Source: a virus
Lineage: Duplodnaviria; Caudoviricetes
Virus record (IMG/VR): IMGVR_UViG_3300033153_001737
Span: 1 to 59,232 of that record
Direction: 5' to 3' (one strand)
DNA length: 59,232 nt
This document shows, piece by piece, positions 1-59,232 of the stretch (positions are counted from its first letter, which is position 1; each line of letters starts with the position of its first letter). A program made the translations under genes and the position numbers. A model generated the notes under the pieces. The model was not told the origin of the DNA and searched no databases. It saw only the letters and a program-made list of their open reading frames with translations.

Positions 1-227
1 GGCGAAGACTGGATATTATTCCCAGATGCGGCTAATTTAGGACACGCATATGTTTACAGATATGGTCGCGTACTTGGCGCAATTTCAGCCGATGTAATTG
101 ACTTAGGTACTACTATTGGACAGAAGCCTGTCTACTATTCTGTTGACGGCATTGTCAGAATTAGCGATGCTAATTTCGGGGCTAACAATTCAAACAAGTG
201 GCACGGCTACATTAAACGTACTCATTT
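1..227. repeat. Terminal direct repeat, left copy (circular or terminally redundant contig)
   Basis: Matches 59006-59232 except at offsets 105 (a/c), 124 (a/c) and 138 (t/g). Confidence 0.97.
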
Positions 228-2643
228 TGACGGCTTAACTCCAGGTGGAAGTGCAGACGACTACGACGACTGGTATACGAAAAACCAAACGCTAGCACCT
301 CCAACTCGCGGTGTTTTCGGCGGGATAACAAAGGTAAAGATTTTATCCGCAAACGGTACTGACTCAACTATACTTACTGAAACTGGTGCATTTGTCGACA
401 TTGAGGACGAAATCGACTCAGGTGAATATGTTGCTGGAAATATAAACGAAACGCTAACGGTAGCGATAAATTCATGGACTAATTCCGACTCTGTTGTGAC
501 TGATGCGGTTACTGACTGGACTGGCGACACTGTATATTTAGCTCCTGTTGCTGGTTATGGTTTCAACGTCGGAATAACTACTTCAGCTTCTGGAGGTACT
601 TGGGCTGCTGGCGATTATGAATTAGCTCAGACATTTATATACGACGGGAATCAGGAAAGTTTGCCGTACAAGATGGATGGTACGGATATTTCTGTTGTAG
701 CAGACGACTTGATGACAATTACTGTCTCAGCAAATTCACCTTACAATCCGAGAATTACAGACGCAAGAATCTACATTAGACTTGCTGACTCTGACAACAG
801 TTGGGCTTTACTTACTCATATTTCGCTAAAAGAGGGTTGCATTTCAACTCTCGGCTCTGAATATTCTGGCTCGAATTTGTGGGGAATTGGCTCAAGCGCT
901 CTTACCTTAATGTTAGCATCTTGCATTTCCATCAGTGAGAATGTAGAAACTTACGAGACTCTTAACGGGTTTTCCCCAGACCAACAAGATATAGCTATTG
1001 GCGATGACGGGATGGGCTATAAGTGTGCTTGTATAGCAGGTAATAGAAAAGCATATGTAGCGAATGTTAGAATGACTGACTCTGACGGCGAGACTGTAAC
1101 TCGTGGCGACTTGATGCTGAAGTCTAGACCTAGCCGCTTCGACACGTTTTTATGGGAAGACAGGGTTGAGGTAGCAATAAACGACGGTGACGAAATTACC
1201 GCACTCATTCACTTTGCTGACCGAATACTGCAATTCAAGTCTAAAAAGTTGTATATTATAAACGTCAGCCAAGACATCGAATTTCTCGAAAGTCAACATC
1301 AATTCATGGGCATTGAAGGTTTATGGCAGGTTGCGATGACTAATATTGGGCCAGTGTGGTTTAACGAGAATGGCATATTTTTATACGACGGTAGTAAAAT
1401 CATCAACATCTCAGAGGACATTAAGCTCAAACAAGAGAAGTTGAATTGGACTTCATACTATGCAAACATTGAAGACGTTGCAATAAGTTACATAGCTAAA
1501 AAGGAACAGGTTTTTATATATCTGAACACTTCGGGCGACACGCTATATAGCGACGTATTAATATACGACATTAAAACACAGTCTTTCGTCACTGGTTACC
1601 GGAAGCTACTTAACGGCGTAGCTCTCAGTAAGGCAACCAACCTCATTAACGACTGGAATGACGACGTTGTATATGCAGGCTTTGGCGACGACAACCCACT
1701 ATTAAACTACCCGTCGAATAAGACTTTCGATTCCGATATTACTGGCTGGAGTTATTATACTTTTTTAAATTATGTCCCAGACAATTTCCAGATAGATAAC
1801 GCAACATTCGGCGTTGCGCAAGGTTCCTTATATTTTAGAGATATTGTAAACTCAAGCGGTAAAATTTATCAACATACAAGGACTGATGCTCCAATAGCTC
1901 TTGAGCCAGGAACCTATACGCTTACATTCTGGCTAAAGGGAGTTAACCTTTCTTCTGCCGGTAATTCCTGGGTGAGAGTATTTTTTACCGAAGAAACTGG
2001 CGACCCACCAGGCGGAGGTGTTGAAATATCGAAAGTTTCCGCATCGGTAGCCGACAATATAGGGAATGCCTACACTTCTGGGAGTTATGGTTGGATAGGT
2101 GACGTTGTTGGTCAGAGTTATAGTTTTACATTCACTATTTCGGGTACGCATTCGGCGGCATATCTTTGTTTCCAGCTAGGTAGAATACAGGCCGTAAACG
2201 GATATGCTGGCTTTTATCTTGACGACATCTCGTTTGATGTTGCGGCTAATGTTTATTTTAGAAAGTGGAATCCAGAACCAGCATTAAATGCAGATGACAG
2301 TCTCGAATTAATAAGTCGCGCTGAAGACTTCGGTACGCCAGACGTTGACAAGTATGCCTACAAGGTCAATATTACACACAACAAAAGCACGACTACTACC
2401 GCAGTATTAGCCTTGTATTATAAAGTTACTGACTTTGACGACACGACTACTGGTTGGGCTGAAGTAGCTGAATTTGTCGACAATAACGGTGACATGAAAT
2501 TGCAGGAGTTTGAATTTAGCAGTCGCGTTGACGACTTCAAGTCAATGCAGTTAAAAGTTGCTGTCAAAACTACTGGCAACATACAAGCCGACTTCGCAAT
2601 AGACGAGGTTTCGGTAGTTGTCAGGGATAAGGTAGTCGTATAA
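1..2643 (+). CDS. Tail nozzle/stabilisation protein (P22 gp10 / tail tubular B-like), C-terminal 880 aa of a ~964-aa ORF starting at 58754 and crossing the junction
   Basis: Frame 1 is open from position 1 and continues ORF 58754. Propeller-like stretches (DGDEITALIHFADRILQFK, GPVWFNENGIFLYDG). Lies just before the ejection genes. Function inferred. Confidence 0.65.
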   Translation, partial: GEDWILFPDAANLGHAYVYRYGRVLGAISADVIDLGTTIGQKPVYYSVDGIVRISDANFGANNSNKWHGYIKRTHFDGLTPGGSADDYDDWYTKNQTLAPPTRGVFGGITKVKILSANGTDSTILTETGAFVDIEDEIDSGEYVAGNINETLTVAINSWTNSDSVVTDAVTDWTGDTVYLAPVAGYGFNVGITTSASGGTWAAGDYELAQTFIYDGNQESLPYKMDGTDISVVADDLMTITVSANSPYNPRITDARIYIRLADSDNSWALLTHISLKEGCISTLGSEYSGSNLWGIGSSALTLMLASCISISENVETYETLNGFSPDQQDIAIGDDGMGYKCACIAGNRKAYVANVRMTDSDGETVTRGDLMLKSRPSRFDTFLWEDRVEVAINDGDEITALIHFADRILQFKSKKLYIINVSQDIEFLESQHQFMGIEGLWQVAMTNIGPVWFNENGIFLYDGSKIINISEDIKLKQEKLNWTSYYANIEDVAISYIAKKEQVFIYLNTSGDTLYSDVLIYDIKTQSFVTGYRKLLNGVALSKATNLINDWNDDVVYAGFGDDNPLLNYPSNKTFDSDITGWSYYTFLNYVPDNFQIDNATFGVAQGSLYFRDIVNSSGKIYQHTRTDAPIALEPGTYTLTFWLKGVNLSSAGNSWVRVFFTEETGDPPGGGVEISKVSASVADNIGNAYTSGSYGWIGDVVGQSYSFTFTISGTHSAAYLCFQLGRIQAVNGYAGFYLDDISFDVAANVYFRKWNPEPALNADDSLELISRAEDFGTPDVDKYAYKVNITHNKSTTTTAVLALYYKVTDFDDTTTGWAEVAEFVDNNGDMKLQEFEFSSRVDDFKSMQLKVAVKTTGNIQADFAIDEVSVVVRDKVVV

Positions 2644-2834
2644 TGCGCGACAAGCTCAAAAACTTACTCCATTCAAAAAGCGAGCGCACAGTAGTAAAGG
2701 TCGGCGCTCCAGTTGTTAGTGGAATGCGCGAAGGAGTTGTCGAAATTCGAGACATTAAAGGTCGCGGTTTATACTTGTGCGTGAAAAATAACTCAATACT
2801 ATACAGTATAAAACTTGACAAAGGTATTGTCTAA
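2643..2834 (+). CDS. Small hypothetical protein, probably tail-associated
   Basis: TAATG coupling to the upstream gene; 63 aa. Confidence 0.6.
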   Translation: MRDKLKNLLHSKSERTVVKVGAPVVSGMREGVVEIRDIKGRGLYLCVKNNSILYSIKLDKGIV

Positions 2835-2843
2835 GTTTATATT
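2815..2843 (+). promoter_or_regulatory. Sigma70-type promoter
   Basis: TTGACA-17 nt-TATATT, followed by the SD AAGGAG. Confidence 0.6.
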
Positions 2844-2861
2844 AACTAAGGAGAATTAAAA

Positions 2862-3341
2862 TTGGCCGACAAAATAAGATATTCGATAAGCATAACTCCA
2901 ATTGAGGAATTAACAAGTAGCGAGGACTCGTCTACTAATGACATTTTGTCCCCAGTTACTGGAAAAAGTTTAGGTGGAGGGAATGTGCTCGACTTGACTG
3001 GCTCTATTGACGGGTCATTTGGCTACGACTCTGGGACTCCAGCTTACCTTTCTGTCACTTCTGGCGGTGTTGCCTTAAATGCTGACTCTGCCGAGAGGCG
3101 ACTAATTCTTATCAAGAATACTGGGAGTGAATTTGACTCTGCTACCGTTTTAGGCGCGGCAATAACCAAGAAGTTTACAGTAACAGTAGGCGGTAAAATA
3201 ATTGCACAACTTGGCTCTGGTGACTTAATGGTGTTACCTAACTCTGGTGGTGGCGCTAACGACTTGGACACCGCTGAATTTACGTTAACGGCAGAAGACT
3301 CGACTAATATAGCCTGTGAATTCTTAGCAGTGACACTGTAA
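2862..3341 (+). CDS. Hypothetical virion structural protein (beta-rich)
   Basis: TTG start with strong SD; G/S/T-rich 159 aa in the structural block. Confidence 0.6.
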   Translation: MADKIRYSISITPIEELTSSEDSSTNDILSPVTGKSLGGGNVLDLTGSIDGSFGYDSGTPAYLSVTSGGVALNADSAERRLILIKNTGSEFDSATVLGAAITKKFTVTVGGKIIAQLGSGDLMVLPNSGGGANDLDTAEFTLTAEDSTNIACEFLAVTL

Positions 3342-3399
3342 TTAAAATGACAACCCCCTTGCTAAATTTAAATCTTTTAAAGAATTAATTATATTAATT

Positions 3400-3437
3400 A
3401 ATATAAGAATAATATGAGCTTTGTCAAGGGTTATTTT
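3400..3437 (-). promoter_or_regulatory. Promoter-like motif pointing antisense to the tail genes
   Basis: - strand AAAATAACCC-TTGACA-16 nt-TATATT; flanks shared with 20359-20397. Confidence 0.45.
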
Positions 3438-3453
3438 AAAAAAGAGGTAAAAT

Positions 3454-4443
3454 ATGTCTGATGCGTATTCAGGTTTCGTAAAATCGAGGGCTAGACTGTC
3501 CAATATGGAGACTAGGCGAGCTTACGAGGAGCGCGAAGCCGACAAAGCTGAGAAGATGGCATACATCGGTCTTGCCGGGAAAGGCTTGACGGCTGCTGCT
3601 AGTATTCGTAGAAATGTAGTTAGCGACAAATTTCTAGGCCAAAAGACCGAGGAAGGTTTGCAGAAGTTTACGATGAAAACGGATGGTGGTTTCGGTGCTG
3701 CTTTAAAGCGAGCTTATTTGCCTACCGAGAGTGACTATGAGTTGACTAGTGCTGGGATGAAGGAAATGACTCCAGTTGACGTTGAGAAGTTTGAATTAGA
3801 TGCGATTCCCGGGAAAAAAGGTATGTCAGTTTCTACCGGAAGTATAAAAGATACTGGTGTATTTAAAGACAAATTCCTCGCTGACAAGAAAAAGGATTTT
3901 AAGTTGCAGACGACTGACCCTGATATTCCGCCAGTAGGTCGCGAAGGAAGGCCGTTCACTACTACAAATTCTGAGGCTGTATTTAGAGGTGCTGAAAAAG
4001 CGCATGAAGCTAAAAATATAGTTGATGTAACATCTCAAGCTAGAGGGTATGACGCAATTAGCAAGTCAGGACAGCGACTATCAGACAAAGTATTTGCCGC
4101 AAAAGGTGGCGTTTCGATAAAAGAAAATATTGTAACAAAAGCATTTGGCGGGCCTGAAGCCCCTAAAGCACTTGACGAATTAACTTCAAAAGTGTCACTT
4201 CTTGGCGACAAGGCTGGTGCAATTACTAAAAGTTTAGGGCCAGCAGCTAGCGCGTTAAGTATCGGCTCAGATATTTTTAAAGGCACTACGGCAAAGACTG
4301 GGGCTGAACGAGACAAGGCTTTAGGCGATGCGGCATACACGGGAGCTGCATTAGCTGTAAATGCTATTCCTGGAGTTGGCCAGATTGCAAGTCTTGGAAT
4401 GACTATAGGAAAACCACTTTTTAATATGTGGAGGGACAGATAA
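3454..4443 (+). CDS. Putative internal virion/ejection protein 1
   Basis: 329 aa, A/G/K-rich, with a glycine-rich hydrophobic C-terminus (GAALAVNAIPGVGQIASLG); sits between the nozzle and the giant protein. Confidence 0.55.
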   Translation: MSDAYSGFVKSRARLSNMETRRAYEEREADKAEKMAYIGLAGKGLTAAASIRRNVVSDKFLGQKTEEGLQKFTMKTDGGFGAALKRAYLPTESDYELTSAGMKEMTPVDVEKFELDAIPGKKGMSVSTGSIKDTGVFKDKFLADKKKDFKLQTTDPDIPPVGREGRPFTTTNSEAVFRGAEKAHEAKNIVDVTSQARGYDAISKSGQRLSDKVFAAKGGVSIKENIVTKAFGGPEAPKALDELTSKVSLLGDKAGAITKSLGPAASALSIGSDIFKGTTAKTGAERDKALGDAAYTGAALAVNAIPGVGQIASLGMTIGKPLFNMWRDR

Positions 4444-4988
4444 TGCCTTTTGAAAATACTTGGCTAGGTAGAGCATTTAAAGGTGGCACAAGTCTTAGTG
4501 GTGGGAACTACATGGGTGATGTCAGGGGTAGTGATGTTGACTACGAAACTGATGTAAAATCATTCGAGACATTCCAGAAAAGCTTCGGGTTACTTAGCGA
4601 CCGCCTTGGTGAAATAGGTGGTGAATTTGAACAGCGAGGACAGTTCGCTGAAGAGGCTTCGGCGCTTGAGAGACAAGGAATTACAAGACAAGGGCTTTCG
4701 AGCCTTTCTCAGTCTCAGGAAGCTGAGGGCAGGACGGGTTTTGCAACTTCAGGCGGTGCCGAACAGGCTGTCGAGGATACCCGAGCTGGCTTTCTTGACC
4801 AACTTCGGGGCAATTCACTGTCGTTAATGCGCGAGAAATTCAACCTAGGGCTTCAGGAAAAAGAATCGCGATTCGGGATGCAGACTAACATGTTAGACCT
4901 GTACGCTAACTATCAGTCTGGCAGAATCAATTTAGACGCAGACGCTATGGGTGGTTTTGACATCGATAAAGAAGTGGGGTTAGGATAA
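4443..4988 (+). CDS. Putative internal virion/ejection protein 2
   Basis: Likely start is the ATG at 4443 (TAATG overlap); G/Q/E-rich and helical. Confidence 0.5.
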   Translation: MPFENTWLGRAFKGGTSLSGGNYMGDVRGSDVDYETDVKSFETFQKSFGLLSDRLGEIGGEFEQRGQFAEEASALERQGITRQGLSSLSQSQEAEGRTGFATSGGAEQAVEDTRAGFLDQLRGNSLSLMREKFNLGLQEKESRFGMQTNMLDLYANYQSGRINLDADAMGGFDIDKEVGLG

Positions 4989-6520
4989 TGGCTAGAGCTA
5001 GCAATGTAGAGCTAATTCGTTCTATTGGAAGTATTGTCGGTGATGTATCGGGAATGTTACAGGCGACTCCTCAAGAGTTGCAAGCTGCCAGAATTGCCGC
5101 TGACGAAACTTCACAGACTCGTACTATGGAATTTCAGGAAGAGATGAAGGAAGTCGATTTCCAGAATCGAATGTTAGCTGACGAAGTACAGCGACGGGGT
5201 GATGAATTTGAAGACAATGCTAAGTTGATAAATGCAGCTAAGTTGGACATGGCTAACAGGGGAGTTAATTACGAGGCATTTGTAGCTGATGGCGGAGTTA
5301 CCGAGAAACAAAATAGTTTAGTAAATGTTATCAATCGAAAGTATGACAACGCTCTCGGTATTAGCGAAATGCAACTACAGAAACAAAACGACGAGTTGTC
5401 ACATATGATAAACGTACTCGGTCACGACACGCAATTGCAGAACGAAGCTCGCGGCGTATTTGACATGGCTAGAGTTCTTGAAGAAGGTGGCGACGACTTT
5501 ACAATATCTAAAGAAGAATGGGAACTAGCTGGCGACAAGCTCACGGGTGACGAATACGGATATACAGCCGAAGATGTCGAGCGATTGAAAACACTTATGG
5601 CGCCTCAGTATGATGCTCAAATGCAGAGATTCGGCGAGCAACTTGACCGAAGTAAAACTGTCGCTGAAAAAGAAGGCATTAAATCTCGAACCGAATTAAC
5701 TAAAGTGCAGACTGAAAAGTTAAGAGATGAGATAGATGCGAAAGCTAAACTTGACGAATTCCGCAAGGCTGGCTACAAAACAGAGGAAGAAAAGAGTGAA
5801 TATTTTGTTAGTAATATAGATGCAATTGCCCAAAGCGTTACCCTTAATGATGAAGATGACCAAAAAGAATTCAATACAGTACTTGGTCAAATAAAAGAGA
5901 TAAATCGAAAAGGAATTGACCCATCTTTAGCTTCTGATGCAATAGAAAGTAAACTTGATATTTTAATCACGGGTAAAGATTGGGGAAGTACTGGCTGGAA
6001 TGATGCTATTCTAAATGAATTTTTAGCCAGTGACAATCCTGATGAATTCTTGTTAGAAAAGAAACTCGATTTTAACGGTAGAGATGGAAAGTCTGACCCT
6101 AAGAATCAGCGATATGATGCGATAATTAAGCTTCACTCACTGAATCGAATTCTTGATAAAACTCAGGAAGTAGGTTTAGCTGATGGTAGTATTGAATTGA
6201 ATCTTGAAGGAATGGGCGATGCGGATGTCGAAACGACTGTTGTGGAAGATATAATTCCAGCTAAAGTAGATTCTAGCGAAGAAGTTGTTGTCTCTGATGA
6301 ATTAAGAGTTGAGATAAGAGCAATGGATAGTGAAATCTCATCAATAAGGTCAAGCATAGAGGGTCTAAAAAGGAGTAGAAGTCAAAGAGGAATTGGCGAT
6401 TTATACAAAAGAGAAAAGAAATTAAAATTGGCAAGAAAAGCTAAGAATGAAATTCTGAAATCAATGACGAAAAAAGAGTCAAGAAAAGTAGCTAGAAGAA
6501 AACAAAAACAAGCTCAATAA
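4988..6520 (+). CDS. Putative internal virion/ejection protein 3 (coiled-coil)
   Basis: 510 aa, acidic and helical with a very basic C-terminus; TAATG coupling. Confidence 0.55.
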   Translation: MARASNVELIRSIGSIVGDVSGMLQATPQELQAARIAADETSQTRTMEFQEEMKEVDFQNRMLADEVQRRGDEFEDNAKLINAAKLDMANRGVNYEAFVADGGVTEKQNSLVNVINRKYDNALGISEMQLQKQNDELSHMINVLGHDTQLQNEARGVFDMARVLEEGGDDFTISKEEWELAGDKLTGDEYGYTAEDVERLKTLMAPQYDAQMQRFGEQLDRSKTVAEKEGIKSRTELTKVQTEKLRDEIDAKAKLDEFRKAGYKTEEEKSEYFVSNIDAIAQSVTLNDEDDQKEFNTVLGQIKEINRKGIDPSLASDAIESKLDILITGKDWGSTGWNDAILNEFLASDNPDEFLLEKKLDFNGRDGKSDPKNQRYDAIIKLHSLNRILDKTQEVGLADGSIELNLEGMGDADVETTVVEDIIPAKVDSSEEVVVSDELRVEIRAMDSEISSIRSSIEGLKRSRSQRGIGDLYKREKKLKLARKAKNEILKSMTKKESRKVARRKQKQAQ

Positions 6521-6559
6521 ATATAACAGGCGTGGGTTCACGCTCGAAAGGATTAAATC

Positions 6560-9500
6560 ATGCCCACAGAAGCCCAAGTAAGACAGTCTGTGCTTAGTGC
6601 GTACAAAGCAAAAGGTTACAGCAACCCTCCAGAAGAAAATGTACAGGCGTCCATAGACCAGTACTTTAAAAAATCTACAAATAATACAAACTTCTCTCGC
6701 GGAAAAGCACTGTATGATAAATATGGTGACGAAGCCGCGTCTGGTTTTACTGACCAACTAGCATTTAATCTTAGAAACCATGCTCGCGAATTTAAATCGG
6801 GTACTGTCGGTATGGTAGGTTATTTAGCTGGCGCTCTAGGGTTGGACAACGCCTCTATAATCGACTACTCAGAAGAATTGAGAGCTGACGGACAGAGAGC
6901 AATGCAAGAAGAAGTTCGTAACGACGTACAGTTGCAAGCCCTTCTAGCGTGGCAAGCTGACGACCCAGTGACATTCACGGGTGAGAATGCCAACTTCTGG
7001 GAATGGGCTATGATTAAACGCGGAGCCGCATCTGCACTTCCTTCTATTATTGAAATGACTGCAACTTCAGCAATTGGTTATTTGACGGGCTTAGGTGGCG
7101 TTGCATTAGCTAGTAAATTAGGCAAAGGTGTCAGTGCTTCGAGTAAGGCTTTGAAAGCTACTAAGGCGTTGAATGCGACTGAGCTATCTTCATTAGCTAC
7201 CGCTTTTAAGGTTGAATCTACTGTCGAGAACGTCGCGTTAGCGATGACTAAGCGCGGCATATATGATAAGACCTCTAAGGGTTTAGCTATGGCCGGAATG
7301 ACGGGCCTGGAAGGTTCTAGTCAATATAATGAGGCTATGCGCTATCTAGTAGACGAGGAAGGTATGTCAGTCGATGAAGCTAGTGACAAAGCTGGCCTTT
7401 CAGCCGTCATGTATGCACCAATAGCCGGAGCGCTAGAATACCTACCTATGGGACACTGGGCTAAAGGATTAGGACTGTGGAAAAAGGGAGCTAACGAAGG
7501 TACTAAAATATTCGCACGGTCAGCAACTAAATTATCTAAAAAACTAGCCGAACAACAATTACCAGTCAGGATGATAACAGGTGCAGTCAAACAAGCAACT
7601 ATGGAAGCGACCACTGAGTGGACTCAATATATGGCTCAAGTTGCTATGGATGAAGCTTTTGTTAAAGGCGATTACGACACACCCGAACAAGCACTAGAAG
7701 CAATCACGGCTCGCTGGAAAGAGTCGAAGTTTAATGCTGAAGCTAGAGAGTCAATTTACGGCGGGTTCTTGATGGGTAGCGGAATGGGAGTATTTACCCC
7801 AACTGACGGAATCGCTAAAGAGGCTAAAGATACTGAGACATTAGCTGGTCAAGCAATGGCTGCCGCCGAGGAAGCTATGCGTCCCGAAGCTTCAGCAACT
7901 ACAGTAGAAGCCGAAGACATTCTGAAAAAAGCTAGTGAGGCAGAATCAGAAGAAACATTTACTTCTGGCGTGACACCCGAAACTGAAGAAGAGCGTGGAC
8001 AGCGAATTGCTGAAGAGAAGGCAACTCAGGCTGCTGAAGCTATTGAAGGCGAGCAACAACCCGACGTTCCAGATGTCGGCGACACTCAGCGACCTGGAAA
8101 GAAAAAAGCTTCAAATGCAAGAGGCGAAGCGGCATCTTACAAATCTCAGATATTAAAGAATCCCAATACTACGGCTGAAGAAAAAGAAGAGGCTGAAAAG
8201 GCTTGGGAGCTTGGGAAGGGTGACAATTCTAAGTGGGGTCAAATTTCTGAAGACCTTGGTTTTATGGCTGGTAAAATTCGCGAACGAGGAAAAGATGTCA
8301 AGGATGAAAATGCAGAGTTAACTCCAGCTGAACAGGAAAAGTTAATCGAATTAATTGCCGACCCTGAGATGAAATCAGTTGATAGGTCTGCTATGATGTT
8401 AGAGCCTAAAGAACAGCGAAAGCTTATGGCTGATTTAGATTCACCTATATTTGAGAAGGAAAAACCAGCCGAACAAGCCGGATATGAACTTGATAGAAAA
8501 ATAACAATCAAAGCGATGCGTAAGGTTGCTGAAGATAATAAAATTGATATACCTACTACTCTAAAGCTTAAAAAAGATATTGCTGACCATATTGATTCTG
8601 AGTTAAAAAAGCTTTCTGAAAAGCCTAAAGTTTCAGATAAAAAAATTAAACCTAGTGAGATAGAAAGACTTACTAGTATTGTAGAGAATGGAAAGCTACG
8701 CGAAAAAGAAATGTCAAATATTGAATGGGTTCAGTTTGACAAGGCGAAAAAACGATTGAAGGTATTAACCAAAAAATCTACTAAGCCAATTAAGCACGAA
8801 GTTACTATTGACAAGTCTCCAGAATTATCTAAAGAAATGTCTAACGTTCTTCCTGAACAGAAAAACCTTTCGTCTGCAATTGCTAAGGCTATTAATAAGA
8901 CAGGTAAAAAAGTATCTGTTATCTATGATGATACTATTGAAAGTTATGCTAATGCTGTTGATACTGGCACTGAGTTGATAGTTAGGATTAACAACGAAAG
9001 GCTTAAACCTGATTCTAAAGAACGCGGTAGAGTTATACTTCATGAGGCAACTCACCTTATAACTGCTACGGAAATCGAAAGCTGGACTGAAGATGATTCA
9101 AGACAGAAGAATAACGATGACCCCGTAAGTCGCCTTGCTGATTTGTACGACTATGTACTTGGAGAGATGAGTCAAGAAGTTGGTTATTCTGAATATTGGG
9201 AGTTAAGAAAGCGACGTAAAGAATTAAAGGCAGAGAATAAGACATTAAATGCTAAGGATTCTAAGCGCGTTCGTGAACTTCAAGATACTTATTATGGACT
9301 TGACAATTTAAAAGAGTTCGCTTCAGAAGTATTTACGTCAAAGGATTTCCAGGCAAGACTTCAGGGGATGAGGGTAGTTGGCGAGACTACTGTCTGGGAT
9401 AAATTTGTTCAGATAATTATGGATATTATCGGCATAGAGGCGGACAGCGATGTGTTGACAGAAGCACTAGCCGCAGTTATCGAAATAGCCGGACTTGAAG

Positions 9501-12500
9501 TTGAGACTGTTGCGACTAAAAAACCTACAAAGAAGCCAGCTAAGAAAAAACCATCTCGCGGAGAATATAAACGCACTACTCACGGTGGTAAAATTGCAGG
9601 TGGTTTATTTGCCGACTTAACTGGCGAAGAGGTTAGTATTCAAAAGGCTGTCGAAGCTGACCCTAAAAAAGTTGACATCAAAGGGCTGATAGACAGGGCT
9701 AAAGACCTCAATTATACTAAGCTAGGTATCAAGCGCTACGGTTCAGTAACGGCGTTAGCTGACACCCTGAGAGCTTATTACAACGGTACTATCACCGATG
9801 TTAAGCTACAAAAAAGCATGAGTATCTATACTCGTAATTTCTGGAACGCAATCGACAAGTCACTAAGGGATACTGATTTTTCAGACCTGATAGACCGAAA
9901 CAATCCGATTAACGACTTTGCAGATTTCACAGCACCTCAAGAAAAGAGCGACCCTAACGACGAGATTCCAAATCAGAACGGTACTGAGAAGAATATTTTC
10001 ATAGGCTGGCTTGGCGTTGACATGACTTCAAAAGAATACGCGACGATGATGGAGAAGACAAAAGAATATAACACTCCTTCTGAATATACAGCGTGGTTAG
10101 AAGGATGGATGAAGAAGACTTTCAAGAGTCGCGTACCGTCCGAGAGGCTTCATTTATTGGACAAGGGTTTATCAAGACAAGTGAGGAATGTTGTGCATAG
10201 TTTTTATCAGAAGAAACATTCGCTTGTTAATCGCTGGTTTCCAGGGATACAAGATAAGTTAAGTAGACTATATTTTGAAGTAGAGTATGTAGCTAAGAAA
10301 TACCAAGAAGGTCGCTATGGTCACGAGAGAGCATCGTGGATTTCATCGTCTGAACAGATGCCCGGACGTACTTGGGACTTGTCACAGAATAAGTTGAATC
10401 CGAAGTATGAGACTAGCAACTTCACCGAACAGGACAAAATCAGCGGATTAAGAGATGATGATATTCGCACGGTTCATTTGTCTGCCTCACAAATAGTTGA
10501 CAAGCGATTCAGGGGCGACGGTAGTGTATTTCATCAAAAAAGACATGCCGGAATTACTCCTGAATTAATGCAGGAATTAGATTCTGACTTCTCTGAACGC
10601 TGGGAGTTTGACGACTTCGATGCCCTTCTGACCGTTATCGGCGCAAAAGGTGGCGGACGTACTCAGTTGATTATGACAACAGTTGAGGAAAAGTGGCACG
10701 GCGTACTAACTCAAGAACAGTTTGAAGAATATTTAGATGCTGAAATTGAGGCTGGTAACTTGACTGACAAACACAAGTATGAGTTTGTCAAGTCGGCTGA
10801 TACTATGGATGGCAAGTTTCGATACGCACAGTTAATAGGTCAACATGAATGGGCTAAAAAGAATCGACATGACCGCTATGCAATGCCAGGTTATTGGAAA
10901 GGTATTGAAGACTTTCTGAATCGTTTAAGAATTGACCTTGCTGAGGGTTACAGTATTCAGGGTATGAAGAAAGCAATCGAAGGTGGTCGAATTAATAACA
11001 AGCTGATGATAATTCCAGTTGAGACTATTGTTCGATATAATGGACAAGAAACTACTTACGGGAAGTTCGACGGGGCTACCTTTTCATCTAGGCGCTGGTT
11101 TGACGTAGTCCAGGGTTTAATCGGGCAGAAGCCAGGAGTTGACGAGTTCGACTTGTCGTTTGTCAAGTCAGTATTCAGACACCGAAGTAAAGACGGACAG
11201 GATTATTTAGGAGCTAAACATGCACAGTTTACGGCTCCAGCTGGGATGGAATTTGTCAACCCTGAGACTGGCGAAGTTATTGCTAAAGTTGTGATGGACA
11301 AGGTAGGCGAGAAGTCAATACTTGTTGACGCTAACAATAATCAGTTTGACCATATATCATCTGACAACGAAATCAAAAACAAGGCTGGTAGCTTTGAAGA
11401 CTATTATAAACTTCACGACCTTGGCGAAGATGACATTAAGATTCTGTTCACTGGAAACAACAAGGCTAAGGACGTTTCGGTAGTACCGTTTGCGGCAACC
11501 GAGTTTATGTTATCGCACGAAAGTACCGACAACATTAAACGCTTGATTGATATTCTATCAGATAATTATATTGCACAGGCTGACGAGTATATCACTAAAT
11601 TGTACGAGTTCCTGGACGGCAAGACAGTTGACGGTAAGTTTATTCCTGGACAACAGTTGTTAGTAGATGAATTAAAGCGCGACATCCTAGCAGGTGAAAC
11701 ACCTCCTGAGATACAGCTATTGATAGGCTTAGACCCTACTGGCGCGCTACTACTTCATCCTAGCTCGGCTATGGAGCTTACAGCGTACTTTAATAACAAG
11801 TACTTACTTGACACAGCATACAAGGGAAGACGACTTGACGGGACTTCTACACAGGCGTATTTAAAGCCACAAGCAGGAATGGACATCAATCCTGGAGAGG
11901 TCAAATTCTCTATCGGTAATAAGCCGATGTTATTACAGGCTCAGAAAATGTATTCAGAAGCTATGGATATTAGTATCGAGGACTTCAGGGCCATGCCTGA
12001 GATTGAGATGATAGACTTGCTCAACGCTTGGCTCGAAGACGAAGGTGGCTTCTACGTACTTGGCTCTAGACAACCTGTTAACAAGTGGACTGCCGTAAGG
12101 CCATTCAAGGTAAAAGGTTTTGACCGACTGTCTCGCGGCGCAGAAGTATTTCACAACTACGATGATGTTATGAAAATTCTCGAAGGTGACTGGGATGGCG
12201 ACAAAACATACTTTGACGCATTCCGCAAAGCTGACGATGAATTGTTAGCACTGTACAAAGATGTTATCAATAACGACATCTCGAAAATTGACAGACAGTT
12301 ACCACTAACTCACTTTGGCGAAAAGCTAGACAAGGGCGACAAAAACAGTTTCGCTAATCTCGAACAAAGACTTCAAGTTGCTGAGAATATTATGGCAGCA
12401 GACGGAGCAGTCGGCTTGTCAGTATCTAATGCAGCATTGTTTAAAAGCTTGGCGTTCAAAAACTTCAAGCTGTCGTTTAAAGTCAAGGGTAAAGAAGATG

Positions 12501-15500
12501 TTGTCTATGAGATACAACAGCCTACCGGAAAAGACTTAGCCGCAAACTACACTTTCCAAATCCCACTTCGTATTAGTCAGATGAAAATAAAAGAAGAATA
12601 TGATATTGCTACACAGGCTACCGACAAAATATGGAATGACAAAGCTGAGGAAGTATCATACGCTCAGGTCAAGAAATGGGACGAAAAAACTGACGGTAAA
12701 CTGTGGTTACGCACTACACGCGAACACGCCTTTTCGCTAATGACGCAGATGGCTACCGATGACGCTAAATTCGGGCTATTGTCTAAGCTTTACAATTCAG
12801 CAACTACTACACTGAAGGATTTTATTGTCAGAGACATCATGTTTGCTAGCGACATTAAAGACAAGAAGCACCTGAAAATTATCAAGAATGTAATGAGCCA
12901 ATTCAATGCTCTGCAAAAGCGACAAGGTAGATTCAACGGAAAGGGTATGAATCTTGAGCAGAATATAGCTACGAGCATGCAACTCAGTGACTTGTATTCT
13001 CAAGCTACAGAAGAAGAATTTCTGTCACATCTCAATACTTCGTTTGCTCCAACGCCGTCGAAAAAAGATGTCTCGTCAGTATTTATAGAGATGGACAACT
13101 CACCAACTCCTATGGAAAAGATGATGATGGTAGTCGGCGAGAGGCAAATTGAAAGAATTAAGTCTTCTGATACAAATATGTATTCTAGCAATCCGCTAAG
13201 ATTTGAAAAAGACTATGAGTTGTTTTCTCATTATAAAGCGGTGACTGAAAGCTGGGAAACGTATCAGAAAATTATCGGTAACACTTCGATAAAAGACCAG
13301 ACTGTAGCTGTGTCGGCTATGGAAGAAATATCAGACGCATTTTACTTCATATTGCAAGAGTATTTTGACGAGACTGGAAGCGTTAAGGACAATGTCAGAA
13401 TTGACAAGAATGAAATGTTCGACTTATTTAAAGAAGAATATTTACCGATATATGAATCGCTAACTGACGCTCAAAAGGCAGTTGCTAACATGCGCTTCTT
13501 GACAGGTTCGTGGATGACAATGACTGACAAAAGACGCGGTAGGGAAGTCAGGACTAGAAGGATTAGGATTGAGAAGTTATTGCCTGCTAAGTTTCTACAT
13601 AAGGAATTAATGACCGAGTATGCAACAAGACGACTTGAGATATTGACAAATATTAGAAAAGCTGAGGGTATGATTCCAATTGCATATCCTGGACAGCGGC
13701 TCAAGGAATCGAAGGAAATATACAGGTCGTATGAGAAGAATTTTAAGAATAAGGGCTGGACATTTACGGGAATAGAGTCAACATTGTCGGCAATTAACGA
13801 AGCTGATGAGTTTTCTGACTTCTCAGATGGGATAGAAGCCGAGACGGGTGAAGAAACTAGTCACAAGGAACGTGAAGCTTATCGAATGACTGCCGAGGTA
13901 CTTGTTAACAGTATGGTAGGTAAGGTATCAGAGTCAGACATCGAGACAGCTAGAGGTATCAACAAGGCTAGGCTGAGAGCCGCAAAGGGGTTGAATGATG
14001 CAATTTACGCCGATATTGTCAATGTAGGTCAGTTAAAGGGTTGGGACTCTGAGGACATTCAAGGTCAGTTACAGGGCTGGAATGATATGTTGATGAGATT
14101 CAATCACGGACAGAAAGTCACCCCAGCTTCTATTATGTTCGGTGAGAGAAAGGCGCTAGGATTGTTAAAGCGGGCCAATACAATGATGCAACGTCGAAAT
14201 CAGCTAATGAAAAAGGCCAAGAAGAGTGGCAATATGTCATTGTGGGAGCGAGCAGTAGGTAGACCCGAAGTAGTGATGTTTATGTGGGACAGGACGGGTA
14301 TCGCTAATCGTATTGTTGAGAAAGCTTTGAAGGTCGGCGATTCTGCACAACAGGTTTTCAATCAGATGTATTTACCCGTCGGGAAACAAACTAAGCTAGT
14401 AAACGACGCGCTGACTAAAGCCGTATCTCTTGTAGAGGGTGGAATAACTTTAGGGAACGCAGGCGTTGGCTATATGGAGTATGAGGAAGATGGCAAAGCT
14501 GGAAACTCATACATCATAAAGGACAAAAGGCGTATTTCCGGAATAGTCGAATATTATATACTGTCTAAAACTGACAGGGATGGAAACACTGAGGTCATGA
14601 ATAAGTGGGTAAGCTCTGACATTATACAGATGACTGAGGATGAATTTAACAGCAAGCTTATCGAAAAGATTTCTAGTGAATTTGTATATGAGATAATGAG
14701 CGGTCAGTCTCGCTATATTTCATTTCAACGAATTGACAGCTATAACACTTTAAGAAAAGAGCACAAAGGCTTATACAATCAGATTGACAAATTAGCTACT
14801 GACAAAAATCACCCTGAATACAGACATACCTTTAAACGCGGAGGAGTTACTTATCAATATGTTATGGTGAAATCTGGAGAAGCTAAGTTGCAAACAGACC
14901 TGACCATGCCTGAATTTTACGGTGCATTTATCGTAAATATGGTTGACGCAAGCGGTAACTATACAAACTTCCTGAAGGGCAGTAGCCTGACTTCAAACGT
15001 CGGAGACACTATTGTCCCAGATGTTGCTATTCCTAAAGACGGCTGGTTCAGGTCTGAGATGGCTTCTAATATCGAAACACCGAGCGGCAAGACGTACAAA
15101 AGTTTTGTCAAATTTAGACCGTCAGAAGAAAGTTTCGGCGTCAAGGTCAATAAGGAATTGTTTAAGGACGAAGACACTTTCGGTTTGTGGAGACTTGTAG
15201 CTGAAAATAGAGCCGCATTATTCTCAATGTTTAATTTCACCAAACAAAAGAATCAGAAAACTGAAGCGATATTGCAGAAATATATTGACCGACTGAGAGT
15301 ACAATTAGGTAGGCGTTTTCCTAAAGAGATGGACCAGGAACAAAGAGAAGAAGCTATTAATGACTACATAAAAGAGAATCTTCTTTCTGGCGACATCGAG
15401 GGTAGAATGTATATCGACAAAGATGGGAAGATTCGCACTGGGAATACTGGCTTTCGTGAAGTGTTCGACAACTATATGCCTCGAATGTATCCTATTGACG

Positions 15501-17524
15501 CGCTTTATGAAATGATGGACACCGAACACGAGAGTATTCAAAGTGAATTGAATGACAGGAAAACTGAACTGTTGTCAGCAAAAAGCAAACGTGATTCAGG
15601 CAAAATCAAAAAAGAGATTGAGAAGCTTGAAGAAGATTTCAAGCATATCAATAATATCCGAAATTACAACTATGATGTTGCTGAGGGTGACGCTAAGGAA
15701 ATCAATCGTAATATTGTGTCGAGGCAGATACTTGCAGCGAAAAAACGCAAGCCATTCACTAGACCCGAACTTGCAAGAAAAGATTCACAGGTACTCAGCG
15801 ACTATATGAATGCCACTCTAGGCGTTGCATTTAACAACGAATTAGTCGCTAACCTAGTACAGTCATTGACTAAGATGTTGAATGCTGGCTTAAACGAGGA
15901 CGTTATCGACTATTCAGTTAATAAAGTTAAACAGGCGGTAGGTGACGCAGGAACTAGAGGACTGTTCGGCAAAGACAGACAGGTAGGTAGTTACAAATGG
16001 GTAGCTAAGATGTTGAACAAACTACCATTCGTCGAACAAGAATATAATGCTGATAGTGCAAGAACTGCAATATTACATGCAGGCGGCTTTGTCAGCATGA
16101 GATTCCTAGGAGCTACGGGTGCATTGCAAAACAATACACAGATAGCTAATGCTTATATTCGAGAGGGCATGGGTACAATAACCGAAGCGTGGGGTTATTT
16201 ACACGGAGACGACGAAAGTAAACAGTTGTGGAAAGAGCGAATCTCACACACTGGAGTAGAGAACACATTGTCGATGTTCGAGCATTATATGACTAAAGAC
16301 AACAAGGTCAAGTCTACCGATTTCTTTACATATCCTGGAACTATTATCCCAGGTAAGAATATGGTTCAGTGGGTTAAATTATTGAGGTTGTCAAGAAAAG
16401 AGTTCGCAAACGGAAAAGGCGGAGACTTTGAAAAGCTTGACGATTTTATAGCTAAGTTTCAAGATGCTTATCCTGGGATAAAAGGCAGGAGCATATCGTA
16501 CATCAGGAAAGCCTTGTACGACTTAATGAAGACCGACAAGGTTGAGAGCCAGGACATCAAGCTCGTTGAGTCGCGTATTAGAAATGTATTCGGAGACTTA
16601 GCTAAGGACAAATTTAGAGCCGCAGTAACGTGGAAGTTGAGTTGGTGGTTTGAAAAAGCTCCTGGAAAGGAATTGTTTACATTCACCGAGGGTGAGAAGA
16701 ATATGCGACGAATGGTTGCATTGACGGCTATCATAGGAGCTGTAAAGCGCGGCCTAATAACAATACCTAAAGAATATTATGACAAGTACGGCGACAACGC
16801 ATTCAGCGAATATATTAAGACTGACGAGTTGTACATTAATGACGAAGCTATCGACGTTGGTAGAAAAGCCGTGTATGCAATGATGTTCGGAATGTCTGAG
16901 GTACATCTAGGCGAAGCATTCTCTGGAGCGTTCAAGTTATTGAATCAGTTTAGAGGCTACCCAGTACAACAGACGCAATTTGAGTTCGATACAATGAGGT
17001 CATTCTTCGACGGAAGTAAAAATAAACAGGATAGTATTACGCGACTATTTAATGCTCAGATGGCAATATTAAAACAGGTAGCGAGTGGGAAGAAAAACAT
17101 TAACATTTACGACGATTATAAAGACCACGATGCAGTCGTGATGCTACGCTTGATGTACACGCGCTTTTTAGCCTCATCAGTATCAGTATTAATTAAAATG
17201 ATACCTATGGCTGGCGGCCTAATTAGAAGGGTGACACCCTTTGAGTTTGGGTATAGTGTTGTTCGCGGAGCTGAGTCGCCAGCATTGTCATTCACTTTAA
17301 GAATGGCAATGTGGGGTTCGCTTGCGATGTTGGGATTTGACGATGACGATGACATTTTTGAGAAAGTGTCGGAAGACGGCATCAGAAGTTTGTTGATGTT
17401 TACAACGCCTGCATTACTAGGAATGTTAGCGCGTGATGTTTATGAGTTCGCTGAGTGGTTTACCGAAATAAACGACAACGCTTCGTTTACGAATATCTTG
17501 AAAGCTAGTCCTCTGGTTGGATAA
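6560..17524 (+). CDS. Giant virion protein with a single-chain two-barrel (DPBB) RNA polymerase and a zincin-like HExxH domain
   Basis: 3654 aa. HEATH at aa 828-832 and EFASE at aa 919. KFDGATF (D1504), K1536, K1553. SRQP (R1837) and GDWDGDK (D1877-D1881, nt 12188-12202). Confidence 0.8.
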   Translation: MPTEAQVRQSVLSAYKAKGYSNPPEENVQASIDQYFKKSTNNTNFSRGKALYDKYGDEAASGFTDQLAFNLRNHAREFKSGTVGMVGYLAGALGLDNASIIDYSEELRADGQRAMQEEVRNDVQLQALLAWQADDPVTFTGENANFWEWAMIKRGAASALPSIIEMTATSAIGYLTGLGGVALASKLGKGVSASSKALKATKALNATELSSLATAFKVESTVENVALAMTKRGIYDKTSKGLAMAGMTGLEGSSQYNEAMRYLVDEEGMSVDEASDKAGLSAVMYAPIAGALEYLPMGHWAKGLGLWKKGANEGTKIFARSATKLSKKLAEQQLPVRMITGAVKQATMEATTEWTQYMAQVAMDEAFVKGDYDTPEQALEAITARWKESKFNAEARESIYGGFLMGSGMGVFTPTDGIAKEAKDTETLAGQAMAAAEEAMRPEASATTVEAEDILKKASEAESEETFTSGVTPETEEERGQRIAEEKATQAAEAIEGEQQPDVPDVGDTQRPGKKKASNARGEAASYKSQILKNPNTTAEEKEEAEKAWELGKGDNSKWGQISEDLGFMAGKIRERGKDVKDENAELTPAEQEKLIELIADPEMKSVDRSAMMLEPKEQRKLMADLDSPIFEKEKPAEQAGYELDRKITIKAMRKVAEDNKIDIPTTLKLKKDIADHIDSELKKLSEKPKVSDKKIKPSEIERLTSIVENGKLREKEMSNIEWVQFDKAKKRLKVLTKKSTKPIKHEVTIDKSPELSKEMSNVLPEQKNLSSAIAKAINKTGKKVSVIYDDTIESYANAVDTGTELIVRINNERLKPDSKERGRVILHEATHLITATEIESWTEDDSRQKNNDDPVSRLADLYDYVLGEMSQEVGYSEYWELRKRRKELKAENKTLNAKDSKRVRELQDTYYGLDNLKEFASEVFTSKDFQARLQGMRVVGETTVWDKFVQIIMDIIGIEADSDVLTEALAAVIEIAGLEVETVATKKPTKKPAKKKPSRGEYKRTTHGGKIAGGLFADLTGEEVSIQKAVEADPKKVDIKGLIDRAKDLNYTKLGIKRYGSVTALADTLRAYYNGTITDVKLQKSMSIYTRNFWNAIDKSLRDTDFSDLIDRNNPINDFADFTAPQEKSDPNDEIPNQNGTEKNIFIGWLGVDMTSKEYATMMEKTKEYNTPSEYTAWLEGWMKKTFKSRVPSERLHLLDKGLSRQVRNVVHSFYQKKHSLVNRWFPGIQDKLSRLYFEVEYVAKKYQEGRYGHERASWISSSEQMPGRTWDLSQNKLNPKYETSNFTEQDKISGLRDDDIRTVHLSASQIVDKRFRGDGSVFHQKRHAGITPELMQELDSDFSERWEFDDFDALLTVIGAKGGGRTQLIMTTVEEKWHGVLTQEQFEEYLDAEIEAGNLTDKHKYEFVKSADTMDGKFRYAQLIGQHEWAKKNRHDRYAMPGYWKGIEDFLNRLRIDLAEGYSIQGMKKAIEGGRINNKLMIIPVETIVRYNGQETTYGKFDGATFSSRRWFDVVQGLIGQKPGVDEFDLSFVKSVFRHRSKDGQDYLGAKHAQFTAPAGMEFVNPETGEVIAKVVMDKVGEKSILVDANNNQFDHISSDNEIKNKAGSFEDYYKLHDLGEDDIKILFTGNNKAKDVSVVPFAATEFMLSHESTDNIKRLIDILSDNYIAQADEYITKLYEFLDGKTVDGKFIPGQQLLVDELKRDILAGETPPEIQLLIGLDPTGALLLHPSSAMELTAYFNNKYLLDTAYKGRRLDGTSTQAYLKPQAGMDINPGEVKFSIGNKPMLLQAQKMYSEAMDISIEDFRAMPEIEMIDLLNAWLEDEGGFYVLGSRQPVNKWTAVRPFKVKGFDRLSRGAEVFHNYDDVMKILEGDWDGDKTYFDAFRKADDELLALYKDVINNDISKIDRQLPLTHFGEKLDKGDKNSFANLEQRLQVAENIMAADGAVGLSVSNAALFKSLAFKNFKLSFKVKGKEDVVYEIQQPTGKDLAANYTFQIPLRISQMKIKEEYDIATQATDKIWNDKAEEVSYAQVKKWDEKTDGKLWLRTTREHAFSLMTQMATDDAKFGLLSKLYNSATTTLKDFIVRDIMFASDIKDKKHLKIIKNVMSQFNALQKRQGRFNGKGMNLEQNIATSMQLSDLYSQATEEEFLSHLNTSFAPTPSKKDVSSVFIEMDNSPTPMEKMMMVVGERQIERIKSSDTNMYSSNPLRFEKDYELFSHYKAVTESWETYQKIIGNTSIKDQTVAVSAMEEISDAFYFILQEYFDETGSVKDNVRIDKNEMFDLFKEEYLPIYESLTDAQKAVANMRFLTGSWMTMTDKRRGREVRTRRIRIEKLLPAKFLHKELMTEYATRRLEILTNIRKAEGMIPIAYPGQRLKESKEIYRSYEKNFKNKGWTFTGIESTLSAINEADEFSDFSDGIEAETGEETSHKEREAYRMTAEVLVNSMVGKVSESDIETARGINKARLRAAKGLNDAIYADIVNVGQLKGWDSEDIQGQLQGWNDMLMRFNHGQKVTPASIMFGERKALGLLKRANTMMQRRNQLMKKAKKSGNMSLWERAVGRPEVVMFMWDRTGIANRIVEKALKVGDSAQQVFNQMYLPVGKQTKLVNDALTKAVSLVEGGITLGNAGVGYMEYEEDGKAGNSYIIKDKRRISGIVEYYILSKTDRDGNTEVMNKWVSSDIIQMTEDEFNSKLIEKISSEFVYEIMSGQSRYISFQRIDSYNTLRKEHKGLYNQIDKLATDKNHPEYRHTFKRGGVTYQYVMVKSGEAKLQTDLTMPEFYGAFIVNMVDASGNYTNFLKGSSLTSNVGDTIVPDVAIPKDGWFRSEMASNIETPSGKTYKSFVKFRPSEESFGVKVNKELFKDEDTFGLWRLVAENRAALFSMFNFTKQKNQKTEAILQKYIDRLRVQLGRRFPKEMDQEQREEAINDYIKENLLSGDIEGRMYIDKDGKIRTGNTGFREVFDNYMPRMYPIDALYEMMDTEHESIQSELNDRKTELLSAKSKRDSGKIKKEIEKLEEDFKHINNIRNYNYDVAEGDAKEINRNIVSRQILAAKKRKPFTRPELARKDSQVLSDYMNATLGVAFNNELVANLVQSLTKMLNAGLNEDVIDYSVNKVKQAVGDAGTRGLFGKDRQVGSYKWVAKMLNKLPFVEQEYNADSARTAILHAGGFVSMRFLGATGALQNNTQIANAYIREGMGTITEAWGYLHGDDESKQLWKERISHTGVENTLSMFEHYMTKDNKVKSTDFFTYPGTIIPGKNMVQWVKLLRLSRKEFANGKGGDFEKLDDFIAKFQDAYPGIKGRSISYIRKALYDLMKTDKVESQDIKLVESRIRNVFGDLAKDKFRAAVTWKLSWWFEKAPGKELFTFTEGEKNMRRMVALTAIIGAVKRGLITIPKEYYDKYGDNAFSEYIKTDELYINDEAIDVGRKAVYAMMFGMSEVHLGEAFSGAFKLLNQFRGYPVQQTQFEFDTMRSFFDGSKNKQDSITRLFNAQMAILKQVASGKKNINIYDDYKDHDAVVMLRLMYTRFLASSVSVLIKMIPMAGGLIRRVTPFEFGYSVVRGAESPALSFTLRMAMWGSLAMLGFDDDDDIFEKVSEDGIRSLLMFTTPALLGMLARDVYEFAEWFTEINDNASFTNILKASPLVG

Positions 17525-17532
17525 TAGAAACA

Positions 17533-17565
17533 GGTAGGGGTGGTCGGTTAACTCCACCCCTATTT
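17533..17565. terminator. Hairpin terminator between the convergent blocks
   Basis: GGTAGGGGTGG...CCACCCCTATT stem in the gap between the convergent genes. Confidence 0.7.
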
Positions 17566-17584
17566 ATCCTGTCAGGAGATTAAA

Positions 17585-18370
17585 TTATTTCTTGCTGAAA
17601 TTGTCTAAGTCTGATTTGATTCCAGATAATGATTTTATTGCAGTACCTATTCTATTAGATGCCGCTTCTGTATTTTCTAATAGTGAATCTATTTGATTTG
17701 TGTCAGTTATATTTTCTGATTTTAATTTTCTCAGTAATCCTAATAACCTGTAATAATTACTCCAGCCATATTCACCTAACAATTTTTCTAAACTACTTTT
17801 TTCTACATCTGTGTTTATATTTTCTTCAGCATCGGCAAGTCTTTTAACTAATTGTGATTTTATTATCATTGAAAGTCGTCTTGTAGATATTTTCTTTAGT
17901 AGCCAATCTCTCCAGTATTCCTCTTTAGTCGAATAGAATGGTATTCTGTCACTATCAATTTTGTTCATGATAATATATGTAGCCATCTCAGGTGGAAATT
18001 GTACGTCTCTAAACAGAGCCTTTTTCATAATCCTAAGCCCATTTTCAACCTTGTCGTTATAGTATATTAAGCCACATCTGTCATCAACTTCGTGCTTTTT
18101 AATCAAGCCAGTTGGGCATACCCAGTAAAAGAAATTGCAATAGCCTAAATAGTCTACCCATTTAGTATCATTAATAAAATCAGAACGTGATATTTTTATT
18201 TCGTAGGCTGTAAAGTGATTTTTAACCCACGACTTTTTCATAGCTAAAGCATCAAGAATTTTAAGTTGTCCTTTCGGTACGTAGCTTGGTCCATTCTTTA
18301 CCTCAGTCATGAAAAAGTCGTCTTCGTGTTTCCTTGCTAACGCTTTTTTTATCTCAGTTGATGAAATCAT
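17585..18370 (-). CDS. MmcB-like PD-(D/E)XK nuclease domain protein
   Basis: LDALAM...YEIKISRSDFINDTKW..YL.YCNFFYWVCP.GLIK..EV...CGLI pattern. Confidence 0.7.
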   Translation of the reverse strand: MISSTEIKKALARKHEDDFFMTEVKNGPSYVPKGQLKILDALAMKKSWVKNHFTAYEIKISRSDFINDTKWVDYLGYCNFFYWVCPTGLIKKHEVDDRCGLIYYNDKVENGLRIMKKALFRDVQFPPEMATYIIMNKIDSDRIPFYSTKEEYWRDWLLKKISTRRLSMIIKSQLVKRLADAEENINTDVEKSSLEKLLGEYGWSNYYRLLGLLRKLKSENITDTNQIDSLLENTEAASNRIGTAIKSLSGIKSDLDNFSKK

Positions 18371-18732
18371 ATTCGTACTAAATCTTTAATCGGGTAAAAA
18401 ACTTGCAAGTCGAATCCGTCTGATTTAAAGTGTAGGAATATTTTCTTTTCTAGTATTTCTTTTGCCATTACTGAATAGTATTTTTGATTCATTCTTATAT
18501 ATATCGGCTTCTTTGAAAGTCGCTTATGCTCAGCCAGCCACTGGAGGGCGTAATAATTAAAACCAATCATTCCACCCCCCGCTCTCATTATTCCGTTTTT
18601 ACTTACAAATTTGATAACTTTACCGTCTTTGAATGCAAATATTTGCTTGTTATTTATATCCTTTTTTAGCTTTAGGTAGATACCCGTATCTCCGATGAGT
18701 AGCTTGTTCCCTTGGTCGTCTAGTTTCTTCAT
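18367..18732 (-). CDS. Hypothetical basic protein
   Basis: 121 aa; ATGA overlap with the downstream gene. Confidence 0.6.
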   Translation of the reverse strand: MKKLDDQGNKLLIGDTGIYLKLKKDINNKQIFAFKDGKVIKFVSKNGIMRAGGGMIGFNYYALQWLAEHKRLSKKPIYIRMNQKYYSVMAKEILEKKIFLHFKSDGFDLQVFYPIKDLVRI

Positions 18733-18821
18733 CTTTCATCTCTTCCATTCTGCATACGGCCTTAAACCATTGTCGCGTGTCCCATAACATTGGGTCGTAA
18801 CCTCTCTCGACCGCAAATTCT

Positions 18822-19055
18822 TTAGCTTTGCTCATTCGGAATGTCTTTGAGTGAAAATTCTATTTGCGCACATTTGTCGTGATTGTAAAGAGTTGAAGAA
18901 AGTATTAATTTTATTTTCTGTAACAATTTCAAATAATCACTTTCACAATCTCTGTCAATAGAATCTACCATTTCAAAACCTTCATAATTATTAGCTGGCT
19001 GTCCCGTATATGATTTGTTCATTTCGTCAATCATTGCATCAGTTGTTTTACTCAT
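18822..19055 (-). CDS. Hypothetical protein
   Basis: 77 aa in a coupled chain. Confidence 0.55.
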   Translation of the reverse strand: MSKTTDAMIDEMNKSYTGQPANNYEGFEMVDSIDRDCESDYLKLLQKIKLILSSTLYNHDKCAQIEFSLKDIPNEQS

Positions 19056-19270
19056 TGTGACTGCCTGTAGTTTAGTATCATTGCAATATTCGACACATCG
19101 ACCCAGTCCTCAGACATAATGTTCTCTTTCATTCTTTCTTCCAACAATTCATCTGATATTGCCTCGCTCGGCTCATCCCATCCGGTATATCCCTGTGTTT
19201 CTTTTTGATTAAACTTAGTGATACATTTTGAATGAAATGCCGTTAATGCTTTTTGTAGTTTACTATTCAT
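19052..19270 (-). CDS. Hypothetical phage protein
   Basis: 72 aa; GYTGWD...DWVDVSNIAMIL resembles common small phage proteins. Confidence 0.55.
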   Translation of the reverse strand: MNSKLQKALTAFHSKCITKFNQKETQGYTGWDEPSEAISDELLEERMKENIMSEDWVDVSNIAMILNYRQSQ

Positions 19271-19772
19271 TATTTACCTTTCTAAGATATTCAGCGATTA
19301 ATAGTCCATCCATATCCTTGCAATTATGTACGTTTGCATTTGGATACAATCGCTTGCCTAATGTTAATGAAGCTATTTTCAACTCCTCTTTTTCCACACC
19401 TTTTGGTAGCATCTCGCGTTGCCACTTCTTCGAGTCAATATAGTCAAACGGTATTTCGAGTTCTTCAAGACATATCTCAGTAGCTTCGTGTGACCTTGCG
19501 GCTGACACGGTTTGATGAAAGCGAGTGTTGTTTATCATCGGTCGCTCAAGTCTACAAATAATACGGTCTGCGTCCTTTATCATCAAGGCTAGGTTTTTCT
19601 TCAAGTCCTTGTATTCGATTCTGCTTACCATTCGCTTTACTGACTTAGTATAATTCATCACTTTTTTAACAGGAGTCTTGATTTGAATTGCATTTAATAA
19701 ACTATCTTCTAATGTTATACAGCCTATTGAGCCTGTTACACCGTTGTCTATTCCAATATATACTATTTTCAT
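19263..19772 (-). CDS. RuvC-like Holliday junction resolvase
   Basis: N-terminal YIGIDNGVTGSIG, LERP, KKWQ and C-terminal DGLLIAEY acidic motifs. Confidence 0.75.
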   Translation of the reverse strand: MKIVYIGIDNGVTGSIGCITLEDSLLNAIQIKTPVKKVMNYTKSVKRMVSRIEYKDLKKNLALMIKDADRIICRLERPMINNTRFHQTVSAARSHEATEICLEELEIPFDYIDSKKWQREMLPKGVEKEELKIASLTLGKRLYPNANVHNCKDMDGLLIAEYLRKVNNE

Positions 19773-20020
19773 CCGTAAAATTCATCCTTGTTAAATAATC
19801 GTGAATAACCACATTGACCACAACGAAGACTTACAAATCCACCCTTTTCGGTAACTGACTTGAAAGTTATGTTGCAATTAGGGCAGTACTTATCATCACC
19901 CAGTGGTTTACCTAAAACCAATCCAGCCTTGTTTCTCGTATAATAATCTTGATTATACTGAGCAACTTTCTCAGGATTGTTTTTTCGCCATTCTCTTATG
20001 TAATCTTTACGCGAGTTCAA
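19769..20020 (-). CDS. Small zinc-ribbon protein
   Basis: CPNC...CGQC after a YIREWRKNNPEK helix. Confidence 0.6.
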   Translation of the reverse strand: MNSRKDYIREWRKNNPEKVAQYNQDYYTRNKAGLVLGKPLGDDKYCPNCNITFKSVTEKGGFVSLRCGQCGYSRLFNKDEFYG

Positions 20021-20330
20021 GATTTTCTACCTCATTTTTTAATGAGAGAAGCTCACTCTCTAAGTAACATTTTTCATCTTCTAAAGTATCAATTTGGTTT
20101 TCTGCCGCTTTTCGCATATCTTCATTCGTTGACCTGACAGCTTCAAAGCTGGTTTCAAATTCATCATAAATTGCTTCAGCATAACTTTTTATATCGCTCT
20201 CCATTTCTTTTTCTGTTACTCTTGGTGAAAATTCAGTTATAATTTCTTCTACATATTCAGCAATCGCATCTTTTAATTGTCCGATACTTTTATCAATATC
20301 TGGGCAGGTATTCCCGTAATCAAAGCTCAC
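20007..20330 (-). CDS. Hypothetical acidic coiled-coil protein
   Basis: GTG start after GGAGG; N-terminal TCPDID. Confidence 0.6.
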   Translation of the reverse strand: MSFDYGNTCPDIDKSIGQLKDAIAEYVEEIITEFSPRVTEKEMESDIKSYAEAIYDEFETSFEAVRSTNEDMRKAAENQIDTLEDEKCYLESELLSLKNEVENLELA

Positions 20331-20358
20331 AGGCTCATTTCCTCCTATTTGACCGTCT

Positions 20359-20397
20359 AATGTAAGAATACAGCCGTACTCCTACAAGGGTTATTTT
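20359..20397 (-). promoter_or_regulatory. Sigma70-type promoter
   Basis: AAAATAACCC-TTGTAG-17 nt-TACATT upstream of 20330. Confidence 0.55.
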
Positions 20398-20422
20398 TTC
20401 AGTATAGTATTCTTAAAGTATT

Positions 20423-21721
20423 TTAACCGTCTTGCGCCTCCGCTTCAATAGCCGTTTTGTAAAACATCATCTTGTCTCCGTTAAAGCCGACATCATAAGT
20501 TGCTGGTTCACCATAGCGAGACTTCGCTACTATAATATTAGCTTCATATTTACTAGCTTCTTCATGGTCAAATAAATACTGTCTGAATATAAACATAGCT
20601 GATTCAGCAACCTGCTCAATAGTACCACCTTCGGCAAAATCTGAGCCTCTAGGCATCGGGTCAATACGAGACTCAATACCTCTAGAAAGCTGACTGACGA
20701 GTATTACATGACAGTTAGTGCTTTTCGCAATCCACTTATATTCATTCATTATTTCTTCGATTTGGAAGCGTCGTTCAGTAACTCCGGCAACTTTAATTAG
20801 CTGTATATAATCATCAATAATTACATCTGGTTTATGTCGCTTAATTTCTCGCATTGTTTCTTCTAAGTCTCTGACATCATCATACATCAATAAGTTTGCA
20901 TAACGCTTTTTCATTGTTTCTCTTATGTTCTCAAGTTTTGCGTAATCCTTTTCTGTAAACTGTTTTTTCCGTAGCTGTTTAGAGCGAAAATGTTCATTAA
21001 TAATTACCAACTTCTCAATCATTGCTGAATTACGCATTTCGCGATTAAACATCATTACTTTTAATTTTCGACTAGGAGCTGTCAGATTATGAATAATGTT
21101 TGTAACAAGCGTAGTTTTTCCATGGGAAGGCCTGCCGCCGATAGCCGTAATTTCTCCACGGGTTCCGCCACTAGCCGCATCATCCATTGCTGGTACACCG
21201 AATTGTATGAGATTGTCAGCAGTAATAATATGGTCAATAGAGTCGTCTATAACGTCGGCAATGTCAACTTTACGCGTAGGTTGTAAGTTTGCGAGTTCTT
21301 CAATATATTTTTGATGTTTGACTAATATCTCTGAGGTATCTTGATACGAACCGTCTAGCGCTACCTTTTGCATTTCAGCAGAAGTTTCAGCAACTTTACG
21401 CTGTACGTATTTAGAGTATACGATTTTAGCGTAATGTCCTGCATTAGCGGTAGACGGAATATTGTCAGTTAGTTCGGTTAAGTAATATGCTCCACCTGCT
21501 TCTTCGAGTTTGTCAGTTTCTTTAAGTGCGTTCACTACGGTCACTAAGTCAACAGTTACTTTTTCTTTTATAAGTTGTTTAATTGCTTTCCATATGGCCC
21601 TGTGTCCCTTTTTGAAAAATACATCCTTTTTCAGCCAACCCTCAACTTCTTCAAATCGAGTATTGTCTAACATTATCGAGCCAAGTACGGCAATTTCTGC
21701 TTCAGAACTATGCGGTATCAT
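20423..21721 (-). CDS. dnaB: Replicative DNA helicase, DnaB family
   Basis: PHSSEAEIAVLGSIM N-domain, Walker A GRPSHGKT, IIDDYIQL, LVSQLSR, GTIEQVAE, VAKSRYG. Confidence 0.95.
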   Translation of the reverse strand: MIPHSSEAEIAVLGSIMLDNTRFEEVEGWLKKDVFFKKGHRAIWKAIKQLIKEKVTVDLVTVVNALKETDKLEEAGGAYYLTELTDNIPSTANAGHYAKIVYSKYVQRKVAETSAEMQKVALDGSYQDTSEILVKHQKYIEELANLQPTRKVDIADVIDDSIDHIITADNLIQFGVPAMDDAASGGTRGEITAIGGRPSHGKTTLVTNIIHNLTAPSRKLKVMMFNREMRNSAMIEKLVIINEHFRSKQLRKKQFTEKDYAKLENIRETMKKRYANLLMYDDVRDLEETMREIKRHKPDVIIDDYIQLIKVAGVTERRFQIEEIMNEYKWIAKSTNCHVILVSQLSRGIESRIDPMPRGSDFAEGGTIEQVAESAMFIFRQYLFDHEEASKYEANIIVAKSRYGEPATYDVGFNGDKMMFYKTAIEAEAQDG

Positions 21722-21903
21722 GAAGAAGTATCTTCCATTATAGAAATAAATATTTCATTTGATTCTTTATCGTAATAATATATACAAGCAACTTGGCTTT
21801 CATTGTCACGGTCCAATGCTGAATATTTTTCAGCTTTAGGGTGAGAACAAAGCCATTCATTTTCATCCATTGGTTTAATTTTAATATCACTAAATACACT
21901 CAT
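21718..21903 (-). CDS. Hypothetical protein
   Basis: 61 aa, coupled at both ends. Confidence 0.5.
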   Translation of the reverse strand: MSVFSDIKIKPMDENEWLCSHPKAEKYSALDRDNESQVACIYYYDKESNEIFISIMEDTSS

Positions 21904-22178
21904 TAGAAATATTCAACTCCATTATTTGTCATTTCTCTTCCATTCTCAGCTTGCAATTGAATCATTTTTCCTATTTCGACTAAAGCTTCACCAAAACCAA
22001 AAGCTCGAGGTCTATTCCCATCGTATACTGGTTTCGTAACTCTAAAAAGTTGTTTATTTATATAAATTTCAGTTATATCAAATCTTCTTTTAGAATTATC
22101 AATACCTCCTATTGCCATTTGGGCAAACGGGCTTGGCTTTTCGGAATAAAAGGCCATATTTATTTTTAGTTGATTCAC
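21903..22178 (-). CDS. Hypothetical protein
   Basis: 91 aa, coupled at both ends. Confidence 0.55.
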   Translation of the reverse strand: MNQLKINMAFYSEKPSPFAQMAIGGIDNSKRRFDITEIYINKQLFRVTKPVYDGNRPRAFGFGEALVEIGKMIQLQAENGREMTNNGVEYF

Positions 22179-23023
22179 AGTTTCAATTCCTCCTGTTTAG
22201 GTAATTCATAATTAACAATAACTAATTCTTCTACATCTTTGTTATTGGAAGCGTACTTCATCTTAAACGGTATCTGATTCCAATGAGGCTCGGAATAGAG
22301 GTCTTCAATCAATTTCAACTTGTCGTAAGTAATCATAACCTTGCCTCCAAATTGATGTATTCGATTCATTTCAATATGTAACTTTTGATGTTCTTCAATG
22401 CCAAAATTAAACTGGTAATAAGGTACGGTTCCAGTAACCACATAGGGTGGGTCAACAAACCAAAATGAATCTGGCTTCTCACAATATTTCTTGACAAGCT
22501 TTTCATATGGAAGATTTTCAACAACTACTTTGTTAAATTTGCGTCTTATCTCCCAAAGCCTATCAACAAGTCCTGTATTCCAGTTACTTGGCTTGTCTGA
22601 CAGGCCGGTATTTATTTGCTGATTAAAACTATTCTGAATATAGTAATAGTAAGCTACTGCTGCATTAATATTAGGTATTCTAAACCAATTCTCCTTCTCT
22701 CGATGATTTTTCATGAAATCTTTATACCACGCTTCTTGAGTTTTGTAAATATCTTTTGATTGTATTAGCCATTTTACTCGATGTACAAATTCTTCAAATA
22801 CTTCAGAGCTTGCAGACATTACGAAATAGAGATTGGAAATAAGAGAGTTGAGGTCATTGACAATATTGAGATTTGCGTTGGCCTTACGGAAAAACAATGC
22901 GAGGCCACCCGCAAACAATTCAACAAATAATTTGTGTTCGGGAATCATCGGGACTAGCCTTCCCGCAACTGCTTGCTTTCCTCCGAAGTAGGCAAACAGT
23001 TGCTTTATGTTACCTTCTACCAC
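22175..23023 (-). CDS. DNA N6-adenine methyltransferase, D12 (Dam-like) class
   Basis: YFGGK, FVELFAGG, VNDLN, FVDPPY, ELVIVNY. Confidence 0.92.
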   Translation of the reverse strand: MVEGNIKQLFAYFGGKQAVAGRLVPMIPEHKLFVELFAGGLALFFRKANANLNIVNDLNSLISNLYFVMSASSEVFEEFVHRVKWLIQSKDIYKTQEAWYKDFMKNHREKENWFRIPNINAAVAYYYYIQNSFNQQINTGLSDKPSNWNTGLVDRLWEIRRKFNKVVVENLPYEKLVKKYCEKPDSFWFVDPPYVVTGTVPYYQFNFGIEEHQKLHIEMNRIHQFGGKVMITYDKLKLIEDLYSEPHWNQIPFKMKYASNNKDVEELVIVNYELPKQEELKL

Positions 23024-23859
23024 TAAGCGACACTTTTCATTGCGAAGCGATAAATATCACGTTCAAGATTATGGACAGATTCTTTACTTCTATCCATCGA
23101 ATGCGAGAGCACATAAGTTCCGGCATTATAGACATCCCAGACATTAGTGCTTGTCAATTGAGCAGTTACTTCATCTTGAAATTGTTTAGGGAAATGAGCT
23201 ACGAATTTGTTAATGTCAGTTGCTAACATAGTTGAGTTAACCATCGGCTGAAATCCACCTTCAATCATATCGTTCATATTTACAAATACTCGCTGTATGA
23301 TTTGCTCGATGTTGTTAAGTGGTGTATCTTTACCGATGTGCATATACATCTCAGTTGATGACTTCCCGATAGTCAAACCGTTACTACATACAAGCCTGTA
23401 AGCTCCGTATCGGAATCCTACGCGCTTCGTGCCGTCATAGCTATTCATCAGCGTAATACGAGGGTGAACGATGTCATTCCCTATCTTGACCTCTCGCTCT
23501 GGGAAGTCAAACGCAAACTGTGAGCGAGCATTGCCAAACACGCGATTGATTTCGATGTCAGCTTTGTTATTAGGTGAAGGTATTACGCCACCATATTGGT
23601 CAATTAACGGTAACGCTGATTCTAACAATTCACGATTAGTAATAAGTCGATAGTCAGCCGACATAACAGAAATAGGCTCCATTGTATCATGTCTTACTAT
23701 CATCTTGAATTTAGACTTTGCATTATCATCGTCACCAAACCAAGCTTTTGCTCCTTGAGTACCATATTCAATACTGCCATTTGGCGCAAAGAATGGTTTC
23801 TCAATTGGGACTTCTTTGACGGGGAATAAACTATTTTCATATTGGTCAATATTTAACAT
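23023..23859 (-). CDS. DUF932-family protein
   Basis: VMSADYRLITN...LMNSYDGT...GAYRLVCSNGL...WDVYNAGT. Confidence 0.75.
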   Translation of the reverse strand: MLNIDQYENSLFPVKEVPIEKPFFAPNGSIEYGTQGAKAWFGDDDNAKSKFKMIVRHDTMEPISVMSADYRLITNRELLESALPLIDQYGGVIPSPNNKADIEINRVFGNARSQFAFDFPEREVKIGNDIVHPRITLMNSYDGTKRVGFRYGAYRLVCSNGLTIGKSSTEMYMHIGKDTPLNNIEQIIQRVFVNMNDMIEGGFQPMVNSTMLATDINKFVAHFPKQFQDEVTAQLTSTNVWDVYNAGTYVLSHSMDRSKESVHNLERDIYRFAMKSVA

Positions 23860-23860
23860 T

Positions 23861-24244
23861 TTACAGCTCCTTCTTTTTAGGTGCGCTTCCTATTCGCTTT
23901 TTTTCTGCATAAGCTACCGAACTAGAATTCTGACCTACATTTTTGATAATCGCAGCTAGGTAATTCCAGCCTTTTCCTTTTTGCCAATGTACACTATTTA
24001 GGTATGCTTCACACCCTCTGACAAATTCAGGGTCAGGTATTTTAGAAACCTTGTACATAAATTGCAACTTTGATTCGATACTTTTGTCGGATGGTATATA
24101 TTGTTGAATTTTGTCCGAGACTTTCGACAATGCAACTTTAGCCTTATTGCTTCGTTGTCCGTATAGTGACCGCAATTCATTTAGGGGATTTTTCTTCCTA
24201 TACGTACTGTGGCCACATACCGGACAAGTTCCCTGAAATGCCAT
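23861..24244 (-). CDS. Possible replication initiator or helicase-loader partner (DnaD-C-like)
   Basis: N-terminal CPVC and C-terminal WNYLAAIIKN resembling the DnaD/DH2 YxxxI motif; near dnaB. Function is inference. Confidence 0.4.
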   Translation of the reverse strand: MAFQGTCPVCGHSTYRKKNPLNELRSLYGQRSNKAKVALSKVSDKIQQYIPSDKSIESKLQFMYKVSKIPDPEFVRGCEAYLNSVHWQKGKGWNYLAAIIKNVGQNSSSVAYAEKKRIGSAPKKKEL

Positions 24245-24465
24245 TAGAAAAAGTGTCGCTCTCTGATTTCTTCTAACAGCTTGACAAAGCCAGTGATTGC
24301 ATTTAATTCAAGAGGAATAACTATAGCTTCGGGGACAATCAACGGATGTGATTGTTTTAACTTTTTGTCGTGAATGGCAATAAAAACATAACCACCATTA
24401 TTAAAATCAGTATCTGCAACTATTTTGACACTCTCATTCTCGTGAATATATTCCATTGGAATCAT
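24244..24465 (-). CDS. Hypothetical protein
   Basis: 73 aa; TAATG coupling. Confidence 0.5.
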   Translation of the reverse strand: MIPMEYIHENESVKIVADTDFNNGGYVFIAIHDKKLKQSHPLIVPEAIVIPLELNAITGFVKLLEEIRERHFF

Positions 24466-24707
24466 CCCTTTCTCTGAGTGAAATGTTAGCTCCCCACATC
24501 ATTGCGGCGAGTTCTAGACTTTCTTTTCTTCGATGAATGTTAGCAGTAAGTATAAATGTATTAAGTTGGGTATTGAATTCAGTTACTTGAACAAGTATTT
24601 GGCGTCTTAATTCGTTACTTTGTCGATACTCGTATAAGATAGATAGAAATATTAAGAATACAAGTAAAATAGCTAACTTATTGATAATATTAGAATTAAG
24701 TAGCTTT

Positions 24708-25208
24708 TTATATGGTATTCCCTGTACTTCCAAAACCACTTTCTCCGCGTTTTGTCTCAGATAGTTGGCTAACGATTTGAACGTTACAATGTTCCCCAAC
24801 AAGTAGTTGAAATAATGACGTACCTTTTTTAACTTCAATTTCAGCTCCTAAGTTGTCTACTTTTGCTATCAAATTTCCCCTATAAGAAGAATCTATTATT
24901 CCAACTGCATTAGCTAGTCGCAATCCCGTCTTGCTGATACTTGAGCGTGGAAACATCAGTATATGTGATGGATTATTTTTAAGTCCTTCTATTCTTGCAA
25001 ATTGCGGGCCTAATTTCTCAATCTCATTTTTGTGATATTCAATCTGTATTTTGTGGTCAATAGCATTTGACGTTTTTAGCTTTTGAATCACATGAGTGTC
25101 TGGGATGAACAAGTCAAATCCAGCATCCATTGGATTACGATTTTCAATATGTTTCTTATATGAATCGACCATCGACTCTTCAAGAATCTTAATTTTAAGC
25201 AGTGACAT
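24708..25208 (-). CDS. dut: Trimeric dUTPase
   Basis: DAGFDL, PRSS, GIIDSSYRG, FQL, RGESGFGSTG (motifs I-V). Confidence 0.95.
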   Translation of the reverse strand: MSLLKIKILEESMVDSYKKHIENRNPMDAGFDLFIPDTHVIQKLKTSNAIDHKIQIEYHKNEIEKLGPQFARIEGLKNNPSHILMFPRSSISKTGLRLANAVGIIDSSYRGNLIAKVDNLGAEIEVKKGTSLFQLLVGEHCNVQIVSQLSETKRGESGFGSTGNTI

Positions 25209-25659
25209 TAAACTTTCTCCTTTTCGGTTATAAATTGACTCCTAGCCCATTTGCGTATTGTATTGTGTACAATTCCGCGACTTCTATTAAATGTATTTTC
25301 AACATTAATCATAACATGCTTGTTATCAGCATCAAAATGCAGCCAATAACCATCTTCTTTTTCTTGCAAAACTAACTTGACAATTACTTCTTTCAACTTC
25401 TACCCTTTCTATTTGCTCAATCATGTGTCCCATATTCGCCTATTCGAGCCATTACAGCCAACCCCTCTTTAGTCAAGGTTTCTTCTTGCCGAATATATTC
25501 CAACTGCATTGGTAGCATTCCGCTTGCCCATGATTCGACTTTAGCTGCTATGGCATTAAAGAAAGTCGCCTGTTCAAGTGAATCCATCTCGCACCATAGT
25601 TCTCCAATCTCAGTCGCAGACAGGCTAACCTTAACATCTACCCTTTTATTAATTATCAT
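25208..25659 (-). CDS. Two small hypothetical proteins (25208-25396 and 25417-25659)
   Basis: 62 and 80 aa ORFs with purine-rich SD sequences. Confidence 0.55.
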
Positions 25660-25674
25660 CTTTTTCCATCCTTT

Positions 25675-26184
25675 CTAATTAGTCTTGGGTGTAGGGGGTT
25701 TCATTAGTGAATCTATCAGCTTCTTATCTGGGTGTCTGTAATTCTGTATCCATTCAGGGGTTTTGACAAACCTTCCCTTTTCCCTGAGCTGGACATACAT
25801 ATCAAAACCAGCTTCATACTCAATAGCATCATCCATCTCTGACAGCAAGAGATACATCTTTTGTTGCCAAGAATCAGGCATTGCGTGTAATAAAACTCTG
25901 GGGACTACAAGCCAAGATGCGTATGAAAGGCCGAACCATCCCCAGAGATTGCTATTGCCAACCCCGTCACCGATACGTTCCCCACTCTTTTCTTTCAATC
26001 TCTCTATTTCGGATTGCTGTCGAGCGTCACGATTCACAAGGAATACTACCCTGCGTAAGTCTTTATTATGAAGCATTGTTCCAGAATAATGACTTGCGCC
26101 TGCATGTGCTTTGGCTCTTTTGATACAATCATTTATCGTTATGTCATATGCGCCTATCATCTCATCATTTATTAATTTATCCAT
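25675..26184 (-). CDS. Hypothetical phage protein (likely start ATG 26184)
   Basis: SD GGAGGGAG precedes 26184; C-terminal half WFGLSYASWLVVPRVLLHAMPDSWQ looks like a conserved phage domain. Confidence 0.6.
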   Translation of the reverse strand: MDKLINDEMIGAYDITINDCIKRAKAHAGASHYSGTMLHNKDLRRVVFLVNRDARQQSEIERLKEKSGERIGDGVGNSNLWGWFGLSYASWLVVPRVLLHAMPDSWQQKMYLLLSEMDDAIEYEAGFDMYVQLREKGRFVKTPEWIQNYRHPDKKLIDSLMKPPTPKTN

Positions 26185-26186
26185 AC

Positions 26187-26711
26187 TCAACTCCCTCCTT
26201 CGGTTTCGGCCTTTTGGGTGCATATTGGATAGAACTCACCAAACACCTCTACAGCCTTCTTATCATAAGCTTCACCAGCTTCATCTATTGTGTCGTATGT
26301 TCCAATATAGATATGCTCCTTGTTTTTCATGAGATAAGCGGCGTATTTATCCCCTCTTTGAGCTACGCCACGCCTGCCAGTTGGACCTAAACGATGATGC
26401 CTATTCATTGCGTTCTGGGAAGAAGATGCTTCTCTTAAGTTACAAAGCCTATTGTCTGACTTGTTCATGTTTATGTGGTCAATAGTCTCTTTTGGGAAAT
26501 TACCAAATATGTATAGCCAAGCAAGCCTATGAACGAGTAATGACTTTTTATTTACAACAATATTGATATACCCAAGTGAATTTACACCACCTGCAACAAC
26601 CCCGATTCTATTTTTATACGTATGCTTTTTCCATGTGAAGATTCCAGTTTCACTGTCGTAAAAAAGGACTTCTTTAAGACTGGCCTGAGTCAAAGAATTA
26701 TTATACTTCAT
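26187..26711 (-). CDS. HNH endonuclease with a C-terminal AP2-like domain (free-standing homing endonuclease type)
   Basis: YDSETGIFTW, HRLAWLY, IDHINMNKSDNRLCNLREAS, YIGTYDTIDEAGEAYD. Confidence 0.92.
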   Translation of the reverse strand: MKYNNSLTQASLKEVLFYDSETGIFTWKKHTYKNRIGVVAGGVNSLGYINIVVNKKSLLVHRLAWLYIFGNFPKETIDHINMNKSDNRLCNLREASSSQNAMNRHHRLGPTGRRGVAQRGDKYAAYLMKNKEHIYIGTYDTIDEAGEAYDKKAVEVFGEFYPICTQKAETEGGS

Positions 26712-29700
26712 CTGTTTTACTCCTGCATACTTCCCAAAGTGCCTGAATGATATTCTCTAATGGTTCGCTACTTCTGCCTTTAGACTCGAGATTCTTTGCG
26801 ACTTCATCCATTAGGCTAATATACTCGCTTACATCACAAGTTAGAGCTTCCTTAATCATCTCATAAGGCGACACTTCAATCTTAGGTTCGGGGCGTTGAC
26901 TGTTTGCATACTGTACCATAATTTCAGCAATAGCTAATGGCTTCAATGTTCCAAAGTTCATATTCCATCCAAGAGCATTACCTAAGAACTGTTGTGCGCT
27001 TGCTGTGTTTGGCTTATTCATTTATTCCTCCAATCTCTCAGTTACTTGGGGATTAACCCTCTATAACCTGACATTCTGTAATATCAAATTTCTTAGTCAT
27101 GTTATCCTTTTCCAAAACAAGTGTCAGGTCAGTGGAGTAATAGCCATTATTCCAGCCATATCCAGGAACCTTTACATCCCACCCCTTAATTGGCCTGAGT
27201 CCGATACCGTAACCATCTATTTTGGTAAAGAATTTATCATCTTCAAGGCTGAACTCAAGCCCATCAAAATCCTTAAGGTTCAAGTCATCGAATGAAAGAT
27301 AATGTGATTCACAACAATCATTTTCATGATATGTTGACAGCTCAGAACCATCAGAGAACTCTATCCTATACTGCTCTACTTTTACCACTCTTACATTTTC
27401 CATAACCTTCTCCTTCTCTAACTCTATGTTATTCGTTGGGGTTTAGTTGTCACAAGGTCGATAGTTTGGATTAAACCCAGATGGTTTATTCTCCAATTCC
27501 TTAATCCTCGCTTCCAACTGAGCAATTTTATTGTTTAGCTCATCCAATGTACATTGCCCATCAATGGCATCTTGCTTGCGTTCCTTATTTAGTTCAGCAA
27601 TCTTCTCAAGGTTCTTGGAGTCAGGGGCTTCCAGCCATTCTAAATAGACAGGGTTGATAACTTCAAATCCTAATTCATTCTTATAGACTGCTTTTTGTAA
27701 TATTTCTTTCTCAAACGCCTCTCTTGCGCTATTGCTCATTGGGAACCTCTATAGTTATTGGAATACATCTTAATTCGCTTTTTCTTTTTTTATAATGTGC
27801 ATCTACTGAGTTTCTATGAATACCACATAGTTCATAAATTTTCCCCAGTATTGGCTCTGGAGACACCCATTTTGCAGGGTTAGAGCAGTATGCAGCTTCA
27901 GCATAATAGCCAACACTCCCCATTGTCATATCGCATCTACCCTTCATCCTCTAACTCCTTTGGTAAATTGTTTTACCGTTTCTGGTGACGCTCATAATGA
28001 TTTCAGGATTTCACTCTTAAAGCGGTCCATAATCTCATCTAATGTTATGATACTGTTCTCAAGTGCTGAATCTATTGCACCGACACCTAATTCTTCATCT
28101 TCTTTACGGTCATAGTACATAAACTTAGCAACGAGGTCTGATACCGTATCAAGGATTACCTTTTTAGTCTTAGCTTCTTCTAATGTAAATTCGTTCATGT
28201 TAAAGCTTCTCAATCTTGGTGATATGGTTGGGCAATATAAAATAACGGCAATCACTTCCCTTGGTAAACTCACGCCATACAGTAATCCAGAAACCATCTT
28301 TGACCTCATCCAAGGCAACATTCACTACTATCGAGCATTCTTCAACACCAGCAAACATAAAATCACATTTAATTTTACTCATACTACTCACCCTCTCCTT
28401 CTAATGTTATCATGTTATGAGGTTTCTCTAACATAAGCGTGATTCCATCTTCTTCTATGTCGCTCATGTCCAGCAGGTTCATCATGTCCGACTACTTTTC
28501 TTCCGCACCCAGGGCAGTTTGCTTGGTCATCGCAAATAGCGGTATTGCAGCACAAAGTAAAGAATGTGCTATTAGTTCCGCTTGGGTAAAGACTATGTAG
28601 CCCTACTGGGTAATCATCATTTGGAATCATCCTCAATCCTCCTCTATAGTTACTAATGCGACTTTGATTGGTTCATCTTCCCATTTAAGGCTTGGGAATA
28701 AATAATTACTTAATCGTTCTGAGATACCAAAATATACCATGTCAATATCGCCCTTATTAAAGAGCCATTCACTTGACTCTATATCTCTTTCTGGCCTCAT
28801 TTCATACAAACAAGTACCACCTGAATCGTCTGTTGCCACCCACAACACCTCAGCTTCATCAATCTTAGACTTCAAGACTTCATATTTGGATTTCCAATGA
28901 GATACATCTTGGTCTACTACTGTTTTCAGTGAGTCTATTTCACGTTTCTTGTGTCCAATCAGCCTTTTCATTCCTTCAAGCTCGACACTTAAACCTTGAG
29001 CTATTCCAATGTATTTGTCCAAACTTTTATGGAGGCTTAAATTCTCTTGTTGTGATTTTTTAAACATCTCAATGATAAATGGCTTAGTCGCTTTCATCAT
29101 TTCTTTTTGCCAGCTATCATCAAACGGCTCAAACTTCTCTATCAATTCTTGTCGATTCATATTCAATCTCGCCTTTCGCATTCTCAAAAGTTGCATGTTC
29201 TCTACAATTTGAGCAAATATTCATATCATTCCATTTGTTAGCAGTACAACATGTAGATAAATATTCATCGTTATTAATAATAATCGGTTCATCAGGTGGG
29301 TCAAGATGTGACTCTTGACCCCTAAAATTATGATGATATTGATTCATTATCGTCTTCTCAAATATACTGAAAAGTGTTTACTGTTAGTTTTACTTGAATC
29401 TCCACTTTTTGAATAGCCACCTTTAATTGGATGTCTATATCTAATTTGAAGTTTATACAATGACTTAGACTTTTTCATCAGTCTATTGATAGAAGCAACA
29501 TAGCTTCGATTGCCTTGTACATTCTCAATATCATTAACTAAATGAACATTAAACTGACTTCTAATTTGTTCAACTTTTTCCTGTGCCTTAATTATCTCAC
29601 CATAATTGTAACGCATATTCTCATATGATTTCATTATACTAAAATAACGGTCTTTATATTCCTTACGGAGAGCATTGGCTCTAATAAATAAAATAAAAAC

Positions 29701-29784
29701 GGTTACTAGACACAAGAATAAAATTAGTATCGAATAATATATGACATCAAACTGCAAATTTAACATCAGCTTCTTCCTCTGCAT
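26701..29784 (-). CDS. Run of about 10 small hypothetical ORFs (26701-27021, 27053-27403, 27443-27739, 27729-27947, 27992-28198, 28200-28391, 28415-28636, 28633-~29160, 29129-29347, 29347-29784)
   Basis: Densely packed, mostly with SDs. Several are Cys-rich (DCCESHY...GYYS; CCNTAIC..CPGC; STCC..CSNC) and one has a TM segment. Confidence 0.6.
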
Positions 29785-30421
29785 TTGTTAAATTTTGTTC
29801 GTAATAAGCTATTTGTTTTCTAGCATCAAGTGTTGTTTTCTTAACCCATCGCTCTTTAGCCTTTGCGGCAAGCATTTCAAAAGACATTGCTACATCACCC
29901 CAGCGAGCAATCAAATAGCGACCTGTTTCGGTAAAGTTAGGATGTTTACCTCCAGCAGATTTAACATCTTCTTCTGAGCTAAATTCTTTATCTTTTAATT
30001 CCTTTGCTGAGTCCTCGTAAAAATCATATTCAGACCAATGTCCGGTATATCCAACAAGAATAGGGTCTGGACTTTCGTCATCATAGTGTACTTCCATCTT
30101 GATAAAATATTGTTCGTCAATAGAAAGTTTTGCAAGGCTAAGAACCTCAACAGGTATTGGTGCAATTCTATAGTTTTTAATATCTTCTCTTCGCCCACAC
30201 AATTCGCCAAATATATCTCTCAGTACGCGATTCATTGGCGTGAAAGGTATAGGCGACTTAGATGGTGTTAATACTTCATTTTGACCCTTTAACCCTAGTG
30301 ATGCTGTCAATTCTTTCCACTCTTTTTGTTTTTCTTTGTCATAGACTAAATTTTTCGTCTCTTCGACCATAAAGGACTGTACGACATTTGCTACATTTAC
30401 GGGTGTTTTCATTTGTTCCAC
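29747..30421 (-). CDS. Conserved-looking hypothetical phage protein
   Basis: IPVEVL...DPILVG...YLIARWGD. Confidence 0.6.
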   Translation of the reverse strand: MEQMKTPVNVANVVQSFMVEETKNLVYDKEKQKEWKELTASLGLKGQNEVLTPSKSPIPFTPMNRVLRDIFGELCGRREDIKNYRIAPIPVEVLSLAKLSIDEQYFIKMEVHYDDESPDPILVGYTGHWSEYDFYEDSAKELKDKEFSSEEDVKSAGGKHPNFTETGRYLIARWGDVAMSFEMLAAKAKERWVKKTTLDARKQIAYYEQNLTNAEEEADVKFAV

Positions 30422-30439
30422 AATATTATTCCTTAAAAT

Positions 30440-30470
30440 AAAAAGGGGCTAGACTTTCATCCAACCCCTT
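30440..30470 (-). terminator. Intrinsic terminator
   Basis: - strand AAGGGGTTGGATGAAAGTCTAGCCCCTTTTT. Confidence 0.75.
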
Positions 30471-30499
30471 CGGTTTATTCTCAACTGTCCTTTAATTCC

Positions 30500-31156
30500 T
30501 CAAAATGGAGCCTGTTCATCACCGTCGCTGATTTCAATTTTCTCACCTTCAGTCCAGGGTGAATAACCGATAACCTTTAACGACTCGCCGTACACTTGTT
30601 TTCCGTCAGAATCTTTTACATCTTCCCATTGTTCAGTATCTTCATTTTTGACCCGACGTTTGTATTTCTTCCAGCCAAGCTCAATAATACAGGGAAGTCC
30701 GAGTACGTCATCTGCGTCAATTTTCTGAAGAAGTGGCTTCTCGACCTTAAACTTACCTTTGCCAAATTCCTTCATCGGAAATTCAACGCCAATAGCTTCC
30801 ATTCGGTCAGCATACACTTCGTTAGTCATCCAATCCTTTGTAGACTCTTCATAAAACCAACTACCGTCGTCCTCTACTTCAGCGCCAGTCATAAAGTCAG
30901 CACTAATATAAACCTGTTTACCATCGTCACCAATAATCGGAAGCCGTCTACGGTCAGCAGTTTCATTATATACATATTTAGGGACTTTAATTTTCTTAGC
31001 TTCGTCGGCAATTCGACAAGTTAGGTTGAATACCTCTTTACTGCCTGCCCATTCACGGCTTTTCATTCCAATTACATGAGCTGGATATGTGCCCTCAACT
31101 CGCATCGAACGTCGGTCATCTTCGCCAAAAGGTGTTTCTTTTTCTGGACTTCTCAT
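30500..31156 (-). CDS. Putative ssDNA-binding protein
   Basis: EGTYPAHVI N-terminus and acidic tail ending DGDEQAPF; near the Sak and exonuclease genes. Confidence 0.55.
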   Translation of the reverse strand: MRSPEKETPFGEDDRRSMRVEGTYPAHVIGMKSREWAGSKEVFNLTCRIADEAKKIKVPKYVYNETADRRRLPIIGDDGKQVYISADFMTGAEVEDDGSWFYEESTKDWMTNEVYADRMEAIGVEFPMKEFGKGKFKVEKPLLQKIDADDVLGLPCIIELGWKKYKRRVKNEDTEQWEDVKDSDGKQVYGESLKVIGYSPWTEGEKIEISDGDEQAPF

Positions 31157-31184
31157 TATTTACTTCCTTTAATTTATTAAGACT

Positions 31185-31227
31185 AAAAAACCCCACCGAA
31201 ACATTGTCTCGATGGGGTTCTTTTTTT
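31185..31227. terminator. Bidirectional intrinsic terminator
   Basis: A6-CCCCACCGA...TCGATGGGG-TTC-T7. Confidence 0.75.
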
Positions 31228-31247
31228 AGAATTTAGTATGTGTACAA

Positions 31248-31703
31248 TTAACTCTTTTTGGACGATTTTGCAGGAGCTTCGGCTACTGGAGCCTCTTCTA
31301 ATTTGCAATACTTCTCCATAAGAGTTTTGAATTCGGCACGAAATGCCTTTTGTTCATCTGAAGCAACACCGCCTCCTTTAAAATAAAGGTTAGGATATAC
31401 ATGGCCTTTATCTGCGTTTAACATGAACATTTTTGGTCCCTTTGAGCGACCAGCGCCATCACCACCAACGGTTCCGGCTTTACAAATACCAGCTTTTTGA
31501 TATTCTTCTACAGTTTGCGTCAAAAGTTCATCAGCGATATATTGTTTAATATCTTTGATTGCAACTTTCTTCTGCAATTTGGTTTTACCAATAGCGACAT
31601 CCAAACTGTCTGAAATGTCTCCAGTTTCGATTCCGCGTACTAGGACTTCTACACCAAATTGACTTCCACCAGCATCTAACAGCTCTTGCAATAAACCTGA
31701 CAT
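31248..31703 (-). CDS. Stand-alone hypothetical protein, 151 aa (likely start ATG 31703)
   Basis: SD AAAGGAG before MSGLLQELL; own promoter and terminator. Confidence 0.65.
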   Translation of the reverse strand: MSGLLQELLDAGGSQFGVEVLVRGIETGDISDSLDVAIGKTKLQKKVAIKDIKQYIADELLTQTVEEYQKAGICKAGTVGGDGAGRSKGPKMFMLNADKGHVYPNLYFKGGGVASDEQKAFRAEFKTLMEKYCKLEEAPVAEAPAKSSKKS

Positions 31704-31750
31704 TGTTAATGTCTCCTTTTTACGTTGTGTTTGCTTATCTTCATACACAC

Positions 31751-31778
31751 AATATAACGCGTGTACCTCTAAAAACAA
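31751..31778 (-). promoter_or_regulatory. Promoter-like element
   Basis: TTGTTT-16 nt-TATATT upstream of 31703. Confidence 0.45.
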
Positions 31779-31789
31779 GCGATATTTGA

Positions 31790-32053
31790 TTAAAACTCAG
31801 TGTTTGAATTACTTTTTTCTGATAAAATTAATTCGCGTACCTCAACTTCGTCGTCAAAAGTTTCAATTAAATCTATACGAGATATGTAACTGGGGTTACG
31901 TAATAGCTGTTTCCCGTCACTTTCAAACACTAACCAAGTCTTACCAGAAGGATGTGTAACGCCTTGGAAAACGGCGTAAGGTGTTAATTCTCCTGAGTTT
32001 AGCTCGACTTCATAAGCGTTGTCCACGTCTAATATTTCTTCCCAGCTATTCAT
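31790..32053 (-). CDS. Hypothetical acidic protein (likely start ATG 32053)
   Basis: 87 aa, overlapping the stop of the Sak gene. Confidence 0.55.
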   Translation of the reverse strand: MNSWEEILDVDNAYEVELNSGELTPYAVFQGVTHPSGKTWLVFESDGKQLLRNPSYISRIDLIETFDDEVEVRELILSEKSNSNTEF

Positions 32054-32729
32054 CTTTAACCCACCCATCTTCAAGGTCAGCATCACACAAACGAATCCAC
32101 TTCTCAATTTTCTGAGTAGATAGATTTAGCGAAGCCTTGTTAATAGTACCGTTAAGTATCTTCTCATCCATTTGCTGTCTTGTAGTTCCTTGTTCTTGTT
32201 CAAGCCAGTCAGCATCAATTTTAGACAACAAATTTAGAAGTGTTGTTCGTTCATCTTGTGACAATGAGGTGTCAACATTTCGATAAACGTCATCTGCAAT
32301 ATTCATGAATGTATTAAAAGCTTTCTTCATACACTCAGTATTGGCAGACTTCCAGGCATTAGATACGGAAACATAGCCGGTCTTGTCCTGTAGCAAGTAA
32401 TTAGCGTGTCCTGCCGTCATATCTCCAGTCCTGATAATGCCATTGTCATACCATGTCAGGCGACCATGTATGCTAAATGCTATTTCTAACTCACCAACAG
32501 GATGTACCATTCGGTCAATAATAGTCCAAGACCAGCCAGGAAAGTATTCGTCAGCGATTCGTCGCATGTATGACATCTCAACATAGTCCATCCCGCCATA
32601 ATCTTTCTTGACCTCATTCTTTGGTGTCTCAAGTGCAGATATTTCTTTGTGTACTTTTTGCATCTTCTCGAAAATTTGAGGGTCGAACATTCCGACCTGA
32701 TTACTAATTGGCGTCAATTGACTGTCCAT
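32046..32729 (-). CDS. Rad52/22-family (Sak-like) single-strand annealing protein
   Basis: MDYVEMSYMRRIADEYFPGWSWTI...NAWKSANTECMKKAF...IADDVY. Confidence 0.8.
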   Translation of the reverse strand: MDSQLTPISNQVGMFDPQIFEKMQKVHKEISALETPKNEVKKDYGGMDYVEMSYMRRIADEYFPGWSWTIIDRMVHPVGELEIAFSIHGRLTWYDNGIIRTGDMTAGHANYLLQDKTGYVSVSNAWKSANTECMKKAFNTFMNIADDVYRNVDTSLSQDERTTLLNLLSKIDADWLEQEQGTTRQQMDEKILNGTINKASLNLSTQKIEKWIRLCDADLEDGWVKDE

Positions 32730-34120
32730 GCGGTATATCTCCTATTGTTAATATTTTGTCTCGTAGTATTGTAACTATTCCAGTACCTACGACTTTAGCG
32801 ATTGGAAATTGCATTTCTCTCACTTTTTTGTTAATGTCTTGGAGTCTAGAAGTTTGTAAGAATACATCGTCTAAGACGGCTTCTAAGGCTACGACTTGAC
32901 GTTCTAGGTCGAATGAGCGAACTGTATAGGTTTTACCCCCTACAATTACCTCAGACCCTATAGTTATGTCGAAAGCTATAGTCCTAATTACTCTAATTCC
33001 GTTCATTTTGATTTCTTCATCAGATAATAAGTTGCTAAAATATCTTCATCTCTAATATTTTTAAAAGATGACTTTCCGTACCAACTCCAACTATCTACAA
33101 AACCACCAGTATAGCTGCCGAGAGAGGCTATAATTGGATTATTCATCAATTCATAAGTAGGACTTTGTCCCATAAATAAAGCAATTAAGTCCTTTCTGTC
33201 TAATTCTACTTTCATTCTGATAATTCCTTATAGTAAATTAAAGTTGGATAAACTTCTTCTTCATAACGATGATAGCCAAGAAACTCACCTTCAAGTGCAT
33301 CAATATATGGCATTATCCAGTTAAGAAACATCTCAATTTCATCATCATAATTCTTCAGATTAGATTGAATGAATAAAACATATTGATTAGTAATATCGTC
33401 ATATTTAAATATTGAATGACTTGGCGCATTAAAGTAATAACTATCCATCCAAAATAGCCATTCCCATTGCTCACATTTAAAAAACGGATGTTCAGAAATA
33501 GCTGGTGGCTCATTATCCTTATTGCTTTCTAGCCACTTTAATATATCAATAACATATCCTGGAGTCTCTTTTTTTAATTCTACTGCAAAGTGTAATTGTG
33601 TATACATTCCCATTATTCGCTAAGCTCCTTTATAATGTCTCTAATTTGTTGATACGACACTGTAACTTTTATCAATATGTCACAACACGGGCCAAAATTA
33701 GCACGGGTAGACAATTCAAGCTCAGCATTAGAAGCAGGATTATCCCACAACATTTGCAGAAACTCGCGAGAATTGTACGACTTAGACTTTTCTTCGTCAA
33801 ACGTGTGAAGATGTGAAGCGACAAAGTAGCCACTGTCAGTCTTTATAACAACGCGACCAGGCATAGTACAAGCTTTAACAATAGCTTCTTCTGGCGTAAT
33901 AGAATAAAAAGACCGACCGGCTACACGATATAAACGTTCAATTGCTGTCATTATTTCTAATTCTTGCAATGTCAAGGTCAATATTATTATAACATTTAAA
34001 GGCATCTTTTTGCCATTTTTCTAATTCTTTTATCTCTTTAGACTTTGATTCAATTGTGGCCCATGCGCCAACTAAAAAACCAACTAATATTCCTAAGAAT
34101 AAACCAGCTAAAAAACTCAT
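32704..34120 (-). CDS. Five small hypothetical ORFs (32704-33006, 33003-33215, 33212-33613, 33613-33951, 33938-34120)
   Basis: Coupled chain. 33212 begins MGMYT and ends FLGYHRYEE; 33938 has an N-terminal TM helix. Confidence 0.6.
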
Positions 34121-34122
34121 GA

Positions 34123-34857
34123 TTATTTACCTTTCTTTTTAAATGGACTAGGGCACTGCCAGCTAAAATCGCAGTAATTGCACTCCCAGCTTTGTACAGG
34201 ACATCCGAAGTCATCACCTGGGTATAATATTTCATCTTTTAACATAATACAGTCATCCCAATATTGAAGGGCTTGATTCTTGTACTTTTTATAGTTAACT
34301 TTCAACTCTTTGAGTTCACCGTCTCCTTTGCGCCAATATAAATTGTGCAGGACAATATTCTTGACATCGAGTTCAGGGTATTTCTCCATCAAGCCATGCG
34401 CATAGCTGATAAGTTGGAATATATACCCTAATTTATCGTAAGCATCTTTACCGAATACATATCGCCACGCCCACGAGTTAGTCGTCTTCTCGTCAATTAC
34501 CTCCAGCACGCCATCAGCAGTATGATAAAAAGCAATGTCGAGGTGGCCAACCACTTTACCATCATGCAGAGACACTTCTTCTTGGATAAATAGTCTTCCA
34601 TTTTCTTCCAACACCTTTCGCTTCAATTCGACGGCTAATTCCATGTCGTCACCAATTAGTGTACCTGTCCTCATGTTTCTCAAACTTTTAGCTGGCGTTT
34701 CCTTTTCGATTCCCTGTCTAGCGTACTGATGTTTAAGGAAACAGCTATTGCCACTAGACATTCGCCATTTGTCGGGGTTGTTGTTTTTTTGAGCCTCTGC
34801 ATTTACATCAATTAGATACTGATTATAAATATGAGGTATCATCTGTATTAGTCTCAT
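34123..34857 (-). CDS. Cas4-like PD-(D/E)XK exonuclease with a probable Fe-S cluster
   Basis: N-terminal Cys (SGNSCFLK), GHLDI, IDEKT, QLISY, C-terminal WECNYCDFSWQCP. Confidence 0.85.
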   Translation of the reverse strand: MRLIQMIPHIYNQYLIDVNAEAQKNNNPDKWRMSSGNSCFLKHQYARQGIEKETPAKSLRNMRTGTLIGDDMELAVELKRKVLEENGRLFIQEEVSLHDGKVVGHLDIAFYHTADGVLEVIDEKTTNSWAWRYVFGKDAYDKLGYIFQLISYAHGLMEKYPELDVKNIVLHNLYWRKGDGELKELKVNYKKYKNQALQYWDDCIMLKDEILYPGDDFGCPVQSWECNYCDFSWQCPSPFKKKGK

Positions 34858-35001
34858 TTATTCACCTTTCGCATATATGTACAACACAAATAAATATATC
34901 AAGCCATTAGGTATTTCACCATCAAATACATATAGCCCAATTATTGTTCCAATTAAAGCAACTGAAATATTAAGAAGTCTGTCTTTCAATTTCTTTGTCA
35001 T
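34858..35001 (-). CDS. 47-aa two-TM peptide (below the ORF-track cutoff)
   Basis: MTKKLKDRLLNISVALIGTIIGLYVFDGEIPNGLIYLFVLYIYAKGE; coupled on both sides. Confidence 0.5.
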   Translation of the reverse strand: MTKKLKDRLLNISVALIGTIIGLYVFDGEIPNGLIYLFVLYIYAKGE

Positions 35002-36194
35002 TTGTCAATTTCCTTTAAAAAGTCTTCAATAGTTGCCTTGATTGTTATGAGAGTATTTCTTGAGAATGGAACATTAATAACAACTTTAACTTCTTTTTTA
35101 ATTTCATTAAGAATGCAAAATTGAAGCAAGTTTATTCTTGCATCCAATTGAGTAATTACAACTGAATCGCCTTCTTGTGTAAGACTTGTTACGCTTTTCA
35201 TTGTTGTTTCATCCCTTCAAGTATGTTTTCATGGTCTTTACGATACTCAATATATTTACCTAATATAGCATTCATTTGGTCCATTGTTATGATACCAAGA
35301 CTGTTTATAAGTGAAAGACAAAACAATCGTTCAGCATCGTCATGTTTTACAGCAAATTGAGATATTTTCAAGTCAAGTCCTTGTTTCATTTCTTCTTCAA
35401 CTCCTTTTGTACTTGTTCTGATTCTCTAAGTATTCTAGCAATATAAAACACGCCTAATTTGTCAATTAGACTTTGTATATAATCTAGCGGATTCAGGGGC
35501 ATTACTTTCCTTGAGAATCGCGAGCTGAATTATCATACATTGGTACCAGTTACCTGTAATTTGTTGTGCATTAGCGAGGGCTACCTCCAACTGTTTTAGT
35601 TTGTCGTCGTCGTCGGTCATGGTAACAATTCCGTCTGACCCGCAAGATATTGAATGTATGTCGTCATTACATCGACTACGGCCTGTGCTTCTTCTCTGCT
35701 CTTGATGGTGAAGAATTGTTCTATTCCCCTGTCAGTATTAGCGGCAGTAAGTATAGTAACCGACTCAATACTACTTACCATCGTAATAACATTGTCACCT
35801 TGTACATTTCGTATTGTTTTACTTGTCTTAAATTGTTTCACAACCCACTCCTTTAAAAAGTTAGGGGCAGTCACACAACCGCCCCTTTGTAGTTAGCCAT
35901 CGCATGTCCAGATAGTTTGGCTAATTCATCAACATCCTTTCTAGCGATGTCAGTAATATAATAATTAGAAGTATTAAACCAGCTTGTTTAACTTGAGTTA
36001 TTATTAGCTGTCTCATTTTTGATAACCTCCTCTATTAACATAATTGCCGTAGTTAAATATTCGTCAATACCTTTAAATGACTGAAAGGAAGCATCACTAT
36101 ATTCATCCGTATTCCTGACTGCATCTAGCGATGTGTTAATTTGGTCAACCTGTAGCGCAATTTGTTTCAACGACTGTAGGTCTATTTTGTTCAT
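34998..36194 (-). CDS. Small early ORFs (34998-35201, 35198-35389, 35386-35502, 35462-35620, 35617-35874, 35988-36194)
   Basis: Chain with several ATGA overlaps; 35386-35502 (38 aa) and 35462-35620 (52 aa) were read by hand. Confidence 0.5.
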
Positions 36195-36310
36195 GTTAAT
36201 ACCATCCTTATTGCTCTTACTATTAAAAATACGCTAGCCCAACATCCGACTAAAAATATTGTAATAATAGTTAAGCATCCTATTCGACTAGGCAATTCTT
36301 TAGAATACAT
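36191..36310 (-). CDS. 39-aa single-TM peptide
   Basis: MYSKELPSRIGCLTIITIFLVGCWASVFLIVRAIRMVLT; SD GGAG; ATGA overlap with 36194. Confidence 0.55.
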   Translation of the reverse strand: MYSKELPSRIGCLTIITIFLVGCWASVFLIVRAIRMVLT

Positions 36311-36342
36311 TGCATCTCCAGCTGTTTATATTTTGATTAGAG

Positions 36343-36406
36343 AAAGGCCAGCAAGTGTTATCACGCGCTGCAACCTGGGGAGGGTCACAGCACCTTGCCA
36401 GCCTTT
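36343..36406 (-). ncRNA. Structured RNA element: nested hairpin with a C-rich loop
   Basis: 13-bp outer stem, 11-bp inner stem, loop CUCCCCA; G-U pairs indicate the - strand. Confidence 0.55.
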
Positions 36407-36425
36407 AGGGGTTAGTTAATTGTCC

Positions 36426-36571
36426 AGAGAATAGAAAAGGTTTTCCAGTTTAGTCGCCCAGTCATTAATGTATTAAAAGTCGGACATGGTCACATGAGCA
36501 GATATTTGCGCGGTGACTGCGGAATCAATACAACCTTACCGCTATTTGATTGACTTTTTATCCTATTCTCT
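36426..36571. ncRNA. Candidate multi-stem non-coding RNA
   Basis: Nested inverted repeats AGAGAATAG/CTATTCTCT, AAAAGTC/GACTTTT, GTCAC/GTGAC, AATCAA/TTGATT. Confidence 0.35.
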
Positions 36572-36584
36572 AAATTGTTTGTCG

Positions 36585-36752
36585 TCAGCTACTACGATTA
36601 CGTCGCTTACTAGCCAACGCAATTTTGTTCTTTGACTTACGCGACAGTCTGGCATCACGTCCTTTGTGATTGAGACATTCATCAATATCCCACCCATTAG
36701 ATTTTCTGACAACTAACACTCTCTCGATTCTCGCTTCTTCTCGTCGCTTCAT
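36585..36752 (-). CDS. 55-aa Arg/Lys-rich peptide
   Basis: MKRREEARIER...RLSRKSKNKIALASKRRNRSS, read by hand; starts 3 nt after the upstream stop. Confidence 0.5.
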   Translation of the reverse strand: MKRREEARIERVLVVRKSNGWDIDECLNHKGRDARLSRKSKNKIALASKRRNRSS

Positions 36753-36754
36753 TA

Positions 36755-36970
36755 TTATAAACACCTTTCTATTCTTATTCGTACAAAATGATTACCATCC
36801 CTTAAACGCTTAAACAAACTCCACAACAACTTAGCCAACGACCGATAAGTTGTATACTCTGGCCCTCTACCATTTCGATGCTGTTGCATTAAATTGTAGC
36901 GTACAGACATCCAACACCTCCATCTAAATTTTGATTCTGCGACCCTAAGTTTCTCGGTACGTCTCGCCAA
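36755..36970 (-). CDS. Arg-rich hypothetical protein
   Basis: 71 aa; TTG start, weak SD. Confidence 0.4.
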   Translation of the reverse strand: MARRTEKLRVAESKFRWRCWMSVRYNLMQQHRNGRGPEYTTYRSLAKLLWSLFKRLRDGNHFVRIRIERCL

Positions 36971-37413
36971 TTAAATTAGCAATGTTACAAGCAGAATTAA
37001 ATTGAGAGTTTTAACAGCAGAATGACTAATATTTTTTCAGTACTTAGACTATCATATTAAGATATAATTATTAACTATAGTAAGTAATACTATTATTATC
37101 ATATCATCTTTATCTATTCATATTAAGTTTTAACTCAATCGCCGTTAGGCTAAATTTAACTTCAAAAACACCTATTCCTACTATATTCTTAACAATGTTG
37201 ATAACTTTATTTTGTAGGTATAGTATAAACAGTAGTTTACGAGAGTAAAATATATTCATTGACAAAATGTTATAGGTCACTAACCTTCATGAGCTAAGTG
37301 TAATAAAAACAACAAACGCACGTAAATCAGGGGGTTTACGACTAACGTGTTGTTATTACTTAACTTACAAACTCGAAAACAGCCTAAAAACGTCCTCGCC
37401 TTAAGTATAGTAA

Positions 37414-37626
37414 TTACAGTCCTTTACGGTACTTTGAGCACCCTGAGAAGCACGAGAGCCTTATTACTTTAGCCTTATTACTATGTATATTTACAATACA
37501 ATAGCCCTTGTCTTCGTCCGTTTTAGAGTAAAACCAACAGTTTCCACACTTACGCTTAGTCTTCCAACGCTTCTTGAACTCACTTGCACAATCAATAGCA
37601 AGCCTGCAATCCTTACAGCTATTCAT
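37414..37626 (-). CDS. Small Cys-rich protein (likely start MNSCKDC)
   Basis: CKDC...CGNC...C...C...C; the longer start in the ORF track lies inside a terminator. Confidence 0.5.
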   Translation of the reverse strand: MNSCKDCRLAIDCASEFKKRWKTKRKCGNCWFYSKTDEDKGYCIVNIHSNKAKVIRLSCFSGCSKYRKGL

Positions 37627-37665
37627 AGTAGTATACCATTCAGTATTAGTTATTATTAATCGGGT

Positions 37666-37691
37666 AAAAAAGGGGCTAGACAACAGCCCCT
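37666..37691 (-). terminator. Intrinsic terminator
   Basis: - strand AGGGGCTGTTGTCTAGCCCCTTTTTT. Confidence 0.8.
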
Positions 37692-37698
37692 CTCAGTC

Positions 37699-37941
37699 TT
37701 AGACTGGCACCTCAGTAGTTGAACCAGTACCGTTGACAAATACACCTACGCCCTCTGGGATACCTGTCTCTTTGTAGAATGCCTGTAACTTGAGGTTGGT
37801 GCCCTTCGCTGATACCTTGGCAATCTTTGCAACGAGCGCGTCTTCCTCACCTGAATAGAATGCTTCCCTCTCGTAGCGAGTTGTACCTACAAAGTTGTCG
37901 TTACTGTCATACTTGTCAAATGAATTCAATGCTGTCTTCAT
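37699..37941 (-). CDS. First gene of the leftward block, 80 aa (likely start ATG 37941)
   Basis: SD AAAAGGAG before MKTALNSFDK; own terminator. Confidence 0.7.
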   Translation of the reverse strand: MKTALNSFDKYDSNDNFVGTTRYEREAFYSGEEDALVAKIAKVSAKGTNLKLQAFYKETGIPEGVGVFVNGTGSTTEVPV

Positions 37942-38224
37942 AATCAATACTCCTTTTGAATGAAACTTAACTAAAATCCGAATAACCGAATCCGGAAACC
38001 GAGGGGTACGTGTTGCAATATAGGTCACGTTTCAAAATTACCTCATTTTCTAGACAAAAGTTGCTGTTACACGTCCTAATTGTCTCACTTCCCGGCAAAA
38101 AGTTGTTATCGAACGAAAGTTAACGAAGTCGAAGTTGTCAGTAGTTGCGTTGCTTGACTATATAATGAAAGTTGGTGTGAAAAATTCTGTTGTTTTTTGT
38201 CATTTTTCGGTTTAGGTTAATAAC

Positions 38225-39193
38225 ATGGGTGCCGTAGCAAAGCCGCGAGTTGTTGAAATTGAGTCTGTGTACGGTCTTGAGGTTCGTTTTCAGGTGATTC
38301 GGCCTCGGGGTGGTGCCTCTCCGCGTAAGCATCTGGTGTTTGATTGTTTGGCTGACTTCGAGTTGTTTCACATGGCGCGAGATGGCGTGGTGCCAAAAGT
38401 GTCGCCAGATTGGCGCTTAGCTGACGAGGGAGATTGGGTTGTTGCTGATGCTGATGGCGGAGTTGCTCAGATTCTCAAGCGTGGTGGGTTGAAGCACCCG
38501 AAGGACTCGGTAAATTGTAAGGTTGCCCCGAATGGTTATTGCCGGACGGTAGTTGGTACTTTCAGTACTAACAAACGGTATCGCATGGATACCGATTTTA
38601 CTGCACATGCAAATCGCTACACTTTTACCAACAATCCTAATGCTTATTCGTTAAGGTATGCGATGACGCATCGGACGAAGTTGACTAACAAGGAAAAAAA
38701 GTTTGTCTCTACGTTGATGATGTGCTTGCAACAGGGGAATGGCAGGCAAGAGTCGCTAATTATCGCGGTCAAGGAAGCGGGATATGCGGCTAGGGATTTG
38801 CACAGGACTATGGAGAAGGCTAATGTTTTATTGCAACAGGATAGAATTATGAAATTAATATCAGAACAGATGGCAGATGCTGCTGAGGAAATCGGCTTGA
38901 CGGTCAAGTTCGTGATGCGGGGAGTGTACGAGTTAGCTTCAAGTGCAAGGCGTGAGGATGTGCGCCTGTCGGCTTTGAATCAGGCTGGTAAGTATATTGG
39001 CATGGAGCGCGAAGAAATCGACACCGAGAATCAGTTGGGAGCTGGCTATCAGGGTTTCGGTAACAAGCCGCTGACTGATGGTAAACCTAATGGCGAGTCA
39101 GAGGTAGAAGCGCTAGAGGCCGAGTTTGATGACTTTGGAGCGGCAGAAGATGTTGACAACAACGAAACAAATGACGGAGAAACAACAAAATGA
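38225..39193 (+). CDS. Putative terminase small subunit with an N-terminal extension
   Basis: KLTNKEKKFV..AVKEAGYA..ANVLLQQDRI..EDVRLSAL helical TerS-like pattern; first gene of the packaging operon. Confidence 0.6.
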   Translation: MGAVAKPRVVEIESVYGLEVRFQVIRPRGGASPRKHLVFDCLADFELFHMARDGVVPKVSPDWRLADEGDWVVADADGGVAQILKRGGLKHPKDSVNCKVAPNGYCRTVVGTFSTNKRYRMDTDFTAHANRYTFTNNPNAYSLRYAMTHRTKLTNKEKKFVSTLMMCLQQGNGRQESLIIAVKEAGYAARDLHRTMEKANVLLQQDRIMKLISEQMADAAEEIGLTVKFVMRGVYELASSARREDVRLSALNQAGKYIGMEREEIDTENQLGAGYQGFGNKPLTDGKPNGESEVEALEAEFDDFGAAEDVDNNETNDGETTK

Positions 39194-39753
39194 GCGAAGA
39201 ACAATCGCGACCTACGGCGTGGGGTACATTTTCACAGCGACCTAACGTAATTGACGCAGTTCAATATGTAGTAGTCGAAAAGGATGGCAAGAAGTTTAAC
39301 AATTTCCTGAAGATAATTGAAAAGCCTCACGTTAATGGCCGCGTCTATCAAGATGGCGAGGTTATCCGCGTGAGCAGTAAGAATGGACGAATGCAGCTAC
39401 GCGACGGCATGTGGCTAGTGATGACGCTACTTGGCGAGTTCGAGGTTTATACTGACGAACAGTTTCAGCGACTATTTGTCTCTGGCTTTTCTTCGTCGAG
39501 CGAAGCGGAGACAGGAGGGAGTGGAACGACCGCGCAGGGCGAAGCCCTTCTAGAACACGGAAAAGAGTTGACTGGAATAAAGGCTGACTTCATTTCATTG
39601 CAAACCGCTTTTACTGAGGCGAAAGCCGAGGGTGTTGAATTGTCCAAGAGAACTAGCGAAGCTGAAAAAGAAATTGCAGCAATATCAAAACAGATTGCAT
39701 TTATGAAGAAAGGTACTACTTCTAATGTTAAAAGTAAAGCCGGCAAATCCTAA
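39190..39753 (+). CDS. Hypothetical protein (beta domain plus coiled-coil)
   Basis: IDAVQY...GMWLV...GEFEVYTDEQFQRLF, a common phage pattern. Confidence 0.6.
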   Translation: MSEEQSRPTAWGTFSQRPNVIDAVQYVVVEKDGKKFNNFLKIIEKPHVNGRVYQDGEVIRVSSKNGRMQLRDGMWLVMTLLGEFEVYTDEQFQRLFVSGFSSSSEAETGGSGTTAQGEALLEHGKELTGIKADFISLQTAFTEAKAEGVELSKRTSEAEKEIAAISKQIAFMKKGTTSNVKSKAGKS

Positions 39754-40072
39754 ATTGTTAATACTCCCAATGGGAGTCGAGATAAAGACCAAGGGTGGTC
39801 TATTCATGCCAGGTAAAGTTTTCGGCCAAGACCTTGAACTTGCCAGAATCGTTTCGGTATCTAGGGTAGTCGAGGAACTTAACGAGCCTGATATTGCTAA
39901 GGATAAAATTGTATTGGTTAACGTTCACTCAGGCTTTCAGGTTACTTACGAGGGTACGACTATGCGACTTGTGACAGTAAATGACATTCACGCATATGTC
40001 GAACTTGACGGTGAGGAATTAGCCGAACAAAAACCAATGCCAGCCAATATCGAAATGCCCGAAGATTTTTAA
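39725..40072 (+). CDS. GroES/Cpn10-like co-chaperonin
   Basis: VKPANPKLLI..EIKTKGGLFMP..ARIVSVS..GFQVTYEG...LVTVNDIHA. Confidence 0.75.
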   Translation: MLKVKPANPKLLILPMGVEIKTKGGLFMPGKVFGQDLELARIVSVSRVVEELNEPDIAKDKIVLVNVHSGFQVTYEGTTMRLVTVNDIHAYVELDGEELAEQKPMPANIEMPEDF

Positions 40073-40654
40073 TGAGAGAGGCTAATGTATCACATCGAAA
40101 TGCTACATTACCAGACACTTTTACTGACACCGAGCTACTCGAGACCTTCGACAAGATGGTCAAGAGTGGCTGGGTGATGTCTAGAGGTCATGAGCGAGTC
40201 TCGCTAGTTGGTCCAGGTACTACATATTACGGTACTGACGTCAGGCAAATATTGAACGTAGTGACTAAAGAGAGGATGGAGCGATTCTTTTGACTCCAAT
40301 GCCAAATCATTGCATTGACTGCGACAAGCCAACGACTGGAACTAACTCGTTGTGTGACCGCTGTTTAGTAGACGAGCGAACTAGACATCATTCTGGAATA
40401 ACTGGCGACAATCAGCCGACCACTACCGCAGACCTAGAACAGAAAACAGTACCAAGCGAGCGCAAATGATAGATAGAAGTTATGAAATAGAAGAACGAAA
40501 AGTTATTGAAAACTGGCGAATGCTTGACTATACTGGAAAATCATGCCCAAATTGTAATCGAGTTAGGCTTTGCAAGTGTGTAAACACCAAAACTCGCTGT
40601 GAAAAATGCAATTGGGTTGTAGAAGATAAAAAATATTGTCCAGTGAGCGATTAA
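40072..40654 (+). CDS. Three small ORFs (40072-40293; 40290/40299-40469 with CxxC..CxxC; 40466-40654 zinc-ribbon)
   Basis: Coupled chain; the middle ORF MPNHCIDCDKP...LCDRC was read by hand. Confidence 0.55.
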
Positions 40655-40655
40655 A

Positions 40656-42344
40656 ATGATTATAATGCCAAATGGCTTACACCATGCTTCAGCCGAGGAA
40701 CGAAAGTTGTACCTTGCCTACAAGCATATGATAGCCTTTGGCAAACTGTTCCTTCCAGGTGATTTCCTCAAGTCCAAGACTCCTGAAGTACACTACAAAT
40801 TAGGCGCGGAATTCGACTCTGACTCGCAAAAGCCAGTCGCATTTATCTTAGCACGTGAATCAGCCAAAACTACCTTAACAAAGTGTTCAATACTTCAAGA
40901 CTTCTGTTTTGCTTACAAGGCAGAAGAATGGGGCTGGGCTAAAGAACGTGAACAATTGTTTCATGTCTGGGTGTCGAAGTCTCAGGTTGATTCGTATGCT
41001 AACATGCACTACATACGGATGAATCTAGAACACAACAAGCGCATAAAATACTACTTTGGTAACATGCGCGGCTCAATCTGGAACATCGAGAACATTGTTA
41101 CCTCAACTAATCAAAAACTTCAATCATTCTCTACACTCAAGTCAGTACGTGGACAAACATGGGCTGATTTAGAGAAAGGTACTCTGCGTTTATCCCGCGC
41201 CTTTATTGATGATGCCGAGACTGAGGCTAATACCAAGACCGACAACTCGCGCAAGTTTATCAAAAATACGATAATGAACGCAATTTACCCCGCTATCGAG
41301 AAAAACACTCCAAGACGGAGATTATTCTTGACCGGAACCCCAGTTCACTGGGATTCAATGGCTCAGAATCTAATGGATGACTGGGCGCAGGCTGAGCGAG
41401 ACGGAAAAACGGCTGATTATCCGTGGAATGTACACGTATACGGCTCCACACAGCCTGATATGGAGGGTGGCGTACTCTGGCACAGCTTTAGGCCAAGACA
41501 CGTTCTTGACCAGATTAAGGCAGTGTTCGAGCGTTCACCAGAAGGTGTTGCTGGCTACTATCAAGAATATGAGTTACAGGTAACTACCGAAGATAATGCA
41601 ACATGGTCGCGTAAACACCTGTTATACCACGACGCGCAATACGAATGGGATGAAGAAGAAAAACAGAGCTATATCTGGGTTAATAAGGTTCGCTATCCGT
41701 GCAACACATTTCTTGGATGTGACCCTGCTACCGACATTGACAACAAGGACTCTGACTATTCGGTAATTATGATAATTGCGGTAGATGCCGAGAATCGCAA
41801 GTATGTGATGGAGTACGTACGGAACAAGTATATGCCGACAGCCGGAATGCGCGACAAGGACATGAAGATTATCGGGAAAAAGGGTGTTGCTGACTACATT
41901 ATTGAACTTGGGCAGAAATATCACATTAATAATGGCCGTGTTGAAGATGTTGCTATGAACAGGTCGGTATTCAAGGACTTGAACAACCTGAAGCGACAAC
42001 TAGACGCTTACGACGTACATATAGCCCCTCATCCTCCTGGGGGACAGAACAAACACAATAGGATACATACCTTCCTTAATAGCGACTTCTCATCAGGGCT
42101 GATATTTATTCGTAAAAATATGTATGATTTAGAGAGCGAAATCGTTAAGTTTGGCCCTAAGATGGCACACGACGACACAATAGAAACATTATACTATTCG
42201 TGTCTAGGCGCATATCGCTACAAGGGAGAAAAAAAGAATAAAGATGCTCCTCTACCTCCAAATCTCCTGGACTACAAGCGGAAAAAACTAGAGGCATTGA
42301 GAGCAAGAAATAGAAAGGTTCAATCATCATGGATAACAATGTAA
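40656..42344 (+). CDS. terL: Terminase large subunit
   Basis: ARESAKTT (Walker A-like), AFIDDAE, TGTPVH, YYQEY, nuclease GCDPA..DYSVI and HDDTIE. Confidence 0.9.
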   Translation: MIIMPNGLHHASAEERKLYLAYKHMIAFGKLFLPGDFLKSKTPEVHYKLGAEFDSDSQKPVAFILARESAKTTLTKCSILQDFCFAYKAEEWGWAKEREQLFHVWVSKSQVDSYANMHYIRMNLEHNKRIKYYFGNMRGSIWNIENIVTSTNQKLQSFSTLKSVRGQTWADLEKGTLRLSRAFIDDAETEANTKTDNSRKFIKNTIMNAIYPAIEKNTPRRRLFLTGTPVHWDSMAQNLMDDWAQAERDGKTADYPWNVHVYGSTQPDMEGGVLWHSFRPRHVLDQIKAVFERSPEGVAGYYQEYELQVTTEDNATWSRKHLLYHDAQYEWDEEEKQSYIWVNKVRYPCNTFLGCDPATDIDNKDSDYSVIMIIAVDAENRKYVMEYVRNKYMPTAGMRDKDMKIIGKKGVADYIIELGQKYHINNGRVEDVAMNRSVFKDLNNLKRQLDAYDVHIAPHPPGGQNKHNRIHTFLNSDFSSGLIFIRKNMYDLESEIVKFGPKMAHDDTIETLYYSCLGAYRYKGEKKNKDAPLPPNLLDYKRKKLEALRARNRKVQSSWITM

Positions 42345-42508
42345 TTGTCCTGGACAACGTTTCGATAATTTACGAGCACAAATTAATATCATTCGCGAGA
42401 GCCGTAAGGGCTGTCAATAGCGGTGAAGCGGTGTTAGAGCTGAAAAGTAATGGCGTTGAAATTAATATGTTTATCAAGGAGAACGACAATGGTCGAACAG
42501 ACACCTGA
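42329..42508 (+). CDS. 59-aa ORF bridging terminase and portal
   Basis: MDNNVIVLDNVSIIYEHKLISFARAVR..., read by hand; overlaps both neighbours. Confidence 0.4.
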   Translation: MDNNVIVLDNVSIIYEHKLISFARAVRAVNSGEAVLELKSNGVEINMFIKENDNGRTDT

Positions 42509-44765
42509 CCAAGTAGCCACTGGTCAAGCTGAAAATAACTGGTACTTACTACAGCGAGCAAATACGCCGAGGCGACAAGTATGGTTGCGCGACCTGTATA
42601 GGGGCGACGACTATTACGAGGATATTCAGCTAACGACACAAGAATTGCAAGATTTAAGAGATGCTGGGATGCCGACATTCACCACAAATCGAATGACGCC
42701 AGTTATCGAAATCATGAAGTATTTTATTACCTCTAATAGACCGCGCTGGAAAGCAACCGGATGGACTGGCGACGACAGTAAGATGTCTGGAATCTTTGAC
42801 GGATTGTTCGAGTATTCGTTCCAGATGTCAGATGGCGACATGCAGATAGGGCAAATCGTACTTAATACACTGACTAAAAGTTTAGGCTGGTTTAACATCT
42901 ATGCTGACCCAATGGCAGACAGGGGTATGGGTGAAGTGATGTTCAATAGCATTGCTCCCGATACTGTATATGTAGACCCTACTTGTCGAGACTTGATGTT
43001 TAGGGATGCCGCGTTCATTATCGTTGCAAAGAACGTGACTAAGAGTTGGCTCAAAAACCACCTTCCGCAGTATTCGGCAGAGATTGACGAGGCTAACGGG
43101 ACTCCATTAACTACATCTTCCGCTGACAGTAGCAACCCTTCTAGAGACGAGGAAATTACTCAGGACGCAATGAGCACGAAGGAAGGCCTTAACGAAGTTG
43201 TCATCCCATTTGTCGAGACCTATAAGAAGAAAAAGGTTCTGTTTTACAATCTATTCATTCATCAAATACCCACGCCTGACGAAATTGGCTCAATAGAACA
43301 AGAAGCCAAGGTAGCAATCGAGGAATTGCAAGTTGAGCTACAGGTTCAATATGAAGAAGCTCAGAAGAAGCTGTCTGAACAAGTTGAAGCTGGAGAGATA
43401 ATCGAATCCAGAGCTAAATTTGAACTGCAAAAATTACAGCGAGCAAGTCAAGTTGAGCTTCAACAAAAGCAACAATATTACGAATCTGCGTTCGAGCAGA
43501 TGCAATCTAATGTCATTAACAAATCCATCCGCAAGTCAGAATATGAGGAGTTAATCAAGTCCGGTTCTATTGTCGAGACTGACATCATGCAGAAGATTCC
43601 TTACTGGGAAGACCGAGTATTTAAAGAGGTTAGTGTTGGGACTGATACTTTGTTGTATGACGAAGATACTGACTATATCGAATATCCGACTATACCGCTG
43701 CCATTCATGTTCAACGGCGGCCCGTACCCAATATCAGCCGCGAAGCCAATGATAGGTAAGCAACAACAAATTAACAAAGCTAATCAGATTACAATTCACC
43801 ACGCTACGCTATCTAGCAACTCTCCCTGGTTAATTCAGGCCGGCACGTTAACTAGTGAGGAAGATTGGGACATGAATGTTTCGATGCCCGGCGGTCGGTT
43901 AGAGTACGAATATGCAGGGCCAGATTCTACGCCAGTCAGACAGAAACCTGAACCTCTAAACAACGCTTTTTTCAGCATCTCAGAAAACGGGAAGTCTGAA
44001 CTCGAATATACGGCAGGTGTACCTTCGTCGCTGATGGGCCTAGCTGACAACCCTTCTGAGACATTCAGGGGTAAGATGGCTAACGATGAATTTAGTACGC
44101 GTAGATTGAAGGCTTGGATTAAGACGGTTTTTGAGCCTGTATTGACTCACGTAGGTAACGTATTTCTCGACGTGTCGCAGCATGTTTACAAGATTCACAA
44201 GGTATTCAGGGTAGTTAGCGAGACTGGGTTTAAAGAGTATGAAATCAACGTGCCGATATTTAACGACATTGGCGACATCATCGACAAGATGTACGACTAT
44301 GAAACGCTCAAGTTTGACATTCGTGTAGTATCTAACTCTACGCTTCCAACTAACAAGGAAGCTGAAGAAGGTCGCTGGATTGAATTGCAAGAAAAAGGCA
44401 TCACTGACGACGTTGAGACGATTAAGCACATACAGGGTATCGACGACAAGGAAGCACTGATGAAACGCAAGTCTGTATATTCACAACAGGCTGGTCAAAT
44501 CGAGTCATTAGATGGCGAGGTCAAGAAGCTACAGGGTGACTTGCAGACCGCACAGCGAGCAGTTGTCAACGCTCAGATTCAGAACGATGTGCTTAGAGGT
44601 AACATGGAAAACCACAAGGATGTTGTCGAAACTGAGGGGCAACAAAAGAATCTACAGAAACAGATGAAGAACGAACTTGATTTATTTAAAAAGGAGCTAA
44701 GATTGCTAGCGAAGCAGGTGGCTCAGAATAATAAGACGGAGACAAAACCGGACAAGAAAGATTAA
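42489..44765 (+). CDS. Portal protein (P22-like, long C-terminal coiled-coil)
   Basis: Follows terL; DYYEDIQ..TNRM.P.I, YVDP, PMIGKQQQINK, YTAGV..LMG; SD AAGGAG before ATG 42489. Confidence 0.85.
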   Translation: MVEQTPDQVATGQAENNWYLLQRANTPRRQVWLRDLYRGDDYYEDIQLTTQELQDLRDAGMPTFTTNRMTPVIEIMKYFITSNRPRWKATGWTGDDSKMSGIFDGLFEYSFQMSDGDMQIGQIVLNTLTKSLGWFNIYADPMADRGMGEVMFNSIAPDTVYVDPTCRDLMFRDAAFIIVAKNVTKSWLKNHLPQYSAEIDEANGTPLTTSSADSSNPSRDEEITQDAMSTKEGLNEVVIPFVETYKKKKVLFYNLFIHQIPTPDEIGSIEQEAKVAIEELQVELQVQYEEAQKKLSEQVEAGEIIESRAKFELQKLQRASQVELQQKQQYYESAFEQMQSNVINKSIRKSEYEELIKSGSIVETDIMQKIPYWEDRVFKEVSVGTDTLLYDEDTDYIEYPTIPLPFMFNGGPYPISAAKPMIGKQQQINKANQITIHHATLSSNSPWLIQAGTLTSEEDWDMNVSMPGGRLEYEYAGPDSTPVRQKPEPLNNAFFSISENGKSELEYTAGVPSSLMGLADNPSETFRGKMANDEFSTRRLKAWIKTVFEPVLTHVGNVFLDVSQHVYKIHKVFRVVSETGFKEYEINVPIFNDIGDIIDKMYDYETLKFDIRVVSNSTLPTNKEAEEGRWIELQEKGITDDVETIKHIQGIDDKEALMKRKSVYSQQAGQIESLDGEVKKLQGDLQTAQRAVVNAQIQNDVLRGNMENHKDVVETEGQQKNLQKQMKNELDLFKKELRLLAKQVAQNNKTETKPDKKD

Positions 44766-44774
44766 CTTGTCCTA

Positions 44775-44803
44775 TTGTATAATCTAGTACTCAAGATTAT
44801 ATT
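44775..44803 (+). promoter_or_regulatory. Promoter for the scaffold and capsid genes
   Basis: TTGTAT-17 nt-TATATT. Confidence 0.5.
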
Positions 44804-44823
44804 GTAAATGAAAGGAAATTGAA

Positions 44824-45669
44824 ATGGCTGGACAAGGCGCAAGCGCAAACGAAGACCAAATGCCACAGGCAGATAACTTCTTTGCAACACTAGACCAAGA
44901 AGGCGAAACACCAAATCCACAAACTCGGATAATCGAGGAAAATGTCACTCAGACTAAAACGTCACAAATGGGCGTTGATTTTACTCAAGAGGCTGACAGG
45001 TTGGAAAACGGTGAAGTCGTCAAACCTTCAGATGCAAATATTGCGGAGGACAAGTCAGATAATTCTGAATTAGTAGAGGCAATGAAAACTCAGAATGATA
45101 GCATTAATGCCTTAATCAAATCACAACAAGATTTGAAACCAATTCAACAACAGACTCAGACTGAGCAACCTAAAAACTTGGCTGAATACCTATTCGGGAA
45201 AGAAGCCGCAAGTGAATTTGTGTACGACCCCGAAGAAGCCGTCTCAGACCCTTCTAGTGACTCTGCAAAGTATCATAGAGCTGAGATAGCCCTAGAAACA
45301 CGCAAACAGATTGACAGGGACAAGGCCGAGACTAAAGAACAGGATGCTCAAACGATTTTCTCAAACGAGAAGACCGCATTAATGTCTGAGTATAAGATGT
45401 CTGAAGCTGATTTTGACGCATTTGAGAAAAGTGCTAAAGACAGAAACGTATCGTTAAAGGATATTTACCTCATGATTCACCGTGAAGAAATATCGAAGAA
45501 TATTGCGCAAAATACTGCAAAACAATATTCAACTCAGCGTACAAAAATGTCACAAATGGCTCCAGCGTTTGCCGCAAAAGGTGGACAGGAAATTCAGAAA
45601 GAAACTGATTCTCAATTCTTTGGCTCACTTTTCGGTATAAACGACAAACAGTTTGAAACTACAATTTAA
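44824..45669 (+). CDS. Capsid scaffolding protein
   Basis: Acidic, Q/E-rich and helical; between portal and capsid genes. Confidence 0.7.
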   Translation: MAGQGASANEDQMPQADNFFATLDQEGETPNPQTRIIEENVTQTKTSQMGVDFTQEADRLENGEVVKPSDANIAEDKSDNSELVEAMKTQNDSINALIKSQQDLKPIQQQTQTEQPKNLAEYLFGKEAASEFVYDPEEAVSDPSSDSAKYHRAEIALETRKQIDRDKAETKEQDAQTIFSNEKTALMSEYKMSEADFDAFEKSAKDRNVSLKDIYLMIHREEISKNIAQNTAKQYSTQRTKMSQMAPAFAAKGGQEIQKETDSQFFGSLFGINDKQFETTI

Positions 45670-45681
45670 GGATAATTAATA

Positions 45682-47370
45682 ATGGCTAACGATTATAGCG
45701 GAATTACCAGACCTTATGGTGATACTCCCCGCACCGTTCAAGCGCCAGCTACCGACCTTAATCAGTCCGACCTAAATGAAATTGGTCGCTCTGGTTCGCC
45801 GGATACTGGTGACCTAAGACGCTCGTACAATTTTGGAAAGGATTATACCAAGCTGAGTTATCAGCGTGACCCGTATCTTCACTTTCTGAATATGATGCGT
45901 AAAATTCCAACAGATGACCCCAAATTCAAATCAACTACCCGTCGCGGTGGAGCTAGTCTTCGTCGGTTTGGCTACGTTGTTGGTCTTGGAGCCGTCGGTG
46001 AAGTATGTACCGATGATTTGACTGAAACGCTTTCTTCAGGTGCATGGGATAGCGCAGGTTTGCGTGAATGTTTACAGGCTACCGCTCCTGGAATGGGCGC
46101 AACATCATTCTCTAACGCCTCGTTTGACACCACTCAGGGAAATTTACAGTCAATTATGATTATGGCTGACTACAAACGCGTAGGTCAGTTGCAGAATCGT
46201 GTTGGTTGGACTAGTTCTGATGCAGGCTTTATCGCATTAGGTGAGGCCGGAACTAAACCTAATTGGTTCCATCCGAATCAAACGATTCAGATTCCAGTTA
46301 GTTCAACAGCTCCTGCTGACGCATTTAACACTCCTACTGATTATGTGATTGCTCGCATTATCTCCGTTTATGATGTTACTGCCGCTAATGGCGGTACTAC
46401 ATACGGCGAGGGCGTGATTCTGAATTGTCGTCTTATCAAGACTCAGTCAACGCACATCTATCCTACTGCATATTATGGCGCAGGCTGGGATGGAAGTACT
46501 CATACTGACCTTCTGAGTGTAACTCACTCAACAGGGACTTCAAGTCTTGCTCAGAAACTAGAGCCTATGCGCTCCTATGTTATGGGTTCAGCTTATCACG
46601 AGTTGTCAGGTTATGGCGAAAGTCATCGCGACCAGTTGTATTCAACCGATTATGGTCTGACTCAGGAGTTTAAAGAGACTGCATTGATGTCATATCGTGC
46701 AATGTCTACCGTGCTGAAGTTCGAGAAAAATCCTTGGACTGAGGAATGGCAAGATAAGATGTTGGCTATCAACCTTCAGTTAGCTTATACCGCTTACTTC
46801 GGTGAACAGTATGAAGATGCTGACGGAATTACTTATACTGAGGGTATTATCAACTATATCCTCAATAACGGTAATCAGTTTGCATTATCATATGCCGACA
46901 AAGATGTTGACGACTTCCTAGAAGATATGTCAGCATTTAACGACCCACGTTTCAAACCCGACATGGGCGCGAATACCTATTACTTCGTACCTACTCGCAC
47001 CTGGAACTGGTTAGCTAAACAATCCGGTTATCAGAAAAACAACGTTGAAATCTCACCAAACTATCGCCTACAGGCTTCCGGTAAGGGTAAGAAACTCGGC
47101 GTTCCAGTACGAACGATTGACGCAGACGGAACGACTATGAAAGTTGTCCGTGATGTAAACCTTGACCGCACAAACGTCAAGATGGTAGCCATTGACATGA
47201 ACGGTTGTGCAATTCGCCCACTTGTTGGTAACGGATATAACAACGATGTTACGGTTCATGTTGGCGTAAAAGATAAAGCAAACTCGGGTGAGAGTTACAG
47301 GGTTGACTTGATTGATGCTGATATTGGCTTCAAGCACAAAGTTCCTGAACTTCACGCGGTTTGGGTTTAA
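45682..47370 (+). CDS. Major capsid protein (HK97 fold inferred)
   Basis: Position after the scaffold; DLRRSYNFG..DPY..KIPTDDPKFK, TQEFKET, AYFGEQ..YTEGII; 562 aa with an apparent insertion. Confidence 0.8.
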   Translation: MANDYSGITRPYGDTPRTVQAPATDLNQSDLNEIGRSGSPDTGDLRRSYNFGKDYTKLSYQRDPYLHFLNMMRKIPTDDPKFKSTTRRGGASLRRFGYVVGLGAVGEVCTDDLTETLSSGAWDSAGLRECLQATAPGMGATSFSNASFDTTQGNLQSIMIMADYKRVGQLQNRVGWTSSDAGFIALGEAGTKPNWFHPNQTIQIPVSSTAPADAFNTPTDYVIARIISVYDVTAANGGTTYGEGVILNCRLIKTQSTHIYPTAYYGAGWDGSTHTDLLSVTHSTGTSSLAQKLEPMRSYVMGSAYHELSGYGESHRDQLYSTDYGLTQEFKETALMSYRAMSTVLKFEKNPWTEEWQDKMLAINLQLAYTAYFGEQYEDADGITYTEGIINYILNNGNQFALSYADKDVDDFLEDMSAFNDPRFKPDMGANTYYFVPTRTWNWLAKQSGYQKNNVEISPNYRLQASGKGKKLGVPVRTIDADGTTMKVVRDVNLDRTNVKMVAIDMNGCAIRPLVGNGYNNDVTVHVGVKDKANSGESYRVDLIDADIGFKHKVPELHAVWV

Positions 47371-47379
47371 TAGGAGGTT

Positions 47380-47886
47380 ATGATGACTTTAGTAAAATCA
47401 AATCGCGCTCCTTCCGGTGACCAAAAGTATGTTGTTGGCCCATACAATCTAAATCAAGCTCAACTCGCATCAATGGTTAACGCTGGCGTGAGTGAGGCTG
47501 TAACCGCTAATAAAGCGCTAGTTGCTAATGACTCAGGGAAGACGCTATTTGTTGACCCTGCCGCGACTACATTGATTCAGTTGCCATCCGCTGTTGCTAA
47601 TCCTGATTGGAAGATTCGGATTTATATTACAGAAGGTGATGGCGGGACAATGGACCAGAAGATAAACATTGGAGCTTACGCAGGTGAGTTTTTCAACGGT
47701 TATCTTGTTGGTGGCGATGCAGGTGGTTCTGTAGTCGGTAACGGTTCTTCAAATGATTTCATTACTTGCGCAACAGGTTCTACAAGTGGTGAGTTCTTTG
47801 ATATAATGTCTAACGGTGTGGCTATGTATGCAACTGGTATAGTTAATGATGTATCTCACACTCTGTTTGCTGACACAGCAGGTTAA
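47380..47886 (+). CDS. Putative capsid decoration/auxiliary protein A
   Basis: Right after the MCP; L.ANDSGKTLFVD...QLP motif. Confidence 0.55.
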   Translation: MMTLVKSNRAPSGDQKYVVGPYNLNQAQLASMVNAGVSEAVTANKALVANDSGKTLFVDPAATTLIQLPSAVANPDWKIRIYITEGDGGTMDQKINIGAYAGEFFNGYLVGGDAGGSVVGNGSSNDFITCATGSTSGEFFDIMSNGVAMYATGIVNDVSHTLFADTAG

Positions 47887-47897
47887 GGAGTAAATAA

Positions 47898-48320
47898 ATG
47901 AGAACAAGATTAGGTTCCCGTGGAAGTTTCAGTGGGCAAGTATTTGAGAAAATAACTGCCGCAGAATCAATTCTAAACGGCGACAGTGGCAAAGTGTTTA
48001 TGCTCGATGCTACTGACGGAGCTTATAGCCTTACGTTTCCTACAGTCTTAAAAGCTGGCGTAAACTATAAATTCATTGTTCAAGAAGATACCCCTACTGG
48101 AGCTATCACATTAGCTTTCGGTAGCGCTATTGTACAAGGTAACGTTTTGGCTGGAAATCCAACTACAGCTAAGATGGAAAGTACCGAAGGTACAGCAGTA
48201 TCTAATGTGATTATCGGAACAGGCGCGAAAAAAGGCGCATGGCTCGGTATCTCATGTGACGGTACTGGTTGGTTTTTTGAAGGTCAGGGTTCTCCTGATA
48301 ATTGGATAACAACTAGCTAA
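47898..48320 (+). CDS. Putative capsid decoration/auxiliary protein B (paralog of A)
   Basis: I.NGDSGKVFMLD...TFP motif. Confidence 0.55.
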   Translation: MRTRLGSRGSFSGQVFEKITAAESILNGDSGKVFMLDATDGAYSLTFPTVLKAGVNYKFIVQEDTPTGAITLAFGSAIVQGNVLAGNPTTAKMESTEGTAVSNVIIGTGAKKGAWLGISCDGTGWFFEGQGSPDNWITTS

Positions 48321-48328
48321 TTGTAATC

Positions 48329-48356
48329 AAAGGGGTGGGTTAACGCTCACCCCTTG
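48329..48356 (+). terminator. Hairpin after the capsid operon
   Basis: AAGGGGTGGG-TTAACG-CTCACCCCTT. Confidence 0.65.
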
Positions 48357-48376
48357 TTACATACGGAGTATTTATA

Positions 48377-49486
48377 ATGGCAGTAACTACTTTAGTTAGT
48401 AGAATACGTGCTTTGACTAAAAGCACTACAGTATTGGGTATCAGTGATGATAATGTGGTAGATGAATTGTCTGCCGGTTGTAAATTTGTCATGGCTGTAG
48501 CGCCTAAATATCTTTTATCCCCATACGCTGAATTTTCAGCAATCACAGACGGGAACGGATTCTCATTCGGCAACGATACGGTGTTGTCAGTAGAGCGAGA
48601 TGGCAGCGATGCTAAGCTATTACCATCTAATCAATTTTATTCAGAGGGCGTGTCGGATGCAAGCAGTTTGTTTGCGAGAAGTAAGTTGTTTCCAGGGGTA
48701 TACATTAGGGGCGGTAAAATGTACATTAAGCCAGACCCTACTTCTGGCGAACCTGGAAGTATAACGCACGTAAAAGTGCCCGAAATATTAGCCGGAACTT
48801 TCGAGGTCTTCGGAATGTTAGAGGATGCCGTAGTTCATTATGCGTGTGCTCAAGACTTTCTGGCCCTGTCCGGAATATTCAGGGACAAGGCGATAGTCGA
48901 GCTTGACGCAATCAAAGATTATTTCACTACATTCATCTCGTTAATTCCGGACTACTCAGCCGTCTCATCGGTACTGCCTCAACAGCCGAGCTTGTCATTG
49001 ACGGCTCCTTCTTTTACTTATTCCTCGCCCGTAACCTCTCCAGACTATTCGACTATAGATTCTAAAATATCATCTGACGATACAGAGGTCGCATCATCTG
49101 TCTCACAAAAGATTTCAGCACAATTAAACGAATATCAGGCCGACATTCAGAATCAATCTACTAAAGTAAAGACCGAAGCTGAAGAATATGGCGCTACAAT
49201 ACAGCGATACGCTAACGAGTGGACAGCATACCAAAAAGAGGTACAAGCTATTGTCAGTAAGTATTCGGGCGACATACAAGGTAGTGTCAGCGAGTTCCAA
49301 TCAAATTTATCGAAAGCTACTTCATATATACAACTTGCACAGACGCGAATACCGCTAATGAATGAATATAGTAACATCTCAAGAGTTAACGCAGAACAAT
49401 CATCCTCACAATTTTTACTCGCTTACAAATTCATGGAAATGCACGTTGTTAAGTTTTCAGGGACACCACAGGAAGGTGGTAGATAA
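48377..49486 (+). CDS. Putative head-tail adaptor/ring protein with a coiled-coil extension
   Basis: GKMYIKPDP...LEDAVVHYAC, adaptor-like; position after the capsid genes. Confidence 0.55.
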   Translation: MAVTTLVSRIRALTKSTTVLGISDDNVVDELSAGCKFVMAVAPKYLLSPYAEFSAITDGNGFSFGNDTVLSVERDGSDAKLLPSNQFYSEGVSDASSLFARSKLFPGVYIRGGKMYIKPDPTSGEPGSITHVKVPEILAGTFEVFGMLEDAVVHYACAQDFLALSGIFRDKAIVELDAIKDYFTTFISLIPDYSAVSSVLPQQPSLSLTAPSFTYSSPVTSPDYSTIDSKISSDDTEVASSVSQKISAQLNEYQADIQNQSTKVKTEAEEYGATIQRYANEWTAYQKEVQAIVSKYSGDIQGSVSEFQSNLSKATSYIQLAQTRIPLMNEYSNISRVNAEQSSSQFLLAYKFMEMHVVKFSGTPQEGGR

Positions 49487-50661
49487 TGCAAATATTAGAA
49501 GTTTTAGAACGCGTTAATTCTACGCAGACAAATTTAGTCATAAAATATATTAGAAACGCATTTCAAGAATTACAGGAAAGTTATTACGAGAAAACCAAAA
49601 CCTCATATATAAACCTTATTAGTGGTGTTTCAGACTATAACCTTCCTGTTGACTATGTCGCATTAGTGCCAGGAGGTACTGACAATGGTATTCAAGTTAA
49701 TGATAATATTACTGATTCAGGCGATTATCGCTGGACTATTGTTGGTAGAAAGTTACGTGTCTATAAAATCAATGACGAGAACCAGCTTTCGACACCTGAC
49801 CAAAATTACGCCAACGGAATTGCAATCGCTCACACTTATATTGGCTACAGTTTTATTCGGAATCCAAGCGGCGATTCTAACTACTATACTGCTGGTGGAA
49901 TTACAAGTGGTGATGAAATTCTGATTCCCGACCCAGCGGCATTGCTAGACACGGTCGTGAGTGTTACTGACCAAACCCCATCTATTCGTACTGACTACGC
50001 TAAACTTGGACATCATTATCAGCGAACGGCTTATGACAAGATTGAGAGTGAATTGTTGATGACTACCGGCAACGTATACATGATTGCAGCAAGGTCATTA
50101 GTTGATTTTACTTCAGTAGGTGCGTCGGCTAATACTGTTGGTACTATCTTTTTGACTACCGACCCTAGCGGTTTAACACTCACCCAGAACGACGCAGTAG
50201 AAGAGTTAGGGACACCGATAACTAGCGGTCAATTGACTAAGGACGTGACGTACATGATTACGGCTCAGAGCGCGATTGACTTCACTCTTGACGGGGCGGC
50301 TGACAGTAACCTGAATACCGTATTCACATCGACGGGTAGCATCAATACGATGACCTCAGTTGACAACGTGATAGCCCTACCTACCTGGGAATCTATCAAT
50401 TTTCTCGACACTAGCCTCTATACGGACGTTTCTAACTTGACTTCACCCGATGAGTATAGCTATATTGAATGTGACGAGACAATAGCCGAGGCTATCATCG
50501 AAAATGTTAAAGGGCAATTAGCTGGTGAGGATGTAGCGATGGAAAAATATCGACATCTAAAATTTAGAAAAAGGGCAAGTGCGGGTATGACTATTCGAGG
50601 TGGGAGGAAAAGAAAAATTAATGTACCACCTAGAGTATATCGCCTGGACATGAATGACTGA
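49486..50661 (+). CDS. Putative adaptor/ring protein 2 with a tandem repeat insertion
   Basis: LISGVSDYNLPVDY adaptor-like motif; two ~55-aa YMI..DFT..GA repeats. Confidence 0.55.
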   Translation: MQILEVLERVNSTQTNLVIKYIRNAFQELQESYYEKTKTSYINLISGVSDYNLPVDYVALVPGGTDNGIQVNDNITDSGDYRWTIVGRKLRVYKINDENQLSTPDQNYANGIAIAHTYIGYSFIRNPSGDSNYYTAGGITSGDEILIPDPAALLDTVVSVTDQTPSIRTDYAKLGHHYQRTAYDKIESELLMTTGNVYMIAARSLVDFTSVGASANTVGTIFLTTDPSGLTLTQNDAVEELGTPITSGQLTKDVTYMITAQSAIDFTLDGAADSNLNTVFTSTGSINTMTSVDNVIALPTWESINFLDTSLYTDVSNLTSPDEYSYIECDETIAEAIIENVKGQLAGEDVAMEKYRHLKFRKRASAGMTIRGGRKRKINVPPRVYRLDMND

Positions 50662-50686
50662 TTAAATAAAAATAGCTAATAGCCAA

Positions 50687-50750
50687 ATGTGAATACTAGT
50701 ATCAAAAGTCTTGGGTGGCGGGATTCACATAACAACAAAGGAGACTACCA
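50687..50750 (+). promoter_or_regulatory. Candidate SD-sequestering RNA pseudoknot leader
   Basis: Stem ATGTGAAT/ATTCACAT; loop AGTCTT is complementary to GAGACT at the SD. Confidence 0.45.
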
Positions 50751-51659
50751 ATGGCTAATCTTGAACGCAAAGCGCGTGGTGCAGTAACTAACGAAGCTTT
50801 ATCTAACATCACCGCAGAGTATCATCCCAAACATATTGTAACGCTTAACGATGATATACCAACCGCTGTTCCAATTACATACCCGAATTTCTGGGTAAAC
50901 ATACAGTCGGACAAAGATACTTATTATCACTGGAGTCGAAGGACGCCAGAGGATAGATATTCTACTGTAGTTGATAAAATTACATTTGAAGATAATACCG
51001 TTAATGATTTCGTAAAGGGTACTAGCGCATATGCTTTATCTAGCATGGACGTTGACGGCTCATCTACACTCGAAGGTACATATTGCCTCCAGGGTACTGA
51101 CGGAGCGGCGATTAATAACGCACATCGTTTTGCATACGGGGTTCCAATAGAGTGGAAGGCTGGAACTGTTTATGTTATTCGATTCTATGCAAGCGGTCAA
51201 CTTCTAGATTCTGTTAACAGTTATATACTATTAAGTCACTATACTGAAAATGGTGTTGGTACTTTCGGCAACGCGATTACTGGCACATGGCGAGCAATTA
51301 GCGGAAAGTTAGGTCTTAGCGATTTGCCTCAGTTACAGACTAACGGTAAAACTTGGTATGAATTTGCATTCGAGCCAGATGCTACGCAGACTGGCTATCT
51401 TCATTTTGTATTCAACAACGGTGACGGTGTTTTGCAAAAATTATTCATCGACAACTTTGAAGTCTTGTCAATAGATTCTTCTGAATATGTTCCAGTTGAC
51501 CCACTCGATACATCTACAGCATTACACCTTTACGGGAATACTGAATATGAGCGAAGGGTTAGATGGGGAGTTGCTGACGACAGAAGCATTAACGCCTTGT
51601 ATTTGATTCTTCAGCGAAAAGTTGCAGCATCAACTACTGTCCGAATAGCGGAGGGATAA
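50751..51659 (+). CDS. Virion protein with a CBM-like jelly-roll domain
   Basis: TFEDN...GTVYVIRFY...WYEFAF...LFIDNFEV. Confidence 0.6.
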   Translation: MANLERKARGAVTNEALSNITAEYHPKHIVTLNDDIPTAVPITYPNFWVNIQSDKDTYYHWSRRTPEDRYSTVVDKITFEDNTVNDFVKGTSAYALSSMDVDGSSTLEGTYCLQGTDGAAINNAHRFAYGVPIEWKAGTVYVIRFYASGQLLDSVNSYILLSHYTENGVGTFGNAITGTWRAISGKLGLSDLPQLQTNGKTWYEFAFEPDATQTGYLHFVFNNGDGVLQKLFIDNFEVLSIDSSEYVPVDPLDTSTALHLYGNTEYERRVRWGVADDRSINALYLILQRKVAASTTVRIAEG

Positions 51660-51662
51660 GCC

Positions 51663-54632
51663 ATGAGTGATATGGGAAATCAATACGTAGCTCAGCGAGT
51701 ACAACTTGTAGAGGTCGCGGATATTACCGACCCTTCTGCTGAATTGAACGAATTAAGTTCTAGCGAAAAAGGCGGAATTGCAGTAGTTTACGATACAAGT
51801 GCTGGCAATGATGCTATGACTTTGTACGCATGGGATGACGCATCTTCTGAATCTGAAAATGTACCTTATTCCGTTGATGGTGCTGAAGGTATGTGGCTTG
51901 CAATAGCTGGTGAATATAACTATTTTGACCCAGCTTCACTTCCGATGGATATTGTAACAGACCCGCCAACTAATACTATAGCTACGACAGCTAAGGTTGA
52001 CACATATTCTGGTGTTATAGTCACACTGACAACTTCTGGAAATTCTCAGACAATGAGCAGCCCTACCGAGACTACTCCAGGTAGGCGATTTACCGTAGTT
52101 AATCACAGTACATCTACTGATACTATTGAAGTTGCTGGAATAGTAATAGAGCCGCTGTTTGCACAATGCTTTATGTGGGACGGGGCAGTTTGGATTCCAG
52201 TTACGTCTGTTGATGCTGAAGATATTACTTACAATCCTGCCGCAGAATGGTTGACATCGACTAATGTACAGGACGCTCTCGATGAATTGGCTGGTAAAGA
52301 ACCACTTGTCAGCCACGACGTAGGTGGAGCAGGCTCAGTCTCAGTAGTAGACGATGTAGAATCAGCATCCATAGCACTTGAACTATTCGGCTCACCCTTT
52401 AGAAATGATATTCTAAAAGGCAATGCTACCTTTGAAGGTGTAAGCGGTGATGTCTATTTGTATCGCATTAATACCGCTGGTACAATCACATATGAAATGT
52501 TCACCTCATCTACCACGGGTGCAAATACTCCAACGGCTAATACTGAATCAGTATTCGATATGACTAAGTTGGGTGTCTACAATACCGACCAAGTATTAGC
52601 AATGGCTTCTCTTGGTGTGGTTGTAACTACCTCAACCCGTATTGATGCCTTGTCAACAGGTGATGCTGGTACAGTTATGCCAACACTCCAACCTGATTAT
52701 GTTTATGGATTAGCTTCCTCAGAGGTTCATAGTGCTGTTAATCGTGGGAATAACTTCTTCTTTGGTGACTTGCTTTATGATGCAGGGTCTAATGGTGGTG
52801 GTGTTATTGTAAATTCACCGACAGATTTTAGATTTGATAATGACAGTGCATCAACTTATGTTTTACCAAGACTTGTATTAAAAGTCGCTAAAGGTGAACA
52901 ATACACAATCGGCTTGTCTGTAGAAGATTTTGAATCTAATGGTGGTGTCAATACAATCTATATGGACGGGCAATCAGCCGCTTGTTCTGACGGTGATAAA
53001 TCAATCACATTTACAGCCAGTGATAATGAGGTTGTATTTTATATAGACACCCCGACATCGAACACAAGTAGCGCACATATTTATGACATCCAACTAAACC
53101 AAGGCTCCACAGCCCTACCCTACAAGACCCCATTAGATTCAGGATTCCTTGCTGGGAGTTTGAGTGAGAATCAGTTAAGGAATGGTAATGGTGAGTTTGG
53201 GGTTGATGGGTGGGAAGATTCTGTTGCCAATACAGGCTTTGAGCATGATGGGACTGAGTTTATTATTACGCATGAAGCTAACGCTGCGGCATCTGAACAG
53301 ACCGCAGTGCTTAACTCATTCGAGGGAACTTTATATGCTAATCTAACTGCGATTCCTTCCGCAAAAGCGATTGAAATGCAAGTCTATGTTTATGAGCAAA
53401 ATGATAGTGATGTAGATTTGGTCGCTGATGGCTGGACATGGGATGGCGCGAATGATAGATATTACAAGGCGTATACTTCGGCCACTGAGTTTGTTGCATA
53501 TTTCAATGCTATTAAGTATATCAAGTTTTATTCAACATCAACAACAATTACAGACGAGGCTAAATTTAAAAAAGTTCAACTCTATAAAGGCTCATACACC
53601 CTCGCAGAAATGCAAGCCAAGCCTTATGTATCATTCTCACCCCTCCTACTCCTAAACTCAGGAAACGGCACTACTAATGTCTCAGACTCTTTAGAACAGG
53701 TTGGCCCTAATGTCATGCTTAATCGTAAGGTTGAGACTGTTGAAGGGTTTGTCTTGGGTGATGATGAGATTGATGATACAGCGTTAAATACTAACACTGT
53801 GACAAATTCAGGCAATACCTCTTTTGACTATGATAATTTCAGTGGTGCAAGTGCAACTGGTTTTACTGCTGATACTGTATCAGCCAATGGTGCTTATGTT
53901 AACTTGCAGTTAATAGCTAATTTTGTAGCATCAAAACATTATCGTATTTATTATAATTTAGTTATTAATGCTGGTACTGCACCGTATGTCAAAGAGGTTA
54001 CAGGTTCACCCGATTTAGGACAATTATCTGCCGGGACTGGATTGTATCTTGATTTTGTAACTACAGATGCGTTTAGTGAATTGTATCTTGCTCATAAGGC
54101 AGGTGAAACTGCTGACTTTATAATATCTAACATCTCGGTACAGGCTTACAATATCTGGCAAAACACATCCCAAGAACCTATCAACTTGACTGAGACAGGG
54201 GTAGCTATTACCTCACTTATCCAAGTTGCCCATGAAGGACCAAATTATATCGTTATGCTTGGTAATATGCTTGCCATATTCACATACGAAACAGGCTTTC
54301 AGGCAGTTGCTAATGATGTCAGGACTAACAAGCAAGAGATTCAGGCATTGCAACAAAAGTCATTCTTGCCACAGTTCCTGTCGTTAACACCAACATCTGA
54401 TTTGATTGATACTGATGGTGCAACCTATGAGTTTAAAGATAATCCGGTAATCAGAGACTTCTTTAAAAATATAGATGTGGTAGAATTTGCCAAGCATGGG
54501 AATGTTACTGACGTAATATTTTTCCCCAATTCAGTAGTTGTAATTACTAACTCAACAGGTGTAACTGGTGGACAAGAAGCATTTCACGGGACGCTAACAC
54601 CTGCTGAAGCGCCTTCGTACTGGGAGGTGTAA
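51663..54632 (+). CDS. Tail fibre/receptor-binding protein with repeated CBM-like domains
   Basis: 989 aa; AEDITY..TSTNVQDALDEL; IQLNQGSTALPY and VQLYKGS..PY repeats. Confidence 0.7.
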   Translation: MSDMGNQYVAQRVQLVEVADITDPSAELNELSSSEKGGIAVVYDTSAGNDAMTLYAWDDASSESENVPYSVDGAEGMWLAIAGEYNYFDPASLPMDIVTDPPTNTIATTAKVDTYSGVIVTLTTSGNSQTMSSPTETTPGRRFTVVNHSTSTDTIEVAGIVIEPLFAQCFMWDGAVWIPVTSVDAEDITYNPAAEWLTSTNVQDALDELAGKEPLVSHDVGGAGSVSVVDDVESASIALELFGSPFRNDILKGNATFEGVSGDVYLYRINTAGTITYEMFTSSTTGANTPTANTESVFDMTKLGVYNTDQVLAMASLGVVVTTSTRIDALSTGDAGTVMPTLQPDYVYGLASSEVHSAVNRGNNFFFGDLLYDAGSNGGGVIVNSPTDFRFDNDSASTYVLPRLVLKVAKGEQYTIGLSVEDFESNGGVNTIYMDGQSAACSDGDKSITFTASDNEVVFYIDTPTSNTSSAHIYDIQLNQGSTALPYKTPLDSGFLAGSLSENQLRNGNGEFGVDGWEDSVANTGFEHDGTEFIITHEANAAASEQTAVLNSFEGTLYANLTAIPSAKAIEMQVYVYEQNDSDVDLVADGWTWDGANDRYYKAYTSATEFVAYFNAIKYIKFYSTSTTITDEAKFKKVQLYKGSYTLAEMQAKPYVSFSPLLLLNSGNGTTNVSDSLEQVGPNVMLNRKVETVEGFVLGDDEIDDTALNTNTVTNSGNTSFDYDNFSGASATGFTADTVSANGAYVNLQLIANFVASKHYRIYYNLVINAGTAPYVKEVTGSPDLGQLSAGTGLYLDFVTTDAFSELYLAHKAGETADFIISNISVQAYNIWQNTSQEPINLTETGVAITSLIQVAHEGPNYIVMLGNMLAIFTYETGFQAVANDVRTNKQEIQALQQKSFLPQFLSLTPTSDLIDTDGATYEFKDNPVIRDFFKNIDVVEFAKHGNVTDVIFFPNSVVVITNSTGVTGGQEAFHGTLTPAEAPSYWEV

Positions 54633-54634
54633 TC

Positions 54635-55429
54635 ATGTCTAATTCATTCTCTCCTGATTTACAGAGTGATTCTATAACTGCTAAATCGTACACAATGTCA
54701 ACACAGGGTATTGGAACAGGTAAGTTTTACAGTGCTGGCTTTTATGATGCTCCTGTTGCCGATGCAAACCTTAACCAAGGGTCGCTAACACAGACCTATG
54801 GAGCTGCAACAGGCTCACCAGCAGCACATGCTTTCATTGTGGCTGGTGGCGCTGGCTCAGTCGATACTGGGGTAGTTGGGTTAAGGGTCACAGGGACACG
54901 AATACAAGATGATGGTACAAGGACAACAAGTTATTCTGAAGTTTTGAGTGCTGATATTACCACGCTCTCCCTGAATGAATATCTTGAAGGTGCTAAGTTC
55001 TTGGGAACTATGACTTTCGAGTTATACGTTGTCTCTGGCGCACCTACTGCTTACTCGCTTGATTTCAATTATGGTTTTTGTAAGTACGAGGATTTTGGGA
55101 ATCAGGATTTCACACTTAGAGGGCTTGAGTGTGTTTGGTATGCAGGGGCTAATGATTCATCTTTTGATATTGAATTATTTCATCATAGTAGTTCAGGGTG
55201 GACATATCATGCTTCGGCATTCGCAGTAGGCGGAACGCTAATTGCTAAATTGAGCACAATTCATTCAACTGAACATGAGTTAATAGCTAACAAGCTCGGT
55301 GCATTCAAGCGTACAAGTTTGAGCAATACTATTAATGGCAGTGCATCCGAAGGATTAGTTCTTCAAATAACTACAGGAACAAACAACTCAATCGAAACCC
55401 TTGATTCACATCTGGGTGTTATAATCTAA
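54635..55429 (+). CDS. Putative tail fibre/spike-associated protein
   Basis: G/S/T-rich, beta-rich, 264 aa. Confidence 0.55.
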   Translation: MSNSFSPDLQSDSITAKSYTMSTQGIGTGKFYSAGFYDAPVADANLNQGSLTQTYGAATGSPAAHAFIVAGGAGSVDTGVVGLRVTGTRIQDDGTRTTSYSEVLSADITTLSLNEYLEGAKFLGTMTFELYVVSGAPTAYSLDFNYGFCKYEDFGNQDFTLRGLECVWYAGANDSSFDIELFHHSSSGWTYHASAFAVGGTLIAKLSTIHSTEHELIANKLGAFKRTSLSNTINGSASEGLVLQITTGTNNSIETLDSHLGVII

Positions 55430-55902
55430 TGGCTAACTCCTTTTCATCAGTATTGGTTGGAGCGCACTTGGCGTCACCCTCTACAACAGTCATAACCTTA
55501 GCTGATACTTATCAATACTTGGTCGGCACATTCGCTAATAATCCATTAGAGGGATTTGCACTTGTTTCTGATGCTTTTGGGCCAGCTCTTGAATGTAGGG
55601 TTGATATACCTGCATGGTATGAAATTGACTACCACATCACCGCAGAGAGTGATAGGAATAGCACAAAAATGCACGGTGGTATTAGTCTTAGTATTGGTGG
55701 TGGAGCTTATGCTATTGAGGACCAGTCAATAGATGGCACTTTCTTAAAAGTATTTAATGAACCATTGCACTTTAGTGGTTCAGCACTTGTATTGTTGGGT
55801 TATGGTGACAGAGTTCAATTATCCATTACTACCGACGGAACAGGTGATTCTGTCATTACACGCCACTACAATACCACAATCATAAAAGCAAGACGGAGAT
55901 AA
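55429..55902 (+). CDS. Putative fibre tip protein (C1q/TNF-like beta sandwich possible)
   Basis: WYEIDY..SGSALVLLGYGDRVQL pattern. Confidence 0.45.
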   Translation: MANSFSSVLVGAHLASPSTTVITLADTYQYLVGTFANNPLEGFALVSDAFGPALECRVDIPAWYEIDYHITAESDRNSTKMHGGISLSIGGGAYAIEDQSIDGTFLKVFNEPLHFSGSALVLLGYGDRVQLSITTDGTGDSVITRHYNTTIIKARRR

Positions 55903-55903
55903 C

Positions 55904-56212
55904 ATGAAATTTAAAGTATTCAGCGGAAAAGTTAAAGATTGTCACTTGGTTACTAAGGGTATCAGTAAAAGGCAGTTTTGGGTTACAGAGGCGGGCTATC
56001 ATGTGGCTACAGTTAGACAAGATGGTTCATTAAAACTTGCTGATGGGTGTTCGATTGTAGCTGAAGTTGTACCACCTCCAGCTATTGAACCTGTTACTAT
56101 TGATAACCTAAAAGCTGAGATACAGACCTACATGGACTTGATGGGTATTGAATTTAATTCAGGTGACACTAAAGATGACCTAATTGCAAAGATTGAATTA
56201 GCCAATGTCTAA
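55904..56212 (+). CDS. Small protein with a C-terminal HeH/LEM-like motif
   Basis: LKAEIQTYMDLMGIEFNSGDTKDDLIAKI. Confidence 0.6.
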   Translation: MKFKVFSGKVKDCHLVTKGISKRQFWVTEAGYHVATVRQDGSLKLADGCSIVAEVVPPPAIEPVTIDNLKAEIQTYMDLMGIEFNSGDTKDDLIAKIELANV

Positions 56213-56531
56213 GTGTGAGAATAAAGTTCATAACCTATTAGGGCTTAAACTCAGGATGAACCTTGCCGAAGTACACCACCTATACATTGGTATAGCTTTA
56301 GTATCGCTATCGCTTCTGATGCCCACCTGGGGAGGACTGATTACAGCCTTTATAGGTGTCTGGTTAATAATTGACGACATTTGGCAACATGTCCAACAGT
56401 ATGAGAGATTCAACCCCTGCTACCATTCCCCAGTACACCGATTCATTTATGATTATTTAAAACTATACGATAGAAAATGGTTTAGAATATTAAACAAAGC
56501 CGCAGACTGGTTGTTTGGGCTGTTTAAATAA
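56205..56531 (+). CDS. Membrane protein
   Basis: Two hydrophobic helices (HHLYIGIALVSLSLL; GGLITAFIGVWLIIDD). Confidence 0.6.
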   Translation: MSKCENKVHNLLGLKLRMNLAEVHHLYIGIALVSLSLLMPTWGGLITAFIGVWLIIDDIWQHVQQYERFNPCYHSPVHRFIYDYLKLYDRKWFRILNKAADWLFGLFK

Positions 56532-56562
56532 TGGCAAAGAGCTGAACTAAAAGGAGCAAAAC

Positions 56563-57087
56563 ATGCCTAAAATGACAATGAGACAGTTGAAAAAATCGGA
56601 AGATGTAATTTTCACACTTACAGATGTAATAATTTGGGAGGTCGATTTTTCGATTAAGCTAAACATGGAATTGAAACATGCTAGGCAATTACTCGACGGA
56701 TTCAGAGAAAAGTATGTTGAAATTATCAAGTCTAACGGTGGCCAGGAAGTCAATACTCCACAGGGTAAACAGTGGGGAATTAAACCACCACAGCCAGCTT
56801 CCCTTAGCGAGAAGGCTACAAAAGAGGATGTCGAAAAGGCTGACAAGGAATACAATGAGAGTATTTCCGAATACGAAGCTAGAAACACTTCAATCGAAAA
56901 GGCATACATTGCGATGCTTGAGGAAGTAACAGACATTCAAAATAACAAGATTCCGATTAGCGAGTTCAAGTCTAACTTTACTGCATACTTAAATCGCGAA
57001 CTAAAAGGCAAGAAATTCAGCCTTTCGGGTACTGACATTGATGCCGCTGATTGGTTTATTAATTTCTCGACAAAAAAGAAGAAATAA
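56563..57087 (+). CDS. Hypothetical helical protein
   Basis: Strong SD AAAGGAG; 174 aa. Confidence 0.65.
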   Translation: MPKMTMRQLKKSEDVIFTLTDVIIWEVDFSIKLNMELKHARQLLDGFREKYVEIIKSNGGQEVNTPQGKQWGIKPPQPASLSEKATKEDVEKADKEYNESISEYEARNTSIEKAYIAMLEEVTDIQNNKIPISEFKSNFTAYLNRELKGKKFSLSGTDIDAADWFINFSTKKKK

Positions 57088-57099
57088 CAACAACAACTC

Positions 57100-57549
57100 A
57101 TGTTCGGCGAAGAAAAAATAGTAACGGCTAAAATGAGAAGGGAAGTCACGATGGCTTGGCTTAAGCAAAATGTAACTGTTGGTAATTGGATTATTATAAT
57201 CGTGTTGATTGCAGGTTGGATAGGTCAGGCATATGTAAGCGACTACAAAAGAGGTATCTTCGCTGACGAAATTAAGAAACTTGACGGCGTTGAGGTTGGA
57301 GAGATTGAGCTAAATTCCGACTATCGTAAACAAGGACATTCGTTTACGGAATCCGACGACATGAGTCTTGAGATTGCGTATTCTCATGCAATTAACAAGG
57401 ATGTTCACATGCCATTCGCCGAAAAGGTAAAAGTGTTCGTCCCAAGAACTGAGTTCGAGACTACAGTAAAGCATCTCGAAAAGGTGTCCGTTAAGCAGGA
57501 CAAGATTTATGACCTTCTTATCGACATGAGTAGCAGACTACCGAAGTAA
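57100..57549 (+). CDS. Single-TM protein in the lysis region
   Basis: WIIIIVLIAGWIG followed by a soluble part; the start may be ATG 57151. Confidence 0.55.
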   Translation: MFGEEKIVTAKMRREVTMAWLKQNVTVGNWIIIIVLIAGWIGQAYVSDYKRGIFADEIKKLDGVEVGEIELNSDYRKQGHSFTESDDMSLEIAYSHAINKDVHMPFAEKVKVFVPRTEFETTVKHLEKVSVKQDKIYDLLIDMSSRLPK

Positions 57550-57555
57550 AACTAT

Positions 57556-57621
57556 TGGCAGTGGGTTGTTTTGTCTCCGTCAAAAGAAAACAAACACACC
57601 AGCTCGCCCACTGCCATTTTT
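57556..57621 (+). terminator. Nested hairpin/attenuator before the lysis genes
   Basis: TGGCAGTGGG/CCCACTGCCA plus TTTTT; inner TTGTTTT/AAAACAA. Confidence 0.6.
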
Positions 57622-57635
57622 AAAAGGAGCTAGAG

Positions 57636-57812
57636 ATGAAGTTTGACATAACGATTAATTTTCATCATCTATTTTCAGTACTTTTATTGATTTCCGTTAC
57701 TTGGATTTCATTATATTTAAAGGCTGAGGAAGTTGCGTTAATAGGTATTCCAGCCGTAGTCGGTTTCTATGCCAATAAGCACTATCAAGACCGGAAAAAT
57801 GGAACAAATTAA
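57636..57812 (+). CDS. Putative holin, 58 aa (missed by the ORF track)
   Basis: MKFDITINFHHLFSVLLLISVTWISLYLKAEEVALIGIPAVVGFYANKHYQDRKNGTN; two TM segments, charged tail, SD AAAGGAG. Confidence 0.6.
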   Translation: MKFDITINFHHLFSVLLLISVTWISLYLKAEEVALIGIPAVVGFYANKHYQDRKNGTN

Positions 57813-58320
57813 ATCAATATTAATAGTCGGACTTGTATTGATAGCAGTCGCATTATATTACAAGCCTGCTGTCTATGAACCGCCTGTTTATGTCGAAATC
57901 CCTGCGTTGATTGACGATAGTACTAGGGCTGTAATTATTTCTAGCGCGAAGCGAGACTCAGTAGTAGTCAGATATATTGACAGGGTTCGCTGGACGACAA
58001 AAGACTCATTAAGAATACAGGACTCGATTCAAATAGTGAGGCTACCCTATGTCAGTATTCTTACAGATTCGGCTGAATATAGGCTTTCGAGACTTGATTC
58101 GACTCTAGGTGTAGGTTTTAGTCTGAAAATAGGGTTGGCAGATACCGTAATTCTTGAACCATTTGACACTTTTATTCACGACTTTTGGCTGGATAGTTTA
58201 GTGTGGAAGGTCGAGAAACAGCCAGAAGTTAAGCCGCTAAATTGGCTAGAGTGGGTGATGGCGTACCCTGACAAGGTTGCAATAACAGCATTGGTCGCAA
58301 TGATAATAGGTAAACTATGA
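57799..58320 (+). CDS. Putative spanin-like lysis protein
   Basis: N-terminal TM, DS-V/I beta-rich middle, hydrophobic C-terminus; between the holin and lysin candidates. Confidence 0.45.
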   Translation: MEQIKSILIVGLVLIAVALYYKPAVYEPPVYVEIPALIDDSTRAVIISSAKRDSVVVRYIDRVRWTTKDSLRIQDSIQIVRLPYVSILTDSAEYRLSRLDSTLGVGFSLKIGLADTVILEPFDTFIHDFWLDSLVWKVEKQPEVKPLNWLEWVMAYPDKVAITALVAMIIGKL

Positions 58321-58754
58321 GAATATTAGTAGACAGATTTTACGATAACGGTGATGCTACCATTGGCGTAATGATGATAGATACCAAGTTTGAGGCATTT
58401 ACACTAGAGGACGAGAGGCGGACGAAAAAGGTTAATGGTGAAACGCGAATACCTGCTGGATTATATTTTGTCGAATTTCAAAAAATTGTCACCCCTAAGA
58501 CTAATATGTACAGGAGAAAATACGAATGGTTTACGTTCCACCTCCAGATTAAAAATGTCGAAGGATTCACAAATGTTTATCTACATATTGGTAATTACGA
58601 TACCGATACTGATGGTTGCGTTTTACTTGGGTCTACTGCTGACTCTGACTCTGGTACGATAGGGCGAAGCACTAAGACATTCAAGCGTTTTTACAAAAAA
58701 GTTAGCACAGCTCTAGAGGCTGGAGAGCAGGTAAGTATGAGGATAATTAACTGA
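58317..58754 (+). CDS. DUF5675-family protein, putative endolysin
   Basis: ATIG..FTLED..GETRIPAGLY..FTNVYLHIGNYDTDTDGCVLLG..S...F. Confidence 0.8.
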   Translation: MRILVDRFYDNGDATIGVMMIDTKFEAFTLEDERRTKKVNGETRIPAGLYFVEFQKIVTPKTNMYRRKYEWFTFHLQIKNVEGFTNVYLHIGNYDTDTDGCVLLGSTADSDSGTIGRSTKTFKRFYKKVSTALEAGEQVSMRIIN

Positions 58755-59005
58755 TGCCTAAGCGACTGTTTAAATTTAAAGGTTTTTGGGGCGGTATAAA
58801 CGACGTGTTTAGCCCGCGTGACTTGTCGCCAACTCAGGCAGTTAAAGCTCAGGATGTTGATGTCTCACAGTTGGGTAAAGTCAGGATGATAGGCAGTGAA
58901 GAAGCTCATGAAATTGGCACTGTCGAATTGTACGACTGTATTCAAAATTACGGACTATACTTCTACTCTACTGATAGACTTGATGGCGCTAGCGCACTAG
59001 AAACT
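58754..59005 (+). CDS. N-terminal 84 aa of the tail nozzle ORF, which continues at position 1
   Basis: MPKRLFKFKGFWGGIND..PRDL; in frame with position 1. Confidence 0.75.
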
Positions 59006-59232
59006 GGCGAAGACTGGATATTATTCCCAGATGCGGCTAATTTAGGACACGCATATGTTTACAGATATGGTCGCGTACTTGGCGCAATTTCAGCCGATGT
59101 AATTGACTTCGGTACTACTATTGGACAGCAGCCTGTCTACTAGTCTGTTGACGGCATTGTCAGAATTAGCGATGCTAATTTCGGGGCTAACAATTCAAAC
59201 AAGTGGCACGGCTACATTAAACGTACTCATTT
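59006..59232. repeat. Terminal direct repeat, right copy
   Basis: 227 nt matching 1-227 with 3 mismatches. Confidence 0.97.

What the first reader, a model, noticed from the sequence alone, without database searches (positions are those of the whole stretch)
1..59232. crAss-like virion transcription apparatus in a compact 59-kb genome without DNA polymerase or primase
Seen: RNAP plus zincin, three ejection-type genes, a RuvC-like resolvase and a DUF5675 lysin, but replication is only DnaB, a possible DnaD-like protein, SSB, Sak and an exonuclease. No polymerase, primase or integrase was recognised. Known: described Crassvirales are typically about 90-100 kb or larger, encode their own DNA polymerase and primase, and infect Bacteroidota, which largely lack SD usage. 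Here AGGAG SDs are common and promoters look like TTGnnn-16/17-TAYATT. Inference: an undescribed phage lineage that brings its own transcription but borrows host replication, probably on a non-Bacteroidota host.
Basis: partly seen in the sequence, partly recalled or inferred. Interest (0 to 1): 0.75.

Follow-up and report, generated by a model that had tools for sequence, protein, structure and literature searches.

The report
Compact phage carrying crAss-type RNA polymerase
This is a complete 59-kb genome of an undescribed environmental phage whose giant late protein joins a protease-like domain to an RNA polymerase of the kind so far known from the much larger crAss-like gut phages, while the phage has no DNA polymerase or primase of its own.

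Summary
The core observation holds. The window is a whole virus record: 59,005-nt unit plus a 227-nt terminal repeat. A 3,654-aa late gene (6560-17524) has no Pfam, PHROG or PDB sequence match. Folded, residues 1300-2450 are a single-chain two-barrel RNA polymerase; the longest structural alignment is to phi14:2 gp66, alongside QDE-1 and RDR2. The GDWDGD motif is nearly invariant in homologues. A conserved HExxH domain about 1,050 residues upstream is sequence-homologous to the zincin domain of phi14:2 gp65 (hhalign 95%).

No PolA, PolB, Toprim, Prim-Pol or integrase was found in six frames, here or (PolA, PolB, Toprim) in five relatives. Replication genes are DnaB, Rad52/Sak, a PD-(D/E)XK nuclease, a RuvC-like resolvase, dUTPase and an SSB-like protein.

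It is not a Crassvirales member. The capsid protein is SU10/DUF5309-type, the portal P22-type, and TerL and portal show no similarity to phi14:2. Shine-Dalgarno use is 56% against 9% in phi14:2.

Relatives are only metagenomic contigs of 54-62 kb. Virion packaging, early transcription and use of host replication are inferred. The host is unknown. The "ejection", "DnaD-like" and promoter claims remain unverified.

The parts
1..227 (.). Terminal direct repeat, left copy. The unit genome is 59,005 nt.
   Evidence: Repeat 1-227 = 59006-59232 with 3 mismatches at 105, 124 and 138.
59006..59232 (.). Terminal direct repeat, right copy.
58754..59143 (+). 5' part of a tail fibre or spike-like gene that runs across the repeat junction. 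It stops at TAG in this copy.
   Evidence: This ORF and ORF 496-2643 both match one 844-aa protein of relative G001. Position 138 reads TAT in the left copy and TAG in the right copy.
1..2643 (+). Rest of the same tail gene. The frame is open from base 1; joined across the junction it would give about 964 aa.
   Evidence: No Pfam or PHROG match.
3454..6520 (+). Three genes (329, 186 and 510 aa) directly upstream of the giant gene. They are candidate internal or ejection proteins, by position only.
   Evidence: No family match. Orthologues lie at the same place in G001. No strong hydrophobic segment.
6560..17524 (+). Giant 3,654-aa polyprotein: conserved N-terminal domain, zincin domain, two-barrel RNA polymerase, and a C-terminal module of about 1,200 aa.
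   Evidence: In relatives G001-G003 the C-terminal module is a separate gene of 1,106-1,183 aa.
9032..9706 (+). Zincin-like metallopeptidase domain (residues 825-1049; HEATH at 828-832, nt 9041-9055).
   Evidence: BLASTP to phi14:2 gp65, E 1.4e-5 against 114 ORFs. Family profile against gp65: probability 95.4%, E 1.9e-8. gp65 was the only one of 62 phi14:2 ORFs to match.
10457..13909 (+). Single-chain two-barrel RNA polymerase core (residues 1300-2450).
   Evidence: AF2 pLDDT 81.4. Fold matches to QDE-1, phi14:2 gp66, RDR2, P23-45 gp96 and bacterial beta'. Among BFVD viral models, after three unnamed entries at TMq 0.69-0.70 and four weaker unnamed ones, most named hits are crAss-like phage proteins.
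12185..12202 (+). Catalytic metal-binding motif GDWDGD (residues 1876-1881).
   Evidence: The D, D, G, D columns are nearly invariant (at least 90%) among 22 homologues and invariant in two other alignments.
13907..17521 (+). C-terminal module with hydrophobic segments near its end. Function unknown.
   Evidence: Hydrophobic stretches at residues 3385-3403 and 3527-3555. The nearest named Atlas clusters carry LPD39/LPD38 polyvalent-protein domains, a weak lead. No match to phi14:2 proteins.
17585..18370 (-). MmcB-like or DNA-repair nuclease-like protein.
   Evidence: phrog_5429, 5.7e-25. Pfam MmcB-like 7.9e-4, below the cut-off.
19263..19772 (-). RuvC-like Holliday-junction resolvase.
   Evidence: phrog_1770, 2.1e-10.
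20423..21721 (-). DnaB-type replicative helicase with both its N- and C-terminal domains.
   Evidence: DnaB_C 1.5e-48, DnaB 6.1e-32.
22175..23023 (-). D12-class N6-adenine DNA methyltransferase.
   Evidence: PF02086, 6.4e-21.
23023..23859 (-). DUF932 protein, function unknown.
   Evidence: PF06067, 1.6e-10.
24708..25208 (-). dUTPase.
   Evidence: PF00692, 9.6e-16.
26187..26711 (-). HNH endonuclease.
   Evidence: PF13392, 1.1e-13.
30500..31156 (-). Possible single-strand DNA-binding protein (DUF669-like).
   Evidence: No Pfam or PHROG match. Atlas feature score 0.94 and TM 0.42-0.48 to DUF669 clusters. Acidic C-terminus ...DGDEQAPF. A lead only.
32046..32729 (-). Rad52/Sak-type single-strand annealing protein.
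   Evidence: PF04098, 1.4e-5, 25.5 bits against a cut-off of 20.3.
34123..34857 (-). PD-(D/E)XK exonuclease.
   Evidence: PF12705, 4.9e-7.
36195..38224 (-). Low-coding region of about 2 kb between the divergent gene blocks. It holds small ORFs, terminator-like hairpins and short repeats, and is the likely early or regulatory region.
   Evidence: Gap in the gene calls. Sequence read directly. Repeats. Terminator-like sites. No Rfam match.
38225..39193 (+). Small terminase subunit.
   Evidence: phrog_51, 2.3e-5. Terminase_2, 1e-5.
39725..40072 (+). GroES/Cpn10-like co-chaperonin.
   Evidence: PF00166, 8.3e-8. phrog_3188, 1.9e-6.
40656..42344 (+). Large terminase subunit.
   Evidence: phrog_38, 2.7e-41. 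About 22% identity to Mu-like phage terminases.
42450..44765 (+). Portal protein, P22-type.
   Evidence: PF16510, 2.4e-31. phrog_156, 1.6e-31.
45682..47370 (+). Major capsid protein: HK97 fold with a large extra domain, of the SU10/DUF5309 family.
   Evidence: PF17236, 4e-10. Model pLDDT 79.5. Fold nearest to the Vibrio phage VP1 capsid (E 2.8e-16), then to the phicrAss001 capsid (E 7.2e-12).
57100..58754 (+). Probable lysis cassette: three small membrane proteins (149, 58 and 183 aa) and a DUF5675 protein (58317-58754).
   Evidence: Hydrophobic segments. DUF5675, 3.7e-28. The lysis role is inferred.

Best explanation
The window is the complete genome of a probably short-tailed phage. It belongs to an undescribed environmental lineage with genomes of about 54-62 kb.

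The last gene of its late operon encodes a 3,654-aa polyprotein. It has four parts: a conserved N-terminal domain, a zincin-like metallopeptidase homologous to phi14:2 gp65, a single-chain two-barrel RNA polymerase of the phi14:2 gp66 / QDE-1 type, and a C-terminal module of about 1,200 aa.

Inferred mechanism, by analogy with phi14:2 and N4. The polyprotein is packaged in the capsid, possibly cut by its own zincin domain, and ejected with the DNA. The three proteins encoded just upstream may go with it. Its polymerase then transcribes the first genes of the minus-strand block before any phage protein is made. The host RNA polymerase probably takes over for later genes.

The phage has no DNA polymerase or primase. 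Its DnaB-type helicase, an SSB-like protein, a Rad52-type annealing protein, an exonuclease and a RuvC-like resolvase would recruit the host primase and replicase and drive recombination-dependent replication. This resembles SPP1-type phages (recalled, not tested).

Shown here: genome completeness, the fold and motifs of the polymerase, homology of the zincin domain, the families of the replication genes, the absence of polymerase and primase families, and the use of Shine-Dalgarno sites.

Inferred: packaging, ejection, processing, early transcription, use of host replication, and the host.
For: Completeness.

Polymerase:
- Model pLDDT 81.4.
- Foldseek PDB hits: QDE-1 6.9e-9, gp66 1.1e-8 with TMq 0.43, RDR2, then bacterial beta'.
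- VIA-align: gp66 Z 11.8 over 689 aligned residues, RDR2 Z 13.9 over 496, QDE-1 Z 9.9 over 552, P23-45 gp96 Z 8.2.
- BFVD: three unnamed viral entries at TMq 0.69-0.70 and four weaker unnamed ones rank first. The named hits from rank 8 on are mostly crAss-like phage proteins, and phi14:2 is at rank 19.
- GDxDGD is nearly invariant (at least 90%) in the 22-sequence alignment and invariant in two others.

Zincin: BLASTP 1.4e-5 and hhalign 95.4% to gp65, which was the only hit among 62 phi14:2 ORFs.

Architecture:
- The phi14:2 preprint says that gp65, gp66 and gp67 are virion proteins, that they are fused into one polyprotein in some crAss-like phages, and that gp66 transcribes early genes (passages).
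- N4-type virion polymerases are also fused to zincin domains (Iyer 2017, passages).
- Homologues carry changing accessory domains, as polyvalent injected proteins do.
- Gene order runs TerL, portal, capsid, tail, three genes, polymerase at the end of the late block. This parallels phi14:2.

Replication.

Shine-Dalgarno use.
Against: - No experiment or proteome shows that the protein is in the virion.
- The polymerase core has no detectable sequence similarity to gp66: hhalign 0.6%, profile against PDB sequences none.
- No shared early-promoter motif was found. The low-coding region upstream of the minus-strand block contains sigma-70-like hexamers and terminator-like hairpins, so the host polymerase could transcribe early genes.
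- The promoter-like count is not above shuffles: 48 against 39.3 +/- 5.4.
- The window's own polyprotein shows no recognised accessory domain.
- Small replication-block proteins of unknown function (DUF932, and proteins of 224, 187, 182, 176 and 127 aa) could hide a primase that profile HMMs miss.
- ORFs under about 80 aa were not scanned one by one.
Confidence: 0.7

Rival explanations
1. It is a streamlined, highly diverged member of the order Crassvirales that lost half its genome, including the polymerase and primase.
For: - The transcription module is shared: zincin homology and polymerase fold.
- The phicrAss001 capsid is the second-nearest fold to the capsid protein, aligned over 551 columns against about 270-317 for generic HK97 capsids.
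- Late-gene order is parallel.
Against: - The capsid protein does not hit Pfam Crass_capsid, which phi14:2 hits at 8.4e-200. It hits SU10_MCP instead.
- The capsid profile against the phi14:2 capsid gives probability 1.9%.
- TerL and portal show no BLASTP similarity to phi14:2.
- The portal is P22-type.
- Only 1 of 82 window ORFs has a credible phi14:2 match; the other four rows have E 0.002-0.01.
- No IHF was seen in the ORFs scanned.
- Shine-Dalgarno use is 56% against 9%.
- The genome is 59 kb, against p-crAssphage's 97 kb and 145-192 kb for the Zeta and Epsilon groups (review passages).
Confidence: 0.1
2. The giant protein is an injected polyvalent protein, but its two-barrel core is not the early transcriptase. 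It might make primers or R-loops for replication, or RNA from RNA or single-stranded DNA as QDE-1 does, or be a structural remnant.
For: - The lineage has no primase.
- QDE-1-type enzymes copy single-stranded templates without promoters (preprint passages).
- Sigma-70-like elements and terminator-like hairpins lie in the early region.
- Homologues carry conflict-type accessory domains.
Against: - The catalytic aspartates are nearly invariant or invariant across the family, so a remnant is unlikely.
- The only characterised phage enzymes of this fold that are virion-borne (gp66, and P23-45 gp96) transcribe early or pre-early genes.
Confidence: 0.15
3. The record is incomplete or chimeric, and the polymerase and primase genes lie on a missing part.
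For: IMG/VR labels the record 'linear'. The terminal repeat has 3 mismatches.
Against: - The ends overlap by 227 nt, and a gene reads across the junction.
- CheckV gives 100%.
- Relative G001 has terminal repeats, is 58,087 nt and collinear, and also lacks PolA, PolB and Toprim_2.
- Capsid-gene relatives sit on contigs of 54-62 kb.
Confidence: 0.03

Closest known systems
Transcription block of Crassvirales (Cellulophaga phage phi14:2 gp65-gp66-gp67; PDB 6VR4)
   Same: - Single-chain two-barrel RNA polymerase with a DxDxD-type motif in the second barrel; 689 residues superpose on gp66.
- A zincin domain homologous to that of gp65.
- The gene sits at the end of the late structural block.
- Fusion into one polyprotein is reported for some crAss-like phages.
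   Different: - No sequence similarity in the polymerase core.
- The motif is GDWDGD rather than DFDID.
- The zincin domain lies N-terminal to the polymerase in the same chain, not in the gene downstream.
- The N- and C-terminal modules have no counterpart in phi14:2.
- The rest of the genome is unrelated and half the size.
N4-like phages (Schitoviridae), virion RNA polymerase gp50
   Same: A late protein of about 3,500 aa with a central polymerase, fused to a zincin-like domain, ejected to transcribe early genes (Iyer 2017 passages; abstracts listed).
   Different: The N4 polymerase is T7-like; here it is two-barrel and no Pfam family is hit. That N4-like phages encode their own DNA polymerase is recalled, not tested.
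Thermus phage P23-45 gp96, a virion polymerase fused to the tape measure
   Same: A virion-borne single-chain two-barrel polymerase fused to a large structural protein (passages). Fold match Z 8.2 over 372 residues.
   Different: A siphovirus tape-measure fusion, and a much weaker structural match than gp66. No zincin link was shown.
Vibrio cholerae podophage VP1 (PDB 9IN6) and SU10-type capsids (Pfam PF17236)
   Same: The capsid profile hits the VP1 capsid sequence at 3.1e-10, and VP1 is the nearest fold, E 2.8e-16. The Pfam family is SU10_MCP.
   Different: No capsid match at E <= 0.001 in the GenBank phage set, so no similar capsid sequence is deposited there. Whether VP1 has any virion polymerase was not examined.
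SPP1-type replication that depends on host enzymes (recalled, not tested)
   Same: A phage DnaB-type helicase with an SSB, an annealing protein, an exonuclease and a resolvase, and no polymerase or primase.
   Different: No origin-binding protein or helicase loader was identified here. The comparison rests on gene content alone.

Membership tests
Crassvirales | Major capsid protein of the Crassvirus family (Pfam PF23898) | tested here: not met
   The window capsid hits only PF17236 at E <= 0.01. The phi14:2 control hits PF23898 at 8.4e-200. Profile against the phi14:2 capsid: probability 1.9%. The fold is nevertheless second-nearest to phicrAss001.
Crassvirales | TerL and portal related to those of crAss-like phages | tested here: not met
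   BLASTP to phi14:2 TerL and portal gave nothing below E = 2. The window portal is P22_portal; the phi14:2 portal is not. Only one Crassvirales genome was compared, and no tree was built.
Crassvirales | IHF subunit genes in the conserved structural block | tested here: inconclusive
   No IHF/HU match among the structural-block ORFs scanned. No six-frame search for that family was run.
Crassvirales | Transcription block with a large DxDxD two-barrel polymerase | tested here: met
Crassvirales | gp65-type zincin domain in the transcription block | tested here: met
   hhalign 95.4%, E 1.9e-8. gp65 was the only hit among 62 phi14:2 ORFs.
Crassvirales | DnaG-family primase and a family A or B DNA polymerase (most groups) | tested here: not met
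   Six-frame searches were negative, with controls positive.
Crassvirales | Bacteroidota host | not testable with these tools
   Indirect evidence only. Shine-Dalgarno cores precede 56% of ORFs, against 9% in phi14:2. MAG bins that hold relatives are inconsistent.
Single-chain two-barrel RNA polymerases (QDE-1 / gp66 type) | Two double-psi beta-barrels in one chain, joined by a connector | tested here: met
   Model strands 182-340 and 456-612 are separated by a helical stretch. Full-length alignments to gp66, QDE-1 and RDR2.
Single-chain two-barrel RNA polymerases (QDE-1 / gp66 type) | Aspartate triad in the second barrel | tested here: met
   GDWDGD at 1876-1881. Nearly invariant in alignment A1, invariant in A2 and A4.
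Single-chain two-barrel RNA polymerases (QDE-1 / gp66 type) | Template-dependent RNA synthesis | not testable with these tools
   Needs biochemistry.
Polyvalent injected proteins (Iyer et al. 2017) | Giant multidomain protein of a late operon with a zincin-like peptidase and changing effector domains | tested here: met
   Zincin. Pfam hits among 16 homologues scanned: cpYpsA in 3; AAA_30, AAA_19 and SAP in 2 each; FtsK_gamma, 2OG-Fe(II) oxygenase, GNAT and Peptidase_M78 in 1 each. The window's own copy shows none.
N4-like virion RNA polymerase | T7-like single-subunit polymerase domain | tested here: not met
   No Pfam match. The fold is two-barrel.

The most novel reading that the evidence does not exclude
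The injected polyprotein is the phage's only nucleic-acid polymerase and does double duty. After cutting by the zincin domain, its QDE-1-like enzyme transcribes the early genes. It also lays down the RNA primers or R-loops from which the host replicase starts phage DNA synthesis. A replication module with DnaB alone would then suffice, without any primase. On this reading the zincin-polymerase cassette is a portable infection starter that has moved between unrelated podophage chassis, the Crassvirales being only one of them.
Probability: 0.12. Interest if true: 0.85.

Novelty: new variant of a known kind. Interest (0 to 1): 0.62.

Why it matters
Within the library searched, virion-borne two-barrel RNA polymerases are described for crAss-like phages of Bacteroidota and, in a different form, for Thermus phage P23-45.

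This lineage shows the same zincin-plus-polymerase module in genomes about half the size. These genomes have a different capsid, portal and terminase set, no DNA polymerase or primase, and translation signals of hosts that use Shine-Dalgarno sites.

Three things follow:
- The known range of the enzyme widens. This bears on its proposed link to the eukaryotic RNA-interference polymerases.
- A smaller, simpler genome becomes available for studying how a giant polymerase is packaged, processed and ejected.
- Taking over transcription and taking over replication are shown to be separable phage strategies.

The family has at least 84 clusters at 50% identity, so enough sequences exist for evolutionary work.

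Tried and rejected
Searches on the giant protein that gave nothing:
- Sequence searches against Pfam, PHROGs and PDB chains.
- Polymerase profile against PDB sequences.
- hhalign against phi14:2 gp66.
- tblastn of the polymerase core against GenBank phages at E <= 1.
- N-terminal and C-terminal profiles against 29 large phi14:2 ORFs, all below 1% probability.

Other searches against GenBank phages: the DNA and capsid searches found nothing, and the portal search found one weak hit.

No tRNA and no Rfam family.

Host:
- Close homologues of the giant protein are binned in a Ca. Scalindua and a Brocadiales MAG.
- Capsid relatives sit in bins named bacterium, Dehalococcoidia, Poseidoniales, Roseobacter and Anaerolineales.
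- I take this as binning noise and name no host.
- The MAG with the 91% capsid copy (G006) showed no polymerase-core match and no hydrazine-synthase domain. It is incomplete, so this shows nothing.
- 30 of its relatives had no capsid match.
- The polymerase alignment found no relative in 185,579 species genomes, so there is no sign of a prophage.

Expression: no sequencing run was listed for 30000-39999, and no RNA holder was listed.

Promoters: a search for an extended early-promoter motif gave only one 27-nt pair, 37215-37241 and 37402-37428.

Technical failures:
- Alignment A1 was too diverse for locus searches, so a closer alignment, A2, was used.

Papers: supplements were not opened. The crAss-like genome lists in the supplements of Yutin 2021 and Drobysheva 2021 may hold small environmental relatives that I could not see.

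Literature searches for a description of this lineage found none in the library searched.

Full report
WHAT THE WINDOW IS

The 59,232 bases are one IMG/VR virus record with CheckV completeness 100. Bases 1-227 repeat at 59006-59232 with three mismatches, so the unit genome is 59,005 nt.

Genes fall into three blocks that match the GC-skew switches:
- plus strand, 1-17524;
- minus strand, 17585-38028;
- plus strand, 38225-59143.

There is no tRNA and no Rfam family. Nothing suggests a non-standard genetic code.

An ORF ending at 59143 and the ORF at 496-2643 both match a single 844-aa protein of a relative. One tail gene therefore runs across the repeat junction. The left copy reads TAT where the right copy reads TAG.

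THE GIANT GENE

ORF 6560-17524 (3,654 aa) gave no hit in Pfam, PHROGs or PDB sequences. It carries HEATH at residue 828 and GDWDGD at 1876-1881.

An exhaustive HMMER search with residues 1300-2450 found 84 cluster representatives among 1.84 billion proteins. Most are 2,000-3,900 aa long. In an alignment of 22 of them the D-x-D-G-D columns are nearly invariant.

AlphaFold2 on that alignment gave a confident model, pLDDT 81.4 and pTM 0.77. The fold comparisons were:
- Foldseek against the PDB ranks QDE-1 first (E 6.9e-9), then phi14:2 gp66 (E 1.1e-8, the highest query-normalised TM at 0.43), then plant RDR2, then bacterial beta' subunits.
- An independent all-against-representatives alignment gives the longest superposition with gp66 (689 residues, Z 11.8). 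RDR2 follows with 496 residues (Z 13.9) and QDE-1 with 552 (Z 9.9). The P74 and P23-45 polymerases score Z about 8.
- Among predicted viral structures, three unnamed entries match at TMq 0.69-0.70 and four more unnamed entries follow at TMq 0.32-0.38. The named hits from rank 8 on are mostly crAss-like phage proteins, with phi14:2 at rank 19 and P23-45 at rank 27.

The core is therefore a single-chain two-barrel RNA polymerase of the gp66/QDE-1 kind.

At sequence level it is a separate family. The profile against gp66 gives 0.6% probability. The profile against all PDB sequences gives nothing at E <= 10. tblastn against 50,697 GenBank phage records gives nothing at E <= 1.

THE ZINCIN DOMAIN

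An HExxH lies 700-1200 residues upstream of the catalytic motif in 32 family members.

BLASTP of all window ORFs against all phi14:2 ORFs gave one credible hit. Residues 825-1049 of the giant protein match residues 242-414 of gp65, the 'RNA polymerase associated protein' (E 1.4e-5).

A 32-sequence profile of the region matches gp65 at 95.4% probability (E 1.9e-8, 104 columns). It matches none of the other 61 phi14:2 ORFs of 150 aa or more; the next best is 2.4%.

The phi14:2 preprint states several relevant points (passages):
- gp65 holds a zincin-like protease domain;
- gp65, gp66 and gp67 are virion proteins;
- in some crAss-like phages the three are fused into one polyprotein;
- gp66 transcribes the early genes.

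Here the zincin domain precedes the polymerase in the same chain. In phi14:2 it is encoded downstream of the polymerase gene.

The N-terminal 450 residues and the C-terminal 1,200 residues have no counterpart in phi14:2. In relatives G001-G003 the C-terminal part is a separate gene of 1,106-1,183 aa.

Sixteen long homologues carry changing Pfam domains:
- cpYpsA in 3;
- AAA_30, AAA_19 and SAP in 2 each;
- FtsK_gamma, 2OG-Fe(II) oxygenase, GNAT and Peptidase_M78 in 1 each.

That is the pattern of the injected 'polyvalent proteins' of Iyer et al. 2017. The same paper notes that N4-type virion polymerases are fused to zincin domains (passages).

REPLICATION AND OTHER GENES

Confirmed genes:
- DnaB with both domains, D12 methyltransferase and DUF932;
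- dUTPase and HNH endonuclease;
- Rad52/Sak and a PD-(D/E)XK nuclease;
- a RuvC-like resolvase and a DNA-repair nuclease-like protein.

The 218-aa protein at 30500-31156 has no HMM match. It resembles DUF669 clusters in the Atlas and ends in an acidic ...DGDEQAPF tail, so it is a possible SSB.

Nothing supports a DnaD-like protein.

Six-frame searches of the window found no DNA_pol_A, DNA_pol_B, Toprim_2, Prim-Pol or Phage_integrase at E <= 1, and all controls rang. The largest minus-strand ORF is DnaB at 432 aa.

In five relatives, PolA, PolB and Toprim_2 were found in 0 of 5 and DnaB_C in 5 of 5. Three of these relatives are at least 96% complete.

STRUCTURAL MODULE AND KINSHIP

Gene assignments:
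- TerS, a GroES-like protein, TerL and the portal are recognised.
- The portal is P22-type.
- The capsid protein is in Pfam SU10_MCP, not Crass_capsid, which phi14:2 hits at 8.4e-200.

The capsid model (pLDDT 79.5) is nearest to the Vibrio podophage VP1 capsid (E 2.8e-16). The phicrAss001 capsid is next (E 7.2e-12, 551 columns). Both are well ahead of generic HK97 capsids, which align over about 270-317 columns.

Comparison with phi14:2:
- TerL and portal have no BLASTP similarity.
- The capsid profile does not match its capsid.
- The order of late genes nevertheless parallels phi14:2: TerL, portal, capsid, tail, three genes, polymerase.

DUF5675 follows three small membrane proteins, which fits a lysis cassette.

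The capsid family has at least 115 clusters at 90% identity. Long contigs are mostly 54-62 kb.

Shared ORFs with relatives:
- G001 (58,087 nt, terminal repeats) shares 34 of 82 window ORFs in the same order.
- G002 shares 11 of 82.
- G003 shares 10 of 82.

HOST

Shine-Dalgarno cores precede 40 of 76 genes, against 8% at control positions. The same measure across genomes gives:
- the window: 56%;
- three relatives: 54-70%;
- phi14:2: 9%, with its own control at 7%.

Bacteroidota largely lack Shine-Dalgarno use (established knowledge, recalled), so a Bacteroidota host is unlikely.

MAG bins that hold relatives disagree, so I name no host.

The proposed promoter pattern is only mildly enriched: 12 matches against about 4.6 expected. 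Generic sigma-70-like sites are not above shuffles.

VERDICT

The finding is real.
- 'crAss-like' applies to the transcription module, and loosely to the capsid fold and gene order. It does not mean membership of Crassvirales.
- Packaging, early transcription, host-dependent replication and the host are inferences.

Seven full-text searches found no description of such a lineage in the library searched. Supplements were not available.

Noticed in passing
window 138 and 59143: The two copies of the terminal repeat differ at a codon of the tail gene that crosses the junction. The left copy reads TAT (read-through, about 964 aa). The right copy reads TAG (stop after 129 aa). The cause could be population variation, an assembly artefact or a real truncation. 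The G001 orthologue is a single 844-aa protein.
   Followed up: partly
window 13907-17521; G001 8175-11726; L022:12800-16117; L026:3383-6898: The C-terminal 1,200 aa of the giant protein is a separate gene in three relatives (2782+1183, 3108+1106 and 3716+1172 aa) but is fused in the window.
   Followed up: partly
proteins P0009, P0017, P0018, P0020, P0025, P0031, P0032, P0054, P0079: A subgroup of the polymerase family has the catalytic motif as HEADHDGD, with histidines around the aspartates, instead of GDxDGD.
   Followed up: no
window 36195-38224, minus strand: A low-coding stretch of about 2 kb. It holds a cysteine-rich small ORF starting near 37625, an SD-preceded ORF of about 80 aa from 37941 followed by a strong terminator-like hairpin near 37690-37665, and a 27-nt repeat pair (37215-37241 and 37402-37428).
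   Followed up: partly
window 39725-40072: A GroES/Cpn10 homologue sits between the terminase subunit genes. phi14:2 carries a GroEL-like gene near its own terminase.
   Followed up: no
L023:378-2144 (G002) and L025:17514-19289 (G003): Distant relatives replace the classical DnaB with proteins of about 590 aa. These have a DnaB_C-like domain at residues about 366-522 and an unassigned N-terminal domain of about 360 aa, which might be a primase.
   Followed up: partly
G006:C12:1510-3195 and G006:C319:3091-3951: One MAG holds two different capsid genes of this lineage, at 91% and 67% identity to the window's.
   Followed up: no
BFVD entries A0A516M7V2, A0A516LSI3, A0A516LUR1: Three unnamed UniProt viral proteins match the polymerase model at TMq 0.69-0.70 with 16-17% identity. 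Members of this family are therefore already deposited but unannotated.
   Followed up: no
window 22175-23859: A Dam-type methyltransferase and a DUF932 protein lie side by side and are conserved with G001 at about 50% identity. G002 and G003 also keep a weak match (about 23% identity) to the DUF932 protein.
   Followed up: no
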